Origin: a virus
Taxonomy: Duplodnaviria > Caudoviricetes
Virus record (IMG/VR): IMGVR_UViG_3300009091_000002
Location: 1-56,931 of that record
Direction: 5' to 3' (one strand)
Length of the DNA: 56,931 nucleotides
Positions 1 to 56,931 of the stretch are shown here, one piece after another (position 1 is the stretch's first letter; every line of letters starts with the position of its first letter). The position numbers were made by a program, and so were the translations under genes. The notes beneath the pieces are model-generated. The model saw nothing but the letters and a program-made list of their open reading frames with translations, did not search any database and was not told where the DNA came from.

Positions 1-123
1 GCCCAATGGACTTCAAAAGATAGGATTGCTGCATTTGAAAAAATATATGGAAAGATTGAAGAATCCTCACTTGAAGATCAATTGTCTTTTGTTGACATGG
101 AACTTAAAGGCACTCACAAATCA
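1..123. repeat. Direct terminal repeat (copy 1), circular-contig overlap
   Basis: Bases 1-123 are identical to 56809-56931; an ORF reads through the junction in frame. Confidence 0.95.
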
Positions 124-423
124 GCCTATAACAAAATGATGGCAGCAAAAGGAGCAGGTGCGAAAGGAGCAGCAATATCACGATATTATGAAAGCCCAGC
201 AGATTCAGAAGGGCAAGCAGCATTGCGCTCTGGGATAGCAGAAGAATTTCAAAACAGAAGGCTGGGTGCAGAAGGGAATGGAATTGGCGGCACTAATGTA
301 ACGAATAATAATACATGGAATATAACTGGAAGCGATGCCAAACAAATTGCTGATTCTGTAGCTCAAAAACAAGACAGAGTAAATGCAAATACTGCCAGAC
401 AACTAAGCACAACATACCGATGA
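1..423 (+). CDS. 3' end of tape-measure/tail lysozyme protein (continues from 55795 across the junction)
   Basis: Frame 1 (AQWTSKDRIAAF...QLSFVDMEL...) continues the ORF starting at ATG 55795; stop TGA at 421-423. Confidence 0.9.
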   Translation, partial: AQWTSKDRIAAFEKIYGKIEESSLEDQLSFVDMELKGTHKSAYNKMMAAKGAGAKGAAISRYYESPADSEGQAALRSGIAEEFQNRRLGAEGNGIGGTNVTNNNTWNITGSDAKQIADSVAQKQDRVNANTARQLSTTYR

Positions 424-1106
424 ATACAAGCCTAGTATTACAAGGCGGCCAATTAGCCGCGCAAATGGTTTTGGTGAAACAGAAGAGCCGCCGCTTTTCA
501 AAGCCAACTTTGCCAAATGGTCAAGTACTGCCTGATATAATAGCCCAAGCAACAATCGAAGAAAGGCACATGGATAGGCTTGAAATAACGAGTCACCCAA
601 TAGAGCAAGGTGCTGCTATAACTGACCACGCTTTTATTAACCCTTCAGAAGTAATTCTTAGGTTAGGATGGAGCAATAGCGGAACACCAAGTTTACTAGC
701 CGCGACAGAAGATATTGCCTTGTCCTGGGCTGCAACTGTAGGCGGCGGTGTAGGCCAAGGGATAGCAATAGCCGGCGGAATAACCAAAGCTGCTGGCAAT
801 ACCTTGTTATCCGTGGTCAGTGAAAGTGCGATTGATATTGCTTATGCCACAATATTGCATATGTATAATAATCGCGCGGTGTTCACTTTATATACCGGCA
901 AAAGAATATACGATAACATGGTGTGTAAAATGGTTTCAACGGAAACTGATTATACTCAAGAAAATTCGATGATTATAATGATGGAGTGCCAAGAAATTCT
1001 GCTAGTAAATACACAGACCGTTTCATTACCGGCAAATAAGCAAAGGAATGAAGGAAGCACCGCTTCACCAATAAATCGCGGAACCCAACAGGCCATTCAG
1101 AAATGA
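420..1106 (+). CDS. Baseplate hub / tail tube initiator (Dit-like) protein
   Basis: EERH.D.LEITSHPIEQGA.ITDHA motif typical of this family; directly after tape measure. Confidence 0.75.
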   Translation: MNTSLVLQGGQLAAQMVLVKQKSRRFSKPTLPNGQVLPDIIAQATIEERHMDRLEITSHPIEQGAAITDHAFINPSEVILRLGWSNSGTPSLLAATEDIALSWAATVGGGVGQGIAIAGGITKAAGNTLLSVVSESAIDIAYATILHMYNNRAVFTLYTGKRIYDNMVCKMVSTETDYTQENSMIIMMECQEILLVNTQTVSLPANKQRNEGSTASPINRGTQQAIQK

Positions 1107-1441
1107 GTACAACTTATGAAATACCTTTGCAGCCAAATGCGCAGACACTTCGGATTAGCCTTGCTGGTGTGTATTACAATCTCACTGTACTTTGGAACAA
1201 TCTCAGCCTTAATTGGAATGTGGATATTGCTGATGATTCTTTCAACAATATCTTAGCAGGAGTTCCATTAGTCGTTGGTTCAGACTTACTGCAGCAATAT
1301 GGTTATTTGAATTTTGGTGGACAATTAATTGCTTATGTGGATATAGACTCCTCGGATAACGATAATGATATTGATAATTTTGAATCTCCTTCTTATGATG
1401 ATCTCGGCCAGACAGGCCACTTATATTTTATAGTGCCATAA
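1103..1441 (+). CDS. Small baseplate protein
   Basis: YEIPL.P..Q...I.L.G..Y...W...GVPLV.G.DLL.QY.YL pattern; synteny. Confidence 0.7.
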   Translation: MSTTYEIPLQPNAQTLRISLAGVYYNLTVLWNNLSLNWNVDIADDSFNNILAGVPLVVGSDLLQQYGYLNFGGQLIAYVDIDSSDNDNDIDNFESPSYDDLGQTGHLYFIVP

Positions 1442-2406
1442 TGATAACCGATCAATGGATTAGGAAATTAGGGCTCGTGATATTTTCAGACACTAAAGGA
1501 TTGGATTTGTCTGAATTTCACATAAAATTTGAAGCATGCAATGCTGATGTACAAAGTCCTAATAATTGCGCTATACGCATATATAATATGTCCAAGGCAA
1601 CTATAAAAAGAATCATTGAAAATAGCGAATTCAAAAGCGTAGTGATTAACGCTGGGTACGAAAAAGGCAATTATGGCGTTATATTCCAAGGATATATAAA
1701 ACAATTTAGGATTGGCAAAGAAAGCAATGTTGATTCTTATTTAGATATCCTTGCCAGCGATGGAGACATAGCTTATAATCAGGCATTCGTAAATGAAACT
1801 ATGGCGAAAGGAAGCACGCGGGCAGATGTAATAAATGCGGCTGCAAAAGCCATGAATCTTCCGGTCGACTATGGCATATTCAAAACGGATGTTCAGCACA
1901 TACCAAGCATCAGAGGAAAAGTGCTATTTGGCATGGCAAGAGACAAAATAAAAAACGAATCCAATAATCTAAACTCTGGATGGTCAATTCAAAATGGAAG
2001 AATTCAAATAATTCCACAAAATAGTTATTTGAAAGGCGAAATTGTTAAACTCAATTCTGCATCTGGATTGATAGGAATACCAGAACAGACTGATGAAGGA
2101 ATCCGATTTAGGTGCTTATTGAATAGCAAATTAAGAATTGGAGGGTTGGTGCAAATAGATAATTCAATTATTAATCAAACTATGCAAAGTGTGAATAGCA
2201 ATTCTAGTATTAATGGCCCAGTTCAGCTTCCTGCGCAGATTCAATATAATTCATATAGGCTGCAGCCACTTGCTCCGCTGTCGGATGATGGGGTGTACCG
2301 GTTATTTGTCGTTGAACACGAAGGGGATACTCGCGGACAGCCTTGGTATAGCAACTTAATTGGATTGGCAATGGATATGACTACTCAAACAGTATTGGCA
2401 AAATAA
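1441..2406 (+). CDS. Baseplate hub protein (gp27/gp44-like)
   Basis: PN...IRIYN, AGY...G.IFQG.I, GLIG.PEQT..G, H.GDTRG..WYS motifs; synteny. Confidence 0.8.
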   Translation: MITDQWIRKLGLVIFSDTKGLDLSEFHIKFEACNADVQSPNNCAIRIYNMSKATIKRIIENSEFKSVVINAGYEKGNYGVIFQGYIKQFRIGKESNVDSYLDILASDGDIAYNQAFVNETMAKGSTRADVINAAAKAMNLPVDYGIFKTDVQHIPSIRGKVLFGMARDKIKNESNNLNSGWSIQNGRIQIIPQNSYLKGEIVKLNSASGLIGIPEQTDEGIRFRCLLNSKLRIGGLVQIDNSIINQTMQSVNSNSSINGPVQLPAQIQYNSYRLQPLAPLSDDGVYRLFVVEHEGDTRGQPWYSNLIGLAMDMTTQTVLAK

Positions 2407-3140
2407 TGGACAGAATAGAGAGAATTGAGCATCCGCAAGAATCATTAATGATTGCTTTAGAAGGCATGCAAACCAATTTGTGGACAACATTGCCTGGAAT
2501 AATACAAACATTTGATCCATTGACTATGACGGTTACAGTTCAGCCATCTATACAGGCTGAATTAACTAATAAGGAAACTGGTACTAAAACATGGACTAGC
2601 ATGCCTCTACTAGTTGATGTCCCAATAATAATACAAAGCTCAGGCGGTATGTCTATCACGCTGCCTATAGCAAAAAATGATGAATGTTTAGTCTGCTTTA
2701 GCAATCGGTGTATAGATGCTTGGTGGCAATTAGGCGGTGTGCAAATACAGCCTGAATTCAGAATGCACGACTTATCTGATGGGTTTGCTTTTATTGGTCC
2801 ACGTTCTTTGCCTAGAATTATATCAAACTACAGCACAACATCGATGCAGATAAGGAGCGATGATGGTGTTGCCATTGTGGATATAAACCCAGTAACCCAT
2901 GCTATAAATGTAACAACAACAGCAGCAATAAATATAACAACAACTGGAACCGCAACAGTTAAAGCAGCTAGTATTCTTCTTCAGAATGCAGGTTCTACTT
3001 TGAAAAAATTAATGAATGATACAGTTATTGCCTTATTTAATAATCACGTTCACACAAACGGAAATGGGGGTGCCAATACGGGAGTCCCGACAGTGGCAGC
3101 AACTGCGGCAAATGCAACTTCAATCGTGCAGGCTGAATAA
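2406..3140 (+). CDS. Baseplate central spike (Gp138-like)
   Basis: N-terminal OB-type region (PL.VDVP, DECLV.F..RCID.WW, RMHDLSDGF) and C-terminal HxH (HVH) apex motif. Confidence 0.88.
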   Translation: MDRIERIEHPQESLMIALEGMQTNLWTTLPGIIQTFDPLTMTVTVQPSIQAELTNKETGTKTWTSMPLLVDVPIIIQSSGGMSITLPIAKNDECLVCFSNRCIDAWWQLGGVQIQPEFRMHDLSDGFAFIGPRSLPRIISNYSTTSMQIRSDDGVAIVDINPVTHAINVTTTAAINITTTGTATVKAASILLQNAGSTLKKLMNDTVIALFNNHVHTNGNGGANTGVPTVAATAANATSIVQAE

Positions 3141-3490
3141 TGAAATACAGGCGTTTAGATGTTAATGGCGACATGTCTTTTGGAGCCGGAGTGAGCAATT
3201 TTCTAATCAATTCGCCGGAGGCAGTGGCGCAAGCTGTGATGACCCGCTTGAAATTATTCCAAGGCGAATGGTTCATTGATACCGAGATTGGAGTGCCATA
3301 TAATACAAAAGTTTTAGGATTTGGAAATATACATAATTACGATTTTATTATCAAACAACAAATATTAGGTACGCAGGGCGTTTCTGCAATAGCCAGTTAC
3401 TCAAGCTTCATCGATGATAAGAGAAAGGCAAATATTAATGCTACACTTGATACCTTATTTGGATCGACTACTATACAGGCCACATTCTGA
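3140..3490 (+). CDS. Baseplate wedge subunit (gp25/DUF2634-like)
   Basis: YRRLD..GD..FG, AVAQAV.TRL.LF.GEWF.D...G.PY. Confidence 0.8.
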   Translation: MKYRRLDVNGDMSFGAGVSNFLINSPEAVAQAVMTRLKLFQGEWFIDTEIGVPYNTKVLGFGNIHNYDFIIKQQILGTQGVSAIASYSSFIDDKRKANINATLDTLFGSTTIQATF

Positions 3491-4677
3491 TGCCAACTTA
3501 TCCACTAGCAACTTTAGCGCCAACTGTTGACTCAACAGGAATATCAGCGCCAACTTATTTTGATATTTTATCAAGTTTGCAGACATCTTTCAAATTAATA
3601 TACGGTTCAGATATTTATATCGCACCAGACTCCCAGGATGGCCAATGGATTGCTATTTTAGCAAAATCATTTCACGACAGCAATCAAGCGGCGATAGCAA
3701 TCTTCCAATCATTCTCTCCAACCTATGCACAAGGTGCTGGATTATCTTCTGTTGTTAAAATCAATGGCATTAAAAGGAATACTAGTGGATACTCTACCGC
3801 TGTTGGTAATGTTATAGGCGTAGCAGGTACTGTTATTACAGGTGGCATCGTACAAGATAGCTCCGGAAATAAATGGAATCTGACATCACCCATAACGATA
3901 CCTATTGGAGGTTCAATAGCCGTTACGGCAACAAGTCAAATGGCAGGCGCCATCATTGCTTTGTCAGGCTCTATAAACAAGATATTCAATCCGCAATTAG
4001 GGTGGCAGTCATTCTCCAGCACGAGTGACGCCACTGTTGGCTCACCGGTAGAAAATGACGCTACCTTGCGAAATAGACAATCAATAAGTACAGCGCTTCC
4101 TGCAGCAACTGTTCTTGACGGCATGCTTAGTGCTATCGGTAATGTTGCTGGAGTCACACGATTCTTTGGCTATGATAATGACACAGGAGCAGCGGATGTA
4201 AATGGCATACCTGCCCATTCAATATCATTTGTAGTGCAAGGAGGGACAGTGCTGGATGTTGCCACTGCTATCGCTTTAAAAAAGATGCCAGGAGCGCAAA
4301 CATATGGGACAACCTCATTATCCGTTCCTGATGCTATGGGGTTGCCTTCTGTGATAAATTATTTCCAGCTTGCCACTGTAAGTATTTATTTTGCCATCAC
4401 TATAAAGGCATTGCCAGGATATGTGTCAACAACTGGAACGGCTATTCAGAATGCTTTGATGGCATTTATTGATGGATTGGCAATCGGCGAAGATGTGTAT
4501 TTGTCGCAAGCCATGGCAGCAGCTTCTTTAATAGGACTTGGAATCGGGCAGACATTTTACATCACTTCATTCTACCAAGCGACTACACCGACTCCTGTAT
4601 CGACGGCAACAGTGATAATAGCGTTCAATCAAGCTGCTGCAACAAATATTCCATCAATCGGACTGGTGGTTACTTAA
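3490..4677 (+). CDS. Baseplate J-like wedge protein
   Basis: DSQDGQ, F.P..A.G.GL, E.DA.LR.RQ, G.PAHSI..VV.GG motifs; 395 aa. Confidence 0.88.
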   Translation: MPTYPLATLAPTVDSTGISAPTYFDILSSLQTSFKLIYGSDIYIAPDSQDGQWIAILAKSFHDSNQAAIAIFQSFSPTYAQGAGLSSVVKINGIKRNTSGYSTAVGNVIGVAGTVITGGIVQDSSGNKWNLTSPITIPIGGSIAVTATSQMAGAIIALSGSINKIFNPQLGWQSFSSTSDATVGSPVENDATLRNRQSISTALPAATVLDGMLSAIGNVAGVTRFFGYDNDTGAADVNGIPAHSISFVVQGGTVLDVATAIALKKMPGAQTYGTTSLSVPDAMGLPSVINYFQLATVSIYFAITIKALPGYVSTTGTAIQNALMAFIDGLAIGEDVYLSQAMAAASLIGLGIGQTFYITSFYQATTPTPVSTATVIIAFNQAAATNIPSIGLVVT

Positions 4678-5346
4678 ATGGCTACTATCAATGATTACAC
4701 AAATTTAATAACAGCTGAGCATAGCGATAAGCAGAAATTTTATGCTACTGTTTCATTATCTTGTCAGCCTCCAGTTGACTTAATAAATTTTTTATCATCA
4801 GTAACATCACTATATGATATAGACACTGCCATTGGCACTCAATTAGATGTTGTTGGACAATGGATTGGGAAAGCACGCCAGCTTGCCATCGCATTGACAG
4901 GTGTATATTTTACTCTTGACACTGGACCTGGGCTGGATAGCGGAATTTTACAAGGGCCATTTGACCCTTCAACTGGACTGACAGCTCTTCCAGATAATTA
5001 TTATAGGCTGCTTTTGAAAGCAAAAATATTAAATAATCAATGGGATGGGTCAAAGCCAACTGCTTATTATTTAAGTGACCTATTATTCGGCCCTTTTGGA
5101 TATAACTTATTCATACAGGATAATTCTGACATGTCCATGGTATTGGGACTTATAGGTGCTGGAACACCGCCAACAATAATAGCCGCAATGTTTACATCTG
5201 GAATGTTAAACTTAAAACCCGCTGCAGTCAAAATAGCAGGATATGCTTACCAAGCTGTTACAGGGCCATTATTTGCTTTGGATATGAATAATACAAATTT
5301 CGCCGGTTTAGATACCGGATATTTAGCAACTTATATTTTCAACTAA
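4678..5346 (+). CDS. Baseplate wedge protein (DUF2612-like)
   Basis: YDID.AIG.QLD.VG.WIG, L.D..YR.LLKAKI..N.WDG, QDN.DMS motifs. Confidence 0.85.
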   Translation: MATINDYTNLITAEHSDKQKFYATVSLSCQPPVDLINFLSSVTSLYDIDTAIGTQLDVVGQWIGKARQLAIALTGVYFTLDTGPGLDSGILQGPFDPSTGLTALPDNYYRLLLKAKILNNQWDGSKPTAYYLSDLLFGPFGYNLFIQDNSDMSMVLGLIGAGTPPTIIAAMFTSGMLNLKPAAVKIAGYAYQAVTGPLFALDMNNTNFAGLDTGYLATYIFN

Positions 5347-5358
5347 TAGGATAATACT

Positions 5359-6648
5359 ATGCCTGGAACAAATGATTTTTTGCCGATAGCAGCAGGTGGT
5401 GGAGCAAACGTCTTAACGCAAGCTGCATACGCCGCCTTGTCAAGCTATTTTTCGGCTGGATATGCCAACGGTTCAATAGTCCCTGCCCAACAATTGAACA
5501 AAGCAATGAGACAATCATCATTGATTGCTAGTATTGTGGGAGCATTGATAGCTGATGTGACCAACCAAAATGTCGTTGATGATGGCACTACAGCAACCAT
5601 CCTTAGTAATCTTATGGCTACAATTATGCGAGCTGGATATGTGGATGATACGGGCGTTGCTGACGCTTATGTGTGTACTTTGGTTCCTTCTCCTGGAGCT
5701 TATTATGACGGAATGAAAGTTGGATTTTCTACCGTAAATATAAATGCTACAGCAACGCCAACACTCAACGTTAATGGAGTTGGGCCGGTCACTATAACAG
5801 CACCTGGCGGCGGTGCATTAATTGCAGGAAGCATTCCAGCAAACACGATTATTGAAGTTGTGTATAATTCAACAGGCCCGAGATTTGAATTGGCAAATAT
5901 TGCTATTCTTCCTTCTGTCGGAATACAAGGTGCTTCAAAGAATTTATTGGCGCTTTCCACTGGCATAAATGCCAATGTTAGTATAACTGCTGATACTGTT
6001 ATCGTTGAGAATACAGGTGGCGCCTATTTAAACCTGGAAAATGTTAATGTCACTATTGACACGGCAGCAGCAGTTGGAGTCAATAGCTTGGATACAGGCA
6101 TTCTGGCAGGGAGCACGTGGTATAGCACTTGGATAATCTGGAATGGAACTACTATTGCAGGACTAGCATCATTATCAGCTACCGCACCAACAATGCCGGC
6201 AGGTTATACACATAAAGCACGTGTTGGCTGGATTAGGACAGATGGGACAGCAAATAAATACCCGCTATCATTCAAACAACAGGGTAAAAGAGCAAATTAT
6301 GTTGTTGTCTCAGGATCAAATGTCCCTAATCTTCCAATTATGGCCAGCGGTATAAATGGCAGTCAAACGACTCCAACATGGGTAGCTGTTGCAATAGGCG
6401 CTTATGTCCCGCCAACAGCAGGTCAAATCGGCATTAATTTATACTCTCAAAATGCTGTAATAGTTGCGCCAAACAATGCGTATGGTGCAATCGCATCAAC
6501 AACAAATCCGCCTTACGCCTCTATGAGTGGCGCGGCAAGTGGCAGTACGCTACCCTTTTTTATGGGAATCGAGTCAGCAAATATATATTGGGCATCAAAC
6601 GCGGCATCTGGTGTATTAGCAACAAGTGGGTGGGAAGATAATTTATGA
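5359..6648 (+). CDS. Tail fibre protein
   Basis: N-terminal NDF.P.A...GANV..Q, QLNKA.RQ anchor; Gly/Thr/Ala-rich beta content; follows baseplate genes. Confidence 0.8.
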   Translation: MPGTNDFLPIAAGGGANVLTQAAYAALSSYFSAGYANGSIVPAQQLNKAMRQSSLIASIVGALIADVTNQNVVDDGTTATILSNLMATIMRAGYVDDTGVADAYVCTLVPSPGAYYDGMKVGFSTVNINATATPTLNVNGVGPVTITAPGGGALIAGSIPANTIIEVVYNSTGPRFELANIAILPSVGIQGASKNLLALSTGINANVSITADTVIVENTGGAYLNLENVNVTIDTAAAVGVNSLDTGILAGSTWYSTWIIWNGTTIAGLASLSATAPTMPAGYTHKARVGWIRTDGTANKYPLSFKQQGKRANYVVVSGSNVPNLPIMASGINGSQTTPTWVAVAIGAYVPPTAGQIGINLYSQNAVIVAPNNAYGAIASTTNPPYASMSGAASGSTLPFFMGIESANIYWASNAASGVLATSGWEDNL

Positions 6649-6992
6649 GTTATGCAATAAGAAATGATGGTTTGGGTTGGCATGCAGTTAATGGTGCCAA
6701 TGATTGTGCTGCTGATGAAACATTTAGCGAATCACAGCCAATATCAACTCCACAAATAATAGCTGATGCTAACGGGTTTGCACAAAGTGTTAAATTGGCT
6801 CTAGGTGGAATTATCGGGGCAAATGCTTTAGCTGTTAGCTATCCTTTATTTAATCAAGCAGTGCAAGAACAGAATTGGTCTGATGTACAGGAATTAATAA
6901 TTGATGCCAAAACAAAATCTGTTTTGTCAACATCTCAATATATAGCAATTAAAACAGCAGCAGCCAACAATAACATTCCAATAACTTTATAA
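6645..6992 (+). CDS. Putative tail fibre assembly/chaperone protein
   Basis: Overlaps fibre stop (ATGA); last gene of the late operon. Confidence 0.5.
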   Translation: MSYAIRNDGLGWHAVNGANDCAADETFSESQPISTPQIIADANGFAQSVKLALGGIIGANALAVSYPLFNQAVQEQNWSDVQELIIDAKTKSVLSTSQYIAIKTAAANNNIPITL

Positions 6993-7027
6993 AACACAAA
7001 AAGAAGCCGCTGAAAGGCGGCTTTGAA
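6991..7027. terminator. Probable bidirectional intrinsic terminator between convergent operons
   Basis: Stem AAGCCGC 7004-7010 / GCGGCTT 7017-7023; upstream A-tract gives a U-tract on the - strand. Confidence 0.75.
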
Positions 7028-7059
7028 TGTCTATGCTTCGGAGCTGGCGCATAGAGCCA

Positions 7060-7425
7060 TCAATCAAATGCAAACCCATCTTTGGTTATCGTAGCTGGCT
7101 TTAATTGTTGTGGATACATAATTTCAATATTAATCTCAGGGTGATAAAGATTGCCAAGTTGTTTCTTCATATCATCTGGCGATTCCCATATATTAATAAC
7201 CTTTATCATACCATCTACAGTGTTGCCCCAGCATCCGTAACTTCTGAATGGAGGATTTATGGATATTGCTTTGTGTAATACAGGTGCCTCAGCAATTTTA
7301 AGATCACACTTAGAATCATATAGCACTGACAAATATGGCCCTGAAACAAAGGCTTTTACTTTTTCATCAGCACTAACATTTGCGCAGAAGGATAATGTTA
7401 GTGCTATAATAAATAATAATTTCAT
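7060..7425 (-). CDS. Hypothetical exported protein
   Basis: Signal-peptide-like N-terminus MKLLFIIALTLSFCANVSA. Confidence 0.65.
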   Translation of the reverse strand: MKLLFIIALTLSFCANVSADEKVKAFVSGPYLSVLYDSKCDLKIAEAPVLHKAISINPPFRSYGCWGNTVDGMIKVINIWESPDDMKKQLGNLYHPEINIEIMYPQQLKPATITKDGFAFD

Positions 7426-7904
7426 CTCAATTCGCTCCCAGCAGTTACATGGAAATTAATAATACCATAAGGTGTTCCGCACACCAACCCATCTAAGCTC
7501 AAATCCCCTTCAGGGCCAAAGAAAAAGAATTTGCAATCACCTTCTGTTTCTGATTTTTTTGCTATTTCAGGAAAGATATTGGAATAAAACCGCTTAACTT
7601 TAACCGTCACACCATCAGGCTCCATATATCCAGCAAACCCGATTAACTTCTTTTTCCCTATAAATTGTATTAAAACGTGGTTGTTTTCTTTATCGAAGAA
7701 GCCAACCACTGCGCTGCCGCAATCAAATTTTATAATTTTATTATTGTTTTTTATGAAACTTTTTGAATCACAAGAGCCATTCCCAGCACGGAGATTAAAC
7801 AATTCATTCCCAGCGCGCGCTGAATTAACAATAATAAGCATTGCCAGTAAAAAAGTCACAAATACAAAAGCAGTTTTAATTCTCATTTTCTTCTCCAATT
7901 TCAT
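7422..7904 (-). CDS. Hypothetical exported protein
   Basis: Basic plus hydrophobic N-terminus ending in ARA; four Cys; coupled to the next gene. Confidence 0.65.
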   Translation of the reverse strand: MKLEKKMRIKTAFVFVTFLLAMLIIVNSARAGNELFNLRAGNGSCDSKSFIKNNNKIIKFDCGSAVVGFFDKENNHVLIQFIGKKKLIGFAGYMEPDGVTVKVKRFYSNIFPEIAKKSETEGDCKFFFFGPEGDLSLDGLVCGTPYGIINFHVTAGSELR

Positions 7905-8067
7905 TTTTGATTATTTTTAAATTTAATTGTCTTGCTGTTTTTCTATTTGACCTGTCAACAATTTTGCGACAATTCATTTTAAGCCCAGACTTTGTATGGA
8001 AACACCCAAATTTGCATTCCCTTTTGTCTTCTCTGCTATGTCCATAAGCCTTCATATTAATCACCAT
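7876..8067 (-). CDS. Small basic hypothetical protein
   Basis: 63-aa ORF in the - strand gene run. Confidence 0.5.
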   Translation of the reverse strand: MVINMKAYGHSREDKRECKFGCFHTKSGLKMNCRKIVDRSNRKTARQLNLKIIKNEIGEENEN

Positions 8068-8522
8068 TTTGTTATATTGTTAAGTGAATCCAGATAAGTC
8101 TTCAAAATAGCAGCCTTACAAAAATAAATCTTTATGAAGCAGCATTAAAATTCTTCACATAATCCTCCAAATTATTTCTATTTTTGTTTTTGCATTCATT
8201 GCAGCAATGGCTATTGGAATTATCAAATGATTCAGGTGCCTTCAAAATCTTGCAACAAGAACAATAGAATGCTTTCATCATTCTTTCTTCTGCTTCTTTG
8301 CTCATAAATAAGTAGCCTTTAAAATTTAAACAAAACAGTTGCCATTTTCATTGCAGCTAGTCTATCGTGGTTAACAAATAGGCAACCTTTAACCACGATG
8401 TAATATAGGTTGCCTATTTTTGAGATTGACATATTATTCTCCACTCAGTTTTAAGGTTTAGATTTAGTTCCTTTCGAACTTGAATCTATTGTCTCTCACC
8501 TAAAAATAAAATCAACATTTTT

Positions 8523-10547
8523 TCAATCTATTTTATCTTTACAATGCCCCCAATCCATTCCTTTCTCTCCATCGGCTTTAACTGGAATACTTAAAGGAAG
8601 GGCATTTTCCATGCGGTAACGCATTTCTTCAAAGGCTTCCTCTTTGCCACCTGGGTCGCTGAAATCCAGCTCGTCATGCACGGTTAATCGCGGGATTCCG
8701 GTAGCATCGAAAACACCGTCCTTCCAGCATAACCACATTGCTTTTTTCATTAAATCAGCTGCAGAACCTTGAAGTTTTCTATTGAGCGCCTTATGGCTAT
8801 GAGCTCGTTGTATATCCCGCCACAGTAGAATTGCCTTATCGTAGGAAACAGGAATCGTCCGATTATTCCATCCTACCGGTTCCCATGAATCGAAACGGGA
8901 ACACCGCCCTAGAATTGTGGAAATCTTCCCTGTCAACTGGACTTCCTCCATACAGGAATTCATAGTCTCCTTGGCGAAAGGAACACCCTCGTGATACGCT
9001 TTTGCCAGCATTTTTCCATCTTTTAAAGATAATCCGAGGCCTCCAGAGAGGGCTTCAATTCCCATTCCGTAGATTAGGCCGAAGTTAATGTTCTTGATGG
9101 CCTTGCGATTTAAGTCTTTTCCAGTTTTTTCTAATACGAGTGCTTGAGTCCACTCATGGTAGTCAGTATCCGGAAATTTGTTAAATCTCCTTCTAGCATC
9201 ATCGCTACCTTCTCCTATGGCAAAGTGGATAAGCATCCGATACTCAATCTGGCTATAGTCATATCTCCTCCATTGAAAATGTCCATAATCAGGAATAAAT
9301 AATCCTCTTACCATAGGTGCCAACTCGTCGTCCCGACTAGGCAAATTTTGAAGATTCGGAGTGGAGCTGCTAAACCTCCCACTTCTAGTGCCTCCCTCGT
9401 CGCTTCGGAGTTGGTGAAACTGCCCATAGACCATCCCATTGACATGTGACTCTAAAATATATGATTCTACAAAGGTACCTCGGAGCTTTGCCAATTTCCG
9501 TATTTTATTTATTGAATCAGCCACTGGATGTTTAATTCCTGCTAAAAATGCTTTAGTAAAACTGGCGTTTCCTTTTGCCGTTTTTCCATAGGCTAAACCA
9601 ATAGTATCAAAAGCTTTAGCCAAACTATCAGAGGCATTAACATTCACCTCAAACCCAGTTAATCCGCGAAGGACTAACTTTTCTTCATTTTCTTTCTGTA
9701 GTAATAATTCCCTCAATTGTTCTGCTTTACCAAGATCGATTTGAACACCAGAAAAACGCATCTCAATAGTTAAATATATTAAATCGCATTCCATTTGAAA
9801 TAGCCCAAGAAGATTTTCCTTGGCTAGTAATGGCCATAGCTTTTCAATTAAGCGGAGTGGGAGGTCTGCATCACTCTCAGCGTAAGGACCAGTTAACCTA
9901 GGTGGTGTTCGATAGATGTTTGCTCTCTGACGGCCGGAAACTGGGCCTCCATAGAAATCGGAGCACCACCGGTAGAGTAGGGAAGAGTCTTTTCCTTCGC
10001 CTAAGTACTTTTGAGCCATAGTTTCTAAAGCAACTTCGGAGATTTCATTCAGCAGGGCTTCGGCGAATTGGACATCTAATAAACTTCCTCGGACAATAAC
10101 ACCTTCTTGGCGCAACCAGCCAACGTCATAGGTTAGATTGGCACCAACTTTAAACTGCTTTGGATTTCCTAAGGTTTCTTGGAGCCACCTTAATACTGGC
10201 TCGATTGGCCAATTATCGGCGGGTTCTACCTCATGTCTTAAAGGAAAATACCATCGGTGGCCTCCAGGTACCCCTATGGAAACACCAACCAGATGGCCTT
10301 TATTTCTTGCCCATCCTGGACCAAAGGTTAAAAGATCTGGGTCATAAGTTTCGCAATCCACTGCAATAATAGGGGCACTGGATAGGTCTGGAAGATAGGA
10401 AGGTTTTATCCATCCAGTATCCGGAATTTCTGGCATATTCCGGATAACAGCGGATCTTCCTTCCTGTTTAATATCCTCCCAGAACATTCCGATGGAATCA
10501 AGCCTTGCCACTATCTTTCTCTTCTTCCAGTTGGATAAGAACCTCAA
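8523..10547 (-). CDS. polA: Family A DNA polymerase with 3'-5' exonuclease (start may be GTG 10511)
   Basis: Exo I DCET; SGRFSSSTPNLQNLP; motif A DYSQIEYR; motif B K.INFGLIYG; motif C TVHDEL. Confidence 0.95.
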   Translation of the reverse strand: MRFLSNWKKRKIVARLDSIGMFWEDIKQEGRSAVIRNMPEIPDTGWIKPSYLPDLSSAPIIAVDCETYDPDLLTFGPGWARNKGHLVGVSIGVPGGHRWYFPLRHEVEPADNWPIEPVLRWLQETLGNPKQFKVGANLTYDVGWLRQEGVIVRGSLLDVQFAEALLNEISEVALETMAQKYLGEGKDSSLLYRWCSDFYGGPVSGRQRANIYRTPPRLTGPYAESDADLPLRLIEKLWPLLAKENLLGLFQMECDLIYLTIEMRFSGVQIDLGKAEQLRELLLQKENEEKLVLRGLTGFEVNVNASDSLAKAFDTIGLAYGKTAKGNASFTKAFLAGIKHPVADSINKIRKLAKLRGTFVESYILESHVNGMVYGQFHQLRSDEGGTRSGRFSSSTPNLQNLPSRDDELAPMVRGLFIPDYGHFQWRRYDYSQIEYRMLIHFAIGEGSDDARRRFNKFPDTDYHEWTQALVLEKTGKDLNRKAIKNINFGLIYGMGIEALSGGLGLSLKDGKMLAKAYHEGVPFAKETMNSCMEEVQLTGKISTILGRCSRFDSWEPVGWNNRTIPVSYDKAILLWRDIQRAHSHKALNRKLQGSAADLMKKAMWLCWKDGVFDATGIPRLTVHDELDFSDPGGKEEAFEEMRYRMENALPLSIPVKADGEKGMDWGHCKDKID

Positions 10548-10701
10548 GGTAATTGGCTAAGTCCATTGCCTCCTCTTGGGCATGACGTAGCCAATCCAGA
10601 CGGCACAAATCTTGGCGTTCTAAGGTCACTCCATATTTCTTCAACCCAAATTCAGCCCGCTTCTGAATCTTTTCGCAGACTGCATTTTCTATTGCGCTCA
10701 T
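10498..10701 (-). CDS. Small all-alpha protein, possibly MazG-like nucleotide pyrophosphatase
   Basis: G..KYG..L and HAQEEAMD...Y acidic helix motif; sits next to polA. Confidence 0.5.
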   Translation of the reverse strand: MSAIENAVCEKIQKRAEFGLKKYGVTLERQDLCRLDWLRHAQEEAMDLANYLEVLIQLEEEKDSGKA

Positions 10702-10823
10702 TTTGGCTCCTTCTTTACAGGTTCTGGTTTAGGCTTATTTATGCAATAGCACTTATAGTATCGAGAATGCCAACCAAGCTTGCACGGTTCGCATTTTATC
10801 CACTCCAACTCTTTTTCTTTCAT
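10698..10823 (-). CDS. 41-aa Cys-containing hypothetical protein (below ORF-track cutoff)
   Basis: MKEKELEWIKCEPCKLGWH...CYC; ATGA overlaps with both neighbours. Confidence 0.45.
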   Translation of the reverse strand: MKEKELEWIKCEPCKLGWHSRYYKCYCINKPKPEPVKKEPK

Positions 10824-11773
10824 GAACGCATGCCTGCAATAATTCCACGCAAGTTGTCCCCGTAGAAAGGACAAGGATTCGGGGCATTTTCAAAGGAAAT
10901 TGTTTTTGCAGCATCTTTTAGCAAAAGTAAGTATTTTCCGTGAAAACATGCTTCATGCTGAATTTCCTGTACCTCAACTGATGCCCCTTCACTATCAGCC
11001 AAAGTAGTGGAGACACTCCCATTGGTTAAAAAGATCCTTCCGTAATCATCAGCAAAAGGCATAATTTCCGCGATAGCTGTCCACAAATTAGGTGAGATTT
11101 CTTTCTGCTCCCCTGTTTGCGCTAACAGGCTGCTAATTGAATCCGGCCAAGCCATTGAGCATGTTGCCGTCCGAAGCCACCTCTTTCCTTTAAAATGAAA
11201 GGTACAGCTATCCTCATCCACTTGGAGGTATTCAGGTTCTTCACCAATGCGAAGAATTTCAGTGACGGCAGATTTTGGTATATTAATTTCTATTGGAAAG
11301 GAGGATCCAAGCCAATGCTCTATGAGGATAACATTATTGGTTGCAAAAGCAGATTGCCCCCGAAAAAGAATGCCCCTCGCCCACGGACGGGAGGCATCTT
11401 CAGCTATAAAAGGAACCAGCTTTTTTAGTATTTTCAGAATTCCAACAGGAAGCCGAACTTCCTGACCTGTTGGCTGGACATCAGGAAATACCTCCGGCAA
11501 ACAATCAATGAATGCTTTAAATTTTCCTGACCGGATTGATAGCTTTCCTCCTGGAGTCAGGTGGAGCTGGATGGTATCCTTACACGTTTGAATAGCTTTA
11601 ATAAATGGAACTGCCTTAGGGCTGATTTGCAGGTCAAGCTCAATAGGACTACTTAAAGCCATTACTCCATTAAATCCACGAATATAATTATTCTCAATTC
11701 GAAAGTGGGTAAGCTCTGGGAGGTAATCTTTTGCTGCAACTGCTCCTTGAACGAACTTTATTGATTTTAGCAT
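10820..11773 (-). CDS. DNA polymerase III beta-clamp-like protein
   Basis: N-terminus (FVQGAV..K...P.L.H..I), SRPWARGILF....AFATN motif resembling DnaN domain 2; 317 aa; near polA. Confidence 0.7.
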   Translation of the reverse strand: MLKSIKFVQGAVAAKDYLPELTHFRIENNYIRGFNGVMALSSPIELDLQISPKAVPFIKAIQTCKDTIQLHLTPGGKLSIRSGKFKAFIDCLPEVFPDVQPTGQEVRLPVGILKILKKLVPFIAEDASRPWARGILFRGQSAFATNNVILIEHWLGSSFPIEINIPKSAVTEILRIGEEPEYLQVDEDSCTFHFKGKRWLRTATCSMAWPDSISSLLAQTGEQKEISPNLWTAIAEIMPFADDYGRIFLTNGSVSTTLADSEGASVEVQEIQHEACFHGKYLLLLKDAAKTISFENAPNPCPFYGDNLRGIIAGMRS

Positions 11774-12700
11774 TTAAAATAAACCTATCTGGTCAAGTAT
11801 AAATTTCTGGTCGTTTGGACGGGATGCCATCTGTTTTCCTAAGTTATCATAAGCATAGATATTATAACTCCACCTGGATAGATAAGTTTCCCTCATTCTT
11901 TCAGTGTCTACACCAAGTTTTTGGAACTTTTCTTCTATTGCTTTTCTCTGGAGTGGAGGAAGGGAATCAATATGCTGGCCTTCCACCTTTCGGTTTGGTG
12001 ACTGGTTTGAGACATTAATTACTTTAGCCTCCGGAAGCATAAGCATTCCACCGACCCTAGCAGTTTGTACCCAGGATGACGAATCCACTGAATACCACGG
12101 ATACCGTTCCATTAAGGAAATTGTGGTCAATCCAAAACCGTGTACTTTTATCTTTGGGCGTCCAGAACCATCGATCAGGTATTTTTCCCAGATTCGGTCG
12201 AGCCATAGTCTAAGCTGCGGCGTTGATATTGGAACCATTCCTCCGAGAGTTATGTAACTATAATTGGCAACGTACCATTCAAGGTATTTTTCATCCTCTC
12301 CATAATGAAAACACGGGAGCGGGCGGACACCAAGTTTTTCCATTTTCAACTGATTTTGCCAAGTTTTTAGTGGATCACCAATACCATCCAAGACTGAAGC
12401 TAAAACGTCATTATCCTCTTTTTTAATAATATCAGCGTTATCCTGGATATACCGACAATATTTTGGCATATCAATCTCAACTCCTTTTGTGAAGGCGGAG
12501 AATGCCCCAGAATCCAAGAATACTGTTTGCTTATCCCTTCGGATGCTATCCACAAAGGATTGGCGATTTATATAATGGTAGCTTTCCAAATGGTGTGTTA
12601 CACTCCTCCGTTGATACTTTTCATTTTCTGTAAGCCTATTATATAAGCTCCCATCAAAACAGAAGTTAGCGGTGTAAATTCCAGCGAGGTAGAGGCGCAT
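11774..12700 (-). CDS. dpdA: TGT-fold DNA transglycosylase (DpdA-like, 7-deazaguanine insertion)
   Basis: FLDSGAFS, LD.IGD, P.FH.GE, LGGMV, VHGFG, SVDSSSW motifs of TGT-like enzymes; linked to the que/folE cluster. Confidence 0.7.
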   Translation of the reverse strand: MRLYLAGIYTANFCFDGSLYNRLTENEKYQRRSVTHHLESYHYINRQSFVDSIRRDKQTVFLDSGAFSAFTKGVEIDMPKYCRYIQDNADIIKKEDNDVLASVLDGIGDPLKTWQNQLKMEKLGVRPLPCFHYGEDEKYLEWYVANYSYITLGGMVPISTPQLRLWLDRIWEKYLIDGSGRPKIKVHGFGLTTISLMERYPWYSVDSSSWVQTARVGGMLMLPEAKVINVSNQSPNRKVEGQHIDSLPPLQRKAIEEKFQKLGVDTERMRETYLSRWSYNIYAYDNLGKQMASRPNDQKFILDQIGLF

Positions 12701-12918
12701 TAGATTTCAAGTTTAAAAGAATAGTTAAGAGAATTAAAGATGAACTGGATTTCAGTGAAACCATCTTCTTTTAGTTCTTCTACTTGCTGCTTATTAACAT
12801 AAGGTCCTTTTCTAATCTTGAAATCTTTATTATTGTCCCAGTCGGATAAAACATCCTCACGACTGGAATAATCCCTTCCGCAGGCAGGAAATACCGTTAA
12901 AGCTATTTGCTTTTGCAT
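12700..12918 (-). CDS. Hypothetical protein
   Basis: 72 aa, GGAG RBS, GRDY....V..DW...KDF motif; first gene after a consensus promoter. Confidence 0.7.
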   Translation of the reverse strand: MQKQIALTVFPACGRDYSSREDVLSDWDNNKDFKIRKGPYVNKQQVEELKEDGFTEIQFIFNSLNYSFKLEI

Positions 12919-12977
12919 ATTAATTCTCCAAAAGAGTTAAAATAAAAATGGAATCAAGAGTTACGAGACTTGATTCC

Positions 12978-13005
12978 ATTATATAGAATAACTCTACTAT
13001 GTCAA
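12978..13005 (-). promoter_or_regulatory. Sigma70-type promoter TTGACA-N16-TATAAT
   Basis: Perfect -35 and -10 hexamers on the - strand upstream of the dpdA/clamp/polA run. Confidence 0.7.
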
Positions 13006-13026
13006 CTTTTGTTTTGATTAAATTAT

Positions 13027-13563
13027 CTAACGAATACCTTTCGACGCAGTTACTTTTTCCTGGTTGTTATATTGCCCCCTAATAGCATAACTGGCATGGG
13101 AAGGAACTTCAGCCACTTGGAAGAATTTCATTTGCCCGATAGGCATTCCAGGGCGAAGCCGAAGCTGATGGCATCTGGTAACATTAAACAGCTCAAGGGT
13201 CAACTTTGAGCTATGCCATCCAGGGTCAGCATATCCGGCAAGGCAATGGTTAAGCCCATTCCTAGCCAGAGATGATTTTTGAACATATTCGGCAACGATA
13301 GTGTTCGGAAGGTTAAACTCTTCTATTGAAGATGCCAGAATGAATTCACCAGGCGCTAACAAGTATCCTGACGGAGTCATCTCATATTCCACTGTTTCAA
13401 TATTCTCCTTTGCGGAAAGATCAATCGCTCCAGACCTTCCTTCCATCCGGATAAAAGCATCAAGAGTTATATCAATAGATGCTCCGTTAATTTGAGATAG
13501 CTTAGCGTTGATTACACCTCGACTAACCAATTCAACTAACTGTGTATAAGACAAAAGGCCCAT
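13027..13563 (-). CDS. dcd: dCTP deaminase
   Basis: ASIDITL, L.PGEFILA, KSSLAR.GL, AG..DPGW, LTLEL.N, PG..IGQ, Y...GQY..Q motifs. Confidence 0.92.
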   Translation of the reverse strand: MGLLSYTQLVELVSRGVINAKLSQINGASIDITLDAFIRMEGRSGAIDLSAKENIETVEYEMTPSGYLLAPGEFILASSIEEFNLPNTIVAEYVQKSSLARNGLNHCLAGYADPGWHSSKLTLELFNVTRCHQLRLRPGMPIGQMKFFQVAEVPSHASYAIRGQYNNQEKVTASKGIR

Positions 13564-13575
13564 TACTGCTTTCCT

Positions 13576-15318
13576 TTATTTAATTAATGTTAAAAATTCT
13601 GCCCTTGCTGAATCGTTTTCTTTAAGAACTCCTCGCAAGGAACTAGTTATGGTTGAATGCCCTTGTTGGCAGATCCCCCTTGATTCCATACAAAGATGGC
13701 GGGCTGAAATAACTACACCCACACCTTTAGGCTGGAGATTATCATTTAAGGCATCAGCAATTTGGTTGGTTAATCTTTCCTGTACTTGGAGGCGTCTTGA
13801 AAACATATCGACAATGCGGCTTATTTTAGAGAGCCCAACAATATGCCCATCCGGAATATAGGTTACTGAAGCTGTTCCAAAGAAAGGGGCAAGGTGGTGC
13901 TCACAATTGTGAACTGCAATACCGTTTGCAAAAAATAGTTGTGTTTCTGGAACAGTCATACACCATACGTCCTCAGTATAATCCAAAGGTTGAACTCCTA
14001 TTACAACGTGATTTCTTGCTTTTTGTATTCCATCACTTGTAAGTTTGCATCGTTTTTCATACGCAACTTTATTTTCTTTTAATTTATCCCAATATGCCTT
14101 AACGGATGCACTTCTTTTTTCTCTAACTTCTTCTCTACCTGAAGCAATTGCAGCCGCATTTTTTCTATTTTGGTTATTTGCTAATTTTTCAGTTCTTTTA
14201 TGCGCTAGATTATGCTGAGCGATAGTTAAAATTTCTAAATTCTCTGGGCTATTATCCCAAAGCTCTTCATTTATATGATGCGTTATAAAACTCCTACCAT
14301 CTGAATAATCAGTAGAATCTAAAAATGATTTAACAAATCTATGTTCTAAAATACCTTTAGATTCACCGTTTATTTTAATTCCGTCATGCCAGCGTGTATA
14401 TCGTGAGGCTATTAATTTCGAATAACTTTGTGCTCCAGAAAAAACAGTTTCAGTGGATCTATATAACGAGGCTAACCTATCACCATTTTTAAGATTTTGT
14501 GCTTCTTTCCATTCACCTGTAGTAAGAAGAATTTTATGATCGGGTGTACAAATTAAAGTATCGTTATCAGTATGCAAAGATACTAATTTAGCATTACGTT
14601 GTGTGATTCTTGGGTTTACGCACTTTGTAATTGCGAGTTCCATTGTTAAAGGGTTCATTGTATAAATCAAATCACCGTTGGTTAATTTACTAATTGGTAC
14701 TCTTCCTTTAGGAGTTTCAACAAATGTAGAACCTATAACGCAATGACTATAAAATGGAATATCGCGGATAATCACCATCTCATCGCAACCATCTGCTCCA
14801 TCTTCAAAAACCTTGAGGATATCTTCTGGCTTTTTCGAATATCCGGAAGTCCAATGCTGCCAAGCTTTTGCGACGCGTTTTGGTGTTTCAAGCAATCCTT
14901 GGCGGGTAGGATCTTCTCCAATAAATTGGATCAACCGAGTTATATTATCCTCGATACTACCATCGGAATCGCCTTCCCATGGAAAAACTACCCAAGCATC
15001 TTTAAACGGGCTTGATTCCACCGAATTATCAATTAGGGCAAAGAAAGGTTTATCCGGATATTTATGGAGATAGCGGAGTCTAGTAGCTCCAGAGTCTATA
15101 ATATCATCCATAAAGAAATCGGCTTCTTCTGGATTATCTGTGATTCTTATAACCCTAGAGGATTCGGCAGCTACCGCGTACAAGGCTATACTTCCTCCAC
15201 GAGGGATTCCGAAGGCTGTTAGGTACGGCCTTCTTTCAAATAGCTCAGATATTTTTCCGGAAACTATTTCTGCTAAATAGGAAACATCTTTGTTGTTTAA
15301 AATTACTTTTTTAGACAT
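13576..15318 (-). CDS. folE: GTP cyclohydrolase I with N-terminal PRTase-like domain and an intein
   Basis: GEDP.R.GL.ETP.RVAK, (SH)-CEHH, GLSKI.R, RRLQVQERLT.QIA, HLCM..RG; N-terminal GIPRGG / DDIIDSGAT / WVVFPWE. Confidence 0.93.
   Translation of the reverse strand: MSKKVILNNKDVSYLAEIVSGKISELFERRPYLTAFGIPRGGSIALYAVAAESSRVIRITDNPEEADFFMDDIIDSGATRLRYLHKYPDKPFFALIDNSVESSPFKDAWVVFPWEGDSDGSIEDNITRLIQFIGEDPTRQGLLETPKRVAKAWQHWTSGYSKKPEDILKVFEDGADGCDEMVIIRDIPFYSHCVIGSTFVETPKGRVPISKLTNGDLIYTMNPLTMELAITKCVNPRITQRNAKLVSLHTDNDTLICTPDHKILLTTGEWKEAQNLKNGDRLASLYRSTETVFSGAQSYSKLIASRYTRWHDGIKINGESKGILEHRFVKSFLDSTDYSDGRSFITHHINEELWDNSPENLEILTIAQHNLAHKRTEKLANNQNRKNAAAIASGREEVREKRSASVKAYWDKLKENKVAYEKRCKLTSDGIQKARNHVVIGVQPLDYTEDVWCMTVPETQLFFANGIAVHNCEHHLAPFFGTASVTYIPDGHIVGLSKISRIVDMFSRRLQVQERLTNQIADALNDNLQPKGVGVVISARHLCMESRGICQQGHSTITSSLRGVLKENDSARAEFLTLIK
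13906..14742 (-). mobile_element. Intein (279 aa) with HNH-type endonuclease
   Basis: Starts C-VIGSTFVET, block B CTPDHKIL, ends VWCMTV...FFANGIAVHN followed by extein Cys; internal EHR...HHIN....DN..ENL...H. Confidence 0.92.
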
Positions 15319-15320
15319 GG

Positions 15321-15782
15321 TTATTCCTTAATAAATGAGACTGAGCATTTACGGGTTTCCTCAATTACTACCTTAACTAAGGTACAACCAGTACCAAGAA
15401 GTTGTTGTGGCCCAATGATATTAACAAGGTATTCTGCCATATTTTCTGCCGTGGGATTAAAAGAAAGCCAAACCACAGATCTACTAAAATCAAGGAGATC
15501 AGAAGGATATAACCGATCTTTAAACTCTTCTAAATACAGAGAGGTCATTAAAGAATCTTTCTCCCATGCCAAAAACTTATGGTCCCAATTATCTTCTAAC
15601 CACATGCATAGCTTGTCTTTGATAATTCCAAAGTCCAGAACACGCCCGATTTCATCCAAGTTTTCTGCCTGAACAGAAAAATGGATGCGGTAATTATGTC
15701 CATGTAAGTGGCGGCATTTTCCCTCATGTCCAACAACCCGATGTCCGCAAGATATATCGTGGTAGCGTTCAGCGGTAATCAT
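15321..15782 (-). CDS. queD: 6-carboxytetrahydropterin synthase
   Basis: H......KC..LHGHNY, DF, DH..L, PTAEN.A, EET motifs. Confidence 0.93.
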   Translation of the reverse strand: MITAERYHDISCGHRVVGHEGKCRHLHGHNYRIHFSVQAENLDEIGRVLDFGIIKDKLCMWLEDNWDHKFLAWEKDSLMTSLYLEEFKDRLYPSDLLDFSRSVVWLSFNPTAENMAEYLVNIIGPQQLLGTGCTLVKVVIEETRKCSVSFIKE

Positions 15783-16597
15783 AAATTTCCTCCTTGCTCA
15801 AGTTCGGCAACTCTTTTATTATCAATAACATTTTTGTAATTGGGAGTAGAAGGTAACGCCATTAATCCTTCGCGGTAAGCACGAATTACTAAAGGGTCTG
15901 GATACCCAGCTTCTTCGAATCCTTTAGCGCGCAAAACGTTGGCATGGTTCATATCTGTTGGAGGATATTTTCCATCATAACTGGTATGGGAATAAGCTAA
16001 TGCCTCCCAGCAGCCAGAAAGCTTTGCTGCCATTTTCACTGATTCTTCCTTAGTTAAATACATAAGCGGTGTATGAATAATAATTCTCTCCTCTGATTCA
16101 ATATCATAGCCAAGGGCAGCATTAATATACTCCTGCGTGGCATTAATAAAAACATCCCGGCAGTCTGAATAGTTGGCATTATCCTGTTGGCACACGCCGG
16201 TAACTATGTTTTTAATTCCAAGAGCTTCTGCCCGATTGGCAGCAATAGTTAAAAATAAAGCGTTACGCATTGGGACGAAGGTAAGTTCCCTTCTGTCTCC
16301 AATAATCTTTTCCATAGTGGCGAAATCGGTGTACTGTTCTAATTCATTACCGCTGGTTAAGGGTGAAGAAGAAATTAAACAGTTTGGAACTTCAACTATC
16401 GAATGGCTTGCCACTCTTGCTATTTTTGCTATTTTTATGGCAGCATTAATTTCGATATGGTGACGTTGTCCATAATCAAAAGTTATGGCATAAACTTCAT
16501 CGAAATGTTGATGCGCCCAAAAAAGGCAGGTCGTAGAGTCTTGGCCACCGCTAAGTACTACTAAGGCTTTGGTTCTTCTCATTTTATTCGACTCCAA
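15779..16597 (-). CDS. queC: 7-cyano-7-deazaguanine synthase (variant lacking Zn-binding Cys)
   Basis: PP-loop SGGQDS, FDYGQRH..E, TFVP.RN..FL, Y.DCR, TPLM.L.K. Confidence 0.9.
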   Translation of the reverse strand: MESNKMRRTKALVVLSGGQDSTTCLFWAHQHFDEVYAITFDYGQRHHIEINAAIKIAKIARVASHSIVEVPNCLISSSPLTSGNELEQYTDFATMEKIIGDRRELTFVPMRNALFLTIAANRAEALGIKNIVTGVCQQDNANYSDCRDVFINATQEYINAALGYDIESEERIIIHTPLMYLTKEESVKMAAKLSGCWEALAYSHTSYDGKYPPTDMNHANVLRAKGFEEAGYPDPLVIRAYREGLMALPSTPNYKNVIDNKRVAELEQGGNL

Positions 16598-17282
16598 TTA
16601 TTTTATGTGTTTGTAGACAAAGGGTGTAGCCAAACTCCAAAGTACTTTTGACTGCTGCCTCTATATTATCCGCGTTTTTAAACATATCCTTTTCATCGGC
16701 TGGTTGGATATAAATAGTTCCTCTAAAATTTTTTGGAGGTCTAGCGAGGAATGGTTTTGCCAGATGGCCCAGTGCTTTACTCGGTAATCCATCTTCCATT
16801 ATATCATTCGCGCTAAGAACATACTTTAATGCTTTTATGTGGGGAAGTAAGAATTGGTTGATCGTCCCAGTCTTTGGACTACATACTATGGTTAGCCTTG
16901 GATCGCTGTAAGGAAGTTCTTGATAGAGAGTTCCATTTGTCTCGACCTGGACTAGATATCCTTGTCCAAGGAGAGTCCTTATTAAAGGGAGTAAATTTTG
17001 CCGGAAAGGTTCTCCACCAGTAATAACCACAAGATTCTTTGCCCTTGCTGGCAGCTTGGCATGAATGGCTGAAAAAATCAGTGACGGAGAAAGGCTAATT
17101 TTATTAGAGGTGTAATCGGTGTCGCATTGTGGACACTGGAGATTACACCCTTCGAGGCGAATAAAAACTGCCCTTCTTCCGGAGTATGGACCTTCACCTT
17201 GAATGGTTAAAAAGACTGAATGGACGCTTAGGCTGCCATTCGGAACAAAGATAGTCTTTGTTGGTTTTTGGTTATTTAACAT
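16584..17282 (-). CDS. queE: 7-carboxy-7-deazaguanine synthase (radical SAM)
   Basis: F.TIQGEG...G..AVFIRL.GCNL.C..CDT, ITGGEP, ETNGT, SPK, LQTHK. Confidence 0.95.
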   Translation of the reverse strand: MLNNQKPTKTIFVPNGSLSVHSVFLTIQGEGPYSGRRAVFIRLEGCNLQCPQCDTDYTSNKISLSPSLIFSAIHAKLPARAKNLVVITGGEPFRQNLLPLIRTLLGQGYLVQVETNGTLYQELPYSDPRLTIVCSPKTGTINQFLLPHIKALKYVLSANDIMEDGLPSKALGHLAKPFLARPPKNFRGTIYIQPADEKDMFKNADNIEAAVKSTLEFGYTLCLQTHKIIGVE

Positions 17283-17301
17283 TGAGTGACCTTCAATGGT
17301 T

Positions 17302-17319
17302 GGGGAGATTGCTCTCCCC
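17302..17319. terminator. GC-rich hairpin upstream of queE
   Basis: GGGGAGA-TTGC-TCTCCCC; weak U-tract. Confidence 0.4.
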
Positions 17320-17336
17320 GAGGTTGGATAGGAGGA

Positions 17337-17717
17337 TTATTCAGCGAATTCTTGGTCAGATTCTGGATTATCGTTGCCTTCTAAAGTGGCATCCAAATCA
17401 TCTTCAAGACTAGCAGCAGGAGCTTTTCCTTTCTCAGGTTCTTTCACTGCTTTTTCTTTGGCTTCTGGGACTTCTTTACTTAACCCATGGAATTTTCTCC
17501 ATAGACCGTATTGGGTTGTAGCAGTAGATTTATTAATGCCATCTTTTTCAGCTTGGGCAAGAACATCTTTGCGGGTAGCAGGAGAGTTGGTTTTGGAAGA
17601 CAACTTATCCGCAATTATCCAAACATTCCCAGTTTGAGTTCCAGCGTTTGGACGCGAAACTCCATTTTTTTCAGCGCGTTTAATTTTTTCTTTTTTTACA
17701 ACAGTTTCTTTATCCAC
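17337..17717 (-). CDS. Hypothetical protein with shared helical (wHTH-like) domain and acidic tail
   Basis: G.VW.IAD...TRK......GI...TA.TQY..WRK domain; GGAG RBS; promoter-like TTGACC-N17-TACTAT upstream. Confidence 0.8.
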   Translation of the reverse strand: MDKETVVKKEKIKRAEKNGVSRPNAGTQTGNVWIIADKLSSKTNSPATRKDVLAQAEKDGINKSTATTQYGLWRKFHGLSKEVPEAKEKAVKEPEKGKAPAASLEDDLDATLEGNDNPESDQEFAE

Positions 17718-17800
17718 GATATTTCTCCAATAGGTAAGATTAATTTAATTTGTTTTTGTGTACGGGATATAGTAGCTTATCTTTTAGTTTAGGTCAATCC

Positions 17801-18364
17801 TTATTTAGAACACTCTTTAGTGGATTTCCATTTCGCATACTGGGTACTCGCGGTAGCCTTGTTTATTCCAGCTTCCTCGCATTTTCGAATAATTAGGTGG
17901 CGAAGGTCTTTCCATTCTCCGATAAATTTTCCGGATTTCTGAACAATGCTTAATTGGTAAACATTATCAGCAATTTCCCATACCTGGCCGGTTTTTGAAG
18001 TTGAGACGGGTCTTACTGCCCCTTCCACTTTTTCTTGGTATTCTCCCAATGGAACCTCGGGAATTGCTATAGGTTCTTCCATTGGTAAGGCAGTAATTAG
18101 CAAATTAAGCGCCTCTACTAGTTTTGGTTTATTGAATGCTTCTCCATCCCATCTTTCCTCAGTCTGATTTTTGTAAAGTTCGGTTAACCTTGCAAAAGTA
18201 TAAGTTTGATACCAAGTTTCAATCGGATGAATGGCTATAGCCTCATCTGGATATTTATCCACCGCCAGATTACAGAGAGGCAGGTAAGTCTGTGCTTTGG
18301 CAATGAATTTTAATGGGCTGCGATTTAGCATAAGGTAGCACATTTTGGTTCTCCTGGATATCAT
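17801..18364 (-). CDS. Hypothetical protein with C-terminal shared helical domain
   Basis: TGQVWEIAD...GINKATASTQYAKWK. Confidence 0.8.
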   Translation of the reverse strand: MISRRTKMCYLMLNRSPLKFIAKAQTYLPLCNLAVDKYPDEAIAIHPIETWYQTYTFARLTELYKNQTEERWDGEAFNKPKLVEALNLLITALPMEEPIAIPEVPLGEYQEKVEGAVRPVSTSKTGQVWEIADNVYQLSIVQKSGKFIGEWKDLRHLIIRKCEEAGINKATASTQYAKWKSTKECSK

Positions 18365-18385
18365 CTTTGGCTTTAGCTTAGATTA

Positions 18386-18976
18386 TTACTTTGGCTGGCT
18401 AGCGTTCTGTGCTTGACGCCATAGCTGGTATTGAGTACGAGCGGTATAAAAAGCGATTCCAGCTAAAGAACATGCTTCGAGGATTTCCTTCCTTGTTACC
18501 TTTGGATCGGCAGAAAAAAGAACCCCCGCTATATTCCATACCTCCATACATGGTTTCTCATGTGTTGATTTACCACGTTCAGCAACAATTTTAGGAGTCT
18601 TTTTTGGTAAAGGATGGTAAATTAAGCCATCTCCAATGGTAGTAACCTCATGCTCCTTGGCAACCTCCGCCTGTTGGGCTGATGTCTTGGCATGAAATTC
18701 TTCTTCCTGAATACGTTTTTCTTCCAGGCGTTTTTCATTTTCCAGCCGAGCTTCTTCAGGGACTGGCTTCTCCTCTGGAATTTCCACTTGGGTAGTCTCT
18801 TCATTAAATTCTAGTCCGGTTACTTTTTCATATTGAAGAAGCTCCGCTTCCGCAATACTAAATCCCCATTTTCCGGAAGAGTCTTGGGATAAAAGAGAAT
18901 CAGCTGAGGCTAAAGCGGCGTCTCCGATTGCTTTCAAGGCGCGGCGAGCGTTTGATTTTGAAGAAAAAGTTTTCAT
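18386..18976 (-). CDS. Hypothetical protein with C-terminal shared helical domain
   Basis: VWNIA...TRKEIL.....GI...TARTQY.LWR; AGGAG RBS. Confidence 0.8.
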   Translation of the reverse strand: MKTFSSKSNARRALKAIGDAALASADSLLSQDSSGKWGFSIAEAELLQYEKVTGLEFNEETTQVEIPEEKPVPEEARLENEKRLEEKRIQEEEFHAKTSAQQAEVAKEHEVTTIGDGLIYHPLPKKTPKIVAERGKSTHEKPCMEVWNIAGVLFSADPKVTRKEILEACSLAGIAFYTARTQYQLWRQAQNASQPK

Positions 18977-19141
18977 GGCGATCTCCTAATTTTTATATAT
19001 TTTTTCGAATAAAAGATTTTCGAGATTTCTTATAATCTCCAGGTTAAAATGGACTCATCTGGGATCTCAGCAAGGCTTAAAAAGTTAAGCAAGTTTTCTG
19101 CCTGCTCGACAGATAGATCAAGGGTAACCTTAATAAACCTC

Positions 19142-19324
19142 TTAAACTAAATGAGCTTTTTTGCCGTCAAATTTTTCAGATTTAACTTCGCGGTTAAGGA
19201 TGCAAAACCGATTTTTATCATTGTAGTTCTTAATTATTTTTTGGGCCTGTTCAATGCTTTCTGCTTGACCTTTAAAGTTAGCGAATGTGTATGGTGCGTA
19301 ATACGTGACGCTAAAAGATTTCAT
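19142..19324 (-). CDS. Hypothetical protein
   Basis: 60 aa, GGAG RBS, promoter-like TTGATT-N16-GATAAT upstream. Confidence 0.55.
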   Translation of the reverse strand: MKSFSVTYYAPYTFANFKGQAESIEQAQKIIKNYNDKNRFCILNREVKSEKFDGKKAHLV

Positions 19325-19415
19325 AATAATTCTCCAAAGACTGTTTAAAGGAAATCTTTAAACTATGAAGCTATTATCAATCACTCTAACTAAAAATCAA
19401 CCATTATTTCACTTT

Positions 19416-19757
19416 TTAGAATGGTATATCTGCTTCCCATGTTTCTACGCAAGAAAGGACGATTGTTTTCGCTGGAGGCCTTACCTTATATACAGCGCAG
19501 ATTTCATCTTTATTGAACCAAAGGCAGTTTATGCAGCTGGGAAAAATTTGATGGTTTATCATCTCTGCATAAATTTTATGCTTAGATAAAGTTTCATTTC
19601 GCCGTTTTACGGCTTTCTCTTCTTCAAAGCGTTGTTCCATTACAGGGTCTCCAGTAACATCCTCACACCCTTGACTAAAATGTGAATCCATCTTATCAGG
19701 ACTATATTCTTTGAATAGGCATTCACTTTCAGGATGCCACATTAACCATCCGCTCAT
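19416..19757 (-). CDS. Hypothetical Cys-rich protein
   Basis: CxxC...C...RPPA..IV..C..W..DIPF C-terminus; GAGGAG RBS. Confidence 0.7.
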   Translation of the reverse strand: MSGWLMWHPESECLFKEYSPDKMDSHFSQGCEDVTGDPVMEQRFEEEKAVKRRNETLSKHKIYAEMINHQIFPSCINCLWFNKDEICAVYKVRPPAKTIVLSCVETWEADIPF

Positions 19758-20116
19758 GATTTATTCTCCTCAGTTTCTATAAAAGTTAAGTCCCAACTAT
19801 CCACCATTCCAGATTCCCAATCGGTATGAACATCGGTCACTGTAAAGGTATATAATTTGCCTTCCTCAATAGCACTAAGGCCGAAGTCGTATTCTTTATC
19901 CATCATAAATTCGCTAACTTGATCTAATATTGGATAGCACTTGGGACAACCTGGACATGATTTTCGAATAATGGGAGTTACCCATTTCTTGCATGCAAAA
20001 CCACCATTTTTTGTCTGGTAAACAGCTGAATGACCTCGATAGATTAAACCTTTACAAATAAGAGAAAAAGTTTCTTCCTCTTCAAAATCATCTAATTGAA
20101 AATTAAAATCAAGCAT
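19754..20116 (-). CDS. Hypothetical protein (CxxCxxC)
   Basis: Likely start ATG 20116 with GGAG RBS; SCPGCPKC and DWESG..D motifs. Confidence 0.65.
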   Translation of the reverse strand: MLDFNFQLDDFEEEETFSLICKGLIYRGHSAVYQTKNGGFACKKWVTPIIRKSCPGCPKCYPILDQVSEFMMDKEYDFGLSAIEEGKLYTFTVTDVHTDWESGMVDSWDLTFIETEENKS

Positions 20117-21794
20117 TTGTCTTCTCCAAAAAAGTTGTCCCAGTAAAATCATAACTTAATACATTATCATACCCGTTAGGAACAATCTCTACTTTAATAT
20201 TAATTGGAACCCTAAAATGTTTGAGGCTTTCCATGGCTTCATCTAGAGTGGATGGTTTATTCATTTGGTCAACACGAACATCCAGCCAACGTTTAGAGCG
20301 TGATCCTGGGTTTTCTATTTGGACCCATTCGCTAAACATGCGAATTCCACAATAGTAGCTAATCTTCAGGCTTTCTGTTCCTGAATCTTTTTTCTTGTAA
20401 CGGGCATAAGTCACCCTGTCCACTCTAAATACCTCATGTTTAAGAGGCTCTTTTGCCTTTCTAATCAATTCGGTGGTCCCTGCTTCACTCCTAATTTTAA
20501 CAATGGATACAAATTCTTCTCCACAGCCTACACAAAATCTTGCGCTAGCATGATTGTAAATAGTGCAGAAAGGGCATAACTTGACCGGAGCCGAACCACC
20601 ACCGCCTTTTCCTCGTTTTTTTGGAAGAACTGGATCATTAATTGGTCCAAGCCTTGGTGTATTACCTGCAAAATCTAATACAAGGCAGTTTTGTTTCGAA
20701 CTAAGGGAGGAAGCCTCCCGCCTTCCTTCCACGGTAGATAAATTAAATCCAGGAACAAAAACCATTCTTGTTCCTCTTCCAAGTATTTGGACCCACAGAG
20801 AGACAGATGCCGTAGGACGCAGGACTATGATCAAATCTATAGCGGGAAAGTTGAATCCGGTCGTTAGAATCCCATTATTTACCATTGCCCTATATTTTCC
20901 AGATTTGTAAGCATTAATCCGGTCATCTCGATCCTTTTTAGGCATTTTAGAATGCACATAGGTGGAAGAAATTCCCATAGAATTGAGCATGTTGGATATG
21001 TTTTCTGCGTGGGCGATTCCAGTGGCAAAAACCAGCCAGTGGTTCCTTTCCTCTCCAAGAGAAATTGATTCTATAAGGGCGGATCTGGTTATTTCTTCCT
21101 TATCTACGGCATGTTGTAATTCACCAAGATTGTAGTCCCCACCTGATTTATGAACACCGGTAACATCAAGAGCAATTTTTGTTTTCTTTGGTATTAAAGG
21201 GGAAAGGTACGCCTTATCCAAAAGCCAATTAAATCCATCCAGATGGGTCATATCGAAACAAGTATCAGTAAACAAACCTCCTTCCTGATCAATCAGCATT
21301 CCAGAACCAAGGCGGTATTGTGTGGCGGTAAATCCGATAACCTTTAATCTAGGATTAACTGAGGTGAGCTTTGCTATAACCTTCTGGTAGGTAGATGCTT
21401 CCTTAGAAGAGACTAAATGGCATTCATCTATTATAAGGAGATCAATTCTTCCTAAAGAAACCATATTAGCTTTAATAATGGATTGTACTCCAGCAAAAGT
21501 AATTGGGAATCCAAGCTGCTTTTTACCTAATCCGGAGGAATAAATTCCTGCCGGAGCATTAGGCCAGTTTTCTATTAAAGCCTCATAATTTTGGTGAATT
21601 AATTCTTTGACATGAGTTAGTTTAAGCACCCGAGTATGTGGAAAGCTTACCAAAGCTCTCCGGATAAACTCAGTAAGGACGAGAGATTTCCCAGTTCCTG
21701 TTGGTAAAGCTACGATTGGATTACCTGATTTTTTCTTAAAGTAAAGAAAAATACTCTCAACTGCAGCAGATTGAAAGTCCCAAAGATTAAGCAT
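20109..21794 (-). CDS. Superfamily 2 (RadD/YejH-like) DNA helicase with Zn finger
   Basis: PTGTGKS, IDECH, GFTAT, LTTGFN.P, Q.LGRG.R, LDFAGN, CxxC..CxxC; likely start ATG 21794. Confidence 0.9.
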   Translation of the reverse strand: MLNLWDFQSAAVESIFLYFKKKSGNPIVALPTGTGKSLVLTEFIRRALVSFPHTRVLKLTHVKELIHQNYEALIENWPNAPAGIYSSGLGKKQLGFPITFAGVQSIIKANMVSLGRIDLLIIDECHLVSSKEASTYQKVIAKLTSVNPRLKVIGFTATQYRLGSGMLIDQEGGLFTDTCFDMTHLDGFNWLLDKAYLSPLIPKKTKIALDVTGVHKSGGDYNLGELQHAVDKEEITRSALIESISLGEERNHWLVFATGIAHAENISNMLNSMGISSTYVHSKMPKKDRDDRINAYKSGKYRAMVNNGILTTGFNFPAIDLIIVLRPTASVSLWVQILGRGTRMVFVPGFNLSTVEGRREASSLSSKQNCLVLDFAGNTPRLGPINDPVLPKKRGKGGGGSAPVKLCPFCTIYNHASARFCVGCGEEFVSIVKIRSEAGTTELIRKAKEPLKHEVFRVDRVTYARYKKKDSGTESLKISYYCGIRMFSEWVQIENPGSRSKRWLDVRVDQMNKPSTLDEAMESLKHFRVPINIKVEIVPNGYDNVLSYDFTGTTFLEKTNA

Positions 21795-21799
21795 AATAA

Positions 21800-22723
21800 T
21801 TATTTTATAAAAGATGAACTGAGCTGATAAAATGGGCAGTTTTCTTGACGCTGCCTTTCTGGCGAAAGTACTGCCATGTCCGTACTGGTTGACGCGATTG
21901 GATGGGTGCAGATCCATTTCCCTTCCTCGGCAATTTGGCTAAACGAGCAGGTTCGACAATTAACCTCAGGTGGTTCCTGCCGATGGCAAACTCCTTTGTA
22001 GTCACAAAAACGGCATCCAAACCAAGCAATATTCTCATTAATTTTTGGCGGTGGTTTTGGTGCCTCTATAATCATAGAGGAGCGATCAAGGTGCCTCTGA
22101 TATATACCAGGATCAAATTGAATTATCTCGGCATGGATATCATCATCATTCTTATTTACCGCCATATAAAGGGCGTGGGTTAGCTTGTACTTTCCCATGT
22201 AGATTTGCATCTGAACAACATGCTCCCATTTAGCTTTTAAAACTCCTTCTTTAATTAGTTTAGCAAACGAGCTGGAACCATGGGTTTTGAATTCGGTTAG
22301 GAGAGGAATTCCTGGCATCTCTGGGATTCCTCGAACAACTCCGTCTAGCGACCCGCCAAAGTGTCCTTTGTGCCCTTTAATACGAAATTGTTTTCCTTCC
22401 GGAGTAAACTGCCAGACCTCGCATCCAATCATTTTTAACAAGGCTACGAATTTTGGTTCCGCCAAATGGCCTGTATTAAATAAACGAATTATTCTTCCTT
22501 GAAAGATCCCTTTTCTGCTCCAGTGAAAATTGTACCATAATTCTCTTGCGCAATCTCTACCAATTAAACTAGCCCCAAGATGATCCCGAAAAGGATCTTC
22601 CTTTGTGGAATAAGCATCATCAGCCTGCGGCATCAGCTCACGGAGGAGTCCTCTATACTTTGCACCTTGATCTTTTTCTAATGCTGCATCAATTGCCGCC
22701 ATGGTTAGTTTAGCGAGGTTCAT
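21800..22723 (-). CDS. Cas4-like PD-(D/E)xK exonuclease
   Basis: GAS.IG..C.R.LWY, G.LDG, EFKT, Q.Q.YM, C..C.Y...C Fe-S ligand pattern. Confidence 0.85.
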   Translation of the reverse strand: MNLAKLTMAAIDAALEKDQGAKYRGLLRELMPQADDAYSTKEDPFRDHLGASLIGRDCARELWYNFHWSRKGIFQGRIIRLFNTGHLAEPKFVALLKMIGCEVWQFTPEGKQFRIKGHKGHFGGSLDGVVRGIPEMPGIPLLTEFKTHGSSSFAKLIKEGVLKAKWEHVVQMQIYMGKYKLTHALYMAVNKNDDDIHAEIIQFDPGIYQRHLDRSSMIIEAPKPPPKINENIAWFGCRFCDYKGVCHRQEPPEVNCRTCSFSQIAEEGKWICTHPIASTSTDMAVLSPERQRQENCPFYQLSSSFIK

Positions 22724-22748
22724 ATTTATCCCTAGTATTTAGTCTTGG

Positions 22749-22778
22749 AAATAGCAGGAGGTTTAATTCCTGCTATTC
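22749..22778. terminator. Hairpin downstream of SSB gene
   Basis: AATAGCAGGA-N8-TCCTGCTATT inverted repeat. Confidence 0.5.
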
Positions 22779-22790
22779 TTAGAGGCTTGC

Positions 22791-23516
22791 TTATTTACGT
22801 TCCCAAGGTGGAATATCATCCTGGTTTACTGCTGGAGCTGCCGGTTGACTCTCAGCTACCCCCTGAGCTGGAGGAGGAGTCCACGGTGCTGGCTGCTGCT
22901 GAGGAGCATTCGCTCCAGAAGTCCATGGTTGTTGAACTTCAGGCACCGGATTCTGCTCCACGGGCGGTTGGGTATAGACCGGAACTACAGCTGCAGGAGG
23001 TTGAAAAGTTGGCGCTGCAGGAGGTTGAAAAGTTGGCGCTGCAGGAGGAGTATAACTTTGAGGGATAGCTACTGCTGCAGAGGTAGGCGCTGCTTGCCCA
23101 CTGGCTCCAAATTTACGGTAACCTTTTACCTCATTAGAGGCTTCATGGAATTTACCATCGTTACCGGTTCCGGCAGGCCGAAGGGACACTTTGACCTCGA
23201 ATGGAGAGTTATGTAGCTGCGCGCTGTCCTGAATTTGAATTTTCCCTGTAGCATGGCAGATTGCAGATAAGGTTCGGTAGGCGATTTCAACCGCCACCGG
23301 ATTAGCATTTTTAAGGTTAAGGCGGTCAAATATCAGTGCTTTCGCATAGGGAGAATTGAATATCTCCATGGTAAGCTGGAGGAATTCTCCGGCCCCGTTT
23401 GCGGTAGCCTTCATTTCGGATTCCTTAATATAAGCCGGATACCATCCTGCTGGTATAGCTTCTGGTGCTGTTGATGGTTCTACTTGTGATGCATCGAAAT
23501 TTCCGATTTGTGCCAT
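22791..23516 (-). CDS. DUF669-like single-stranded DNA-binding protein
   Basis: F.A..V.P......PAG.Y...I..SE.K, RLNL.N.N..AV.IA, NE.KGY; Pro/Gln-rich tail ending DDIPPW. Confidence 0.8.
   Translation of the reverse strand: MAQIGNFDASQVEPSTAPEAIPAGWYPAYIKESEMKATANGAGEFLQLTMEIFNSPYAKALIFDRLNLKNANPVAVEIAYRTLSAICHATGKIQIQDSAQLHNSPFEVKVSLRPAGTGNDGKFHEASNEVKGYRKFGASGQAAPTSAAVAIPQSYTPPAAPTFQPPAAPTFQPPAAVVPVYTQPPVEQNPVPEVQQPWTSGANAPQQQPAPWTPPPAQGVAESQPAAPAVNQDDIPPWERK
22990..23048. repeat. 24-bp in-frame tandem repeat (PPAAPTFQ x2.5)
   Basis: GCTGCAGGAGGTTGAAAAGTTGGC repeated. Confidence 0.85.
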
Positions 23517-23604
23517 GGTGGTACTCCTAAGGGTAAAAGTGGAACTTTTTGGTTCCGGTTAAAATTAAAACTATTGTATAATGGATGAAAGCACTAATCA
23601 CTTA

Positions 23605-24432
23605 CTATCTAGAGTAATAATCTAATCCTTTTGAGGCATGGATAGCTCGCGCAACATAATTCCAACTTGCCTCTTTTGCCACAGGGATTTCTCCCTCTAT
23701 GCCGAAGCGATTTCCGGCCACATAGCCAGGAGTTCTTGAAACCCCCAGGATATGTCCGCGGTTTGCGCTGATTGCTTTATTCAAGGTTTTCCCTTCAGAT
23801 ACGAAGATAGGCTCATGAAGGAAACCGATCAAATCCGCCCACTGGGTAATCATTTCTCTTTTGCCATACGATTTTTGATTCTTTGGACTATGTAAAAGAA
23901 TATCATACGTATCATATTCACCGGCAGTTGGATCTACCACTTTAGCGGCAAATACGTGGCAAGACATAAAAATATTGAGTCCTCCTTGAATAGCCAGCCA
24001 GTCACAATACTGGAGGAAAGTAAAAAACTGCTCATTGGCTACATTATAAGCTTTCCCATATCCGCCTAAAGCAGAGTCCATGGTTACGGCTTTCTGGTTT
24101 CCCCTAGCATAAGCAGGGTCCATGGATAATACGTGCTCATGGATAAGCCTTTCTAATGCAGTAGCACTATCAAAGGATAAGCTCTGGTAATTAAATGACC
24201 CTTTCTGCACCTCTACTATGATTTCGTTTAAAAGGGTAAGTACCTCTGTAAAAGTGTTAAGTAGAGGAACTTTATCAACAGAAACCCCAGCGAATCCTTG
24301 CTCCAATGGAATCAGCAATGGTTTCGGGACAGAGCAGAGCATGGTGGTCTTTCCCACCTTCTCTACTCCAGTTATAATGGCACGTATTCCTGACCGGACC
24401 GATGAATGGTTAATGGCTTGCAAAATACTCAT
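23605..24432 (-). CDS. Sak4-like AAA ATPase / recombinase
   Basis: G.EKVGKTT Walker A, DSAT.LE, GGYGK.Y, WAD.IGF, AGNRF. Confidence 0.85.
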   Translation of the reverse strand: MSILQAINHSSVRSGIRAIITGVEKVGKTTMLCSVPKPLLIPLEQGFAGVSVDKVPLLNTFTEVLTLLNEIIVEVQKGSFNYQSLSFDSATALERLIHEHVLSMDPAYARGNQKAVTMDSALGGYGKAYNVANEQFFTFLQYCDWLAIQGGLNIFMSCHVFAAKVVDPTAGEYDTYDILLHSPKNQKSYGKREMITQWADLIGFLHEPIFVSEGKTLNKAISANRGHILGVSRTPGYVAGNRFGIEGEIPVAKEASWNYVARAIHASKGLDYYSR

Positions 24433-24629
24433 GGTTGTTCCTGGCTATCCAAGATTGCTTTAATCTTATCGCCAAGGTGCCGGATTGCTGCGACTTCCAA
24501 AGCGAAGCTCACACAGCAGTGCTGTAGCTTATCAGGTGGCTTAGTCGAATGGCCTTGTGCATACCAATCTTGAAAATGCTTATTAAGAAGGGTTCTTTGT
24601 CGAATTTCTTGGTTATGGGATTGGCTCAT
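24429..24629 (-). CDS. Hypothetical protein
   Basis: 66 aa, ATGA-coupled on both sides. Confidence 0.6.
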   Translation of the reverse strand: MSQSHNQEIRQRTLLNKHFQDWYAQGHSTKPPDKLQHCCVSFALEVAAIRHLGDKIKAILDSQEQP

Positions 24630-25078
24630 TTTTTCTTCTTTTGGGTTAATTCAAGGGTGGGGGAAGACTCCTTAATAAGGAGGACACGGTCTACCATTGC
24701 GCAGCCTTGTGGATTGATCTGACGTAAGGTTTTATAAGCAGCTATGCTTAATTTTGGGGTATACTTGATTACCTCATCTAAGGGCACGTTTAAGGCATAG
24801 ATTTCGTCCTTAAGTTCGGCTAAGGCATCAATCTGAACGGAATAATCTAACTTCTTCTGGTACTTCAACTGCCAACCGTCATGGAGAGGAAAAGTATTGG
24901 TCCCTTCTTTGGAGGATGGAAAAAACAAAGTAACCACTCCTTTTCGCAACTCCATCTCTTTTTCCACTAATGGTTTGGCGATTTCTTTTACCTGCTCACG
25001 GAGATCGTACCATTCTTTTAATTTTGCGAGTCTATCCACTTCGGATAAAATTTCTGTTACTATATCATCTTGTTGCAT
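24626..25078 (-). CDS. Conserved phage hypothetical protein
   Basis: E..LRK......F....EGTN...L..G..LK motif; operon context. Confidence 0.7.
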   Translation of the reverse strand: MQQDDIVTEILSEVDRLAKLKEWYDLREQVKEIAKPLVEKEMELRKGVVTLFFPSSKEGTNTFPLHDGWQLKYQKKLDYSVQIDALAELKDEIYALNVPLDEVIKYTPKLSIAAYKTLRQINPQGCAMVDRVLLIKESSPTLELTQKKKK

Positions 25079-25084
25079 CTTGGG

Positions 25085-25366
25085 TTACCTTCTAGGGTTA
25101 TTGTTTATATAAGGGGAAGGCATGGGATTCGTGCTTACCGCATTAAAAATTTTTCTTGCAAAGTCCTGCTTAGTGATAACGGATGGACTACCAATTCGGT
25201 GTTCGATGGCGGCTCTTACCGCTGGATGATTCAAAGCTGGTGTAGATTTTATGATAGGGAAGCTATGGAAAATATTTAGAACCTCCTCGGCTTCTCTAAC
25301 CGTTTCAAAAGTAATTATTAAAGAAAAAGGTTTGAATCCTTCTCCATCTTTGGTTTCAATTTTCAT
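25085..25366 (-). CDS. Hypothetical protein
   Basis: AAGGAG RBS; first gene of the leftward operon. Confidence 0.65.
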   Translation of the reverse strand: MKIETKDGEGFKPFSLIITFETVREAEEVLNIFHSFPIIKSTPALNHPAVRAAIEHRIGSPSVITKQDFARKIFNAVSTNPMPSPYINNNPRR

Positions 25367-25394
25367 TGGATACTCCTTTGTTAAGTTCAGGCAT

Positions 25395-25478
25395 ATTATA
25401 AGTACAAAAACCTAATCCATACAACCTAATTTAGAGCATAATAAAAGCATTGTATTATTTGGTTATCCATTTTATACT
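25395..25478. promoter_or_regulatory. Divergent promoter pair
   Basis: - strand TTGTAT-N18-TATAAT and + strand TTGTAT-N17-TATACT at the strand switch. Confidence 0.55.
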
Positions 25479-25509
25479 TACCTCCTTTTCAACCACTTGG
25501 AGAAGGATA

Positions 25510-25722
25510 ATGGCCTTTACCGAAAACGAATATGATAAACCTGGAAGCCTATTAAAAGAAACAACCAGCTTGCTGCAGGACCGAAACCTTGTTGATATCA
25601 GCTATGAAACCCGCCTAAAGCATACTTGGCTCTTGAAATTTAAGCAAGGGAAAATGGAAAACCCATCCGTCAACAGAGTACAATTTTTATACGAGTTCCT
25701 TACTAAAACTAAAATACTCTAG
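25510..25722 (+). CDS. Small XRE/Cro-like HTH regulator
   Basis: LVDISYETRLKHTWL.KF..G...NPSV.RV..LY..L; start ATG 25510 with AAGGA RBS. Confidence 0.7.
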   Translation: MAFTENEYDKPGSLLKETTSLLQDRNLVDISYETRLKHTWLLKFKQGKMENPSVNRVQFLYEFLTKTKIL

Positions 25723-25734
25723 GGGCAGAGTATT

Positions 25735-27987
25735 ATGTGGAAAAATATCCCGATAGAATTAAAAGCAACACCCAACTGGGTATGTGCGGATAAATCCAAA
25801 CTGCCTATTGATCCTAAAACCGGAAAAATGGCAAACCCGGTTGATTCATCCACCTGGGCAACTTTTGAGGTTGCTTCAGCTTATGCCAAACACTATTCCT
25901 TATATATAGGATTTGTTTTATCAAAGGAAGATCCTTACGCAATTATAGATTTAGATAATAAGCCCGAAAAACCTGCCACGCCAGAACAGCTCCAGAGGCA
26001 CCAGAAAATTCTTCAGGCAGCAAACAGCTATACCGAGTTCTCTATTAGTGAAACGGGACACCATATAATCTTAAAAGGCTCTGTTCCATCGGGATGCCGA
26101 AAAGATAATGTGGAGGTGTACAGTGATAGCCGTTTCATGATTTGTACTGGTAACCTAGTTAATGGATTTCCTCGCCTAATAGATTCTAACCAGCCTTTAT
26201 TAGATGCCTTATTTAACCAGATGGGAGAAAACTCGACCAGCGCCTCTTTACAGGAAACTGATGAATCTTTGGAAGATGCCGCTATCGTTGATATGGCAAT
26301 GAATGCTAGCAATGCTGATAAGTTTAATTCTTTATGCAGCGGGGATCAAATAGGCTATCCAAGCCAATCAGAAGCGGACTTAGCTTTATTAAGTATTTTG
26401 GCTTTCTATACCCAAAGTAATGAGCAGGTACGAAGGTTATTCCGGATGTCGGCGTTGGGTAAACGGGATAAAGCCGTTAAGAACGATACTTATTTAAACT
26501 ATGCCCTTAGCAAGATTCGATCCAAGCAACCACCTCCAGTAGACTTTACTGCCTTAATTGAAAACGCTGCGAAAGTAGTGGAAAGGGAAAAAGCGGTTAC
26601 CAAAGTAGCGGAAAGTCGAAGAGTCACTAAAGATTCAAAATCTAAACCAAATATGCGGCCACCTGGATTAATAGGTGAGTTGATGGACTATTTTTATGGC
26701 ACAGCCATTCGACCAATTCCGGAGGTTGCTTTAACTGCTGCCATTGCTGTCACCGCTGGTGTTTGTGCCCGCTCCTTCAATGTATCCAATTCTGGATTGA
26801 ATCAATATATCGTTTTGATTGCCAAGACTGGATGTGGAAAAGAAGGTGCTGCATCTGGTATAGATAAACTACTTAACTCTGTTCGCATGAAGGTCCCCAT
26901 GGTCGGCGATTTTCGAGGTCCTGCCACCTTCGCCTCCGGACAGGGATTAATGCGCTGGCTTAGTACCAAACCATGTTTCTTTTCTATTCTAGGTGAGTTT
27001 GGGTTTACCCTCCAGCAGCTGAGCGATAAGCGCGCTACTAGTGCCGAGAAAATGCTAAAAACAGTATTGCTGGATATCTATGCGAAATCCGGATGGGGCC
27101 GGGATTTGCATTCCGCCGCCTATTCCGATTCTGAAAAGAATACCGGAATTGTAAACGCACCAAATGTTACTATCCTAGGTGAGTCTACTCCGGAGGCTTT
27201 TTTTGAAGGTATGGATTCCCATCAAGTTGCACAAGGGCTTATTCCAAGGTTCTCCATTGTTGAGTATATCGGCGACCGCCCCCCAAGAAATCGCAATGCC
27301 CATTTCGCCCCACCAGAAGGGTTAAGCCAACGATTTGCCGATTTGGTTGCCATCTCCTTAACCGCTACCAACAGTGGAAACATTATTCAGGTGGAAATGG
27401 ATTCAGCGGCAGATGATATAATGGAGAAGTTTGATGACCACAGTAATGATATGTCCAATAACTCCGATAAATCTGGAATCCAAAGCCAGATGTGGACTAG
27501 GGCGCATTTAAAGGCAATTAAACTGGCGGCTTTGGTAGCAGTAGGGATAAACCCCCATCGCCCAGTTATCACCATAGAATCTGCCCAATGGGCTATAGAT
27601 TTTGTAATAAAGGATACCGAGTTGGTGGTGGATAGATTCGGAAAAGGAGATGTAGGCCAAGGAGATAGTAAGCAATTGTTTGACCTTCGTCATGGAATAA
27701 AGGCTTACTTAACTAGTCCACCAAAATACATAAAAGAAAATTCTCAAGTGATGGAATTATTTAAAGCAAAACTAATTCCATACACATATCTATCTCAAAG
27801 AATGGTTAGTATAGCCAGTTATCGAAATGACCGTTTAGGGGCTACCCAGGCGCTCAAAAGAAATATCCAAAGTATGATTGATTCAGGCCATTTAGTTGAA
27901 ATTTCAAAACAAGATATTTTTAAGAGATATGAAGGCTATACGGGAATAGTCTATGGTTTAAGCAAGTCTTGGTGGTTAACCTATTGA
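25735..27987 (+). CDS. Primase-polymerase (AEP) fused to DUF3987-like helicase domain
   Basis: IIDLD, TE.S.S..G.HI, VEVYS..RF...TG, SQSEAD.AL; C-terminal A.TGCGKE P-loop. Confidence 0.88.
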   Translation: MWKNIPIELKATPNWVCADKSKLPIDPKTGKMANPVDSSTWATFEVASAYAKHYSLYIGFVLSKEDPYAIIDLDNKPEKPATPEQLQRHQKILQAANSYTEFSISETGHHIILKGSVPSGCRKDNVEVYSDSRFMICTGNLVNGFPRLIDSNQPLLDALFNQMGENSTSASLQETDESLEDAAIVDMAMNASNADKFNSLCSGDQIGYPSQSEADLALLSILAFYTQSNEQVRRLFRMSALGKRDKAVKNDTYLNYALSKIRSKQPPPVDFTALIENAAKVVEREKAVTKVAESRRVTKDSKSKPNMRPPGLIGELMDYFYGTAIRPIPEVALTAAIAVTAGVCARSFNVSNSGLNQYIVLIAKTGCGKEGAASGIDKLLNSVRMKVPMVGDFRGPATFASGQGLMRWLSTKPCFFSILGEFGFTLQQLSDKRATSAEKMLKTVLLDIYAKSGWGRDLHSAAYSDSEKNTGIVNAPNVTILGESTPEAFFEGMDSHQVAQGLIPRFSIVEYIGDRPPRNRNAHFAPPEGLSQRFADLVAISLTATNSGNIIQVEMDSAADDIMEKFDDHSNDMSNNSDKSGIQSQMWTRAHLKAIKLAALVAVGINPHRPVITIESAQWAIDFVIKDTELVVDRFGKGDVGQGDSKQLFDLRHGIKAYLTSPPKYIKENSQVMELFKAKLIPYTYLSQRMVSIASYRNDRLGATQALKRNIQSMIDSGHLVEISKQDIFKRYEGYTGIVYGLSKSWWLTY

Positions 27988-28280
27988 AATCATTAAAGTA
28001 TAATGGATATTGGGTAAAATATAATGGTTAACCTATTGAAATCATTAAAGTATAATGGATATAATAAATATAATGGTAAAAAGTAACTCTACAAAATTAT
28101 TTAGGGACATTATAAAATATTGGGGAAAATAATGGCTAACCTATTGATTCTTAACAGTATAGTGAGTTTTTAAATATTGGGGGGGCTTATAGGGGTAAAA
28201 GGGGAGACCCCTATTATTATTATTATTATTATTATATTATTATATTTATTATATTTTTAAAGAATTCAATGGGTTAGGCA
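27973..28280. repeat. Iteron-like repeats plus AT-rich tract, putative replication origin
   Basis: 38-bp perfect repeats at 27973-28010 and 28025-28062, degenerate copy near 28133, inverted copy at 28261-28278, (ATT)n tract. Confidence 0.7.
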
Positions 28281-28359
28281 CTATCCGGACACAATAATTT
28301 CATTATAATTAAACAATCATTAATAGAATCAACGTAGTACAAATTTAAAGGTATTTAGA

Positions 28360-28806
28360 ATGGCAAAGAATTTTAGTCAAAGGAAAGGTTCGAACGGTGA
28401 ACGCGAGGTAATCAAGTTGTTACAACCTGTGGTCAATAGAGCTTATGCTAAGGCAGGGTTAGAACCACCAGCACTGGAAAGGAATCTAACTCAATCTAGA
28501 GGCGGAGGATATGATATTGTCGGATTAGAATGGTTAGCATTGGAGATAAAACGTCAGGAGAATTTAAACATATCTAACTGGTGGGTACAGTGTAGAGTGC
28601 AATGTAAAAAGAATCAGGTACCGGTGTTAATGTTTCGGCAGAATCGTACTAAGTGGAAAGTTAAAATGTTTATCCGTATTCCGATTGGTCCGGATGGGGC
28701 TGGTGGCTGGCATCGCTCGCCGGCAATTTTAAAGCTGGAGGAATTCCTGATCTACTTCGAAAAAAGAGTGTTCCACGAAATCTCTTTTCGTGTTGACCCT
28801 GAATGA
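28360..28806 (+). CDS. PD-(D/E)xK nuclease, putative Holliday junction resolvase
   Basis: S.RKG..GERE, GG.D......ALEIKR, WW.Q, PVL..RQNR..W. Confidence 0.8.
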   Translation: MAKNFSQRKGSNGEREVIKLLQPVVNRAYAKAGLEPPALERNLTQSRGGGYDIVGLEWLALEIKRQENLNISNWWVQCRVQCKKNQVPVLMFRQNRTKWKVKMFIRIPIGPDGAGGWHRSPAILKLEEFLIYFEKRVFHEISFRVDPE

Positions 28807-28820
28807 GATTTCAGTATAAT
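28793..28820 (+). promoter_or_regulatory. Sigma70-like promoter TTGACC-N16-TATAAT
   Basis: Near-consensus hexamers upstream of 28881. Confidence 0.55.
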
Positions 28821-28880
28821 AAATTCATACCCAAAATTAATCTAATTTAAGAATTAAAATCGCCCTAGAGGAGAATTATT

Positions 28881-29153
28881 ATGAAAGGTCACATAACTTA
28901 CTACCGGAATGACGCTGGGGATAACTCGGCTAAAGTTTTAACCTTTATTGGTCCCCAGCCAGAATGTAAGGTTTGCGGGGGAAAAGAAAATTCCCTTAGC
29001 AATGGCCCGAAGGATTGCCATTTATGTAATTCTCGGCTGATTCGCTTTGTGAATGGCGATGGATACTTTCAGTATGCCGACTGGGGGGACACCATTGTGA
29101 AAAATGCTAAGGGAGAATTATTTTTAGTGGTTGGCGATGATGAAGAAGTGTAG
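28881..29153 (+). CDS. Hypothetical Zn-finger protein
   Basis: CxxC...CxxC; GAGGAG RBS. Confidence 0.7.
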   Translation: MKGHITYYRNDAGDNSAKVLTFIGPQPECKVCGGKENSLSNGPKDCHLCNSRLIRFVNGDGYFQYADWGDTIVKNAKGELFLVVGDDEEV

Positions 29154-29303
29154 TTGTCGCCGATTAAGAAAATATCTGGATAAGGCAAGATTTGCAAATC
29201 ACCGCCAGACACCTTGTGCTCACTGGAGGAATAAAAACAAACTGGCGATATGGAAATTTAATATGCGCTATAAAACATTACTTTTATGGATTGGAGAAAA
29301 GAA

Positions 29304-29495
29304 ATGACTGCTTTTATAATAATCTGTCTGCTGGTGACTTATTGGGCACCGAGCATCATAGCAGGAAATCGAAACCATAATGACAAATGGTCTATCTTCC
29401 TGTTGAATCTATTTTTTGGCTGGACGCTGGCACTTTGGTTTGTTGCTCTACTGTGGTCAGCCAGCGGTAATGTTATGAAGAAGGTGGAGCAATGA
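29304..29495 (+). CDS. imm: Superinfection immunity membrane protein (T4 Imm-like)
   Basis: Y..PSIIA..R.H.....IFLLNLFFGWT...W..AL.W signature; GGAG RBS. Confidence 0.85.
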   Translation: MTAFIIICLLVTYWAPSIIAGNRNHNDKWSIFLLNLFFGWTLALWFVALLWSASGNVMKKVEQ

Positions 29496-29996
29496 AAACA
29501 ATAATTGAAACATTTATCATTGCTTGTGTATTTTTGATTATAATTTTTGGAATATTTGTAGTAGTAGCAGTTGTCGCACCAGAATCGCCTTCATCTAGTT
29601 CAATTGAGTATTGATATGAAAGGATGGTAAAATGCTATCCTTGTAAATTATGATGGAATCAAAAATATTACACAGGTTGGTGAATAACCAAAACCATTAT
29701 AATAGATTCATGGTTTAGGGATTTCCCCTAACAGTTTTCGGAGATATTAAAATGGCTACTTTAATCAAAACAATCGGTGTAAACGTTCGGCTGACTTTGA
29801 CCTCTGGGAAAAAGAGGACTATTAACTATAAACTGGATGCTGTTGATAAAGAACTTTTTTAACAAAAAAGTTACCTGCTAGCATGAAAAAGGATAAATTA
29901 GTTTCTTCCTATAAGGTTTTAAGCATAATTGAATAATCTAAACTAAAGCCAAGGATGGCACTACCCAAAATAATAAAATCAGCTAGGAGAACCCTC

Positions 29997-30695
29997 ATGA
30001 AAAAAGTAATTGAAAAAGTACGTAAATTAATTGCCCTCGGAACTAATTCTGGGGCAACGGAAGGTGAAAGAGATAATGCAATTCGGATGGCACATGGATT
30101 GCTGGCAAAGCATAATCTTGTGGTTAGCGACCTGGAAGAAATTACTGAGAGCCGTATTCAGCAATTTTCTGAATACCAGAATAAGCCATGGGCGGGAGTT
30201 ACAGTTAATGCCATTGCTAAACTATTTTTTTGCTCTTGTTATGGGGAAGAAAAAAGAGCCAATATTCCAGGAACTGGAACAAAAAGGAAAATCTTCTTTA
30301 TTGGGAAGGAAGCAAACGTCACCGCCGCTATCCTAATGGCAGACTATGTTATTACTGCCATTAGGAGAGAAAGAAATCGGAACAAATATTCGTATAGCTT
30401 CTGCAATGGAGCATCAGCTAAGATAAGCCAAAGAGTACAAGAAATAATTAATTCTTCCTCTATTCAGGATGGAGAATCAACTTGCACCGACTTAGCTTTG
30501 GTATCCGTATATAAAACGGAGGAAGAAGCCAACCAAGAGTTTATTTCCAAAGAAGTCGGTTTGCTTAAACAGAAAAAATACCAAGCTAGGAACAATGATG
30601 CCCTAGCATACTTTGCTGGCTGTGCTTATGGTAACGGAATAAGTCTAAATAACCAAGTTGGTGGAAGCAAATCAACCACCAAATCATTAACTTAA
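29997..30695 (+). CDS. DUF2786-containing protein
   Basis: EKVRKL.AL......EGE...A...A..LLAKHNL; start 29997 with AGGAG RBS. Confidence 0.8.
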   Translation: MKKVIEKVRKLIALGTNSGATEGERDNAIRMAHGLLAKHNLVVSDLEEITESRIQQFSEYQNKPWAGVTVNAIAKLFFCSCYGEEKRANIPGTGTKRKIFFIGKEANVTAAILMADYVITAIRRERNRNKYSYSFCNGASAKISQRVQEIINSSSIQDGESTCTDLALVSVYKTEEEANQEFISKEVGLLKQKKYQARNNDALAYFAGCAYGNGISLNNQVGGSKSTTKSLT

Positions 30696-30820
30696 AGGCT
30701 CTCCTGGCCTCCCCTAAGGCAAGATGCCTTCTCCTCGAAGACAAGGAAGTCTTCATTTTTAATTTGGTAGTTCTTTTTAACTATGGTAGGATTTGATTTT
30801 TAATTTCAATTTAATCCAAC

Positions 30821-31369
30821 ATGAGCTTTGTAGGAAAATTAAATAATTCGCATAGCACGCCTACTGAGAAAGCGAAAGAGCTGCAAGCTACCATCCTGCG
30901 GATGTATCGGGATAATCCCAATATTTCAGAAATAGCTAGGACACTTGGCTTTACCCCTCAGTACACTTATAAACTGTACTCAAAGGCGCTAAAAGCAATT
31001 ATTGCTCCGGAAGTTGAAGAACATCGTAAACTTGAAAATGAGCGCCTCGATGTTATGCATTCCGAAGCTATGCGGATACTAAAGGCATTCCATCCTTATG
31101 TGAGCAGTGGAGCAGTAGTTCGTGATGTAGTTGATGATGAGAATGGGAATCCGGTGGTAGATGAAAACGGGAATTTTAAAACCATTAGACTCCAGAATTC
31201 TGACCCAGTGTTAAAGGCGATAGACCGTTTAATCAAGATTTCTGAAAGGCGCGCCAGACTTTGGGGGTTAGATACTCCTGTGAATAGTAAACTGGATATT
31301 TCAACGGACATTGAATCTGGGGGAGTGGCATTTTATATACCAGAAAACTTTAGAGATTCTAAAGAATAA
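30821..31369 (+). CDS. terS: Terminase small subunit
   Basis: N-terminal HTH (ISEIARTLG); AIDRLIKI.ERRA.L.GLD.P motif; upstream of TerL. Confidence 0.8.
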   Translation: MSFVGKLNNSHSTPTEKAKELQATILRMYRDNPNISEIARTLGFTPQYTYKLYSKALKAIIAPEVEEHRKLENERLDVMHSEAMRILKAFHPYVSSGAVVRDVVDDENGNPVVDENGNFKTIRLQNSDPVLKAIDRLIKISERRARLWGLDTPVNSKLDISTDIESGGVAFYIPENFRDSKE

Positions 31370-31434
31370 TCTAGTAGATTAAAGAAACTACCCATAGGAT
31401 AATAAAGGTTTAACCAATTCTTAAAATTTTTAGT

Positions 31435-32238
31435 ATGAATTCAGAACAATTTTATGCGTATCTCCATTGCCGGCCAGACCTTAAAGGTATAGGATCTATA
31501 TTTTATGTTGGTAAAGGAAAGAGGAAAAGGGCACATAATCTTAGCCGCAGGCATAATACTTACCACTCCAACATTGTTAATAAGTTTGGTAAAGAAAACA
31601 TATCCATCAAAGTTTTGAATTGTACATCAGAAGAAGCTGCTCATTCAATGGAAGTAAGCATGATCTCTGTTTTAAGAAGAATGGGGATAAATCTTGTTAA
31701 CCAAACTGAAGGCGGAGAAGGTTCTTCAGGATATATCCATTCAAGCGAATCAATAGAAAAAATTATTCGCTGTCAAAATAATCGCACTGAAAAGCATAAA
31801 GCCAATCTATCGGCTTCTTTAAAAGGAAAAATTCCTTGGAATAGAGGAATGATAGGATGCTACTCTGAAGAAACAAAACAAGAAATATCCAATTCTTTAA
31901 AAGGAAATAAACTTTCGGAAGAAACAAAAAGAAAAATTGGGAATGCTAGCAAAGGAAATCAAAATCTTTTGGGGTACGTACATACTAGCGAAGCAAAAGA
32001 AAAAATTAGTTCTTCTCTTAAAGAATTTTATAGTAAAATTCCTAAAAGCGAAATACTTGTTAAATCTAAAGTTGAAAATCCAACTAGGTTAGCTTGGATT
32101 ACCTTTGATAGCCTTTTTCTAGAGAATCCAGAAATAACTAGAAAAGAAATAATGATTGTTTGCGTGGCTAAAGGAATCTCTACTGGAACCGCCGGAACAC
32201 AGTATTGCCTATGGAAGAAAAAGAAAGCCAATGGGTAA
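31435..32238 (+). CDS. Free-standing GIY-YIG-like/NUMOD3 homing endonuclease with C-terminal shared helical domain
   Basis: Y.YLH......FYVGKG..KR, L.NQT.GGEG, repeated (H)SEETK.KI(S) NUMOD3 motifs. Confidence 0.85.
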   Translation: MNSEQFYAYLHCRPDLKGIGSIFYVGKGKRKRAHNLSRRHNTYHSNIVNKFGKENISIKVLNCTSEEAAHSMEVSMISVLRRMGINLVNQTEGGEGSSGYIHSSESIEKIIRCQNNRTEKHKANLSASLKGKIPWNRGMIGCYSEETKQEISNSLKGNKLSEETKRKIGNASKGNQNLLGYVHTSEAKEKISSSLKEFYSKIPKSEILVKSKVENPTRLAWITFDSLFLENPEITRKEIMIVCVAKGISTGTAGTQYCLWKKKKANG

Positions 32239-33637
32239 AACAAGGGATAAAACTCACATTATTTTTAAGCCGCAACCTGGACCCCAGGAAGCCTTTCTTA
32301 GTAGCAGCGCGGATATCGTCCTCTATGGAGGAGCAGCCGGTTCTGGAAAGACCTTCGCCATGATTCTTGAAACTCTGCGACACGTTACAAAGAATGCAGA
32401 GTTCTCCGCGGTAATCTTTCGCCGAAGCACAACACAGGTTCGAAATCCTGGAGGCCTCTGGGATGAGTCTTTGAAGTTGTATCCGTATTGTGGAGGAAAT
32501 CCAGTAGCCCACCTTCTGGAATGGCGCTGGAAGAAAGGTGGAAAGGTTAAGATGGCCCACCTTGAGCACGGAAGTACCGTCTTGGATTGGCAAGGTGCCC
32601 AGATTCCCTTGATAATGTTTGATGAGCTCACCCACTTCCTAGAAAATCAATTTTTCTATATGCTGTCTAGAAACCGCTCATTAAGCGGGATCAGACCTTG
32701 TATACGGGCATCAACTAATCCGGATGCGGATAGCTGGGTGGCAGCTCTTATCGCTTGGTGGATTGAGCAAGATCCTTCCTCACCTAACTACGGATACCCT
32801 ATTCCAGAAAGGTCAGGAGTTATCCGATGGTTTATTCGAATAAATGATTCTTTAATCTGGGGAGATAGCAGACAGGAGCTTATTGGTATCTATGGTAGCG
32901 AAGTAGAACCAAAATCATTTACCTTTATTCCAGCCAAGCTAGCAGATAATAAAATCTTAATGGAAGCCGACCCAGGTTACCGAGCTAACTTAATGGCACT
33001 TTCTCGGGTAGAACGGGAGAGATTGCTTGGCGGCAACTGGGCAGTAAGGGTAATGTCTGGAATGTATTTTAAACGCTCCGAAGTCAATATTGTCGATATT
33101 GCTCCACTCCCCCACGATATAGAAATGATTGTGCGGAAATGGGATCTGGCCGCTACCGAACCTTGTGAAGGAAATCAGGACCCAGATTGGACTGTTGGGG
33201 TAAAGATGGGACGCCTGAAAAATGGCCGGTATATTGTTTTGGATATCATCAGGGAAAGAGTTCGGTCCAGCAAAGTTCGCGAATTAGTTTTACGGATGGC
33301 AAGGAATGATTCAATCGGAGTAACAATTGGGATAAACCAAGATCCTGGCCAAGCCGGTGTTGATCAGGCTAATAGCTATATTCAATTGTTAGCCGGATTC
33401 AAAGTAGAAGTCGAAAGAGAAACTGGGGATAAAGTTACCCGCGCAGACCCATTTGCAGCTCAATGGCAGAATGGTAATGTGGATATCTTGCGGGCAACAT
33501 GGAATGAGGCTTATTTTAAAGAATTGGAGGATTTTCCTGGAACTGGGCACGATGATCAAGTAGATGGGTCATCAGGTGCTTTCAATATGCTAACCAAAGA
33601 TAATTTATCAGTTTGGGCATCCTTAGGCAGAAAATAA
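32231..33637 (+). CDS. terL: Terminase large subunit
   Basis: PQPGPQ, GGAAGSGKT, FDELTHF, STNP, WDLA, HDDQVD; likely start ATG 32231. Confidence 0.95.
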   Translation: MGKTRDKTHIIFKPQPGPQEAFLSSSADIVLYGGAAGSGKTFAMILETLRHVTKNAEFSAVIFRRSTTQVRNPGGLWDESLKLYPYCGGNPVAHLLEWRWKKGGKVKMAHLEHGSTVLDWQGAQIPLIMFDELTHFLENQFFYMLSRNRSLSGIRPCIRASTNPDADSWVAALIAWWIEQDPSSPNYGYPIPERSGVIRWFIRINDSLIWGDSRQELIGIYGSEVEPKSFTFIPAKLADNKILMEADPGYRANLMALSRVERERLLGGNWAVRVMSGMYFKRSEVNIVDIAPLPHDIEMIVRKWDLAATEPCEGNQDPDWTVGVKMGRLKNGRYIVLDIIRERVRSSKVRELVLRMARNDSIGVTIGINQDPGQAGVDQANSYIQLLAGFKVEVERETGDKVTRADPFAAQWQNGNVDILRATWNEAYFKELEDFPGTGHDDQVDGSSGAFNMLTKDNLSVWASLGRK

Positions 33638-33706
33638 TAAATAGGTGACTTTTGCTGACTATTGCGGTATAAAGGTATTTTAAATTTGGATGGATAACAG
33701 ATTAGA

Positions 33707-34960
33707 GTGATATTTACCAAAGTAAGAGTTCATGGAAATAAAATTATTTCGTTTCTTACCAAGGACGAAGCAGCATTCAAGGAAAGTGAGCATCCTCGTG
33801 CAAAGAATGGAGAGTTTGCCAAAGCTCCTGGAGGAAGTCCATCCGCAAAGATAAAAAACGGAATTACAAAGCCAAAGCCTAATTCCCCACAAGGAAAAGT
33901 TTGGGAATGGGTGGAGAAGTTTACATCCGAGAATGGAGGAAAGTATCCAACACCCTCTCAGATAACAGAGAAGGCAGCTACCGAAGGATGGTCTAAGCAG
34001 TACACTCCAAAATGTGTAAAATTCTATAAACAGTTCCATGAGGAGCAGAAAGGAACTGAGGAGTCAAAAGGAAAAGAGCATAAAGAGGAAGAAAAACCTA
34101 AGCCAGAGCCGGAGCCTGAACCAAAGAAAATAGCAAATACCGTTGAGAATTTCAAGAAAATTGCTGAAGAATTAGGATATAAGTATGAAGGCAAGTATAA
34201 TGGTGTCGAATACTACAAAGTAGGCAACCAGAAACTTAGCTACAGCCCTGAAGCAGAAACTTGGGCATATAAGGAAGGTGGATCAACAATAAATATTGGC
34301 AATGAACTATCAAAAATGGCTTTGGCTCCAAAAGCAGCTCCTGTTGCTTCATATGCCGGTGAATCATATAGCCAGACAAAAACTGGAAGTGCGCCGATTT
34401 ATGCTTCATCCCTACCAACTAGTAATTTCAAGTATTCAAGTAAAGGGATATCAGATGAATCAGGATTGCCATCCGGTATCCAAAAATCTATCCATCGATA
34501 CAAAGGAAGCTATTATCAGCAGATAAATAAAGCAATGAGGTTTTCAACCGATTTCCATGAAGTGGACAAACAAACGATGGTGGATATTTTGAATATCCAA
34601 AGAGCATTCCAGATAGCCCCACCAACTAAAAATGATGTAAATGTAGGAAGAAAGTTTGGGATTGAAGCATTTAAAGCGATGGCAAAAAATGCTGGTATCG
34701 ATGACTTGAATGATATACAGCCAGGTACTATTCTGTCCGAGGAAGCTGTGTGCTCTACTTCTCACAGCAAAAGTGTATGGTCTGGTGATGTCCACATGAA
34801 TATATTAATTCCAAAAGGTGCAAAAGCAATAGACTTGAGTGAAACAATAAATGCAGGAGAGAAAGAGACTATTTTGCCACCTGGAACAAAATTTAAAATT
34901 AACAGCATAACACAAGGTAATGCTGGATCATATAAATTAGATTGTGAGGTGCTGCTATGA
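33707..34960 (+). CDS. VIP2-like ADP-ribosyltransferase, probably virion-associated
   Basis: Y....Y..IN..MR; R-S-E triad (VGRK, CSTS, GEKETILPPG.KF); N-terminal E.EHPR..NG.F motif. Confidence 0.85.
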   Translation: MIFTKVRVHGNKIISFLTKDEAAFKESEHPRAKNGEFAKAPGGSPSAKIKNGITKPKPNSPQGKVWEWVEKFTSENGGKYPTPSQITEKAATEGWSKQYTPKCVKFYKQFHEEQKGTEESKGKEHKEEEKPKPEPEPEPKKIANTVENFKKIAEELGYKYEGKYNGVEYYKVGNQKLSYSPEAETWAYKEGGSTINIGNELSKMALAPKAAPVASYAGESYSQTKTGSAPIYASSLPTSNFKYSSKGISDESGLPSGIQKSIHRYKGSYYQQINKAMRFSTDFHEVDKQTMVDILNIQRAFQIAPPTKNDVNVGRKFGIEAFKAMAKNAGIDDLNDIQPGTILSEEAVCSTSHSKSVWSGDVHMNILIPKGAKAIDLSETINAGEKETILPPGTKFKINSITQGNAGSYKLDCEVLL

Positions 34961-35232
34961 GGATTTACCATGATATTGATGATTTGGATAAAACAAAACA
35001 GTATGAAACATGCCATGTTGCGCGGACAAATGGTTATGACTCTATCCAAGAACAAGAAGATGAACATATTTGGTGTGGCAAGCACGGAACCGATGAATAT
35101 ATTGATGTATACAAAGATGGTTCTTGGAGTTGTATGAATGATAATGCTATAGCTGCAACAGGAGCCAGCGCATTCATGCTTGGCATATTCGTTGCTAATA
35201 AAGAGGTGTATTCAAAAACAATGGCAGCCTAA
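34957..35232 (+). CDS. Small acidic protein coupled to the ART gene (possible inhibitor)
   Basis: ATGA overlap, GAGG RBS, 91 aa. Confidence 0.6.
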   Translation: MRIYHDIDDLDKTKQYETCHVARTNGYDSIQEQEDEHIWCGKHGTDEYIDVYKDGSWSCMNDNAIAATGASAFMLGIFVANKEVYSKTMAA

Positions 35233-35621
35233 TGAAATTCAATTGGTTTAGAAAAAAGAAACGATGCAGGTGTTTACCGCTTCCTGCATTGTGGATCAAC
35301 TATTGCGGTGCTACTTTTAGAGGAAAGAATATAATGTTTTTATTGCCTGATGATAGAACTGCTCAAATCAAATTAGCTCCAGTCAACCTGAAAGGCGTTG
35401 CTGAGCCTGTTGAAAATGTTGAATATGTAAGTTCTGATGTTGCGATTGCAACTGTTGATGCTTCCGGTATTATCACCCCAGTTGCCCATGGCAATGTTAC
35501 TATTAGCGTTACTGCTGATGCGCAGATTGGTGATGGCGTTTCAACTCTTGTTGATGTGATTGAAATTCAAGTTGCATCAAGCCAGGCTGTCAAGCTGGAT
35601 GCTACCGTTGCTTTAATTTAA
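35232..35621 (+). CDS. Ig-like (Big_2) domain protein; start may be ATG near 35333
   Basis: V.Y.SSD..IATVD.SG.IT....G.VTI.V. Confidence 0.75.
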   Translation: MKFNWFRKKKRCRCLPLPALWINYCGATFRGKNIMFLLPDDRTAQIKLAPVNLKGVAEPVENVEYVSSDVAIATVDASGIITPVAHGNVTISVTADAQIGDGVSTLVDVIEIQVASSQAVKLDATVALI

Positions 35622-35705
35622 GCAATTGTTTTAAATTAATTTTTAAGTCACGATAAATTAAGCGTATAATTATCGTGACTTATTTAATCCTATCAGGCAT
35701 TGCTA

Positions 35706-36005
35706 ATGGCTATACATATTCATATACATACGAAAGATGCTGAAGTTGTTCCTCCACAATGGGGGAAATTTCAACAATATATGAAAAAAGCGTGGGCTGC
35801 TGAACGTGGAAAAGAGTCTGCCCAAAAGAAACAAAATCAAGGGAAGCCAGTTACAAAATCGCCTCAAGAATTTCAAGGAGCAATCAGTGAAAATTTTCAG
35901 CAAGCCAATCTTCTTCTGCAGCAGATGAATAAAGAATATCCTGAATTTACAAAAGGCTTTCCAGCCCATTCTTCTGCAACTGGCTGGCTCAGATTAATAA
36001 AATAA
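35706..36005 (+). CDS. Small protein with HIHIH-TKD leader
   Basis: MAIHIHIHTKD...; directly upstream of the portal. Confidence 0.75.
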   Translation: MAIHIHIHTKDAEVVPPQWGKFQQYMKKAWAAERGKESAQKKQNQGKPVTKSPQEFQGAISENFQQANLLLQQMNKEYPEFTKGFPAHSSATGWLRLIK

Positions 36006-36014
36006 GGCAAATAA

Positions 36015-37952
36015 ATGGCACGCAATAAACAAATAAAAAAAGTCAATGTACAACGTACACAAGACAGATTGTTGCGTGAAGAAACCAAATTGCTCAAGGA
36101 CAAGCCAAAACAGACACAGGATAGTTTCCAGAATTTTGAAATGAATCTTGGCATTGGGTCTAATAATCCAATGTCTTCCAGCACGTATGGATTCAATCCT
36201 ATCACCAGAAACAGGACACTGCTGGAGTGGATTTACCGTGGAAGTTGGCTAGGCGGCGTTGCTTGTGATATAAAAGCTGACGATATGACTCGTGGAGGGG
36301 TTGATATCCTCGGGGAACTTGACCCTGACAACGTACAAGCCATTGAGGAAGAAGCAGTTAGACTTGGAATTTGGAACTCTTTAAATGAAACTCTAAAGTG
36401 GTCAGCACTATATGGCGGTGCTATTGCCGTGCTGCTTATTGACGGCCAAGATAATGAAACGCCATTACGCCTGAACACAATTCGTGAAGGACAATTTTGC
36501 GGCTTACTTTCTATGGATAGATGGATGGTCGAGCCTTCATTGTTCGATTTAGTCACCGATTATGGCCCAAGTTTAGGCTTGCCAAAATATTATCGGGTAA
36601 CAGCTATGGCACCGGCTTTAGTGAACCAGCGTATCCATTACAGTCGTGTAATACGTTTCGATGGCATCAAACTTCCTTATTGGCAAAAAGTAATGGAGAA
36701 TCTTTGGGGAATATCTGTTCTTGAGCGCATGTATGATCGCATGATAGCATTCGATAGCGCAACCACAGGGGCTGCTCAATTAGTTTACAAATCATACATT
36801 CGCAATTATAAAATCAAAGGACTAAGGCAGATTGTTGCCGCTGGCGGAGATGCTCTTACCGGACTATCCGCTTATGTTGACATGATGCGCCGCTTCCAAG
36901 GCATCGAAGGAATGACCCTGTTAGATTCAGAAGACGAGTATAATGCAGACAGCCATGGAGCATTCGGTGGCTTATCGGACATATTAATGCGCTTCATGGA
37001 ACAATGCTCTGGCGCTTTACAGATACCTTTAGTGCGATTATTTGGCCAGTCCCCTTCTGGTTTTAGCACTGGGGATACTGATTTGCGCAATTATTATGAT
37101 ACCATTCGGCAAGGGCAAGAAAAAGACTTAAAAGTTGGTGTCACTAAAATTTATCGGGCAATGGCTTCCTCTCTTGGACAACAAGTTCCAGAAGGCTTTG
37201 GGATTTCTTTCAGAAGTCTATGGCAATTGACCGACATTGAAAAATCTGATATTGCCGGTAAGAACAGTGATACGATATCAAAAGCTGAAGAATCAGGATT
37301 GGTTAGCAGATATATTGCTTTGAAAGAACTGAAACAGCAATCAAAAGTAACAGGCATATTTACAAACATAACTGAAGAAGATATTGATGAGGCAGAAAAT
37401 GAGCCGCCACCAATCCCAGAAGATGTCGAAATAGCAGAAATTAAAGAACAAGGGCAAGTAGAAGCTAGTGAAATTAAAGCTAATGTGGGTGCTAATAGCC
37501 CTGTTCCATCTGGAGGCAGGCCAACAATTCCCACAAAAGAAACAAAACAAATTGAAAGCAACAAGGCACACGATTTCAAGGCGATGGCCGCTGCTGGAAT
37601 AATGTTCATGAATGAATCTGGAGAAATACTACTTCTTAAACGGGCATTGTCTGTTCCAGCGGGAAATACTTGGGGGCTACCAGGCGGCACTATTGAAGGT
37701 GGCGAGAATGCTGAGATGGCAGCAAGACGGGAAGCGATAGAGGAAACCGGAATTGTTTATAATGGACCATTGATGAAGATCGATGAAGGCGGTAATTTTA
37801 CAACCTTTACAGCTTTCATACCTGGAGATTTAAGAATTGTTATAAATTCGGAATCACAAGCTTATATGTGGATAAATCCAAACAATATTCCGGAAGATAT
37901 TGTGGTGCTCCATCCCAACCTCAAACGTGTTTTGGATAAGCTGGGCTATTGA
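36015..37952 (+). CDS. Portal protein (DUF1073-like) fused to C-terminal Nudix hydrolase
   Basis: YRGSW......D..ADDMTR, LYGG, IH.SR, IPLVRLFG.SP.G...TG..D..NYYD; Nudix box GGTIEGGENAEMAARREAIEETG. Confidence 0.9.
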   Translation: MARNKQIKKVNVQRTQDRLLREETKLLKDKPKQTQDSFQNFEMNLGIGSNNPMSSSTYGFNPITRNRTLLEWIYRGSWLGGVACDIKADDMTRGGVDILGELDPDNVQAIEEEAVRLGIWNSLNETLKWSALYGGAIAVLLIDGQDNETPLRLNTIREGQFCGLLSMDRWMVEPSLFDLVTDYGPSLGLPKYYRVTAMAPALVNQRIHYSRVIRFDGIKLPYWQKVMENLWGISVLERMYDRMIAFDSATTGAAQLVYKSYIRNYKIKGLRQIVAAGGDALTGLSAYVDMMRRFQGIEGMTLLDSEDEYNADSHGAFGGLSDILMRFMEQCSGALQIPLVRLFGQSPSGFSTGDTDLRNYYDTIRQGQEKDLKVGVTKIYRAMASSLGQQVPEGFGISFRSLWQLTDIEKSDIAGKNSDTISKAEESGLVSRYIALKELKQQSKVTGIFTNITEEDIDEAENEPPPIPEDVEIAEIKEQGQVEASEIKANVGANSPVPSGGRPTIPTKETKQIESNKAHDFKAMAAAGIMFMNESGEILLLKRALSVPAGNTWGLPGGTIEGGENAEMAARREAIEETGIVYNGPLMKIDEGGNFTTFTAFIPGDLRIVINSESQAYMWINPNNIPEDIVVLHPNLKRVLDKLGY

Positions 37953-37953
37953 T

Positions 37954-39414
37954 ATGACTACTTTAGTTGTTGATGCCAAAACAGTATACAAAGACCCATT
38001 GGTTGTATTGCCTATTGTTTCTGTTGGCACGGGTTTCAAGGAGATGATAGGGACTTCTGATGGCAGCTTATTTATAAATCAAAATACTACTGTTGATCCA
38101 TTAAATAGCACAACAACTAATCTTGCACCAGGCGCTTCATTCATTGGCCCTGCTGTATCCGATTTGAATTACACTGCAATTCAATTCACCATAAAATCTG
38201 ATCAGCTTTGTCTTATCTATGTTGATCAAAGTCCAGATGGCACGAATTGGGACATTACTGATGCTTATGAAGCATACCCAACCATTGGCACAGGCAGCTC
38301 TACGCAATTGGTTGCATCATATTATCGGATAAGAGTAACTAACGCAGGGTCTGCAACCACTACTTATTTGCGCTTGCAAACAATACAAGTTCCATTTCTA
38401 TCTTCATTGCCAAGAGCATTAGATGATGATGGCTTTTTGAAAACGTCTAATCAAGCCAATCAAGACCGCAACGGATTTGTTAATCAATTGTCGCCTAATG
38501 GTGAAATGCTTTCTGTGCCAACATATCGGCTTATAGGCTCTGCATTCCCAGGAAATACTCTTGATACAGCGTTCTGGACTCCTTCTGTTGGCATAGGCGG
38601 AACAGTAGCGCCGACAAATGGAATGCTGATACTGAACACAGGAGCAACGGCTAATAATTCAGTTTCAGTAACATCAGCCCAAACAGCCCGATATGTCACT
38701 CGGCAAATAAATAAATTCAGCTGTAAGTTGCAGCTTCCAGACCCAGGCACAGCCAACAATACACGGCGCATTGGAGCATTCACAGCCAATGATGGAGCAT
38801 TTTTTGAGGTAGCAGGGACATTAGTGTCCCTTGTAACTCGCAGTAATGGTGCTGAGACAGCGAGAATAGTAAATGGCAATTTCAATGGCAGGTTAGGCAG
38901 TACTGTAAAAACAGGAAGCATGCTAGAACATTTGTATGAGATTATTTATAATTTGCAGTATGTTTATTTTCTGGTGGATGGAATAGTTTCGCATATGATG
39001 AAATTCAATACGGCATGGTCATCCACTTTAGATTTGCCGATAAGAATAGAGAACACAAATTCAGGCGGTTCAATAACACCAGTTATCGCGAACGTCCTAA
39101 GTGCTTCAATAATGAAATATGGAATTGCGCAGACACAAGTAGTAAGTGATTTTCAACAAGGATTGACTGCGGGTAGGCAACTTAAATTAGGCTCTGGCAA
39201 TATTCACGGCATTGTTTTAAGCGGGATTACGAACAATTCAATTGCAACATTTTATGATGGAACATCGACTGCTGGGCGGGTAATATGGACATCAGGAGCA
39301 TTAGCCTCGAATGGACTGCCATTCGAAATAGATACCAAAGGCGTTGCTTTTTATGCTGGGCTATTCATCGCAGTCACTAGCGCTGCGCTTAATATTCTGA
39401 CCATGTATGAATGA
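37954..39414 (+). CDS. Beta-rich virion/accessory protein (lectin-like region possible)
   Basis: Long T/G/S-rich ORF; QS.DG.NWD, YYRIRVTN; likely start ATG 37954. Confidence 0.65.
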   Translation: MTTLVVDAKTVYKDPLVVLPIVSVGTGFKEMIGTSDGSLFINQNTTVDPLNSTTTNLAPGASFIGPAVSDLNYTAIQFTIKSDQLCLIYVDQSPDGTNWDITDAYEAYPTIGTGSSTQLVASYYRIRVTNAGSATTTYLRLQTIQVPFLSSLPRALDDDGFLKTSNQANQDRNGFVNQLSPNGEMLSVPTYRLIGSAFPGNTLDTAFWTPSVGIGGTVAPTNGMLILNTGATANNSVSVTSAQTARYVTRQINKFSCKLQLPDPGTANNTRRIGAFTANDGAFFEVAGTLVSLVTRSNGAETARIVNGNFNGRLGSTVKTGSMLEHLYEIIYNLQYVYFLVDGIVSHMMKFNTAWSSTLDLPIRIENTNSGGSITPVIANVLSASIMKYGIAQTQVVSDFQQGLTAGRQLKLGSGNIHGIVLSGITNNSIATFYDGTSTAGRVIWTSGALASNGLPFEIDTKGVAFYAGLFIAVTSAALNILTMYE

Positions 39415-39551
39415 AATATGCGCCGGTAAAAATTGTCGAGCCAAAGAAGGCAGAAATCATTCAATTGAATGCCTATTTGAGCATTTTATGGCTTATACTG
39501 GAGGCCACAAAGAATCTATAGCTATCCAAACAATGTTGGAGAAAGCGTATT

Positions 39552-40355
39552 TTGATGGTTATGAAGCTGGAAAAAATGAAAAATAAAGAAAGAATTCAGA
39601 AAAGACGTGCACGGGAACGCTTTAATGTGGCTAGCCGCCTGGAACGTGAGTATCTTAGAAGCCTTCGCCATATTGTTAAGCAGATAGATGTGATGACTAA
39701 AAGCATCATTAATAAGAATATGACTGAAGACGAGTTAAAAACTGCGCATGGACAACTATCAAATATGTTGCGCGGTTATGGCGAGACGATTAAACCATGG
39801 GCAAAATCAGTTGCCAATAAGATGGTAGCAAAGATTGCTAAGGTAGATGAATCTAATTGGGTGAAGCTTGGCAGAGAAATGAATAAATCCCTTAATCAAG
39901 AACTAAGTGAAGCGCCAACAGGCAATATGCTGATTCAATTCCTTTCTGAGCAAGTTAAGCTGATTACAAGTTTGCCTAGCGAGGCAGCTGACAGAGTTCA
40001 CAAGATGGCGCTGGAAGGAATAATCACAGGTGAACGCGCTGACAGTATCGCTCGTAAGATTCTACAAACAGGAAATGTTAGCCAGTCAAGAGCGCAATGT
40101 ATAGCCAGAACAGAAGTTGCAAGAGTTGCATCTGGGCTGACGATGGCTAGGAGTAAGCATGTAGGAAGCACACATTATTATTGGCGTTCGTGCGAAGATG
40201 GCGATGTGCGAGAAAGCCATAAAAAGATGGACGGAAAGATTTGCGAATTCGCAGCACCGCCTGAAGTCGAACCTGGAAAATATTATCATGCAGGGATGAT
40301 TTACAACTGTAGATGCTATATCGAACCGATATTAGATTATGAAATGAAACATTAA
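39552..40355 (+). CDS. MuF / SPP1 gp7-like head morphogenesis protein
   Basis: RA..IARTE, Y.W....D..VR.SH..MDG, H.G..YNCRC...P. Confidence 0.92.
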   Translation: MMVMKLEKMKNKERIQKRRARERFNVASRLEREYLRSLRHIVKQIDVMTKSIINKNMTEDELKTAHGQLSNMLRGYGETIKPWAKSVANKMVAKIAKVDESNWVKLGREMNKSLNQELSEAPTGNMLIQFLSEQVKLITSLPSEAADRVHKMALEGIITGERADSIARKILQTGNVSQSRAQCIARTEVARVASGLTMARSKHVGSTHYYWRSCEDGDVRESHKKMDGKICEFAAPPEVEPGKYYHAGMIYNCRCYIEPILDYEMKH

Positions 40356-40372
40356 ACGATACAGGAACAGAA

Positions 40373-40654
40373 ATGAATACATCAGGCTTACGCGGTACAA
40401 TATCAGCCCAGAACCCAAGCCCAGTTGTGGTTCCTATTTTAAACACATTTGGCAGTGGTAATCCAGCACCCCCTTTTAGTGCAGTATTCACAACAGCAGC
40501 AGGGGCAGCAACTTTTTCTTTTGATGGTGGCATAACTTATCAGGTCATAGCAGCTTCTGTGTCAGGCTCTGGCCAATTAGTTTATTTCATAAACAATCCA
40601 TTGACGCATGTTAAATTCACAGGTGCCAATGCGGAAAAATATCAAATATTATGA
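40373..40654 (+). CDS. Small beta-rich hypothetical protein
   Basis: 93 aa, AGGA RBS. Confidence 0.65.
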   Translation: MNTSGLRGTISAQNPSPVVVPILNTFGSGNPAPPFSAVFTTAAGAATFSFDGGITYQVIAASVSGSGQLVYFINNPLTHVKFTGANAEKYQIL

Positions 40655-40881
40655 GTAATGATATAAGATTCCCACAAAATTATGACCCTGGCCATCCATT
40701 AACTTTGCAAGGAAATAGCAGCAGCAATCCAACGCCTGCGCAATCCTTAGCTAGTTATCCAGTTGCTTTGGTATACCGATTTCCTGATTTGGATTCTATA
40801 CCATCTAATTATGCTGGAATAGCACAAGTTGGGCAAACTCTGGTAATTTGCGATGGTTCAGGAAGCGCTAGACAAATTTAA
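40651..40881 (+). CDS. Hypothetical protein sharing a motif with the SGNH protein N-terminus
   Basis: F..L..IP....G.A.VG.....DG. Confidence 0.6.
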   Translation: MSNDIRFPQNYDPGHPLTLQGNSSSNPTPAQSLASYPVALVYRFPDLDSIPSNYAGIAQVGQTLVICDGSGSARQI

Positions 40882-40898
40882 AACGATAGGGTGATGCG

Positions 40899-41198
40899 AT
40901 GAACCAATACACGAATGCAGCAATATATATAGCTCTTGGATTAATCGGGGCAACAGGCCATTGGATCAAGAAAAGGTACATTGACAAAACAACAACAGAC
41001 ACTTTCAGTTTGTACATATTTGGAAACTTTCCAGCCACTTTGAGGGCCATTGGCGCAATTTCTTTTGCCGAAATGAATTTGTCATTTTTGCAAGCAAATG
41101 ATTTATTATCATTGCAGAATGTGATTGGCGCAATAACCGCTGGATACATGTTTGACTCAGGAATCAACAAAGCATCCGATGCTGGAGAAATAAAATGA
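40899..41198 (+). CDS. Small membrane protein (holin candidate)
   Basis: 2-3 hydrophobic segments, charged C-terminus, 99 aa. Confidence 0.5.
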   Translation: MNQYTNAAIYIALGLIGATGHWIKKRYIDKTTTDTFSLYIFGNFPATLRAIGAISFAEMNLSFLQANDLLSLQNVIGAITAGYMFDSGINKASDAGEIK

Positions 41199-42604
41199 CA
41201 CTACGCATAATAGGCCCAATAGATTCACAAAATCATTCCTTTACTTATGATGGGCATGGTAGAATAACCGGCATAATAGATCAAGCAGGCAACCTTTCCA
41301 ATGTTGTAACCAATTTCAACACCCTAGCAGATATACCGCCTGGGTTTGTTGGAACTGCTGCCGTAGGATTTGATACGTTTATCGGTGATGGTATCAGCTT
41401 TATACCTTCTTCAATAAAATCAGGGGCCGTTAAATTTCATGGTAATTTAGCCACCTTAAAAGAGCAGTACAGGACATTAGCCAATGCTATACGCGCAACG
41501 CTGAACGGAACAGCTAATACCAGAATATTACTTAATGGTGACTCAACAACACTAGGATCAGGGGAGCTTTCGACGTTACAAGTACCTAATTCGTATGTTC
41601 ACCGTGCAGCGGAAATTATTAATAAAAGAATTGTTAAAGGTGGATGGCAGTCAAACTACGGGAGCATTGTCGGTGGCCCAACATTTACTTTTAGCACGCA
41701 AGATACGAGACTATTAGATTATCCTGCCGGGTGGTCCACATTCGACCTCGGGACAGTTGGCAATAATACTAACAAGGGGAGGTCGATAGGCGGCAGTCTG
41801 GCTTATAACAACACGACAACTAACCCGATTACGTTTACACCATCGGCAGTTACAGATACGCTGGATGTCTACTATGTAGATGTCGGAGCAGGCTATAACA
41901 CGTTTAGTGTAAAGGTTGGCGGAGTACAAATTGGGGCATTAGCTGCGCCAACTGGAAGCGCGAGCATTAAAAAGTTATCAGTATCTACAGGTGTTGCCGC
42001 AGCTCTTAACACCTATACTATACAGCGAGAGGTAACTGGCACTGGCGCTATGATTGTAGGGTTTGAAGCATATAACTCAGCAGAGAAGGAGATAACATTT
42101 GTTAATGCTGGCTGTGGCGGAACATTCATTGATACTAATCTAGCACAAACAACAACAGCAACTTATTACACAGCATTAAAAATGCTTACTGACGCCACAT
42201 CAACAGTAAAATTCAACGCAGTATGTATTAATTTTGGCATTAACCATTGGTTAAACTCTACTGCACAAACAGCTGTAAATTTTGAGTCGTCGTTAAATTA
42301 TGCGGTTTCTACATTAGTTACAGCAGGAATTCCTGTGGTGTTATTTATACCGCCAAAGTCAGGATTAACAGTTGGCTCTCCGTTAGTGACTGATGCAATA
42401 ATGCAGGGCTATGTCGATGCTATTTATCGCACAGCAACGACCTACAGCCTGGCAGTAATTGATATTTATTCAAAATTTGGCAGCAATGCAACTGCCAAAA
42501 CATTGGGGTATATGCACACTGATAATGTACACATTACCAATGTCGGGTACAGCAAAATAGCGTCATATTTTGCTGATTTTATTAATTATTTGGTTACTGA
42601 CTAG
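41195..42604 (+). CDS. SGNH/GDSL hydrolase-domain protein
   Basis: Block I GDSTT, block II NAG.GG, block III FGIN, block V D.VH. Confidence 0.82.
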   Translation: MTLRIIGPIDSQNHSFTYDGHGRITGIIDQAGNLSNVVTNFNTLADIPPGFVGTAAVGFDTFIGDGISFIPSSIKSGAVKFHGNLATLKEQYRTLANAIRATLNGTANTRILLNGDSTTLGSGELSTLQVPNSYVHRAAEIINKRIVKGGWQSNYGSIVGGPTFTFSTQDTRLLDYPAGWSTFDLGTVGNNTNKGRSIGGSLAYNNTTTNPITFTPSAVTDTLDVYYVDVGAGYNTFSVKVGGVQIGALAAPTGSASIKKLSVSTGVAAALNTYTIQREVTGTGAMIVGFEAYNSAEKEITFVNAGCGGTFIDTNLAQTTTATYYTALKMLTDATSTVKFNAVCINFGINHWLNSTAQTAVNFESSLNYAVSTLVTAGIPVVLFIPPKSGLTVGSPLVTDAIMQGYVDAIYRTATTYSLAVIDIYSKFGSNATAKTLGYMHTDNVHITNVGYSKIASYFADFINYLVTD

Positions 42605-42734
42605 GCTTAAATTATGATTTATCTATACCTATCAGCAGCCGTGGCGCGCATCATCGGTGGCCTGTATGCCTGGGCTAAAATACAGGGCTCACGGGGATTG
42701 ATCGCCGATTATGCCATAGTCCTTGAGGCAATAA

Positions 42735-43298
42735 TTGATAGCACATCGGCCAAGTCTAGTGCAACAAAACCGCCGAAAAACTGAACGAAGGAAGACAAGG
42801 CTGATGGAGGCAGGTAGACAACCCGTAGAATCTGAATTGGATAGGCTTGGCGCTATGATAGGCCACGAAGGAAGAGCAGAGGACCAGATGATGTTAACTA
42901 TTTTACACGGTCTAGCAACAGTTATAACTTATCAAGCAAAAGAGCTTAAAGAACATTCTGCTTCGCAACAAGCTCAATTTGAAGTGCACCAGAAAAGGAT
43001 AAATGAGCATGAAAAAATAGTCATAAAAGGGGAAACATCTTGGCGATGGATTACCATTATACTTAGTGGATTGAGCATTTGTTTTTTGAGTCTATTTTCA
43101 TACGGATATTTTTTAATTGCCGATATAAGGGATAGTGTGAAAGCTCAGCAAGCGATAGATGACTATATCAATAAAACACAAACTAATGCTGTTGTTGAAG
43201 GCAATACAAAAATAATTGAACAAAGTAGCAATCTGGGTAATATCCAGCTTGAAATTGAACGCATCAAAAAACTTAAAGCAGTAAAGGGATCAAAATGA
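42735..43298 (+). CDS. Single-TM coiled-coil protein (start uncertain)
   Basis: Hydrophobic WITIILSGLSICFLSLFSYGYFLI flanked by coiled-coil-like segments. Confidence 0.6.
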   Translation: MIAHRPSLVQQNRRKTERRKTRLMEAGRQPVESELDRLGAMIGHEGRAEDQMMLTILHGLATVITYQAKELKEHSASQQAQFEVHQKRINEHEKIVIKGETSWRWITIILSGLSICFLSLFSYGYFLIADIRDSVKAQQAIDDYINKTQTNAVVEGNTKIIEQSSNLGNIQLEIERIKKLKAVKGSK

Positions 43299-43852
43299 TA
43301 TTTATTAAATGGTTTTTATTATTAATAGTCAATCTTCTGACTAATTTAGTTAATTATCCACTTGCACCAATTGTGGTATTATTTGCTAATAAAGACGGAT
43401 GGTTGCCTAAATGGCTATGGTGGTTTCAGATGAATGATAATTCGTTGGATGGCGATAGCGGATGGAGAATTGAAAACATGCCATATCGACCCGAAAATAA
43501 TCATTATCAAAGGTGGATCAATCGTTTCCATTGGTTATGGCGTAACAAGCTATATGGATTTTCAAGATCCTGTTTAAGTATTACCTATAACCCAACAACC
43601 GATATAATTATCATTTATGGGGATAATAGGGTTGGCAATGGCCCCGAAGGCAAATCAGGGTGGTGCTATAAAAAGTTGATAAGGGGCAAAAACATTATTG
43701 GTTTTAAATTTTATTACATCAGGCAGTACAAGAATTGGCCTAACAAGTGCATTAGAATTTTAATAGGCTGGAAGTTGCCAAACATTGGCGAAACTGATAA
43801 TGCGGCAACTTTTGGCTTCTCTCCAAGCCCGTGGATGCATTTTATAAAATAA
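43295..43852 (+). CDS. Trp-rich membrane-anchored conserved phage protein
   Basis: N-terminal TM; LP.WL.WFQ..DNSLDGD.GW; WLWRN..YGF; GWKL. Confidence 0.7.
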   Translation: MIFIKWFLLLIVNLLTNLVNYPLAPIVVLFANKDGWLPKWLWWFQMNDNSLDGDSGWRIENMPYRPENNHYQRWINRFHWLWRNKLYGFSRSCLSITYNPTTDIIIIYGDNRVGNGPEGKSGWCYKKLIRGKNIIGFKFYYIRQYKNWPNKCIRILIGWKLPNIGETDNAATFGFSPSPWMHFIK

Positions 43853-43955
43853 TTTTTCATTTCTAAAAAAAAATGGTTACTTTTCTTGGCGGGCATGGTA
43901 TATATATGGCTTTTATAAATTTATAAAATACTACTTTGTTTTTAAGGATTAATAT

Positions 43956-44438
43956 ATGAAAATATTACAGAAATTTATATTAATGGCATTGCTGCCGTTA
44001 ATTGCATTAGCTGCATCGAGCTCAGCGTTTGCGGTTGGGGATGCCACTGCACCATACCAGAATCCAACCTATATCCCAACATTCACAATCCCATCAACTG
44101 GGTCACTCCCAACTGGTGCCCAGAATTTAACCTATAGCACTTTTGGAAGTTCTGTTTTTACCGGATTATTCTCTGGTACGTGTACATCGCTAGCAGCAAC
44201 AGCTCAAGGTTCCGTGGATAATGGAGCGTCCTGGACAACTATCAACGCATACATATATCCTGCCCTCGGTACGGCGGCTGGGACTGTCGCAGTAGCTGGA
44301 GCGATAACAAATGTATTATTCAAACTTAATGTGCAAGGTTTTAACAAAGTGCGAATTGTTGTCTCCGCCCTAGCCGGCACCACTTGCTCCTTCGCAGCAG
44401 CAGAAACGCAAGGCGATTTCAATGGGTTGACTTTGTAA
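43956..44438 (+). CDS. Protein with signal-peptide-like N-terminus and beta-rich body
   Basis: MKILQKFILMALLPLIALAASSSAFA; QGS.DNG.SW..I; AAGGA RBS. Confidence 0.65.
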   Translation: MKILQKFILMALLPLIALAASSSAFAVGDATAPYQNPTYIPTFTIPSTGSLPTGAQNLTYSTFGSSVFTGLFSGTCTSLAATAQGSVDNGASWTTINAYIYPALGTAAGTVAVAGAITNVLFKLNVQGFNKVRIVVSALAGTTCSFAAAETQGDFNGLTL

Positions 44439-44442
44439 TTAT

Positions 44443-45915
44443 ATGACTATTCGGGCATCTGGATACACAGTTTACAAAATTGGTCCAAATCAAGAGTTGA
44501 CCCCAGAAGGATTTCTGCTCTGCAAGGATGTGCCAGTTGCGCGAACAGGAGTGATGATCTATGGGCCAGATGAGACTCCAATCGAATCTGGCCCAGATGG
44601 ATTAGTGAAGATTTACCGCGAAGATGAAGACGTTTTTGATGCCAGAACAATAGCATCAGCAATAGGAAAGCCAGTGACCAATGATCACCCCGAAGAGGAT
44701 GTGACACCAAATACTTGGAAAGAACAAGCTGTTGGTGTAGCACTTCATGTGAGGAGAGGAGAAGGCACTATGGATGACTTATTGCTAATGGATTTGCTGA
44801 TAACAACTAAAGAAGGGATTGAAGCTGTCCAAGGAGGCAAACGTGAAATTTCATTAGGCTATGATGCTGATTATGAACAGCTTGAACCAGGAAAAGGAAG
44901 GCAATCAAATATAATCATCAACCACATCGCATTAGTTGAACAAGGCAGATGTGGTGCTAGGTGTGCAATCAAAGACAAAAAACCAACTAACCAAGAGGAA
45001 AGTCAAATGGCAAATCGCTATGGCACCAGAAAGGCTCAGACTAGCAAAAGAGGGCTTGCAAAAGTCGTGGATTTGCTATTCAAGGCTCACAAAGCAAAAG
45101 ATGCAGAAGAATTGAAAGAAGTTCTTGATGAAGCTGCGAATATGGATGGACTATCTGAAGAAGAAAATGTCGGCAATCTTGACCAAGAATTTAGTCCTTC
45201 TGATGAAAATGGCGACACGCATATTCACATCCATAATGGCGGAGATCAGGCAGTTGGCGAGCCCGATGAAAATGACGAAGGAGGCCGTGCTGAATTTCAA
45301 GATGACGATGACCCGCGTTGGGCATCAAACGAATCAGATCACAATGAGTTTAGGCAGCGCCTAGAAGCATTAGAAGCAAGAATTGGCAAAAGTACCGATA
45401 GTGAAGAATCAGCTACTGAAGCAGCTTTGGATGATGGAGAGGAGCTGGAAGAATTTTTGGAAGAAGAAGCACCAGAGGGCATTCCTGCGAAAGATGCGCG
45501 CAAAGCCCGTGATTCCCGCTATCTTGGCGAAAGCATGAAAGATACCGTGGCTATGGCTGAGATATTGGCGCCTGGCATTAAGGTTCCAACCTATGATAGC
45601 AGGTCAACTCCAAGCATTACGGCAAAGAAGATTTGTAGTTTGCGAAGACAAGCTCTTGATATTGCTTATGCAGTCCCAGCAAATCGGGCAATGTTCAGCG
45701 ATATAATTGGCAATAAGAAATTGGATACAAGCAGAATGACGTGTGATGCTATTCGCACAGTATTCAAAACAGCATCAGCTTTAAAACGTCAAAGCAACAA
45801 TGGTATGGGCGTTAGAGATTCCATCATGAATCTTCAAGCGGTAAAGCCTGCTAAGCCGATGACTATAGAAGATATAAATGCTGCTAATGCTGCTTATTAT
45901 ACGTCTAAAAAATAA
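44443..45915 (+). CDS. Prohead protease/scaffold (DUF2213-like)
   Basis: TPEGFL.C.DVP.ARTG...Y, GKPVT.DHP, EIS.GY, NHIALV..GRCG..C; acidic scaffold C-terminal half. Confidence 0.9.
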   Translation: MTIRASGYTVYKIGPNQELTPEGFLLCKDVPVARTGVMIYGPDETPIESGPDGLVKIYREDEDVFDARTIASAIGKPVTNDHPEEDVTPNTWKEQAVGVALHVRRGEGTMDDLLLMDLLITTKEGIEAVQGGKREISLGYDADYEQLEPGKGRQSNIIINHIALVEQGRCGARCAIKDKKPTNQEESQMANRYGTRKAQTSKRGLAKVVDLLFKAHKAKDAEELKEVLDEAANMDGLSEEENVGNLDQEFSPSDENGDTHIHIHNGGDQAVGEPDENDEGGRAEFQDDDDPRWASNESDHNEFRQRLEALEARIGKSTDSEESATEAALDDGEELEEFLEEEAPEGIPAKDARKARDSRYLGESMKDTVAMAEILAPGIKVPTYDSRSTPSITAKKICSLRRQALDIAYAVPANRAMFSDIIGNKKLDTSRMTCDAIRTVFKTASALKRQSNNGMGVRDSIMNLQAVKPAKPMTIEDINAANAAYYTSKK

Positions 45916-45957
45916 GATGCATTCAACCAATTATTAAAATTTTTAAAGGCACATAAG

Positions 45958-46512
45958 ATGAAAAAGATTAGAGCAAGAACAAAAGATGTAGCTTTCAAAT
46001 ACAGAATGGGTGCTGGGTATCCAGGTGATGTCACAAGAACCCATCCTGTTGATATTTATCCTGAGCTAGCAGATGCGACAATTCCGCCTACCTTGGCAGG
46101 CCAAGGCGTTATTCTGGATGCAACTTCCCACCGCGTTAGAAAACTTGATGCAGCAACTGACGGTGTGACAGGGGCAATTGCTCTATATGGCATCACAGTT
46201 CGCATATATCCATTCCAGCAAGCACAAACTACAACCAACTTTGGTGCTGTCCCTATCGGGGGTGGGCCACTGCCTGTTTCTGGTGAGGTTGATATTCTGA
46301 GGCGCGGCGGAATCATCGTCCAAGTGCCAGCAGGGCAAACACCTGTAAAAGGTGGTGCTGTATTCATCTGGAATGTTGCAACATCTGGTGCGCATATTCA
46401 AGGCGGTTTTGAAGCGGTTGACGGCACAACAAATACTATCGACGTAAGTAACGCTGTGTTCAACAGTGGCGTTGATGCCAATGGATTTGCTGAATTAATT
46501 TTCAATAATTAA
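45958..46512 (+). CDS. Head decoration/cement protein
   Basis: YRM..G.PGD.TR, G..VR.YP, .LRRG.I.V; between scaffold and capsid genes. Confidence 0.8.
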   Translation: MKKIRARTKDVAFKYRMGAGYPGDVTRTHPVDIYPELADATIPPTLAGQGVILDATSHRVRKLDAATDGVTGAIALYGITVRIYPFQQAQTTTNFGAVPIGGGPLPVSGEVDILRRGGIIVQVPAGQTPVKGGAVFIWNVATSGAHIQGGFEAVDGTTNTIDVSNAVFNSGVDANGFAELIFNN

Positions 46513-46542
46513 TTAAAAGCATCAACAATTCACTAATTCAAA

Positions 46543-47670
46543 ATGGGAAAGAACATGAAAAAGAGATTTAAAACAAAAGATGGACTGACTTTTGACCAAT
46601 CATACCATCAAGTCATCGACGGCCAAGGCACCCAGCGCGGCAAGGCTTTTGATCAGGCCTATATGACGCGCGATGGTCGCACCGTCGATTCAACGGGTTC
46701 GTTTTTAGTTGGCGAGTTGGAACGGCTTGACTTATCCCTTCACAAACCTTTGGCGGCTGTTACTTGGGGACGCGATATTGATTTACGTGAGGATGTAACC
46801 ATTGCTGATGATGTATCTTCATTTACCATTTCATCATTCGCATCTGCTGGTGGCTTAGGCCAAGGTCAAGGAGTTGGTACTGGAAAATCATGGATTGGCC
46901 GTAAAGCCAATCAAGTTCCAAATACAAGCGTTGATATTGCCAAAATTGCAAACCCATTAACGCCTTGGGGAAACGAACTGGCTTATACCATCTTTGAATT
47001 AGAAGCTGCTGCCCGTCTTGGCCGCCCTATTGATCAGCAAAAGTTTGAGGCTTTGCAATTGAAGCATCAAATGGACATCGATGAGCAGGTATATGTTGGA
47101 GATACAGGCTTGTCCCTAGGTGGCTTGGTTAACCACCCATTGGTTTCCGCTTATGGAACGGTTGCTTCTGTGTCCACAGGTGTCTCCGGATTCACCCAGT
47201 TTGCTAAAAAGACTGCTGATGAGATTCTTGCTGATATCAATAGTTGGTTAATCTCTGTTTGGGCCGCTTCCGCTTATGCTGTTATCGCGAAGGATATTTT
47301 ATTGCCCCCTTCCCAGTACGGATATTTAAGCACCCAAAAAGTTTCTCAGGCCGGTAATGTTTCAATCCTGAAATACATTCTGGAAAACAATATCTATACC
47401 CAATCAGAAGGCAAACCGATCAGCATTCAGCCACTGAAATGGCTGGCTGGATCTACTGATGCTGGTTTGGCAACTGCAATTGGAAACGGTGGCCTTGACC
47501 GTGCTGTGGTTTACAGCAAAGACAAAGATCGCGTGCGCTTTCCAATGACGACTTTGAATCGCACCCCAGTGCAGTTTGATTCTATCTTCCACAAATCAAC
47601 TTACTTTTGCAAGTTGGGTGCTGTTGAGGTCGTATATCCAGAAACACTAGGATATTTTGACGGGCTATAA
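46543..47670 (+). CDS. Major capsid protein (DUF2184-like)
   Basis: FLVGELERLD....PL...TW.RDI, EL..A...GRPID.QK, D.D..VY.GD, GL.N, VYPET..Y.DG. Confidence 0.9.
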   Translation: MGKNMKKRFKTKDGLTFDQSYHQVIDGQGTQRGKAFDQAYMTRDGRTVDSTGSFLVGELERLDLSLHKPLAAVTWGRDIDLREDVTIADDVSSFTISSFASAGGLGQGQGVGTGKSWIGRKANQVPNTSVDIAKIANPLTPWGNELAYTIFELEAAARLGRPIDQQKFEALQLKHQMDIDEQVYVGDTGLSLGGLVNHPLVSAYGTVASVSTGVSGFTQFAKKTADEILADINSWLISVWAASAYAVIAKDILLPPSQYGYLSTQKVSQAGNVSILKYILENNIYTQSEGKPISIQPLKWLAGSTDAGLATAIGNGGLDRAVVYSKDKDRVRFPMTTLNRTPVQFDSIFHKSTYFCKLGAVEVVYPETLGYFDGL

Positions 47671-47771
47671 GCTACTTTAACGACCTATAGTTTATTTCCG
47701 AAATAAAGCGCATTATAATATCCCTGAACTTAACTTAACAGAACAGGGATATTAAACCAAACAGGTGTAAC

Positions 47772-48248
47772 ATGGCTAAAGTTGAAAAAACGACTATCGT
47801 AGAATCCTCAACTACGGATAGTATACAAGAGGAACCAACTGGACCAGCAGAGAACGAATTGAAATCTGATGCTACCGAAGAAAAGCAGGCACCAATTGAC
47901 CCAAATCTGGTTGTTGCGGTTGTTAAAAAACGTTACAAAATTGTCATGCCTGACGGTGCCACAATTACCCATGAGCCAGGTCACGTAACGATGCCAAGGG
48001 AACAAGCCGAACATTGGTATGCTATTACTAATGGAACTGCCATAATCGGAGTCCCAGATAATGGCGATTTGAACGGTGTTGGCGCTAAAGCAAGAATTGC
48101 TGGAATCATTGAAACTTTGCAATCCAAGATTGTGGATATAATTTCATTTGAAGAGCAGCACAAAGGATTATCCGATAAACAAAAAGAAGATTTAATTAAA
48201 TCGTCCAAATTTGTTGAAGGTGCTTTGAAATTGCTTGGGAGCTTGTGA
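47772..48248 (+). CDS. Hypothetical head-associated protein
   Basis: PG...MP...AEHWY motif; directly after capsid gene. Confidence 0.65.
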
Positions 48249-48469
48249 TGCCATTAATTCAATCAACAAGTAAAAAGTCTCTTGGTGAGAATATCGGCAA
48301 AGAGATTAATGCAGGCAAAGATCCAAAACAAGCTGCTGCCATCGCTTATGCTACGCAACGGGCAAATGATAATGGCACTCCAGAATATGCGATGGATCAA
48401 TTAACAACTATTCCAGAAACAATCACAGCTTGTGATGTGATGGAAAAATCAAGAACTTATGGTGGATAA
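48245..48469 (+). CDS. Small protein with KQA.AIAY motif
   Basis: MPL...SKK...ENI..E..AGK..KQA.AIAY, a pattern common near phage head genes. Confidence 0.7.
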
Positions 48470-48470
48470 A

Positions 48471-48749
48471 ATGGCAAATCACATACATATACATGTTGGA
48501 ACAACTGATAGAAAAAGAACAATAGATGGGAAAATGACGGGAGGGGAAATTTGTTCATATTTTGGAATACCTAGATCACAAATAACAATAACTAACGGAT
48601 CACAAAGGCAAATTGGAAATTGTAAGATTTACAATAAAGATGGCGATTTAATTTTTAAGACTGAAAACGTATGGAATGGGGTTGTTACATTAAATCAGTC
48701 TGAAATATCAGAAATAGGCAGAAAACTTTACAAAGATAAACAAAGCTAA
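48471..48749 (+). CDS. Small protein with HIHIH...TTD/TID leader
   Basis: MANHIHIHVGTTDRKRTIDG; start ATG 48471 with GGTGGA RBS. Confidence 0.75.
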   Translation: MANHIHIHVGTTDRKRTIDGKMTGGEICSYFGIPRSQITITNGSQRQIGNCKIYNKDGDLIFKTENVWNGVVTLNQSEISEIGRKLYKDKQS

Positions 48750-48798
48750 ACAATGATAAATAAATGAAAACTGTAGCAGATTTCAGAGCAGACTTATT

Positions 48799-49386
48799 AT
48801 GAATAATTATTGCGCCTATGTTCACGCAAGACCAAATATCACAGATGCTTCTGGCATTTTCTATGTTGGCAAAGGCACAGTCAAACGGGCTATGAATCTT
48901 AGGCGCAATAAACACCATTCAAATATAGTCAACAAACACGGTGCTGAAAATATTTTAGTTGGAAAGATTGATTGTTCTAGTGAAGCTATTGCTTTTGAAT
49001 TAGAGAAAGGTTTGATTAGATGTTTAAAAAGAATGAATGTAAATCTAACTAATCAAACTGATGGCGGAGAAGGAATCAGCGGTTTAAACCATTCTGAAGA
49101 AACAAAAAAGAAGATAGGAGCATCAAACTCAATTTCTTTAAAAGGGAAAATTCCATCTAAGAAAGCATTTGAAGCTGCTAGAATTGCTTTGACTGGGTAT
49201 AGCCATTCTGAAGAAACAAAAAATAAAATAGGAACTGCCAATAGAGGGCGAATAATGAGCCAAGAATCTATCAAAAAAAATAGATTGGGTCATATTGGCC
49301 AAAGATGGATAACTGATGGAGAAACAAACAAAAGAACTAAAGAATTGGAATTACCAATAGGCTGGAAAATAGGCAGAACCTTATGA
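48799..49386 (+). CDS. Free-standing GIY-YIG-like/NUMOD3 homing endonuclease
   Basis: AYVH.RP......FYVGKG...RA, LTNQTDGGEG, two HSEETK.KIG repeats. Confidence 0.85.
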   Translation: MNNYCAYVHARPNITDASGIFYVGKGTVKRAMNLRRNKHHSNIVNKHGAENILVGKIDCSSEAIAFELEKGLIRCLKRMNVNLTNQTDGGEGISGLNHSEETKKKIGASNSISLKGKIPSKKAFEAARIALTGYSHSEETKNKIGTANRGRIMSQESIKKNRLGHIGQRWITDGETNKRTKELELPIGWKIGRTL

Positions 49387-49853
49387 TAGACGTGGCAACA
49401 TTCCGGTCTCATTTTCCAGAGTTCAATAGCACTACCATGTATCCAAATGCTGGTGTTCAATTTTGGCTTGCGTTTGCTTATCGAATGGTGAACGCAGATA
49501 GATTTGGCACCAACCTTGATATTGGGGTTGAACTATTTACCGCACATTTCATAACTATGGAAGCACGCAGTGTTCTTGAAACTGCTGGTGGTGGCATTCC
49601 TGGTGTGAATGTAGGTGTGCAAAGCAATAAATCTGTTGACCGTATATCTATAGGCTACGATACTGGCGCTGGAACGGAAGAAGGGCAGGGACACTGGAAC
49701 ACTACCACTTACGGTACGCGTTTTATCTGGATGACCAAGATGTTTGGTGCTGGGCCAATTCAACTTGGAGTAGGCGCGGCTCCTGTAGGTGCTGGATTTG
49801 GACAAGCATGGCCAGGACCAAATACGGCTCCTGGATTCTCGACTTTTATGTAA
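49383..49853 (+). CDS. Head-tail adaptor (DUF4054-like)
   Basis: FR..FPEF, LF.AH, KSV..ISI.YD, W..T.YG.RF. Confidence 0.88.
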   Translation: MIDVATFRSHFPEFNSTTMYPNAGVQFWLAFAYRMVNADRFGTNLDIGVELFTAHFITMEARSVLETAGGGIPGVNVGVQSNKSVDRISIGYDTGAGTEEGQGHWNTTTYGTRFIWMTKMFGAGPIQLGVGAAPVGAGFGQAWPGPNTAPGFSTFM

Positions 49854-49868
49854 TTAGGGAACAACGTA

Positions 49869-50204
49869 ATGACCGCTCATATCATTTGCATGTTAAATAA
49901 ACTTCCGCTAGCTATCGCAATGGCAACTACTCTATCTTCTTGCGCCGTAGCAAGAACAACCGATAAATTCATAGATGCGACAAGTGGCAAAGTGATTCGG
50001 GAAACAACTGGCTATATCTGTGAGTTTGGAAGGAGCGAAGCGATGTCTGATTTTGCTGATGTATCTTCAACAAATGGAAGATCTATAACCATAGGTTCGA
50101 CTAAAGGTGATGTTAATGTTCAGGCGATAACTGCGTCTTCAGAAGGGCTAGGAAAAATAATTGGGACAGCAGTTCGGGCAGCTTCTGGAATACCGGCTCC
50201 GTGA
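49869..50204 (+). CDS. Putative lipoprotein
   Basis: Hydrophobic stretch ending in lipobox LSS-C. Confidence 0.6.
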   Translation: MTAHIICMLNKLPLAIAMATTLSSCAVARTTDKFIDATSGKVIRETTGYICEFGRSEAMSDFADVSSTNGRSITIGSTKGDVNVQAITASSEGLGKIIGTAVRAASGIPAP

Positions 50205-50321
50205 ATTAATAAAGCAATTTATAAATCTTAACAGATCAGGGCTGGCATCCAACAAAGGCTGTATTTTTGTTTAATAACCTTTAAGTTGCTTTATTAATTG
50301 ATTAACCGTTATAATTTCTGA

Positions 50322-50870
50322 ATGAATAAGAATATAAAGTTGCTGATTGATAATCTTCCATCCTTTAAAAGGAATTTTAAAGAATTAACTAGTAAGGAAG
50401 TATTCGTTGGAGTTCCTAGCGGTAAAGCAAATAGAAAGGATTCAAAAGAGCCGAACAATGCTATGCTAGCTTACATCCACGATAATGGAAGTCCGGCACG
50501 GAATATTCCGGCCAGACCTTTTATGAAGCCAGGAATTGAAAGGGCACACCGGGATATTGAGAAGGCTATGGAAATCGGGGCGAAACAATGCCTAGACGGC
50601 GCAACAGAAGCTGTGGACATAGCATTACATAGGGTTGGCCTTATCGCCCAACGTTCAATAAGGAATCGAATAAACGAAGGGATTTCACCACCGTTGGCAG
50701 AATCTACTTTAAAGGCAAGAATTAGAAACAAAAAGGCGGTAAAAGGCGCGTTGGCAGAATTGAAAAGACGGGCAGCTGGTAAAGCGGCTAGTGCCACAGT
50801 TAATGCTAAGCCTCTTATACAAACTGGACAACTACGCAACTCAATTAATTATGTAATCAAGGATAAATAA
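50322..50870 (+). CDS. Neck/tail completion protein
   Basis: V.VG.P, NA.LAYIH..G.P..NIPARPF, PL..ST...R, KPLI.TG.LR.SI.Y. Confidence 0.85.
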   Translation: MNKNIKLLIDNLPSFKRNFKELTSKEVFVGVPSGKANRKDSKEPNNAMLAYIHDNGSPARNIPARPFMKPGIERAHRDIEKAMEIGAKQCLDGATEAVDIALHRVGLIAQRSIRNRINEGISPPLAESTLKARIRNKKAVKGALAELKRRAAGKAASATVNAKPLIQTGQLRNSINYVIKDK

Positions 50871-50872
50871 AA

Positions 50873-51100
50873 GTGGCGACTAATATACACATACACGCTG
50901 GTAGTAAAAAAACAATGGATAGTAAAGAATCCGATACTCTAAAAAAATATATACGGGAGCTTAAATCTAACCCCTCTGATCTAGAAGGACTAGTCGCTTA
51001 CGTTGAAGGAGAGGGCGCCTTAATTGCCACAATAGGCGGAAGAGTGGCATCTATTGGAGGGGACCTAAAACGCTTTGGCGGTATGATCAAGAGTAAATAA
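50873..51100 (+). CDS. Small protein with NIHIH...TMD leader
   Basis: GTG start; (M)ATNIHIHAGSKKTMDS. Confidence 0.7.
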   Translation: MATNIHIHAGSKKTMDSKESDTLKKYIRELKSNPSDLEGLVAYVEGEGALIATIGGRVASIGGDLKRFGGMIKSK

Positions 51101-51102
51101 CA

Positions 51103-51552
51103 ATGGCATTGTTAGACGTCAATTTTGTACTTAAAGACCCAGACTTATCGGAGACTTTCACTGTTCGCAGACGCCAACAAGTAATCGATATTCACGGAAG
51201 ATCAACAATAAATGAAACTGATTATTTAGGCACGGTTGGCGTTATTAATGCTGGTGACCCAAACGATTTGAGGCGGGATAATCCTGAGTATGAATTTGCC
51301 ACCAATACAATCAGCCTAGTGACTGATTTTGATTTGATTGGTGAAACTGAAGGATATTTGCCTGATATAGTATTTTGGCGCGGTGCTAATTACACCGTTA
51401 TTTACATCAATCAGTATCCTCAATTCGGACCTGGATTTATACAAGCAGTTTGTACGCAAACAGATAGGCAGGATAAACTTCCACCATTATTCTTAAATGG
51501 ACAAATGGCTTTAAATAATGCTCGCAATAGCAACTTAGCAGGATTATTATAA
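51103..51552 (+). CDS. Head closure / head-tail joining protein
   Basis: LLDV..VL.DPD....F.V.R, PD...W.G..Y.V, ..G.GF..A. Confidence 0.75.
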   Translation: MALLDVNFVLKDPDLSETFTVRRRQQVIDIHGRSTINETDYLGTVGVINAGDPNDLRRDNPEYEFATNTISLVTDFDLIGETEGYLPDIVFWRGANYTVIYINQYPQFGPGFIQAVCTQTDRQDKLPPLFLNGQMALNNARNSNLAGLL

Positions 51553-51815
51553 TGGCAATGCATATACATATACATCTAACAGGGAAGACTTATGACCAAG
51601 GAGAAAGCTATGCCACTTTGTTTAAACTCCGCGAAAAAAAATATACGGAGATTAAAGATCTTCGAAAAGAAATAGTGGATTTAACTAGCCAAATTGAGTC
51701 TTCGAAAGGAGATTACCGTAACCTATTTAAGCAGCGGGAGAAGAAATACTCGCAAATAAAAGAGCTTAATAAGGAGATAGATTCGTTATCCAGAAAAATC
51801 GAAGCCTTGCATTAA
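51552..51815 (+). CDS. Small coiled-coil protein with HIHIH...TYD leader and internal duplication
   Basis: MAMHIHIHLTGKTYDQ; two Y..LFK.REKKY..IK.L.KEI..L...IE units. Confidence 0.75.
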   Translation: MAMHIHIHLTGKTYDQGESYATLFKLREKKYTEIKDLRKEIVDLTSQIESSKGDYRNLFKQREKKYSQIKELNKEIDSLSRKIEALH

Positions 51816-51844
51816 TCCTCTAAATCTTCGAAGCAGGAACAAAA

Positions 51845-52177
51845 ATGAGACTAGCAATATTAGACGCCAACAGTTTAGCCCAGAATATTCTTACAAGAGG
51901 GCAAGAAGCAATTATCGATGCTTCAGGAACAATAGCGGCAACCTCAGTAGCCCAGACAATCGCGGCAGCATCTTCAACTCGGTCTGGGTTCTTTTTGATG
52001 AATCTTGGAACACACAATATGGGTCTGAATGACTTAGGGGCTGCTACACTAGGGGCAGGATCAATAATTTTGGCACCTGGGGCTAGCATATCGGCACCAG
52101 CAAATTATCCGGTTAGCACAGGTGCCTTGAGTTTAGCCGGCACGATTGGCGATGGCTATACATTGAGGATTTGGTAG
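51845..52177 (+). CDS. Small beta-rich hypothetical virion protein
   Basis: R.GF...N.G......D.G.AA...GSI.L.PG pattern; AGGA RBS. Confidence 0.65.
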   Translation: MRLAILDANSLAQNILTRGQEAIIDASGTIAATSVAQTIAAASSTRSGFFLMNLGTHNMGLNDLGAATLGAGSIILAPGASISAPANYPVSTGALSLAGTIGDGYTLRIW

Positions 52178-52770
52178 TGCCAAATACTTCCGCAACAGGC
52201 GGCGCATTATTACCAACAGGGAATCCGCTGCCTTTAGCAGACTTACCATTACAAGATTTTTTGCATGATTGGATTGTCGGAATAACAGGATTCACCAACG
52301 CTTTAGTGCGCCCAAGGTGGCAGCCTGAGCAGCCAAATATTCCAAATGCGAGCGTAGACTGGTGCGCCTTTGGTGTGACCAATAAACATACCCTTGGACA
52401 ACCTTATATTGAGCATGTACCTGCATCAACCGACTTTCCAAATGGGTACGACGAATTAAGAAGTCACCAAGAATTTACAATGCTTGTTACATTTTACGGA
52501 CCAAATGCTGAGATGAATGAAATGCTTCTTAGCAGAGGGATGTATATTGCACAAAATCAAGAATCTTTGAATTTGAATAACATGGCTTTAATTGGCCATG
52601 AGGATTCAACAACAATCCCAGAATTACTAAAAGAGCAATGGATGTTTAGAGTCGATTTGCCGATTTACTTTAGACGACAAATCACACTTGATTACTCAGT
52701 GCTTAATATATTGCACGGAATAGCGAATATAAATAATGAACACTCGCAAACACCAATAACATCAGGATAA
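52171..52770 (+). CDS. Tail terminator / neck protein
   Basis: GITG.....VRPRWQ...P......DWCAFG, FYGP.A, QN...L, PEL....W..R.D. Confidence 0.82.
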   Translation: MVVPNTSATGGALLPTGNPLPLADLPLQDFLHDWIVGITGFTNALVRPRWQPEQPNIPNASVDWCAFGVTNKHTLGQPYIEHVPASTDFPNGYDELRSHQEFTMLVTFYGPNAEMNEMLLSRGMYIAQNQESLNLNNMALIGHEDSTTIPELLKEQWMFRVDLPIYFRRQITLDYSVLNILHGIANINNEHSQTPITSG

Positions 52771-52774
52771 AATC

Positions 52775-54616
52775 ATGACGCTTAGCACATTACCCATTAG
52801 CCGTTTAGTCGCAGTCAGTGTCAATCTTGCGCCTAATGCTGCTCAAACTCAAAATATCTCAACTCTGATGATTCTTGGGATTTCCAACATAATTGACACC
52901 ATTGAACGGTACAGATCATATGCTTCAATTTCAGCAGTAGCAACTGATTTTGGAACAGTTGCTGAAGAATATCTGGCAGCAGTATTGTGGTTTGAGCAGC
53001 AGCCTCAACCAACAAATCTTCTCATCGGGAGATGGGCAAAAACTGCAACATCTGCTCTTTTACACGGTGCATCGCTTACGACAGCGCAGCAGCTTATCAC
53101 AACTTGGAATGCTATCACATCAGGAGCTTGTGAAACGGTAATAGATAGCGTGCCTCTATCCCTGACTGGGTTGAACTTTTCAGCAGCTACAAATATGAAT
53201 GGCATAGCGTCGATCATACAAACTGCCTTAATTGCAAAAGCATCGGCATTTGGAATGACTGGATTTGCCTCTTTAACTGTTGTATGGAATGCTACATTCA
53301 GCCGCTTTGAGGTTATGTCCGGAACGACTGGAGTGCTTTCTACACTCCAATTTTTCATGGCACCAACTGCTACAGGGTTTGCGCAATTCAATTTAATACC
53401 GGCGCCTGCCGATACGATAACTTTGAATGGAACAGTGTGGACATTCGTTTCAGCGCTGACAACTGGCAACCAAATACTAATTGGTGCCTCAACTGCGGCT
53501 ACTTTAGTAAATGTGCTGGCAACGTTGAAAGCAAGTCTGGATGTAAATACGGTTTTGATGGATTATTATGTGTCTGGTAATTATTTGTATTTTGAATCCA
53601 AATTAACAGGGATTGCAGGAAATTCTTACACTCTGGCAAAATCAAGCGTCAATGTAACGCTATCAGGCGTAGTGCTTTCTGGCGGCGTTGCCACTGGCGA
53701 TATATCAGTATCGTTAGGTTTAGCTGCATCAAATTCAGGTGCTTATATTTCGCAAGGTATCGTAGCAGAAACTGCCTTACAAGCAGCAACTATTTTCGAT
53801 CAGAATTATGGCCAAACTTGGTACGGAATGCAGATTCCATCCGCGAGCAATTCAGATCACCAAGCCGTTGGCGCCTTTATTGAAGGAACAACGAGTAAGC
53901 ACACCTACTGGATTTCAACAGTAGAATCTGGCGTGCTTAATTCCACAAATACGACAGATATTGCCTACATAATGTCTCAGCTGAATCTCAACCGTTCAAT
54001 TGTACAATGGTCTAGTTTGAATGCCTATGCTTCAGCATCTTTGGCTGCCAAGGCATTAACCATAGATTACAATGGGAATAATACTGTCATTGACTTAATG
54101 TACAAACAGGAGCCTGGAATCACTGCTGAAAACCTCAATTCCACGCAAGTAACAGCATTAGAAAATAAAAATGCCAATGTATTTTTAGCGTATAATAATA
54201 ACACGGCTATTATTGAACAAGGAAACAATGTAAGCGGTGTTCCAATTGATATCATCACAGGAACAGATTGGTTGGCGATTCAAATACAAACAGCAGTTTA
54301 TAATCTATTATATCTAAGCTCAACCAAGATACCGCAAACGGATGCTGGCAACCATATGATTACAACTACTATAGAAGCTGTTCTATCGCAGGCTGCTATA
54401 AATGGTTTACTTGCCCCTGGAACATGGACTGCTGGCGGGTTTGGTGCTATCTCCCAAGGCGATTTCTTGCCAAAAGGATTCTATGTTTATGCACCGCCTA
54501 TTGCTCAACAAAATGTTTCAGACAGAAGCGCAAGGAAGTCAGTTACTTTCCAGATTGCAGCGAAACTTGCTGGTGCAATTAGAACCGTTTCAATTTTAAT
54601 CAGTGTTAATCGTTAA
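52775..54616 (+). CDS. Contractile tail sheath (DUF3383-like)
   Basis: V.V.L, ER.R.Y......DFG....EY.AA..WF.Q.P.P, KQEPG, GTDWL...IQ, KIPQTD.G, R.ARK, AGAI. Confidence 0.9.
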   Translation: MTLSTLPISRLVAVSVNLAPNAAQTQNISTLMILGISNIIDTIERYRSYASISAVATDFGTVAEEYLAAVLWFEQQPQPTNLLIGRWAKTATSALLHGASLTTAQQLITTWNAITSGACETVIDSVPLSLTGLNFSAATNMNGIASIIQTALIAKASAFGMTGFASLTVVWNATFSRFEVMSGTTGVLSTLQFFMAPTATGFAQFNLIPAPADTITLNGTVWTFVSALTTGNQILIGASTAATLVNVLATLKASLDVNTVLMDYYVSGNYLYFESKLTGIAGNSYTLAKSSVNVTLSGVVLSGGVATGDISVSLGLAASNSGAYISQGIVAETALQAATIFDQNYGQTWYGMQIPSASNSDHQAVGAFIEGTTSKHTYWISTVESGVLNSTNTTDIAYIMSQLNLNRSIVQWSSLNAYASASLAAKALTIDYNGNNTVIDLMYKQEPGITAENLNSTQVTALENKNANVFLAYNNNTAIIEQGNNVSGVPIDIITGTDWLAIQIQTAVYNLLYLSSTKIPQTDAGNHMITTTIEAVLSQAAINGLLAPGTWTAGGFGAISQGDFLPKGFYVYAPPIAQQNVSDRSARKSVTFQIAAKLAGAIRTVSILISVNR

Positions 54617-54626
54617 GGATTAAGCA

Positions 54627-54791
54627 ATGTTAACAAAAATAATCAGAATGCCTGAAGACATTCCACAAGAAATATTGGATTTTTTTGAAATACCAACAAG
54701 TGCTATTGGATTTTGTGTTACTGTCGATACTGGTAGACCTATTATGGTTTCTGTAACAAAATATGTAGAAAAAAAGGAAAGCAAACAATGA
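54627..54791 (+). CDS. 54-aa hypothetical protein between sheath and tube (below ORF-track cutoff)
   Basis: AAGGA RBS, ATG 54627, TGA overlapping the tube ATG. Confidence 0.5.
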   Translation: MLTKIIRMPEDIPQEILDFFEIPTSAIGFCVTVDTGRPIMVSVTKYVEKKESKQ

Positions 54792-55231
54792 GCACTTATT
54801 CATTTTTAAACACAAATTGCACCATAACAGGCCCAGGTGGCTCAGTTAATCTTGGCGCTGGTGCTTCTGTGGCAGAGGAAGGGATCACACTAGAGCCAAA
54901 TGACGACATCAGCACAATGACTATTGCCGCCGATGGCTCAGTCATGCATTCATTGGGGGCTAACAAATCGCGGACATTAACAGTACGTTTATTGAAAACC
55001 TCAGCTACAAATAAAGCTCTTTCTCTGATGTATGCTTTCCAAACTGCAAGTCCTGCCAACCACGGTAATAATACAGTCAGTTTAGCAAATGCCCAAACGC
55101 GGGATGCCATAACTTGCCAGCAGGTAGCATTCAAACGGGGTGTTCCTTTGACCTACGGCAAAGAAGGAGGAATGAATGAATGGACTTTCGATGCCGGTAT
55201 TGTGGACGTAACTTTGGGTGGTAATGTGTAA
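54788..55231 (+). CDS. Tail tube protein (DUF3277-like)
   Basis: TYSF......GP, G...AEEGI, M...ADG..MHSL, LLKTS..N, W.F. Confidence 0.88.
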   Translation: MSTYSFLNTNCTITGPGGSVNLGAGASVAEEGITLEPNDDISTMTIAADGSVMHSLGANKSRTLTVRLLKTSATNKALSLMYAFQTASPANHGNNTVSLANAQTRDAITCQQVAFKRGVPLTYGKEGGMNEWTFDAGIVDVTLGGNV

Positions 55232-55605
55232 TGAACCCAATATACCAAATACAGTCCAAGTTGAATGCTTTTGATCAACTCAATATAGCACGAAAGCTAT
55301 CCCCTGCATTCCCACTTATCAAGGCCGTTGTAGATCAAGATAACGCAGGGAAAGACAAAGGTGTGCTAATTGTTATGGCTCTTGGCATGCTTTCTGATGA
55401 AGGCAATAAGTATGTTGTTGAAAAATGTTTATCCACCGTAGTTCGAACCCAAGATAATGGTGCGCTTGCAAAGATTTTCATCAATGGGCAATTAATGTTT
55501 GATGATTTAACGCTGACTGATATCACTGAAATTACAGCGCAAGTCATTGAGGATAATCTTGGAAATTTTTTAAATACCGCCCTGTCAGCACTAGGCAAGG
55601 ATTAA
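55231..55605 (+). CDS. Tail assembly chaperone (gpG-like)
   Basis: KLNAFDQ..IARKL.P, LMFDD, V...NLGNF; between tube and tape measure. Confidence 0.82.
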   Translation: MNPIYQIQSKLNAFDQLNIARKLSPAFPLIKAVVDQDNAGKDKGVLIVMALGMLSDEGNKYVVEKCLSTVVRTQDNGALAKIFINGQLMFDDLTLTDITEITAQVIEDNLGNFLNTALSALGKD

Positions 55606-55793
55606 GCAGCAGAGCGGTTGAATTTATTTCAATGACAAGTGAAGAAGATATGTTGATTCGCCCTATTCTGAATGGGATGTGTATGTATGAATCATTGAAG
55701 AATGGGACTTTGGACTTATTGGATATAACAAAGATGAATGAAGCATTAGATGTCCAATCAGCAAACCAAAATATTATAAGGAATAGTAAATAA
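55563..55793 (+). CDS. Tail assembly chaperone gpT-like segment, reached by -1 frameshift (own ATG at 55632)
   Basis: -1 frame open from the slippery site to TAA 55791; encodes RP...G.C.YESLK.GTLDL.DI..MNEALD. Confidence 0.8.
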   Translation, partial: KFFKYRPVSTRQGLSSRAVEFISMTSEEDMLIRPILNGMCMYESLKNGTLDLLDITKMNEALDVQSANQNIIRNSK

Positions 55794-55794
55794 A

Positions 55795-56931
55795 ATGGCA
55801 AGCCAAGTCCTACAAGAATATCTAATCAAATTAGGCTATCAAGTTGATGCTATTGGCTTCCGTAGGTTTGACCAAAATTTAAGTACAGCTGGTAAACGGA
55901 TAATTGGTGTTGGCACTGCTGTTGCCGGAGTTGTCGCTGCGACTGCCGCCGCCACTACTGCTTTCGCCTATGATATGCGTAAGATGTATTTTGCTTCTGA
56001 GCTTGCTAATACATCTGTGAAGAATCTCAAATCGATGGAATATGCAGGAAAGCAGGTGGGTGTTTCAAGTGATGAAATGGCAGAGGCTATTTTGCATGTA
56101 GGGCGCGCTTTGCGTGGTGGTGATATTGGATTCAAAGCACTGATAAATGGCCTTGGAATCTCAACAGATTCAAGCAGAGAAGCCAATGACGTCCTCATGG
56201 AATTGCTAGAGACAACAAAACAATTCCCAGAAGAAATAGCAGCCTCAATGCTCAATATCCCTGTTGACACTTATCATATGCTTATTGAGGATACTGACAA
56301 ATTAAAAAACAAAACAAAAGAAGCAAATGATATACAAGAAAAATTTGGATTAAATTTCAAAGAAAGTGAATCCACTGTTATGCATTACACAAGTTCTTTG
56401 GATAGACTTGGCTTCATCGCAGAAGGAGTTGGGAAAAAATTTCTATTATCCGTGCTTCCTGTATTTGATCAAGCTGAAAGTGCCATGGAAGATTTTTTTT
56501 CTGGCTATTCAAAATATTTAGATAATCCATCTGAATATATAGCTAAATTTAAAAAATTTATGACAACTAATGTTTTTGCGGATCAAGGCCCAAGTAAAGC
56601 ACATGAAGAGCATAAAGCACGAACTGGATACAAAGGCGGGAAAGGACAAAAAGGAATTGAAGATCAGGTGATGGATTTTTTTATTTCAAAAGGATATGCA
56701 AGCGAAGATGCAGCAGCAATAGCAGCCAATCTATATGCTGAAAGCAAATTTGATCCCCATGCGAGTGAAACGCTAAAAGGCGGCGGTAAGGGGAGAGGCC
56801 GAGGACTTGCCCAATGGACTTCAAAAGATAGGATTGCTGCATTTGAAAAAATATATGGAAAGATTGAAGAATCCTCACTTGAAGATCAATTGTCTTTTGT
56901 TGACATGGAACTTAAAGGCACTCACAAATCA
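55795..56931 (+). CDS. Tape-measure protein with C-terminal phage tail lysozyme domain (about 478 aa, ends at 423)
   Basis: MASQVLQEYLIKLG; AAAIAANLYAES.FDP...GRGLAQWT..R...QL.F...EL lysozyme-like motif; missing from the ORF track because it runs off the end. Confidence 0.88.
   Translation, partial: MASQVLQEYLIKLGYQVDAIGFRRFDQNLSTAGKRIIGVGTAVAGVVAATAAATTAFAYDMRKMYFASELANTSVKNLKSMEYAGKQVGVSSDEMAEAILHVGRALRGGDIGFKALINGLGISTDSSREANDVLMELLETTKQFPEEIAASMLNIPVDTYHMLIEDTDKLKNKTKEANDIQEKFGLNFKESESTVMHYTSSLDRLGFIAEGVGKKFLLSVLPVFDQAESAMEDFFSGYSKYLDNPSEYIAKFKKFMTTNVFADQGPSKAHEEHKARTGYKGGKGQKGIEDQVMDFFISKGYASEDAAAIAANLYAESKFDPHASETLKGGGKGRGRGLAQWTSKDRIAAFEKIYGKIEESSLEDQLSFVDMELKGTHKS
56809..56931. repeat. 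Direct terminal repeat (copy 2), circular-contig overlap
   Basis: Identical to 1-123. Confidence 0.95.

Follow-up and report, generated by a model that had tools for sequence, protein, structure and literature searches.

An N-terminal His/Ile leader on small head-module proteins, repeated in the protease-scaffold linker, as a candidate T4-like bipartite propeptide in a lineage of DUF2213 myoviruses

The window, by which we mean the whole 56,931-base stretch of phage DNA that was analysed, harbors four small genes headed by an alternating His/Ile leader, with a further copy of the strand in the linker of the prohead protease-scaffold protein; all coordinates given here refer to the + strand. 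A six-frame scan of the 56,931 bases found IHIH in five places only (four ORF starts and the scaffold linker), so the initial annotation, which had claimed four leader-bearing ORF starts and a scaffold copy, was correct at all five sites. A degenerate DNA pattern for HIHIH matched the window 4 times vs. 0.01 expected, a count reached by 0/100 shuffles, and Ile/His alternation over at least 5 residues takes the form HIHIH in four of the five copies and NIHIH in the fifth. The first gene, H1 (35706..36005, ATG, 99 aa), is positioned directly upstream of the portal and starts with MAIHIHIHTKD (nt 35706-35738), with a predicted mature part of 88 aa and pI 9.8; its homologue P0017, at 72% identity, has the leader as well. 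H2 (48471..48749, ATG, 92 aa) starts with MANHIHIHVGTTD (nt 48471-48509; predicted mature part 79 aa, pI 9.5) in a slot, from the capsid side to DUF4054, that is occupied by leader genes in relatives too. The GTG-initiated H3 (50873..51100, 75 aa) has the leader MATNIHIHAGSKKTMD (nt 50873-50920; predicted mature part 59 aa, pI 9.1), and its positional counterpart in a related locus (L039) has an ATG start and reads MAKNIHIHLGKKKTID, with 55% identity over 29 aa. In H4 (51552..51815, ATG, 87 aa), the leader MAMHIHIHLTGKTYD (nt 51552-51596) is followed by a coiled-coil-like remainder of pI 9.4. As predicted, mature H1-H4 would thus be proteins of 6-10 kDa with pI 9.1-9.8. H1 has no Pfam or PHROG family; H2 has none by Pfam, PHROG or protein atlas look-up, the atlas returning no usable match for either H1 or H2; and Pfam gives only weak coiled-coil matches to H4, every one below its cut-off.

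A repeated element at ORF starts, three of whose window copies are alike in DNA, might be read as a nucleic-acid signal, i.e. a translation-initiation or regulatory element, rather than as a peptide. Against this, third codon positions are free while residues are fixed across contigs of 39-66% G+C: across 55 leader DNAs that differ in sequence, taken from both the window and its relatives, His is encoded by CAC 65 and CAT 45 times and Ile by ATA 18, ATC 36 and ATT 40 times, and the four-codon core exists in 29 DNA versions. In addition, there is no DNA similarity among the four leader ORFs upstream of the start region, and the peptide also turns up within the scaffold ORF. Because codons vary synonymously while residues stay fixed, the leader is conserved as a peptide, as the initial annotation had claimed from the codons of the window; the nucleic-acid reading, contradicted by this codon evidence, was rejected and retains hardly any probability.

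The family is real and much larger than was first reported. A profile built from 48 aligned leaders and run against 1.84 billion (1.84e9) proteins (E<=1e-3) yielded 143 representative protein clusters headed by the leader, with the match beginning at residue 1 in 138/143. The consensus is M-small-x-H-I-H-[IV]-H followed a few residues later by [TAV]-[KR]-D, and in 36/143 representatives a conserved EHPR...G.F motif comes after the leader. The claim that the leader-bearing small proteins are otherwise unrelated extends to this wider set, as BLAST sorts the 143 representatives into 48 groups and no representative has a Pfam family. An account of this tag, of which the initial annotation knew none, was not found in print either: our literature search returned nothing on an HIHIH leader in phages and nothing on processing for DUF2213. 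In the main text of papers, it also returned no proteomic or N-terminal data for members of the lineage, including two cultured relatives.

With regard to genomic context, 34 of 40 IMG/VR loci with the leader DNA pattern lie in head-neck-tail modules homologous to that of the window, as judged by homologues of its portal, MuF, protease-scaffold, cement, capsid, neck or tail genes, vs. 0 of 80 loci with the pattern in 596 Gb of cellular genomes. The pattern alone picked out these 40 loci; in a separate search for related loci, a single sequence found no relative and an alignment was used instead. All 54 distinct leader genes in the fetched IMG/VR loci are on the coding strand of the morphogenesis module, and 53 of them adjoin a recognised conserved gene, with several slots in use, many of the genes being in neck-gene slots and the commonest slot (12/54) lying upstream of the portal. 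Judged from this distribution, the leader is confined to the late morphogenesis module of one phage lineage.

The second half of the leader is coupled to the first. In a set of 26 leaders picked solely for their His pattern, a [TAV][RK]D triplet is present within 18 residues in 17, compared with 8/228 control windows of the same proteins. The spacing from strand to D ranges from 2 to 11 residues in the aligned leaders, and hence a single continuous protease subsite would be a poor fit. A coupled [TAV][RK]D also points to removal of the leader, which bears on the view that the leader is retained and works at the N-terminus of mature virion or assembly proteins by binding metal or by beta-augmentation, serving attachment to portal, neck or capsid interior, or metal-dependent oligomerisation. 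In support of retention, Met removal would give NH2-X-X-His, an ATCUN arrangement, in most copies, with an M-[small]-x-H start in 121/143 representatives, a small second residue in 47/48 aligned leaders and His at position 4 in 40/48, the latter two counts being partly forced by a search pattern that fixed Ala at position 2. Retention would also accord with the many leader genes in neck-gene slots and with the binding of Zn or Cu and the self-assembly described for alternating Ile/His peptides in the accessible text on them (PMC8431744). Besides the coupled triplet, the leaderless homologues and split cargo discussed below go against retention. Free Cu, Ni or Zn is, moreover, scarce in the cytoplasm, a further point against a metal-binding leader, and on balance we regard retention as improbable.

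The protein likely to act on this element is encoded at 44443..45915, a 490-aa prohead protease-scaffold fusion with a protease domain (about residues 1-180), an acidic linker and a C-terminal helical scaffold domain. It matches PF09979/DUF2213 at 2.5e-48 (164.7 bits vs. a curated cut-off of 22, residues 18-179) and head maturation protease families in PHROGs (3.8e-49 and others). The best Foldseek matches were to herpesvirus proteases (probability 0.92-0.99, E 6e-3 to 0.1) and T4 gp21, all with E weaker than 1e-3, and in 69 protease sequences H82 and S137 are invariant and H161 nearly so. Together, the PHROG families, the Foldseek matches and these conserved residues point to a phage-encoded prohead protease with an assemblin/gp21 fold. 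The strand in the linker, GDTHIHIHNGGD (45220..45234, residues 260-264), is conserved in its own right, with H262 and H264 invariant and H260 nearly so amid acidic, variable flanks (13 sequences, 35-67% identity), and with HxHxH or xIHIH present in the scaffold of 15/15 full-length close relatives. The AF2 monomer model (mean pLDDT 81.7; linker 236-287 below 50) was examined for docking of the strand in cis and left the scaffold strand disordered; complex prediction with protease-scaffold and leader alignments, scoring 0.00 in two control-free runs, carries no weight either way.

A basic version of the leader is found on two further head proteins. The cement or minor capsid protein (45958..46512; PF23982 at 3.8e-17, PF22758 at 9.1e-14; no match in a PDB sequence search) starts with MKKIRARTKD (nt 45958-45987), and its relatives have [basic]-x-[basic]-T-[RK]-D immediately before the conserved core. 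The major capsid protein (46543..47670; PF09950 at 1.2e-70, a family of HK97-type fold with a match to 8hdt) starts with MGKNMKKRFKTKD (nt 46543-46581) and has further T-x-D triplets (TFD, TRD, TVD) before its conserved core, in keeping with a lineage-wide pattern of ..R-A-R-T-R-D-x-x-T-F-D..T-[IV]-D-S-T-G-A-F. Leaderless homologues exist for both: 14 of the cement protein begin right after the D position and 7 of the capsid protein begin at M-x-T-[FY]-D, each with its own ribosome-binding site, and starts placed exactly after D are hard to square with a retained leader. In solved relatives belonging to its Pfam families, the cement protein is on the outer surface of the head; were that so here, it is not obvious how a protease inside the prohead would get at the leader. 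The accessible text of the XM1 structural paper presumes cleavage of the capsid protein, from 30 residues unseen in the map, and does not identify the prohead protease with confidence.

Almost all members of the lineage have the basic R-x-R-T-R-D on their capsid protein, even where the scaffold lacks HxHxH, and the cutting-site half therefore cannot depend on the scaffold strand. This fits the proposal that the leader is a protease-recognition signal only, with the His/Ile strand as an exosite for the DUF2213 protease, x-[KR]-D as the cutting site and packaging decided otherwise; the scaffold copy would then mark self-severing or degradation, and the leader would mask or time the activity of head proteins. 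Several scaffolds likewise have TRD directly after the strand, exactly as in leaders, and scaffold linkers lacking the strand are rich in [TK][RK]D[AE] sites. The scaffold parts contain 154 [KR]D[ASTV] sites vs. 81 +/- 8.5 by shuffling, an enrichment of about twofold that counts for this proposal and for a bipartite propeptide alike; in cargo, the corresponding figures are 98 and 57.9 +/- 7.6. What recognition on its own leaves unexplained is a removable leader on dozens of unrelated small proteins and host-directed enzymes of the late operon, and it gives no account of the canonical His leaders missing from 29/29 loci without the strand. We find it doubtful as the whole explanation, and the T4 leader, which is cut off and is also the targeting signal, illustrates that recognition and targeting are not exclusive. 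Depletion of sites in proteins that must stay intact was considered and rejected as a signature, with ratios of 0.08 for the sheath, 1.06 for the mature capsid protein and 0.96 for MuF; the depletion is not specific, being strongest in the tail sheath and missing from the capsid protein.

The tie between leaders and scaffold strand stood only in part. Scaffold HxHxH was present in 43 of 72 relatives collected independently of the motif, and accessory leaders were found at 17/43 of these loci vs. 0/29 of the others (Fisher p = 3.6e-5, uncorrected for phylogeny). The co-occurrence anticipated in the initial annotation is thus seen in the raw counts and fails a phylogenetic test, since the well-supported phylogenetically independent pairs number 2, too few for any test. 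No covariation was seen, as relatives with a V-I-E-V-K-type strand at this position of the scaffold have no matching leaders, bar internal starts within the scaffold gene. Furthermore, 26 of the 43 loci with scaffold HxHxH have no accessory leader, so the scaffold strand must also serve some function independent of such leaders. These counts also bear on the idea that, much as for encapsulin cargo-loading peptides, the leader is received by the portal or by the inside of the capsid protein shell, with the scaffold copy competing for or occupying the same site. The HK97-type fold of the capsid protein family and the portal-adjacent leader slot are compatible with such a receptor, for which EHPR...G.F could be a second contact; however, leaders are absent where the scaffold strand is absent, though capsid and portal are conserved there, and we consider a shell or portal receptor unlikely.

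The cargo itself offers a further view of the x-[KR]-D element. At 33707..34960 the window encodes a 417-aa, GTG-initiated protein with an ADP-ribosyltransferase domain (PF03496 at 5.5e-16), which we take to be functionally comparable to T4 Alt. It has a degenerate fifth leader, KVRVH...TKD (nt 33707-33766, TKD being residues 18-20), followed by EHPR...G.F. In a related locus (L006), a topoisomerase-IB cargo has a leader region 45% identical to residues 4-45 of this candidate large cargo. Leader-bearing cargo in relatives includes Acb1 (4.8e-19) and topoisomerase IB (1.1e-24); with the ADP-ribosyltransferase, these place some of the cargo in the anti-defence or injected class envisaged in the initial annotation, a class for which delivery along with phage DNA is known. 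A cargo module may be a gene by itself, headed by its own leader, or part of a longer fused protein; either way, its boundary falls directly after x-[KR]-D. The triplet thus behaves as a module junction, and a junction shared by fused and split cargo again speaks against a leader that stays in place.

Taken together, we think it somewhat better than an even chance (roughly 0.55) that the HIHIH leader plus x-[KR]-D is a bipartite propeptide resembling the T4 capsid targeting sequence (CTS), in which one element targets and the other is cleaved; cleavage, packaging, the binding partner and ejection are what we infer. The users would be one myovirus lineage, whose heads combine a DUF2213 protease-scaffold with a cement protein and a capsid protein of DUF2184 type. 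Element 1 would be a short amphipathic beta-strand, His alternating with Ile or Val, starting two residues after the initiator Met and also conserved in the flexible linker of the protease-scaffold. Element 2, [TAV]-[KR]-D, lies 0-9 residues past element 1, usually with Ala next, and would be the cutting junction of the assemblin/gp21-fold prohead protease. We postulate that: 1) late in infection, element 1 brings the tagged proteins to the scaffold/protease core of the prohead; 2) cleavage after Asp frees them inside the shell; 3) the scaffold, in which such sites are plentiful, is broken down; 4) mature proteins, small and basic, remain in the head together with enzymes such as an ADP-ribosyltransferase, Acb1 or topoisomerase IB, and all of these would leave it along with the DNA.

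Among known systems, T4 is the closest in kind. Its internal proteins and Alt carry the CTS, which is removed by the gp21 prohead protease, an enzyme whose sites have a defined P3 and an acidic P1, behind which the cut is made. The likenesses are a short N-terminal leader common to unrelated small basic proteins and an ADP-ribosyltransferase, a candidate P3-x-acidic-P1 site following that leader, a protease of assemblin/gp21 fold, and cargo that is expected to exit with the DNA and is in some cases anti-defence. The differences lie in a leader that alternates His and Ile and a site of T-[KR]-D rather than hydrophobic-x-Glu, in the duplication of the leader strand in the scaffold and the fusion of protease to scaffold (DUF2213), in the basic version on capsid and cement proteins, and in cargo that may also be multi-module, joined by the same site; unlike the T4 CTS, the HIHIH leader is known here from sequence alone. 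In Staphylococcus phage 80alpha, capsid and scaffold share an N-terminal leader cut by the host protease Prp, likewise one short leader on several head proteins removed at a fixed junction, but there the protease is the host's, the leader is a mimic of ribosomal protein L27, no cargo family is known, and host group and motif are different. Encapsulin cargo-loading peptides also direct interchangeable cargo into an HK97-fold shell by a short terminal peptide, but one that is usually C-terminal, is not removed, binds the shell rather than a scaffold and has no sequence likeness to the leader. In phiKZ and SPN3US, according to the accessible portions of the reports (PMC5694885, PMC7411985, PMC10052503), head and ejection-protein propeptides are cut by the prohead protease, with many head-internal proteins processed at a short consensus with an acidic end and the products ejected; in contrast, those propeptides are long and dissimilar in sequence, and the same portions describe no shared strand motif or scaffold copy.

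How element 1 might find the scaffold is more speculative. Synthetic alternating Ile/His heptapeptides form Zn-dependent catalytic amyloids in which, as the accessible text has it, packing is through the face made of Ile, and the opposite face, of His, coordinates Zn between parallel strands (PMC8431744), a physical precedent for strand-strand pairing; those peptides are designed and act in vitro at high concentration. Our tentative and rather doubtful extension is that leaders and scaffold linker co-assemble in the prohead by cross-strand, possibly metal-bridged, beta pairing, as programmable cargo loading of an HK97-fold shell with a tag on injected proteins. Were that so, these phages would possess a natural equivalent of the synthetic Ile/His amyloid peptides, and genome data alone would identify hundreds of unannotated injected proteins, including the anti-CBASS Acb1.

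If the bipartite propeptide holds, a 15-residue signature would mark the head-loaded proteins of widespread and hardly studied myoviruses, at least 143 clusters of unknown proteins would become defined candidate injected effectors, and known counter-defence enzymes such as Acb1 could be delivered ready-made. The strand plus T-[KR]-D would also constitute a simple, testable rule for the specificity of the DUF2213 prohead protease, and a short tag for putting foreign proteins into capsids. The lineage is known almost only from metagenomes, with two cultured members (GenBank phages) seen.

The four ORFs that the initial annotation had joined by a common HIHIH-type leader, starting at 35706, 48471, 50873 and 51552 (H1 to H4), were all confirmed, with the degenerate DNA pattern for HIHIH matching four times in the window vs. 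0.01 expected. A six-frame scan found IHIH at five places only: four are these ORF starts, lying 6-14 codons from an in-frame stop, and the fifth, as had also been proposed, falls at residues 260-264 of the DUF2213 protease-scaffold protein (44443-45915, plus strand; Pfam, PHROGs). H1-H4, described in that annotation as unrelated small proteins, gave no Pfam or PHROG family in our searches, and the four share no sequence upstream of the start region. T-x-D is present in each, 2-7 residues past the last His, and the predicted mature proteins would be of 6.3-10.1 kDa with a pI of 9.1-9.8. Three more window proteins have at their N-terminus a brief basic segment ending in T-K-D: MKKIRARTKD on the cement protein, MGKNMKKRFKTKD on the major capsid protein and, in degenerate form, KVRVH...TKD on an ADP-ribosyltransferase-domain protein, whose N-terminus can be aligned with a cargo leader from one of the relatives. 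The 80 window ORFs examined contain T-[KR]-D 11 times, and in four cases it lies within the first 25 residues, on the cement, capsid, ADP-ribosyltransferase and H1 proteins.

The window is a complete myovirus contig of 56,931 bases, and these genes belong to its late module, which starts with the large terminase (32156, plus strand) and continues on that strand, as assigned by Pfam and PHROGs, with the ADP-ribosyltransferase-domain protein, a portal-NUDIX protein, a MuF-like protein, the protease-scaffold, the cement or minor capsid protein, a DUF2184-type major capsid protein, and the neck, tail terminator, sheath, tube and baseplate genes. A close relative is absent from GenBank, where the best tblastn matches of the protease-scaffold have ~35% identity.

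Searching 2.9 million viral contigs at the DNA level for M-A-x-H-I-H-I-H yielded 40 loci, of which 34 encode proteins homologous to head, neck or tail components of the window (48-61% identity for the portal, 55-86% for the capsid protein); of the remaining 6, 5 resemble chance matches in very short or internal ORFs and the sixth, on a short contig, is a genuine leader. The same pattern was run against bacterial and archaeal genomes totalling 596 Gb, where it matched 84 stretches, which by a rough estimate is about what chance alone would give; the 80 loci examined included none with a head-module homologue. Scans of the flanks added leaders in which position 2 is T, S or another residue and in which Val replaces Ile, and up to five leader genes on a single contig. 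The 54 distinct leader genes are all encoded in the morphogenesis module, on its coding strand, where they occupy several slots: 12 upstream of the portal, 9 between the capsid side and DUF4054, 7 between DUF4054 and Neck1, 6 between Neck1 and the head protein that follows it, 5 before the tail terminator, ~7 between MuF/portal and protease, and 2 after the tube gene. The earlier remark that codons differ between copies extends to these contigs (39-66% G+C), third positions varying freely. Searching 1.84 billion proteins with a profile built from the N-termini of 48 leaders (alignment A4) retrieved 143 representative clusters at E<=1e-3, the match beginning at residue 1 in 138 of the 143, and the leader is present in two cultured GenBank phages, Edwardsiella phage vB_EpM_ZHS and Burkholderia phage BgManors32. 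That the leader is a real, lineage-specific N-terminal module is nearly certain.

From five lines of comparison, we infer that x-[KR]-D is a cutting site, with cleavage probably after the Asp. [TAV][RK]D occurs within 18 residues in 17/26 leaders found by the His pattern alone vs. 8/228 control windows of the same proteins; in the 48 leaders of A4, which were chosen by a regular expression requiring the site, P3 is T in 32, A in 10 and V in 5, P2 is R in 20 and K in 15, and P1' is A in 29. Cement homologues with a leader carry [basic]-x-[basic]-T-[RK]-D immediately before the conserved core, and 14 cement homologues begin at that very junction, each preceded by a stop and by a ribosome-binding site of its own; similarly, 7 capsid proteins begin M-x-T-[FY]-D, just past the R-A-R-T-R-D position of most others. 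Cargo modules exist either as separate genes, each with a leader, or joined in longer proteins under one leader, and in six module comparisons homology starts right after x-[KR]-D in both the fused and separate forms. [KR]D[ASTV] is enriched ~2x in scaffold parts (154 vs. 81 +/- 8.5 in shuffled sequences) and 1.7x in cargo (98 vs. 57.9 +/- 7.6), counts that are not independent because the sequences are related; its depletion in proteins that must survive was tested and was not specific. As a side observation, in some relatives a hydrophobic, signal-peptide-like stretch precedes R-A-R-T-R-D on cement and capsid proteins, as in Edwardsiella phage vB_EpM_ZHS (comparison locus L121, 7864-8469 and 8526-9695) and in loci L013, L019, L021 and L099, and in those relatives the protease is extended at its N-terminus by a stretch in which R-T-A-D or T-x-D precedes G-P-P.

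The fifth line concerns the enzyme. Its N-terminal protease domain (residues about 1-185), modelled with high confidence, finds its best structural matches, all with E above 1e-3, in the herpesvirus maturational proteases and T4 gp21. Proteases of this fold use a His/Ser/His triad, and the site cut by gp21 has Glu at P1 and a defined P3; in 69 sequences of the phage domain, H82 and S137 are invariant and H161 is nearly so. For the distant relative XM1, the structural paper presumes the loss of the first 30 residues of the capsid protein and does not identify the protease with confidence.

The scaffold copy of the motif lies in an acidic, poorly alignable linker of variable length between the protease domain and a C-terminal helical domain, usually in the form G-D-T-H-[IV]-H-[IV]-H-x-G; across 13 protease-scaffold proteins (35-67% identity), H262 and H264 are invariant and H260 nearly so. 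Several scaffolds have TRD directly after this strand, as leaders do. Using conserved protease/scaffold peptides that do not include the strand, we fetched 80 further loci out of 436 relatives; 72 had a complete protease-scaffold gene, with the strand in 43 and none in 29. The initial annotation had linked leader and scaffold strand, and the association itself stood, canonical leaders occurring in 17/43 strand loci vs. 0/29 others (Fisher p = 3.6e-5, a count that ignores relatedness), or 22 leaders in 632 kb vs. 0 in 432 kb; among loci of at least 15 kb, leaders were found in 11/21 vs. 0/16. As to kinship, parsimony on the protease-domain tree gives 11 changes of strand state but well-supported branches force only 2, so that the pairs are too few for an independent-pairs test. 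The opposite direction of association was never seen in that comparison. In 26 loci the strand is present with no accessory leader detected, and therefore the strand must serve the scaffold itself. Internal ATGs lie just upstream of the strand in three protease-scaffold genes (L096:10742, L102:9854, L078:5710), and a candidate nested scaffold protein read from such an ATG would begin with the strand, e.g. M-G-G-S-D-A-Q-H-I-H-I-H.

The best-supported account, drawn by analogy, is that the leader acts as a bipartite propeptide working like the capsid targeting sequence (CTS) of T4: the strand half would let the tagged protein join the scaffold/protease core, and the site half would let the prohead protease release it. 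We put the probability that the leader has a role in incorporation into proheads at roughly 0.55, and regard direct pairing with the identical scaffold strand as doubtful. Four points speak against the simple picture: 1) the cement protein, which is external in solved relatives, carries the basic version of the leader; 2) the cutting-site half is also found on capsid proteins of relatives without a scaffold strand; 3) strand and leader were not seen to covary, in that in some scaffolds a V-I-E-V-K-type strand takes the place of the His strand, and no leader of that type was found in those relatives; 4) in the monomer model, the strand of the scaffold comes out disordered. Designed peptides of alternating Ile and His assemble as Zn-bridged parallel sheets (PMC8431744), making strand pairing physically plausible, though this is no proof for the phage strand.

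In function, the closest known system is the T4 CTS with gp21. Single features are shared with the propeptides of giant phages, with the leader of 80alpha that Prp cuts and with the loading peptides of encapsulins. The system described here is set apart by its own motif and the repetition of that motif in the scaffold, by having protease and scaffold fused, by a basic variant of the leader on shell proteins and by polyprotein cargo. The initial annotation knew of no description of such a tag, and our searches of the main text of openly accessible articles found none either.

The cargo is diverse: the 143 representatives range from 48 to 951 residues (median 144), none has a Pfam family at 1e-4, and without the leader they form 48 BLAST groups, of which 40 have a single member. 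In the fetched loci, leaders whose strand diverges slightly precede Acb1, an anti-CBASS phosphodiesterase (4.8e-19), a topoisomerase of type IB (1.1e-24) and a protein with a weak GNAT match. A frequent module right after the leader weakly resembles ribosome modulation factor (PF04957, 5.6e-4, below the cut-off; L016:1259-1687), a label also precomputed for the database protein P0021. An E-H-P-R...G-x-F motif follows the leader in 36/143 representatives and the window ADP-ribosyltransferase (33707-34960), chiefly on proteins encoded directly ahead of the portal gene; its fuller form behind the leader's Asp is roughly W-E-E-S-[KE]-H-P-R-x(3)-G-[KE]-F-G-x-G-G, with further examples at L013:7409-7978(-), L019:5845-6093(-), L021:4923-5642(-) and L121:2727-3071. 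We surmise that it could be a second contact, e.g. with the portal or DNA.

The portal (36015-37952; PF06381, 2.6e-94) has a C-terminal NUDIX hydrolase domain (PF00293, 4.6e-15, residues ~525-584), and NUDIX-like matches also adjoin portal or leader genes in L004, L006 and L010. Inside the head module, between the MuF and protease genes, are situated a GDSL-type lipase/acylhydrolase (41195-42604; PF13472, 9.2e-08) and a DUF7338 membrane-like protein (43295-43852; 1.6e-37), and a homing-endonuclease-like gene (48799-49386; NUMOD3, 3.8e-08, and PHROG homing endonuclease) lies between H2 and the DUF4054 head-tail gene. Elsewhere in the window, a 7-deazaguanine (preQ0-type) synthesis cluster on the minus strand (13576-17282), adjoined by a dCTP deaminase-like gene (13027-13563), comprises a GTP cyclohydrolase I split by an intein (PF01227, 3.3e-68; PF14890, 3.1e-14), a QueD-like PTPS, QueC and a radical-SAM protein, and suggests that the phage DNA is modified.
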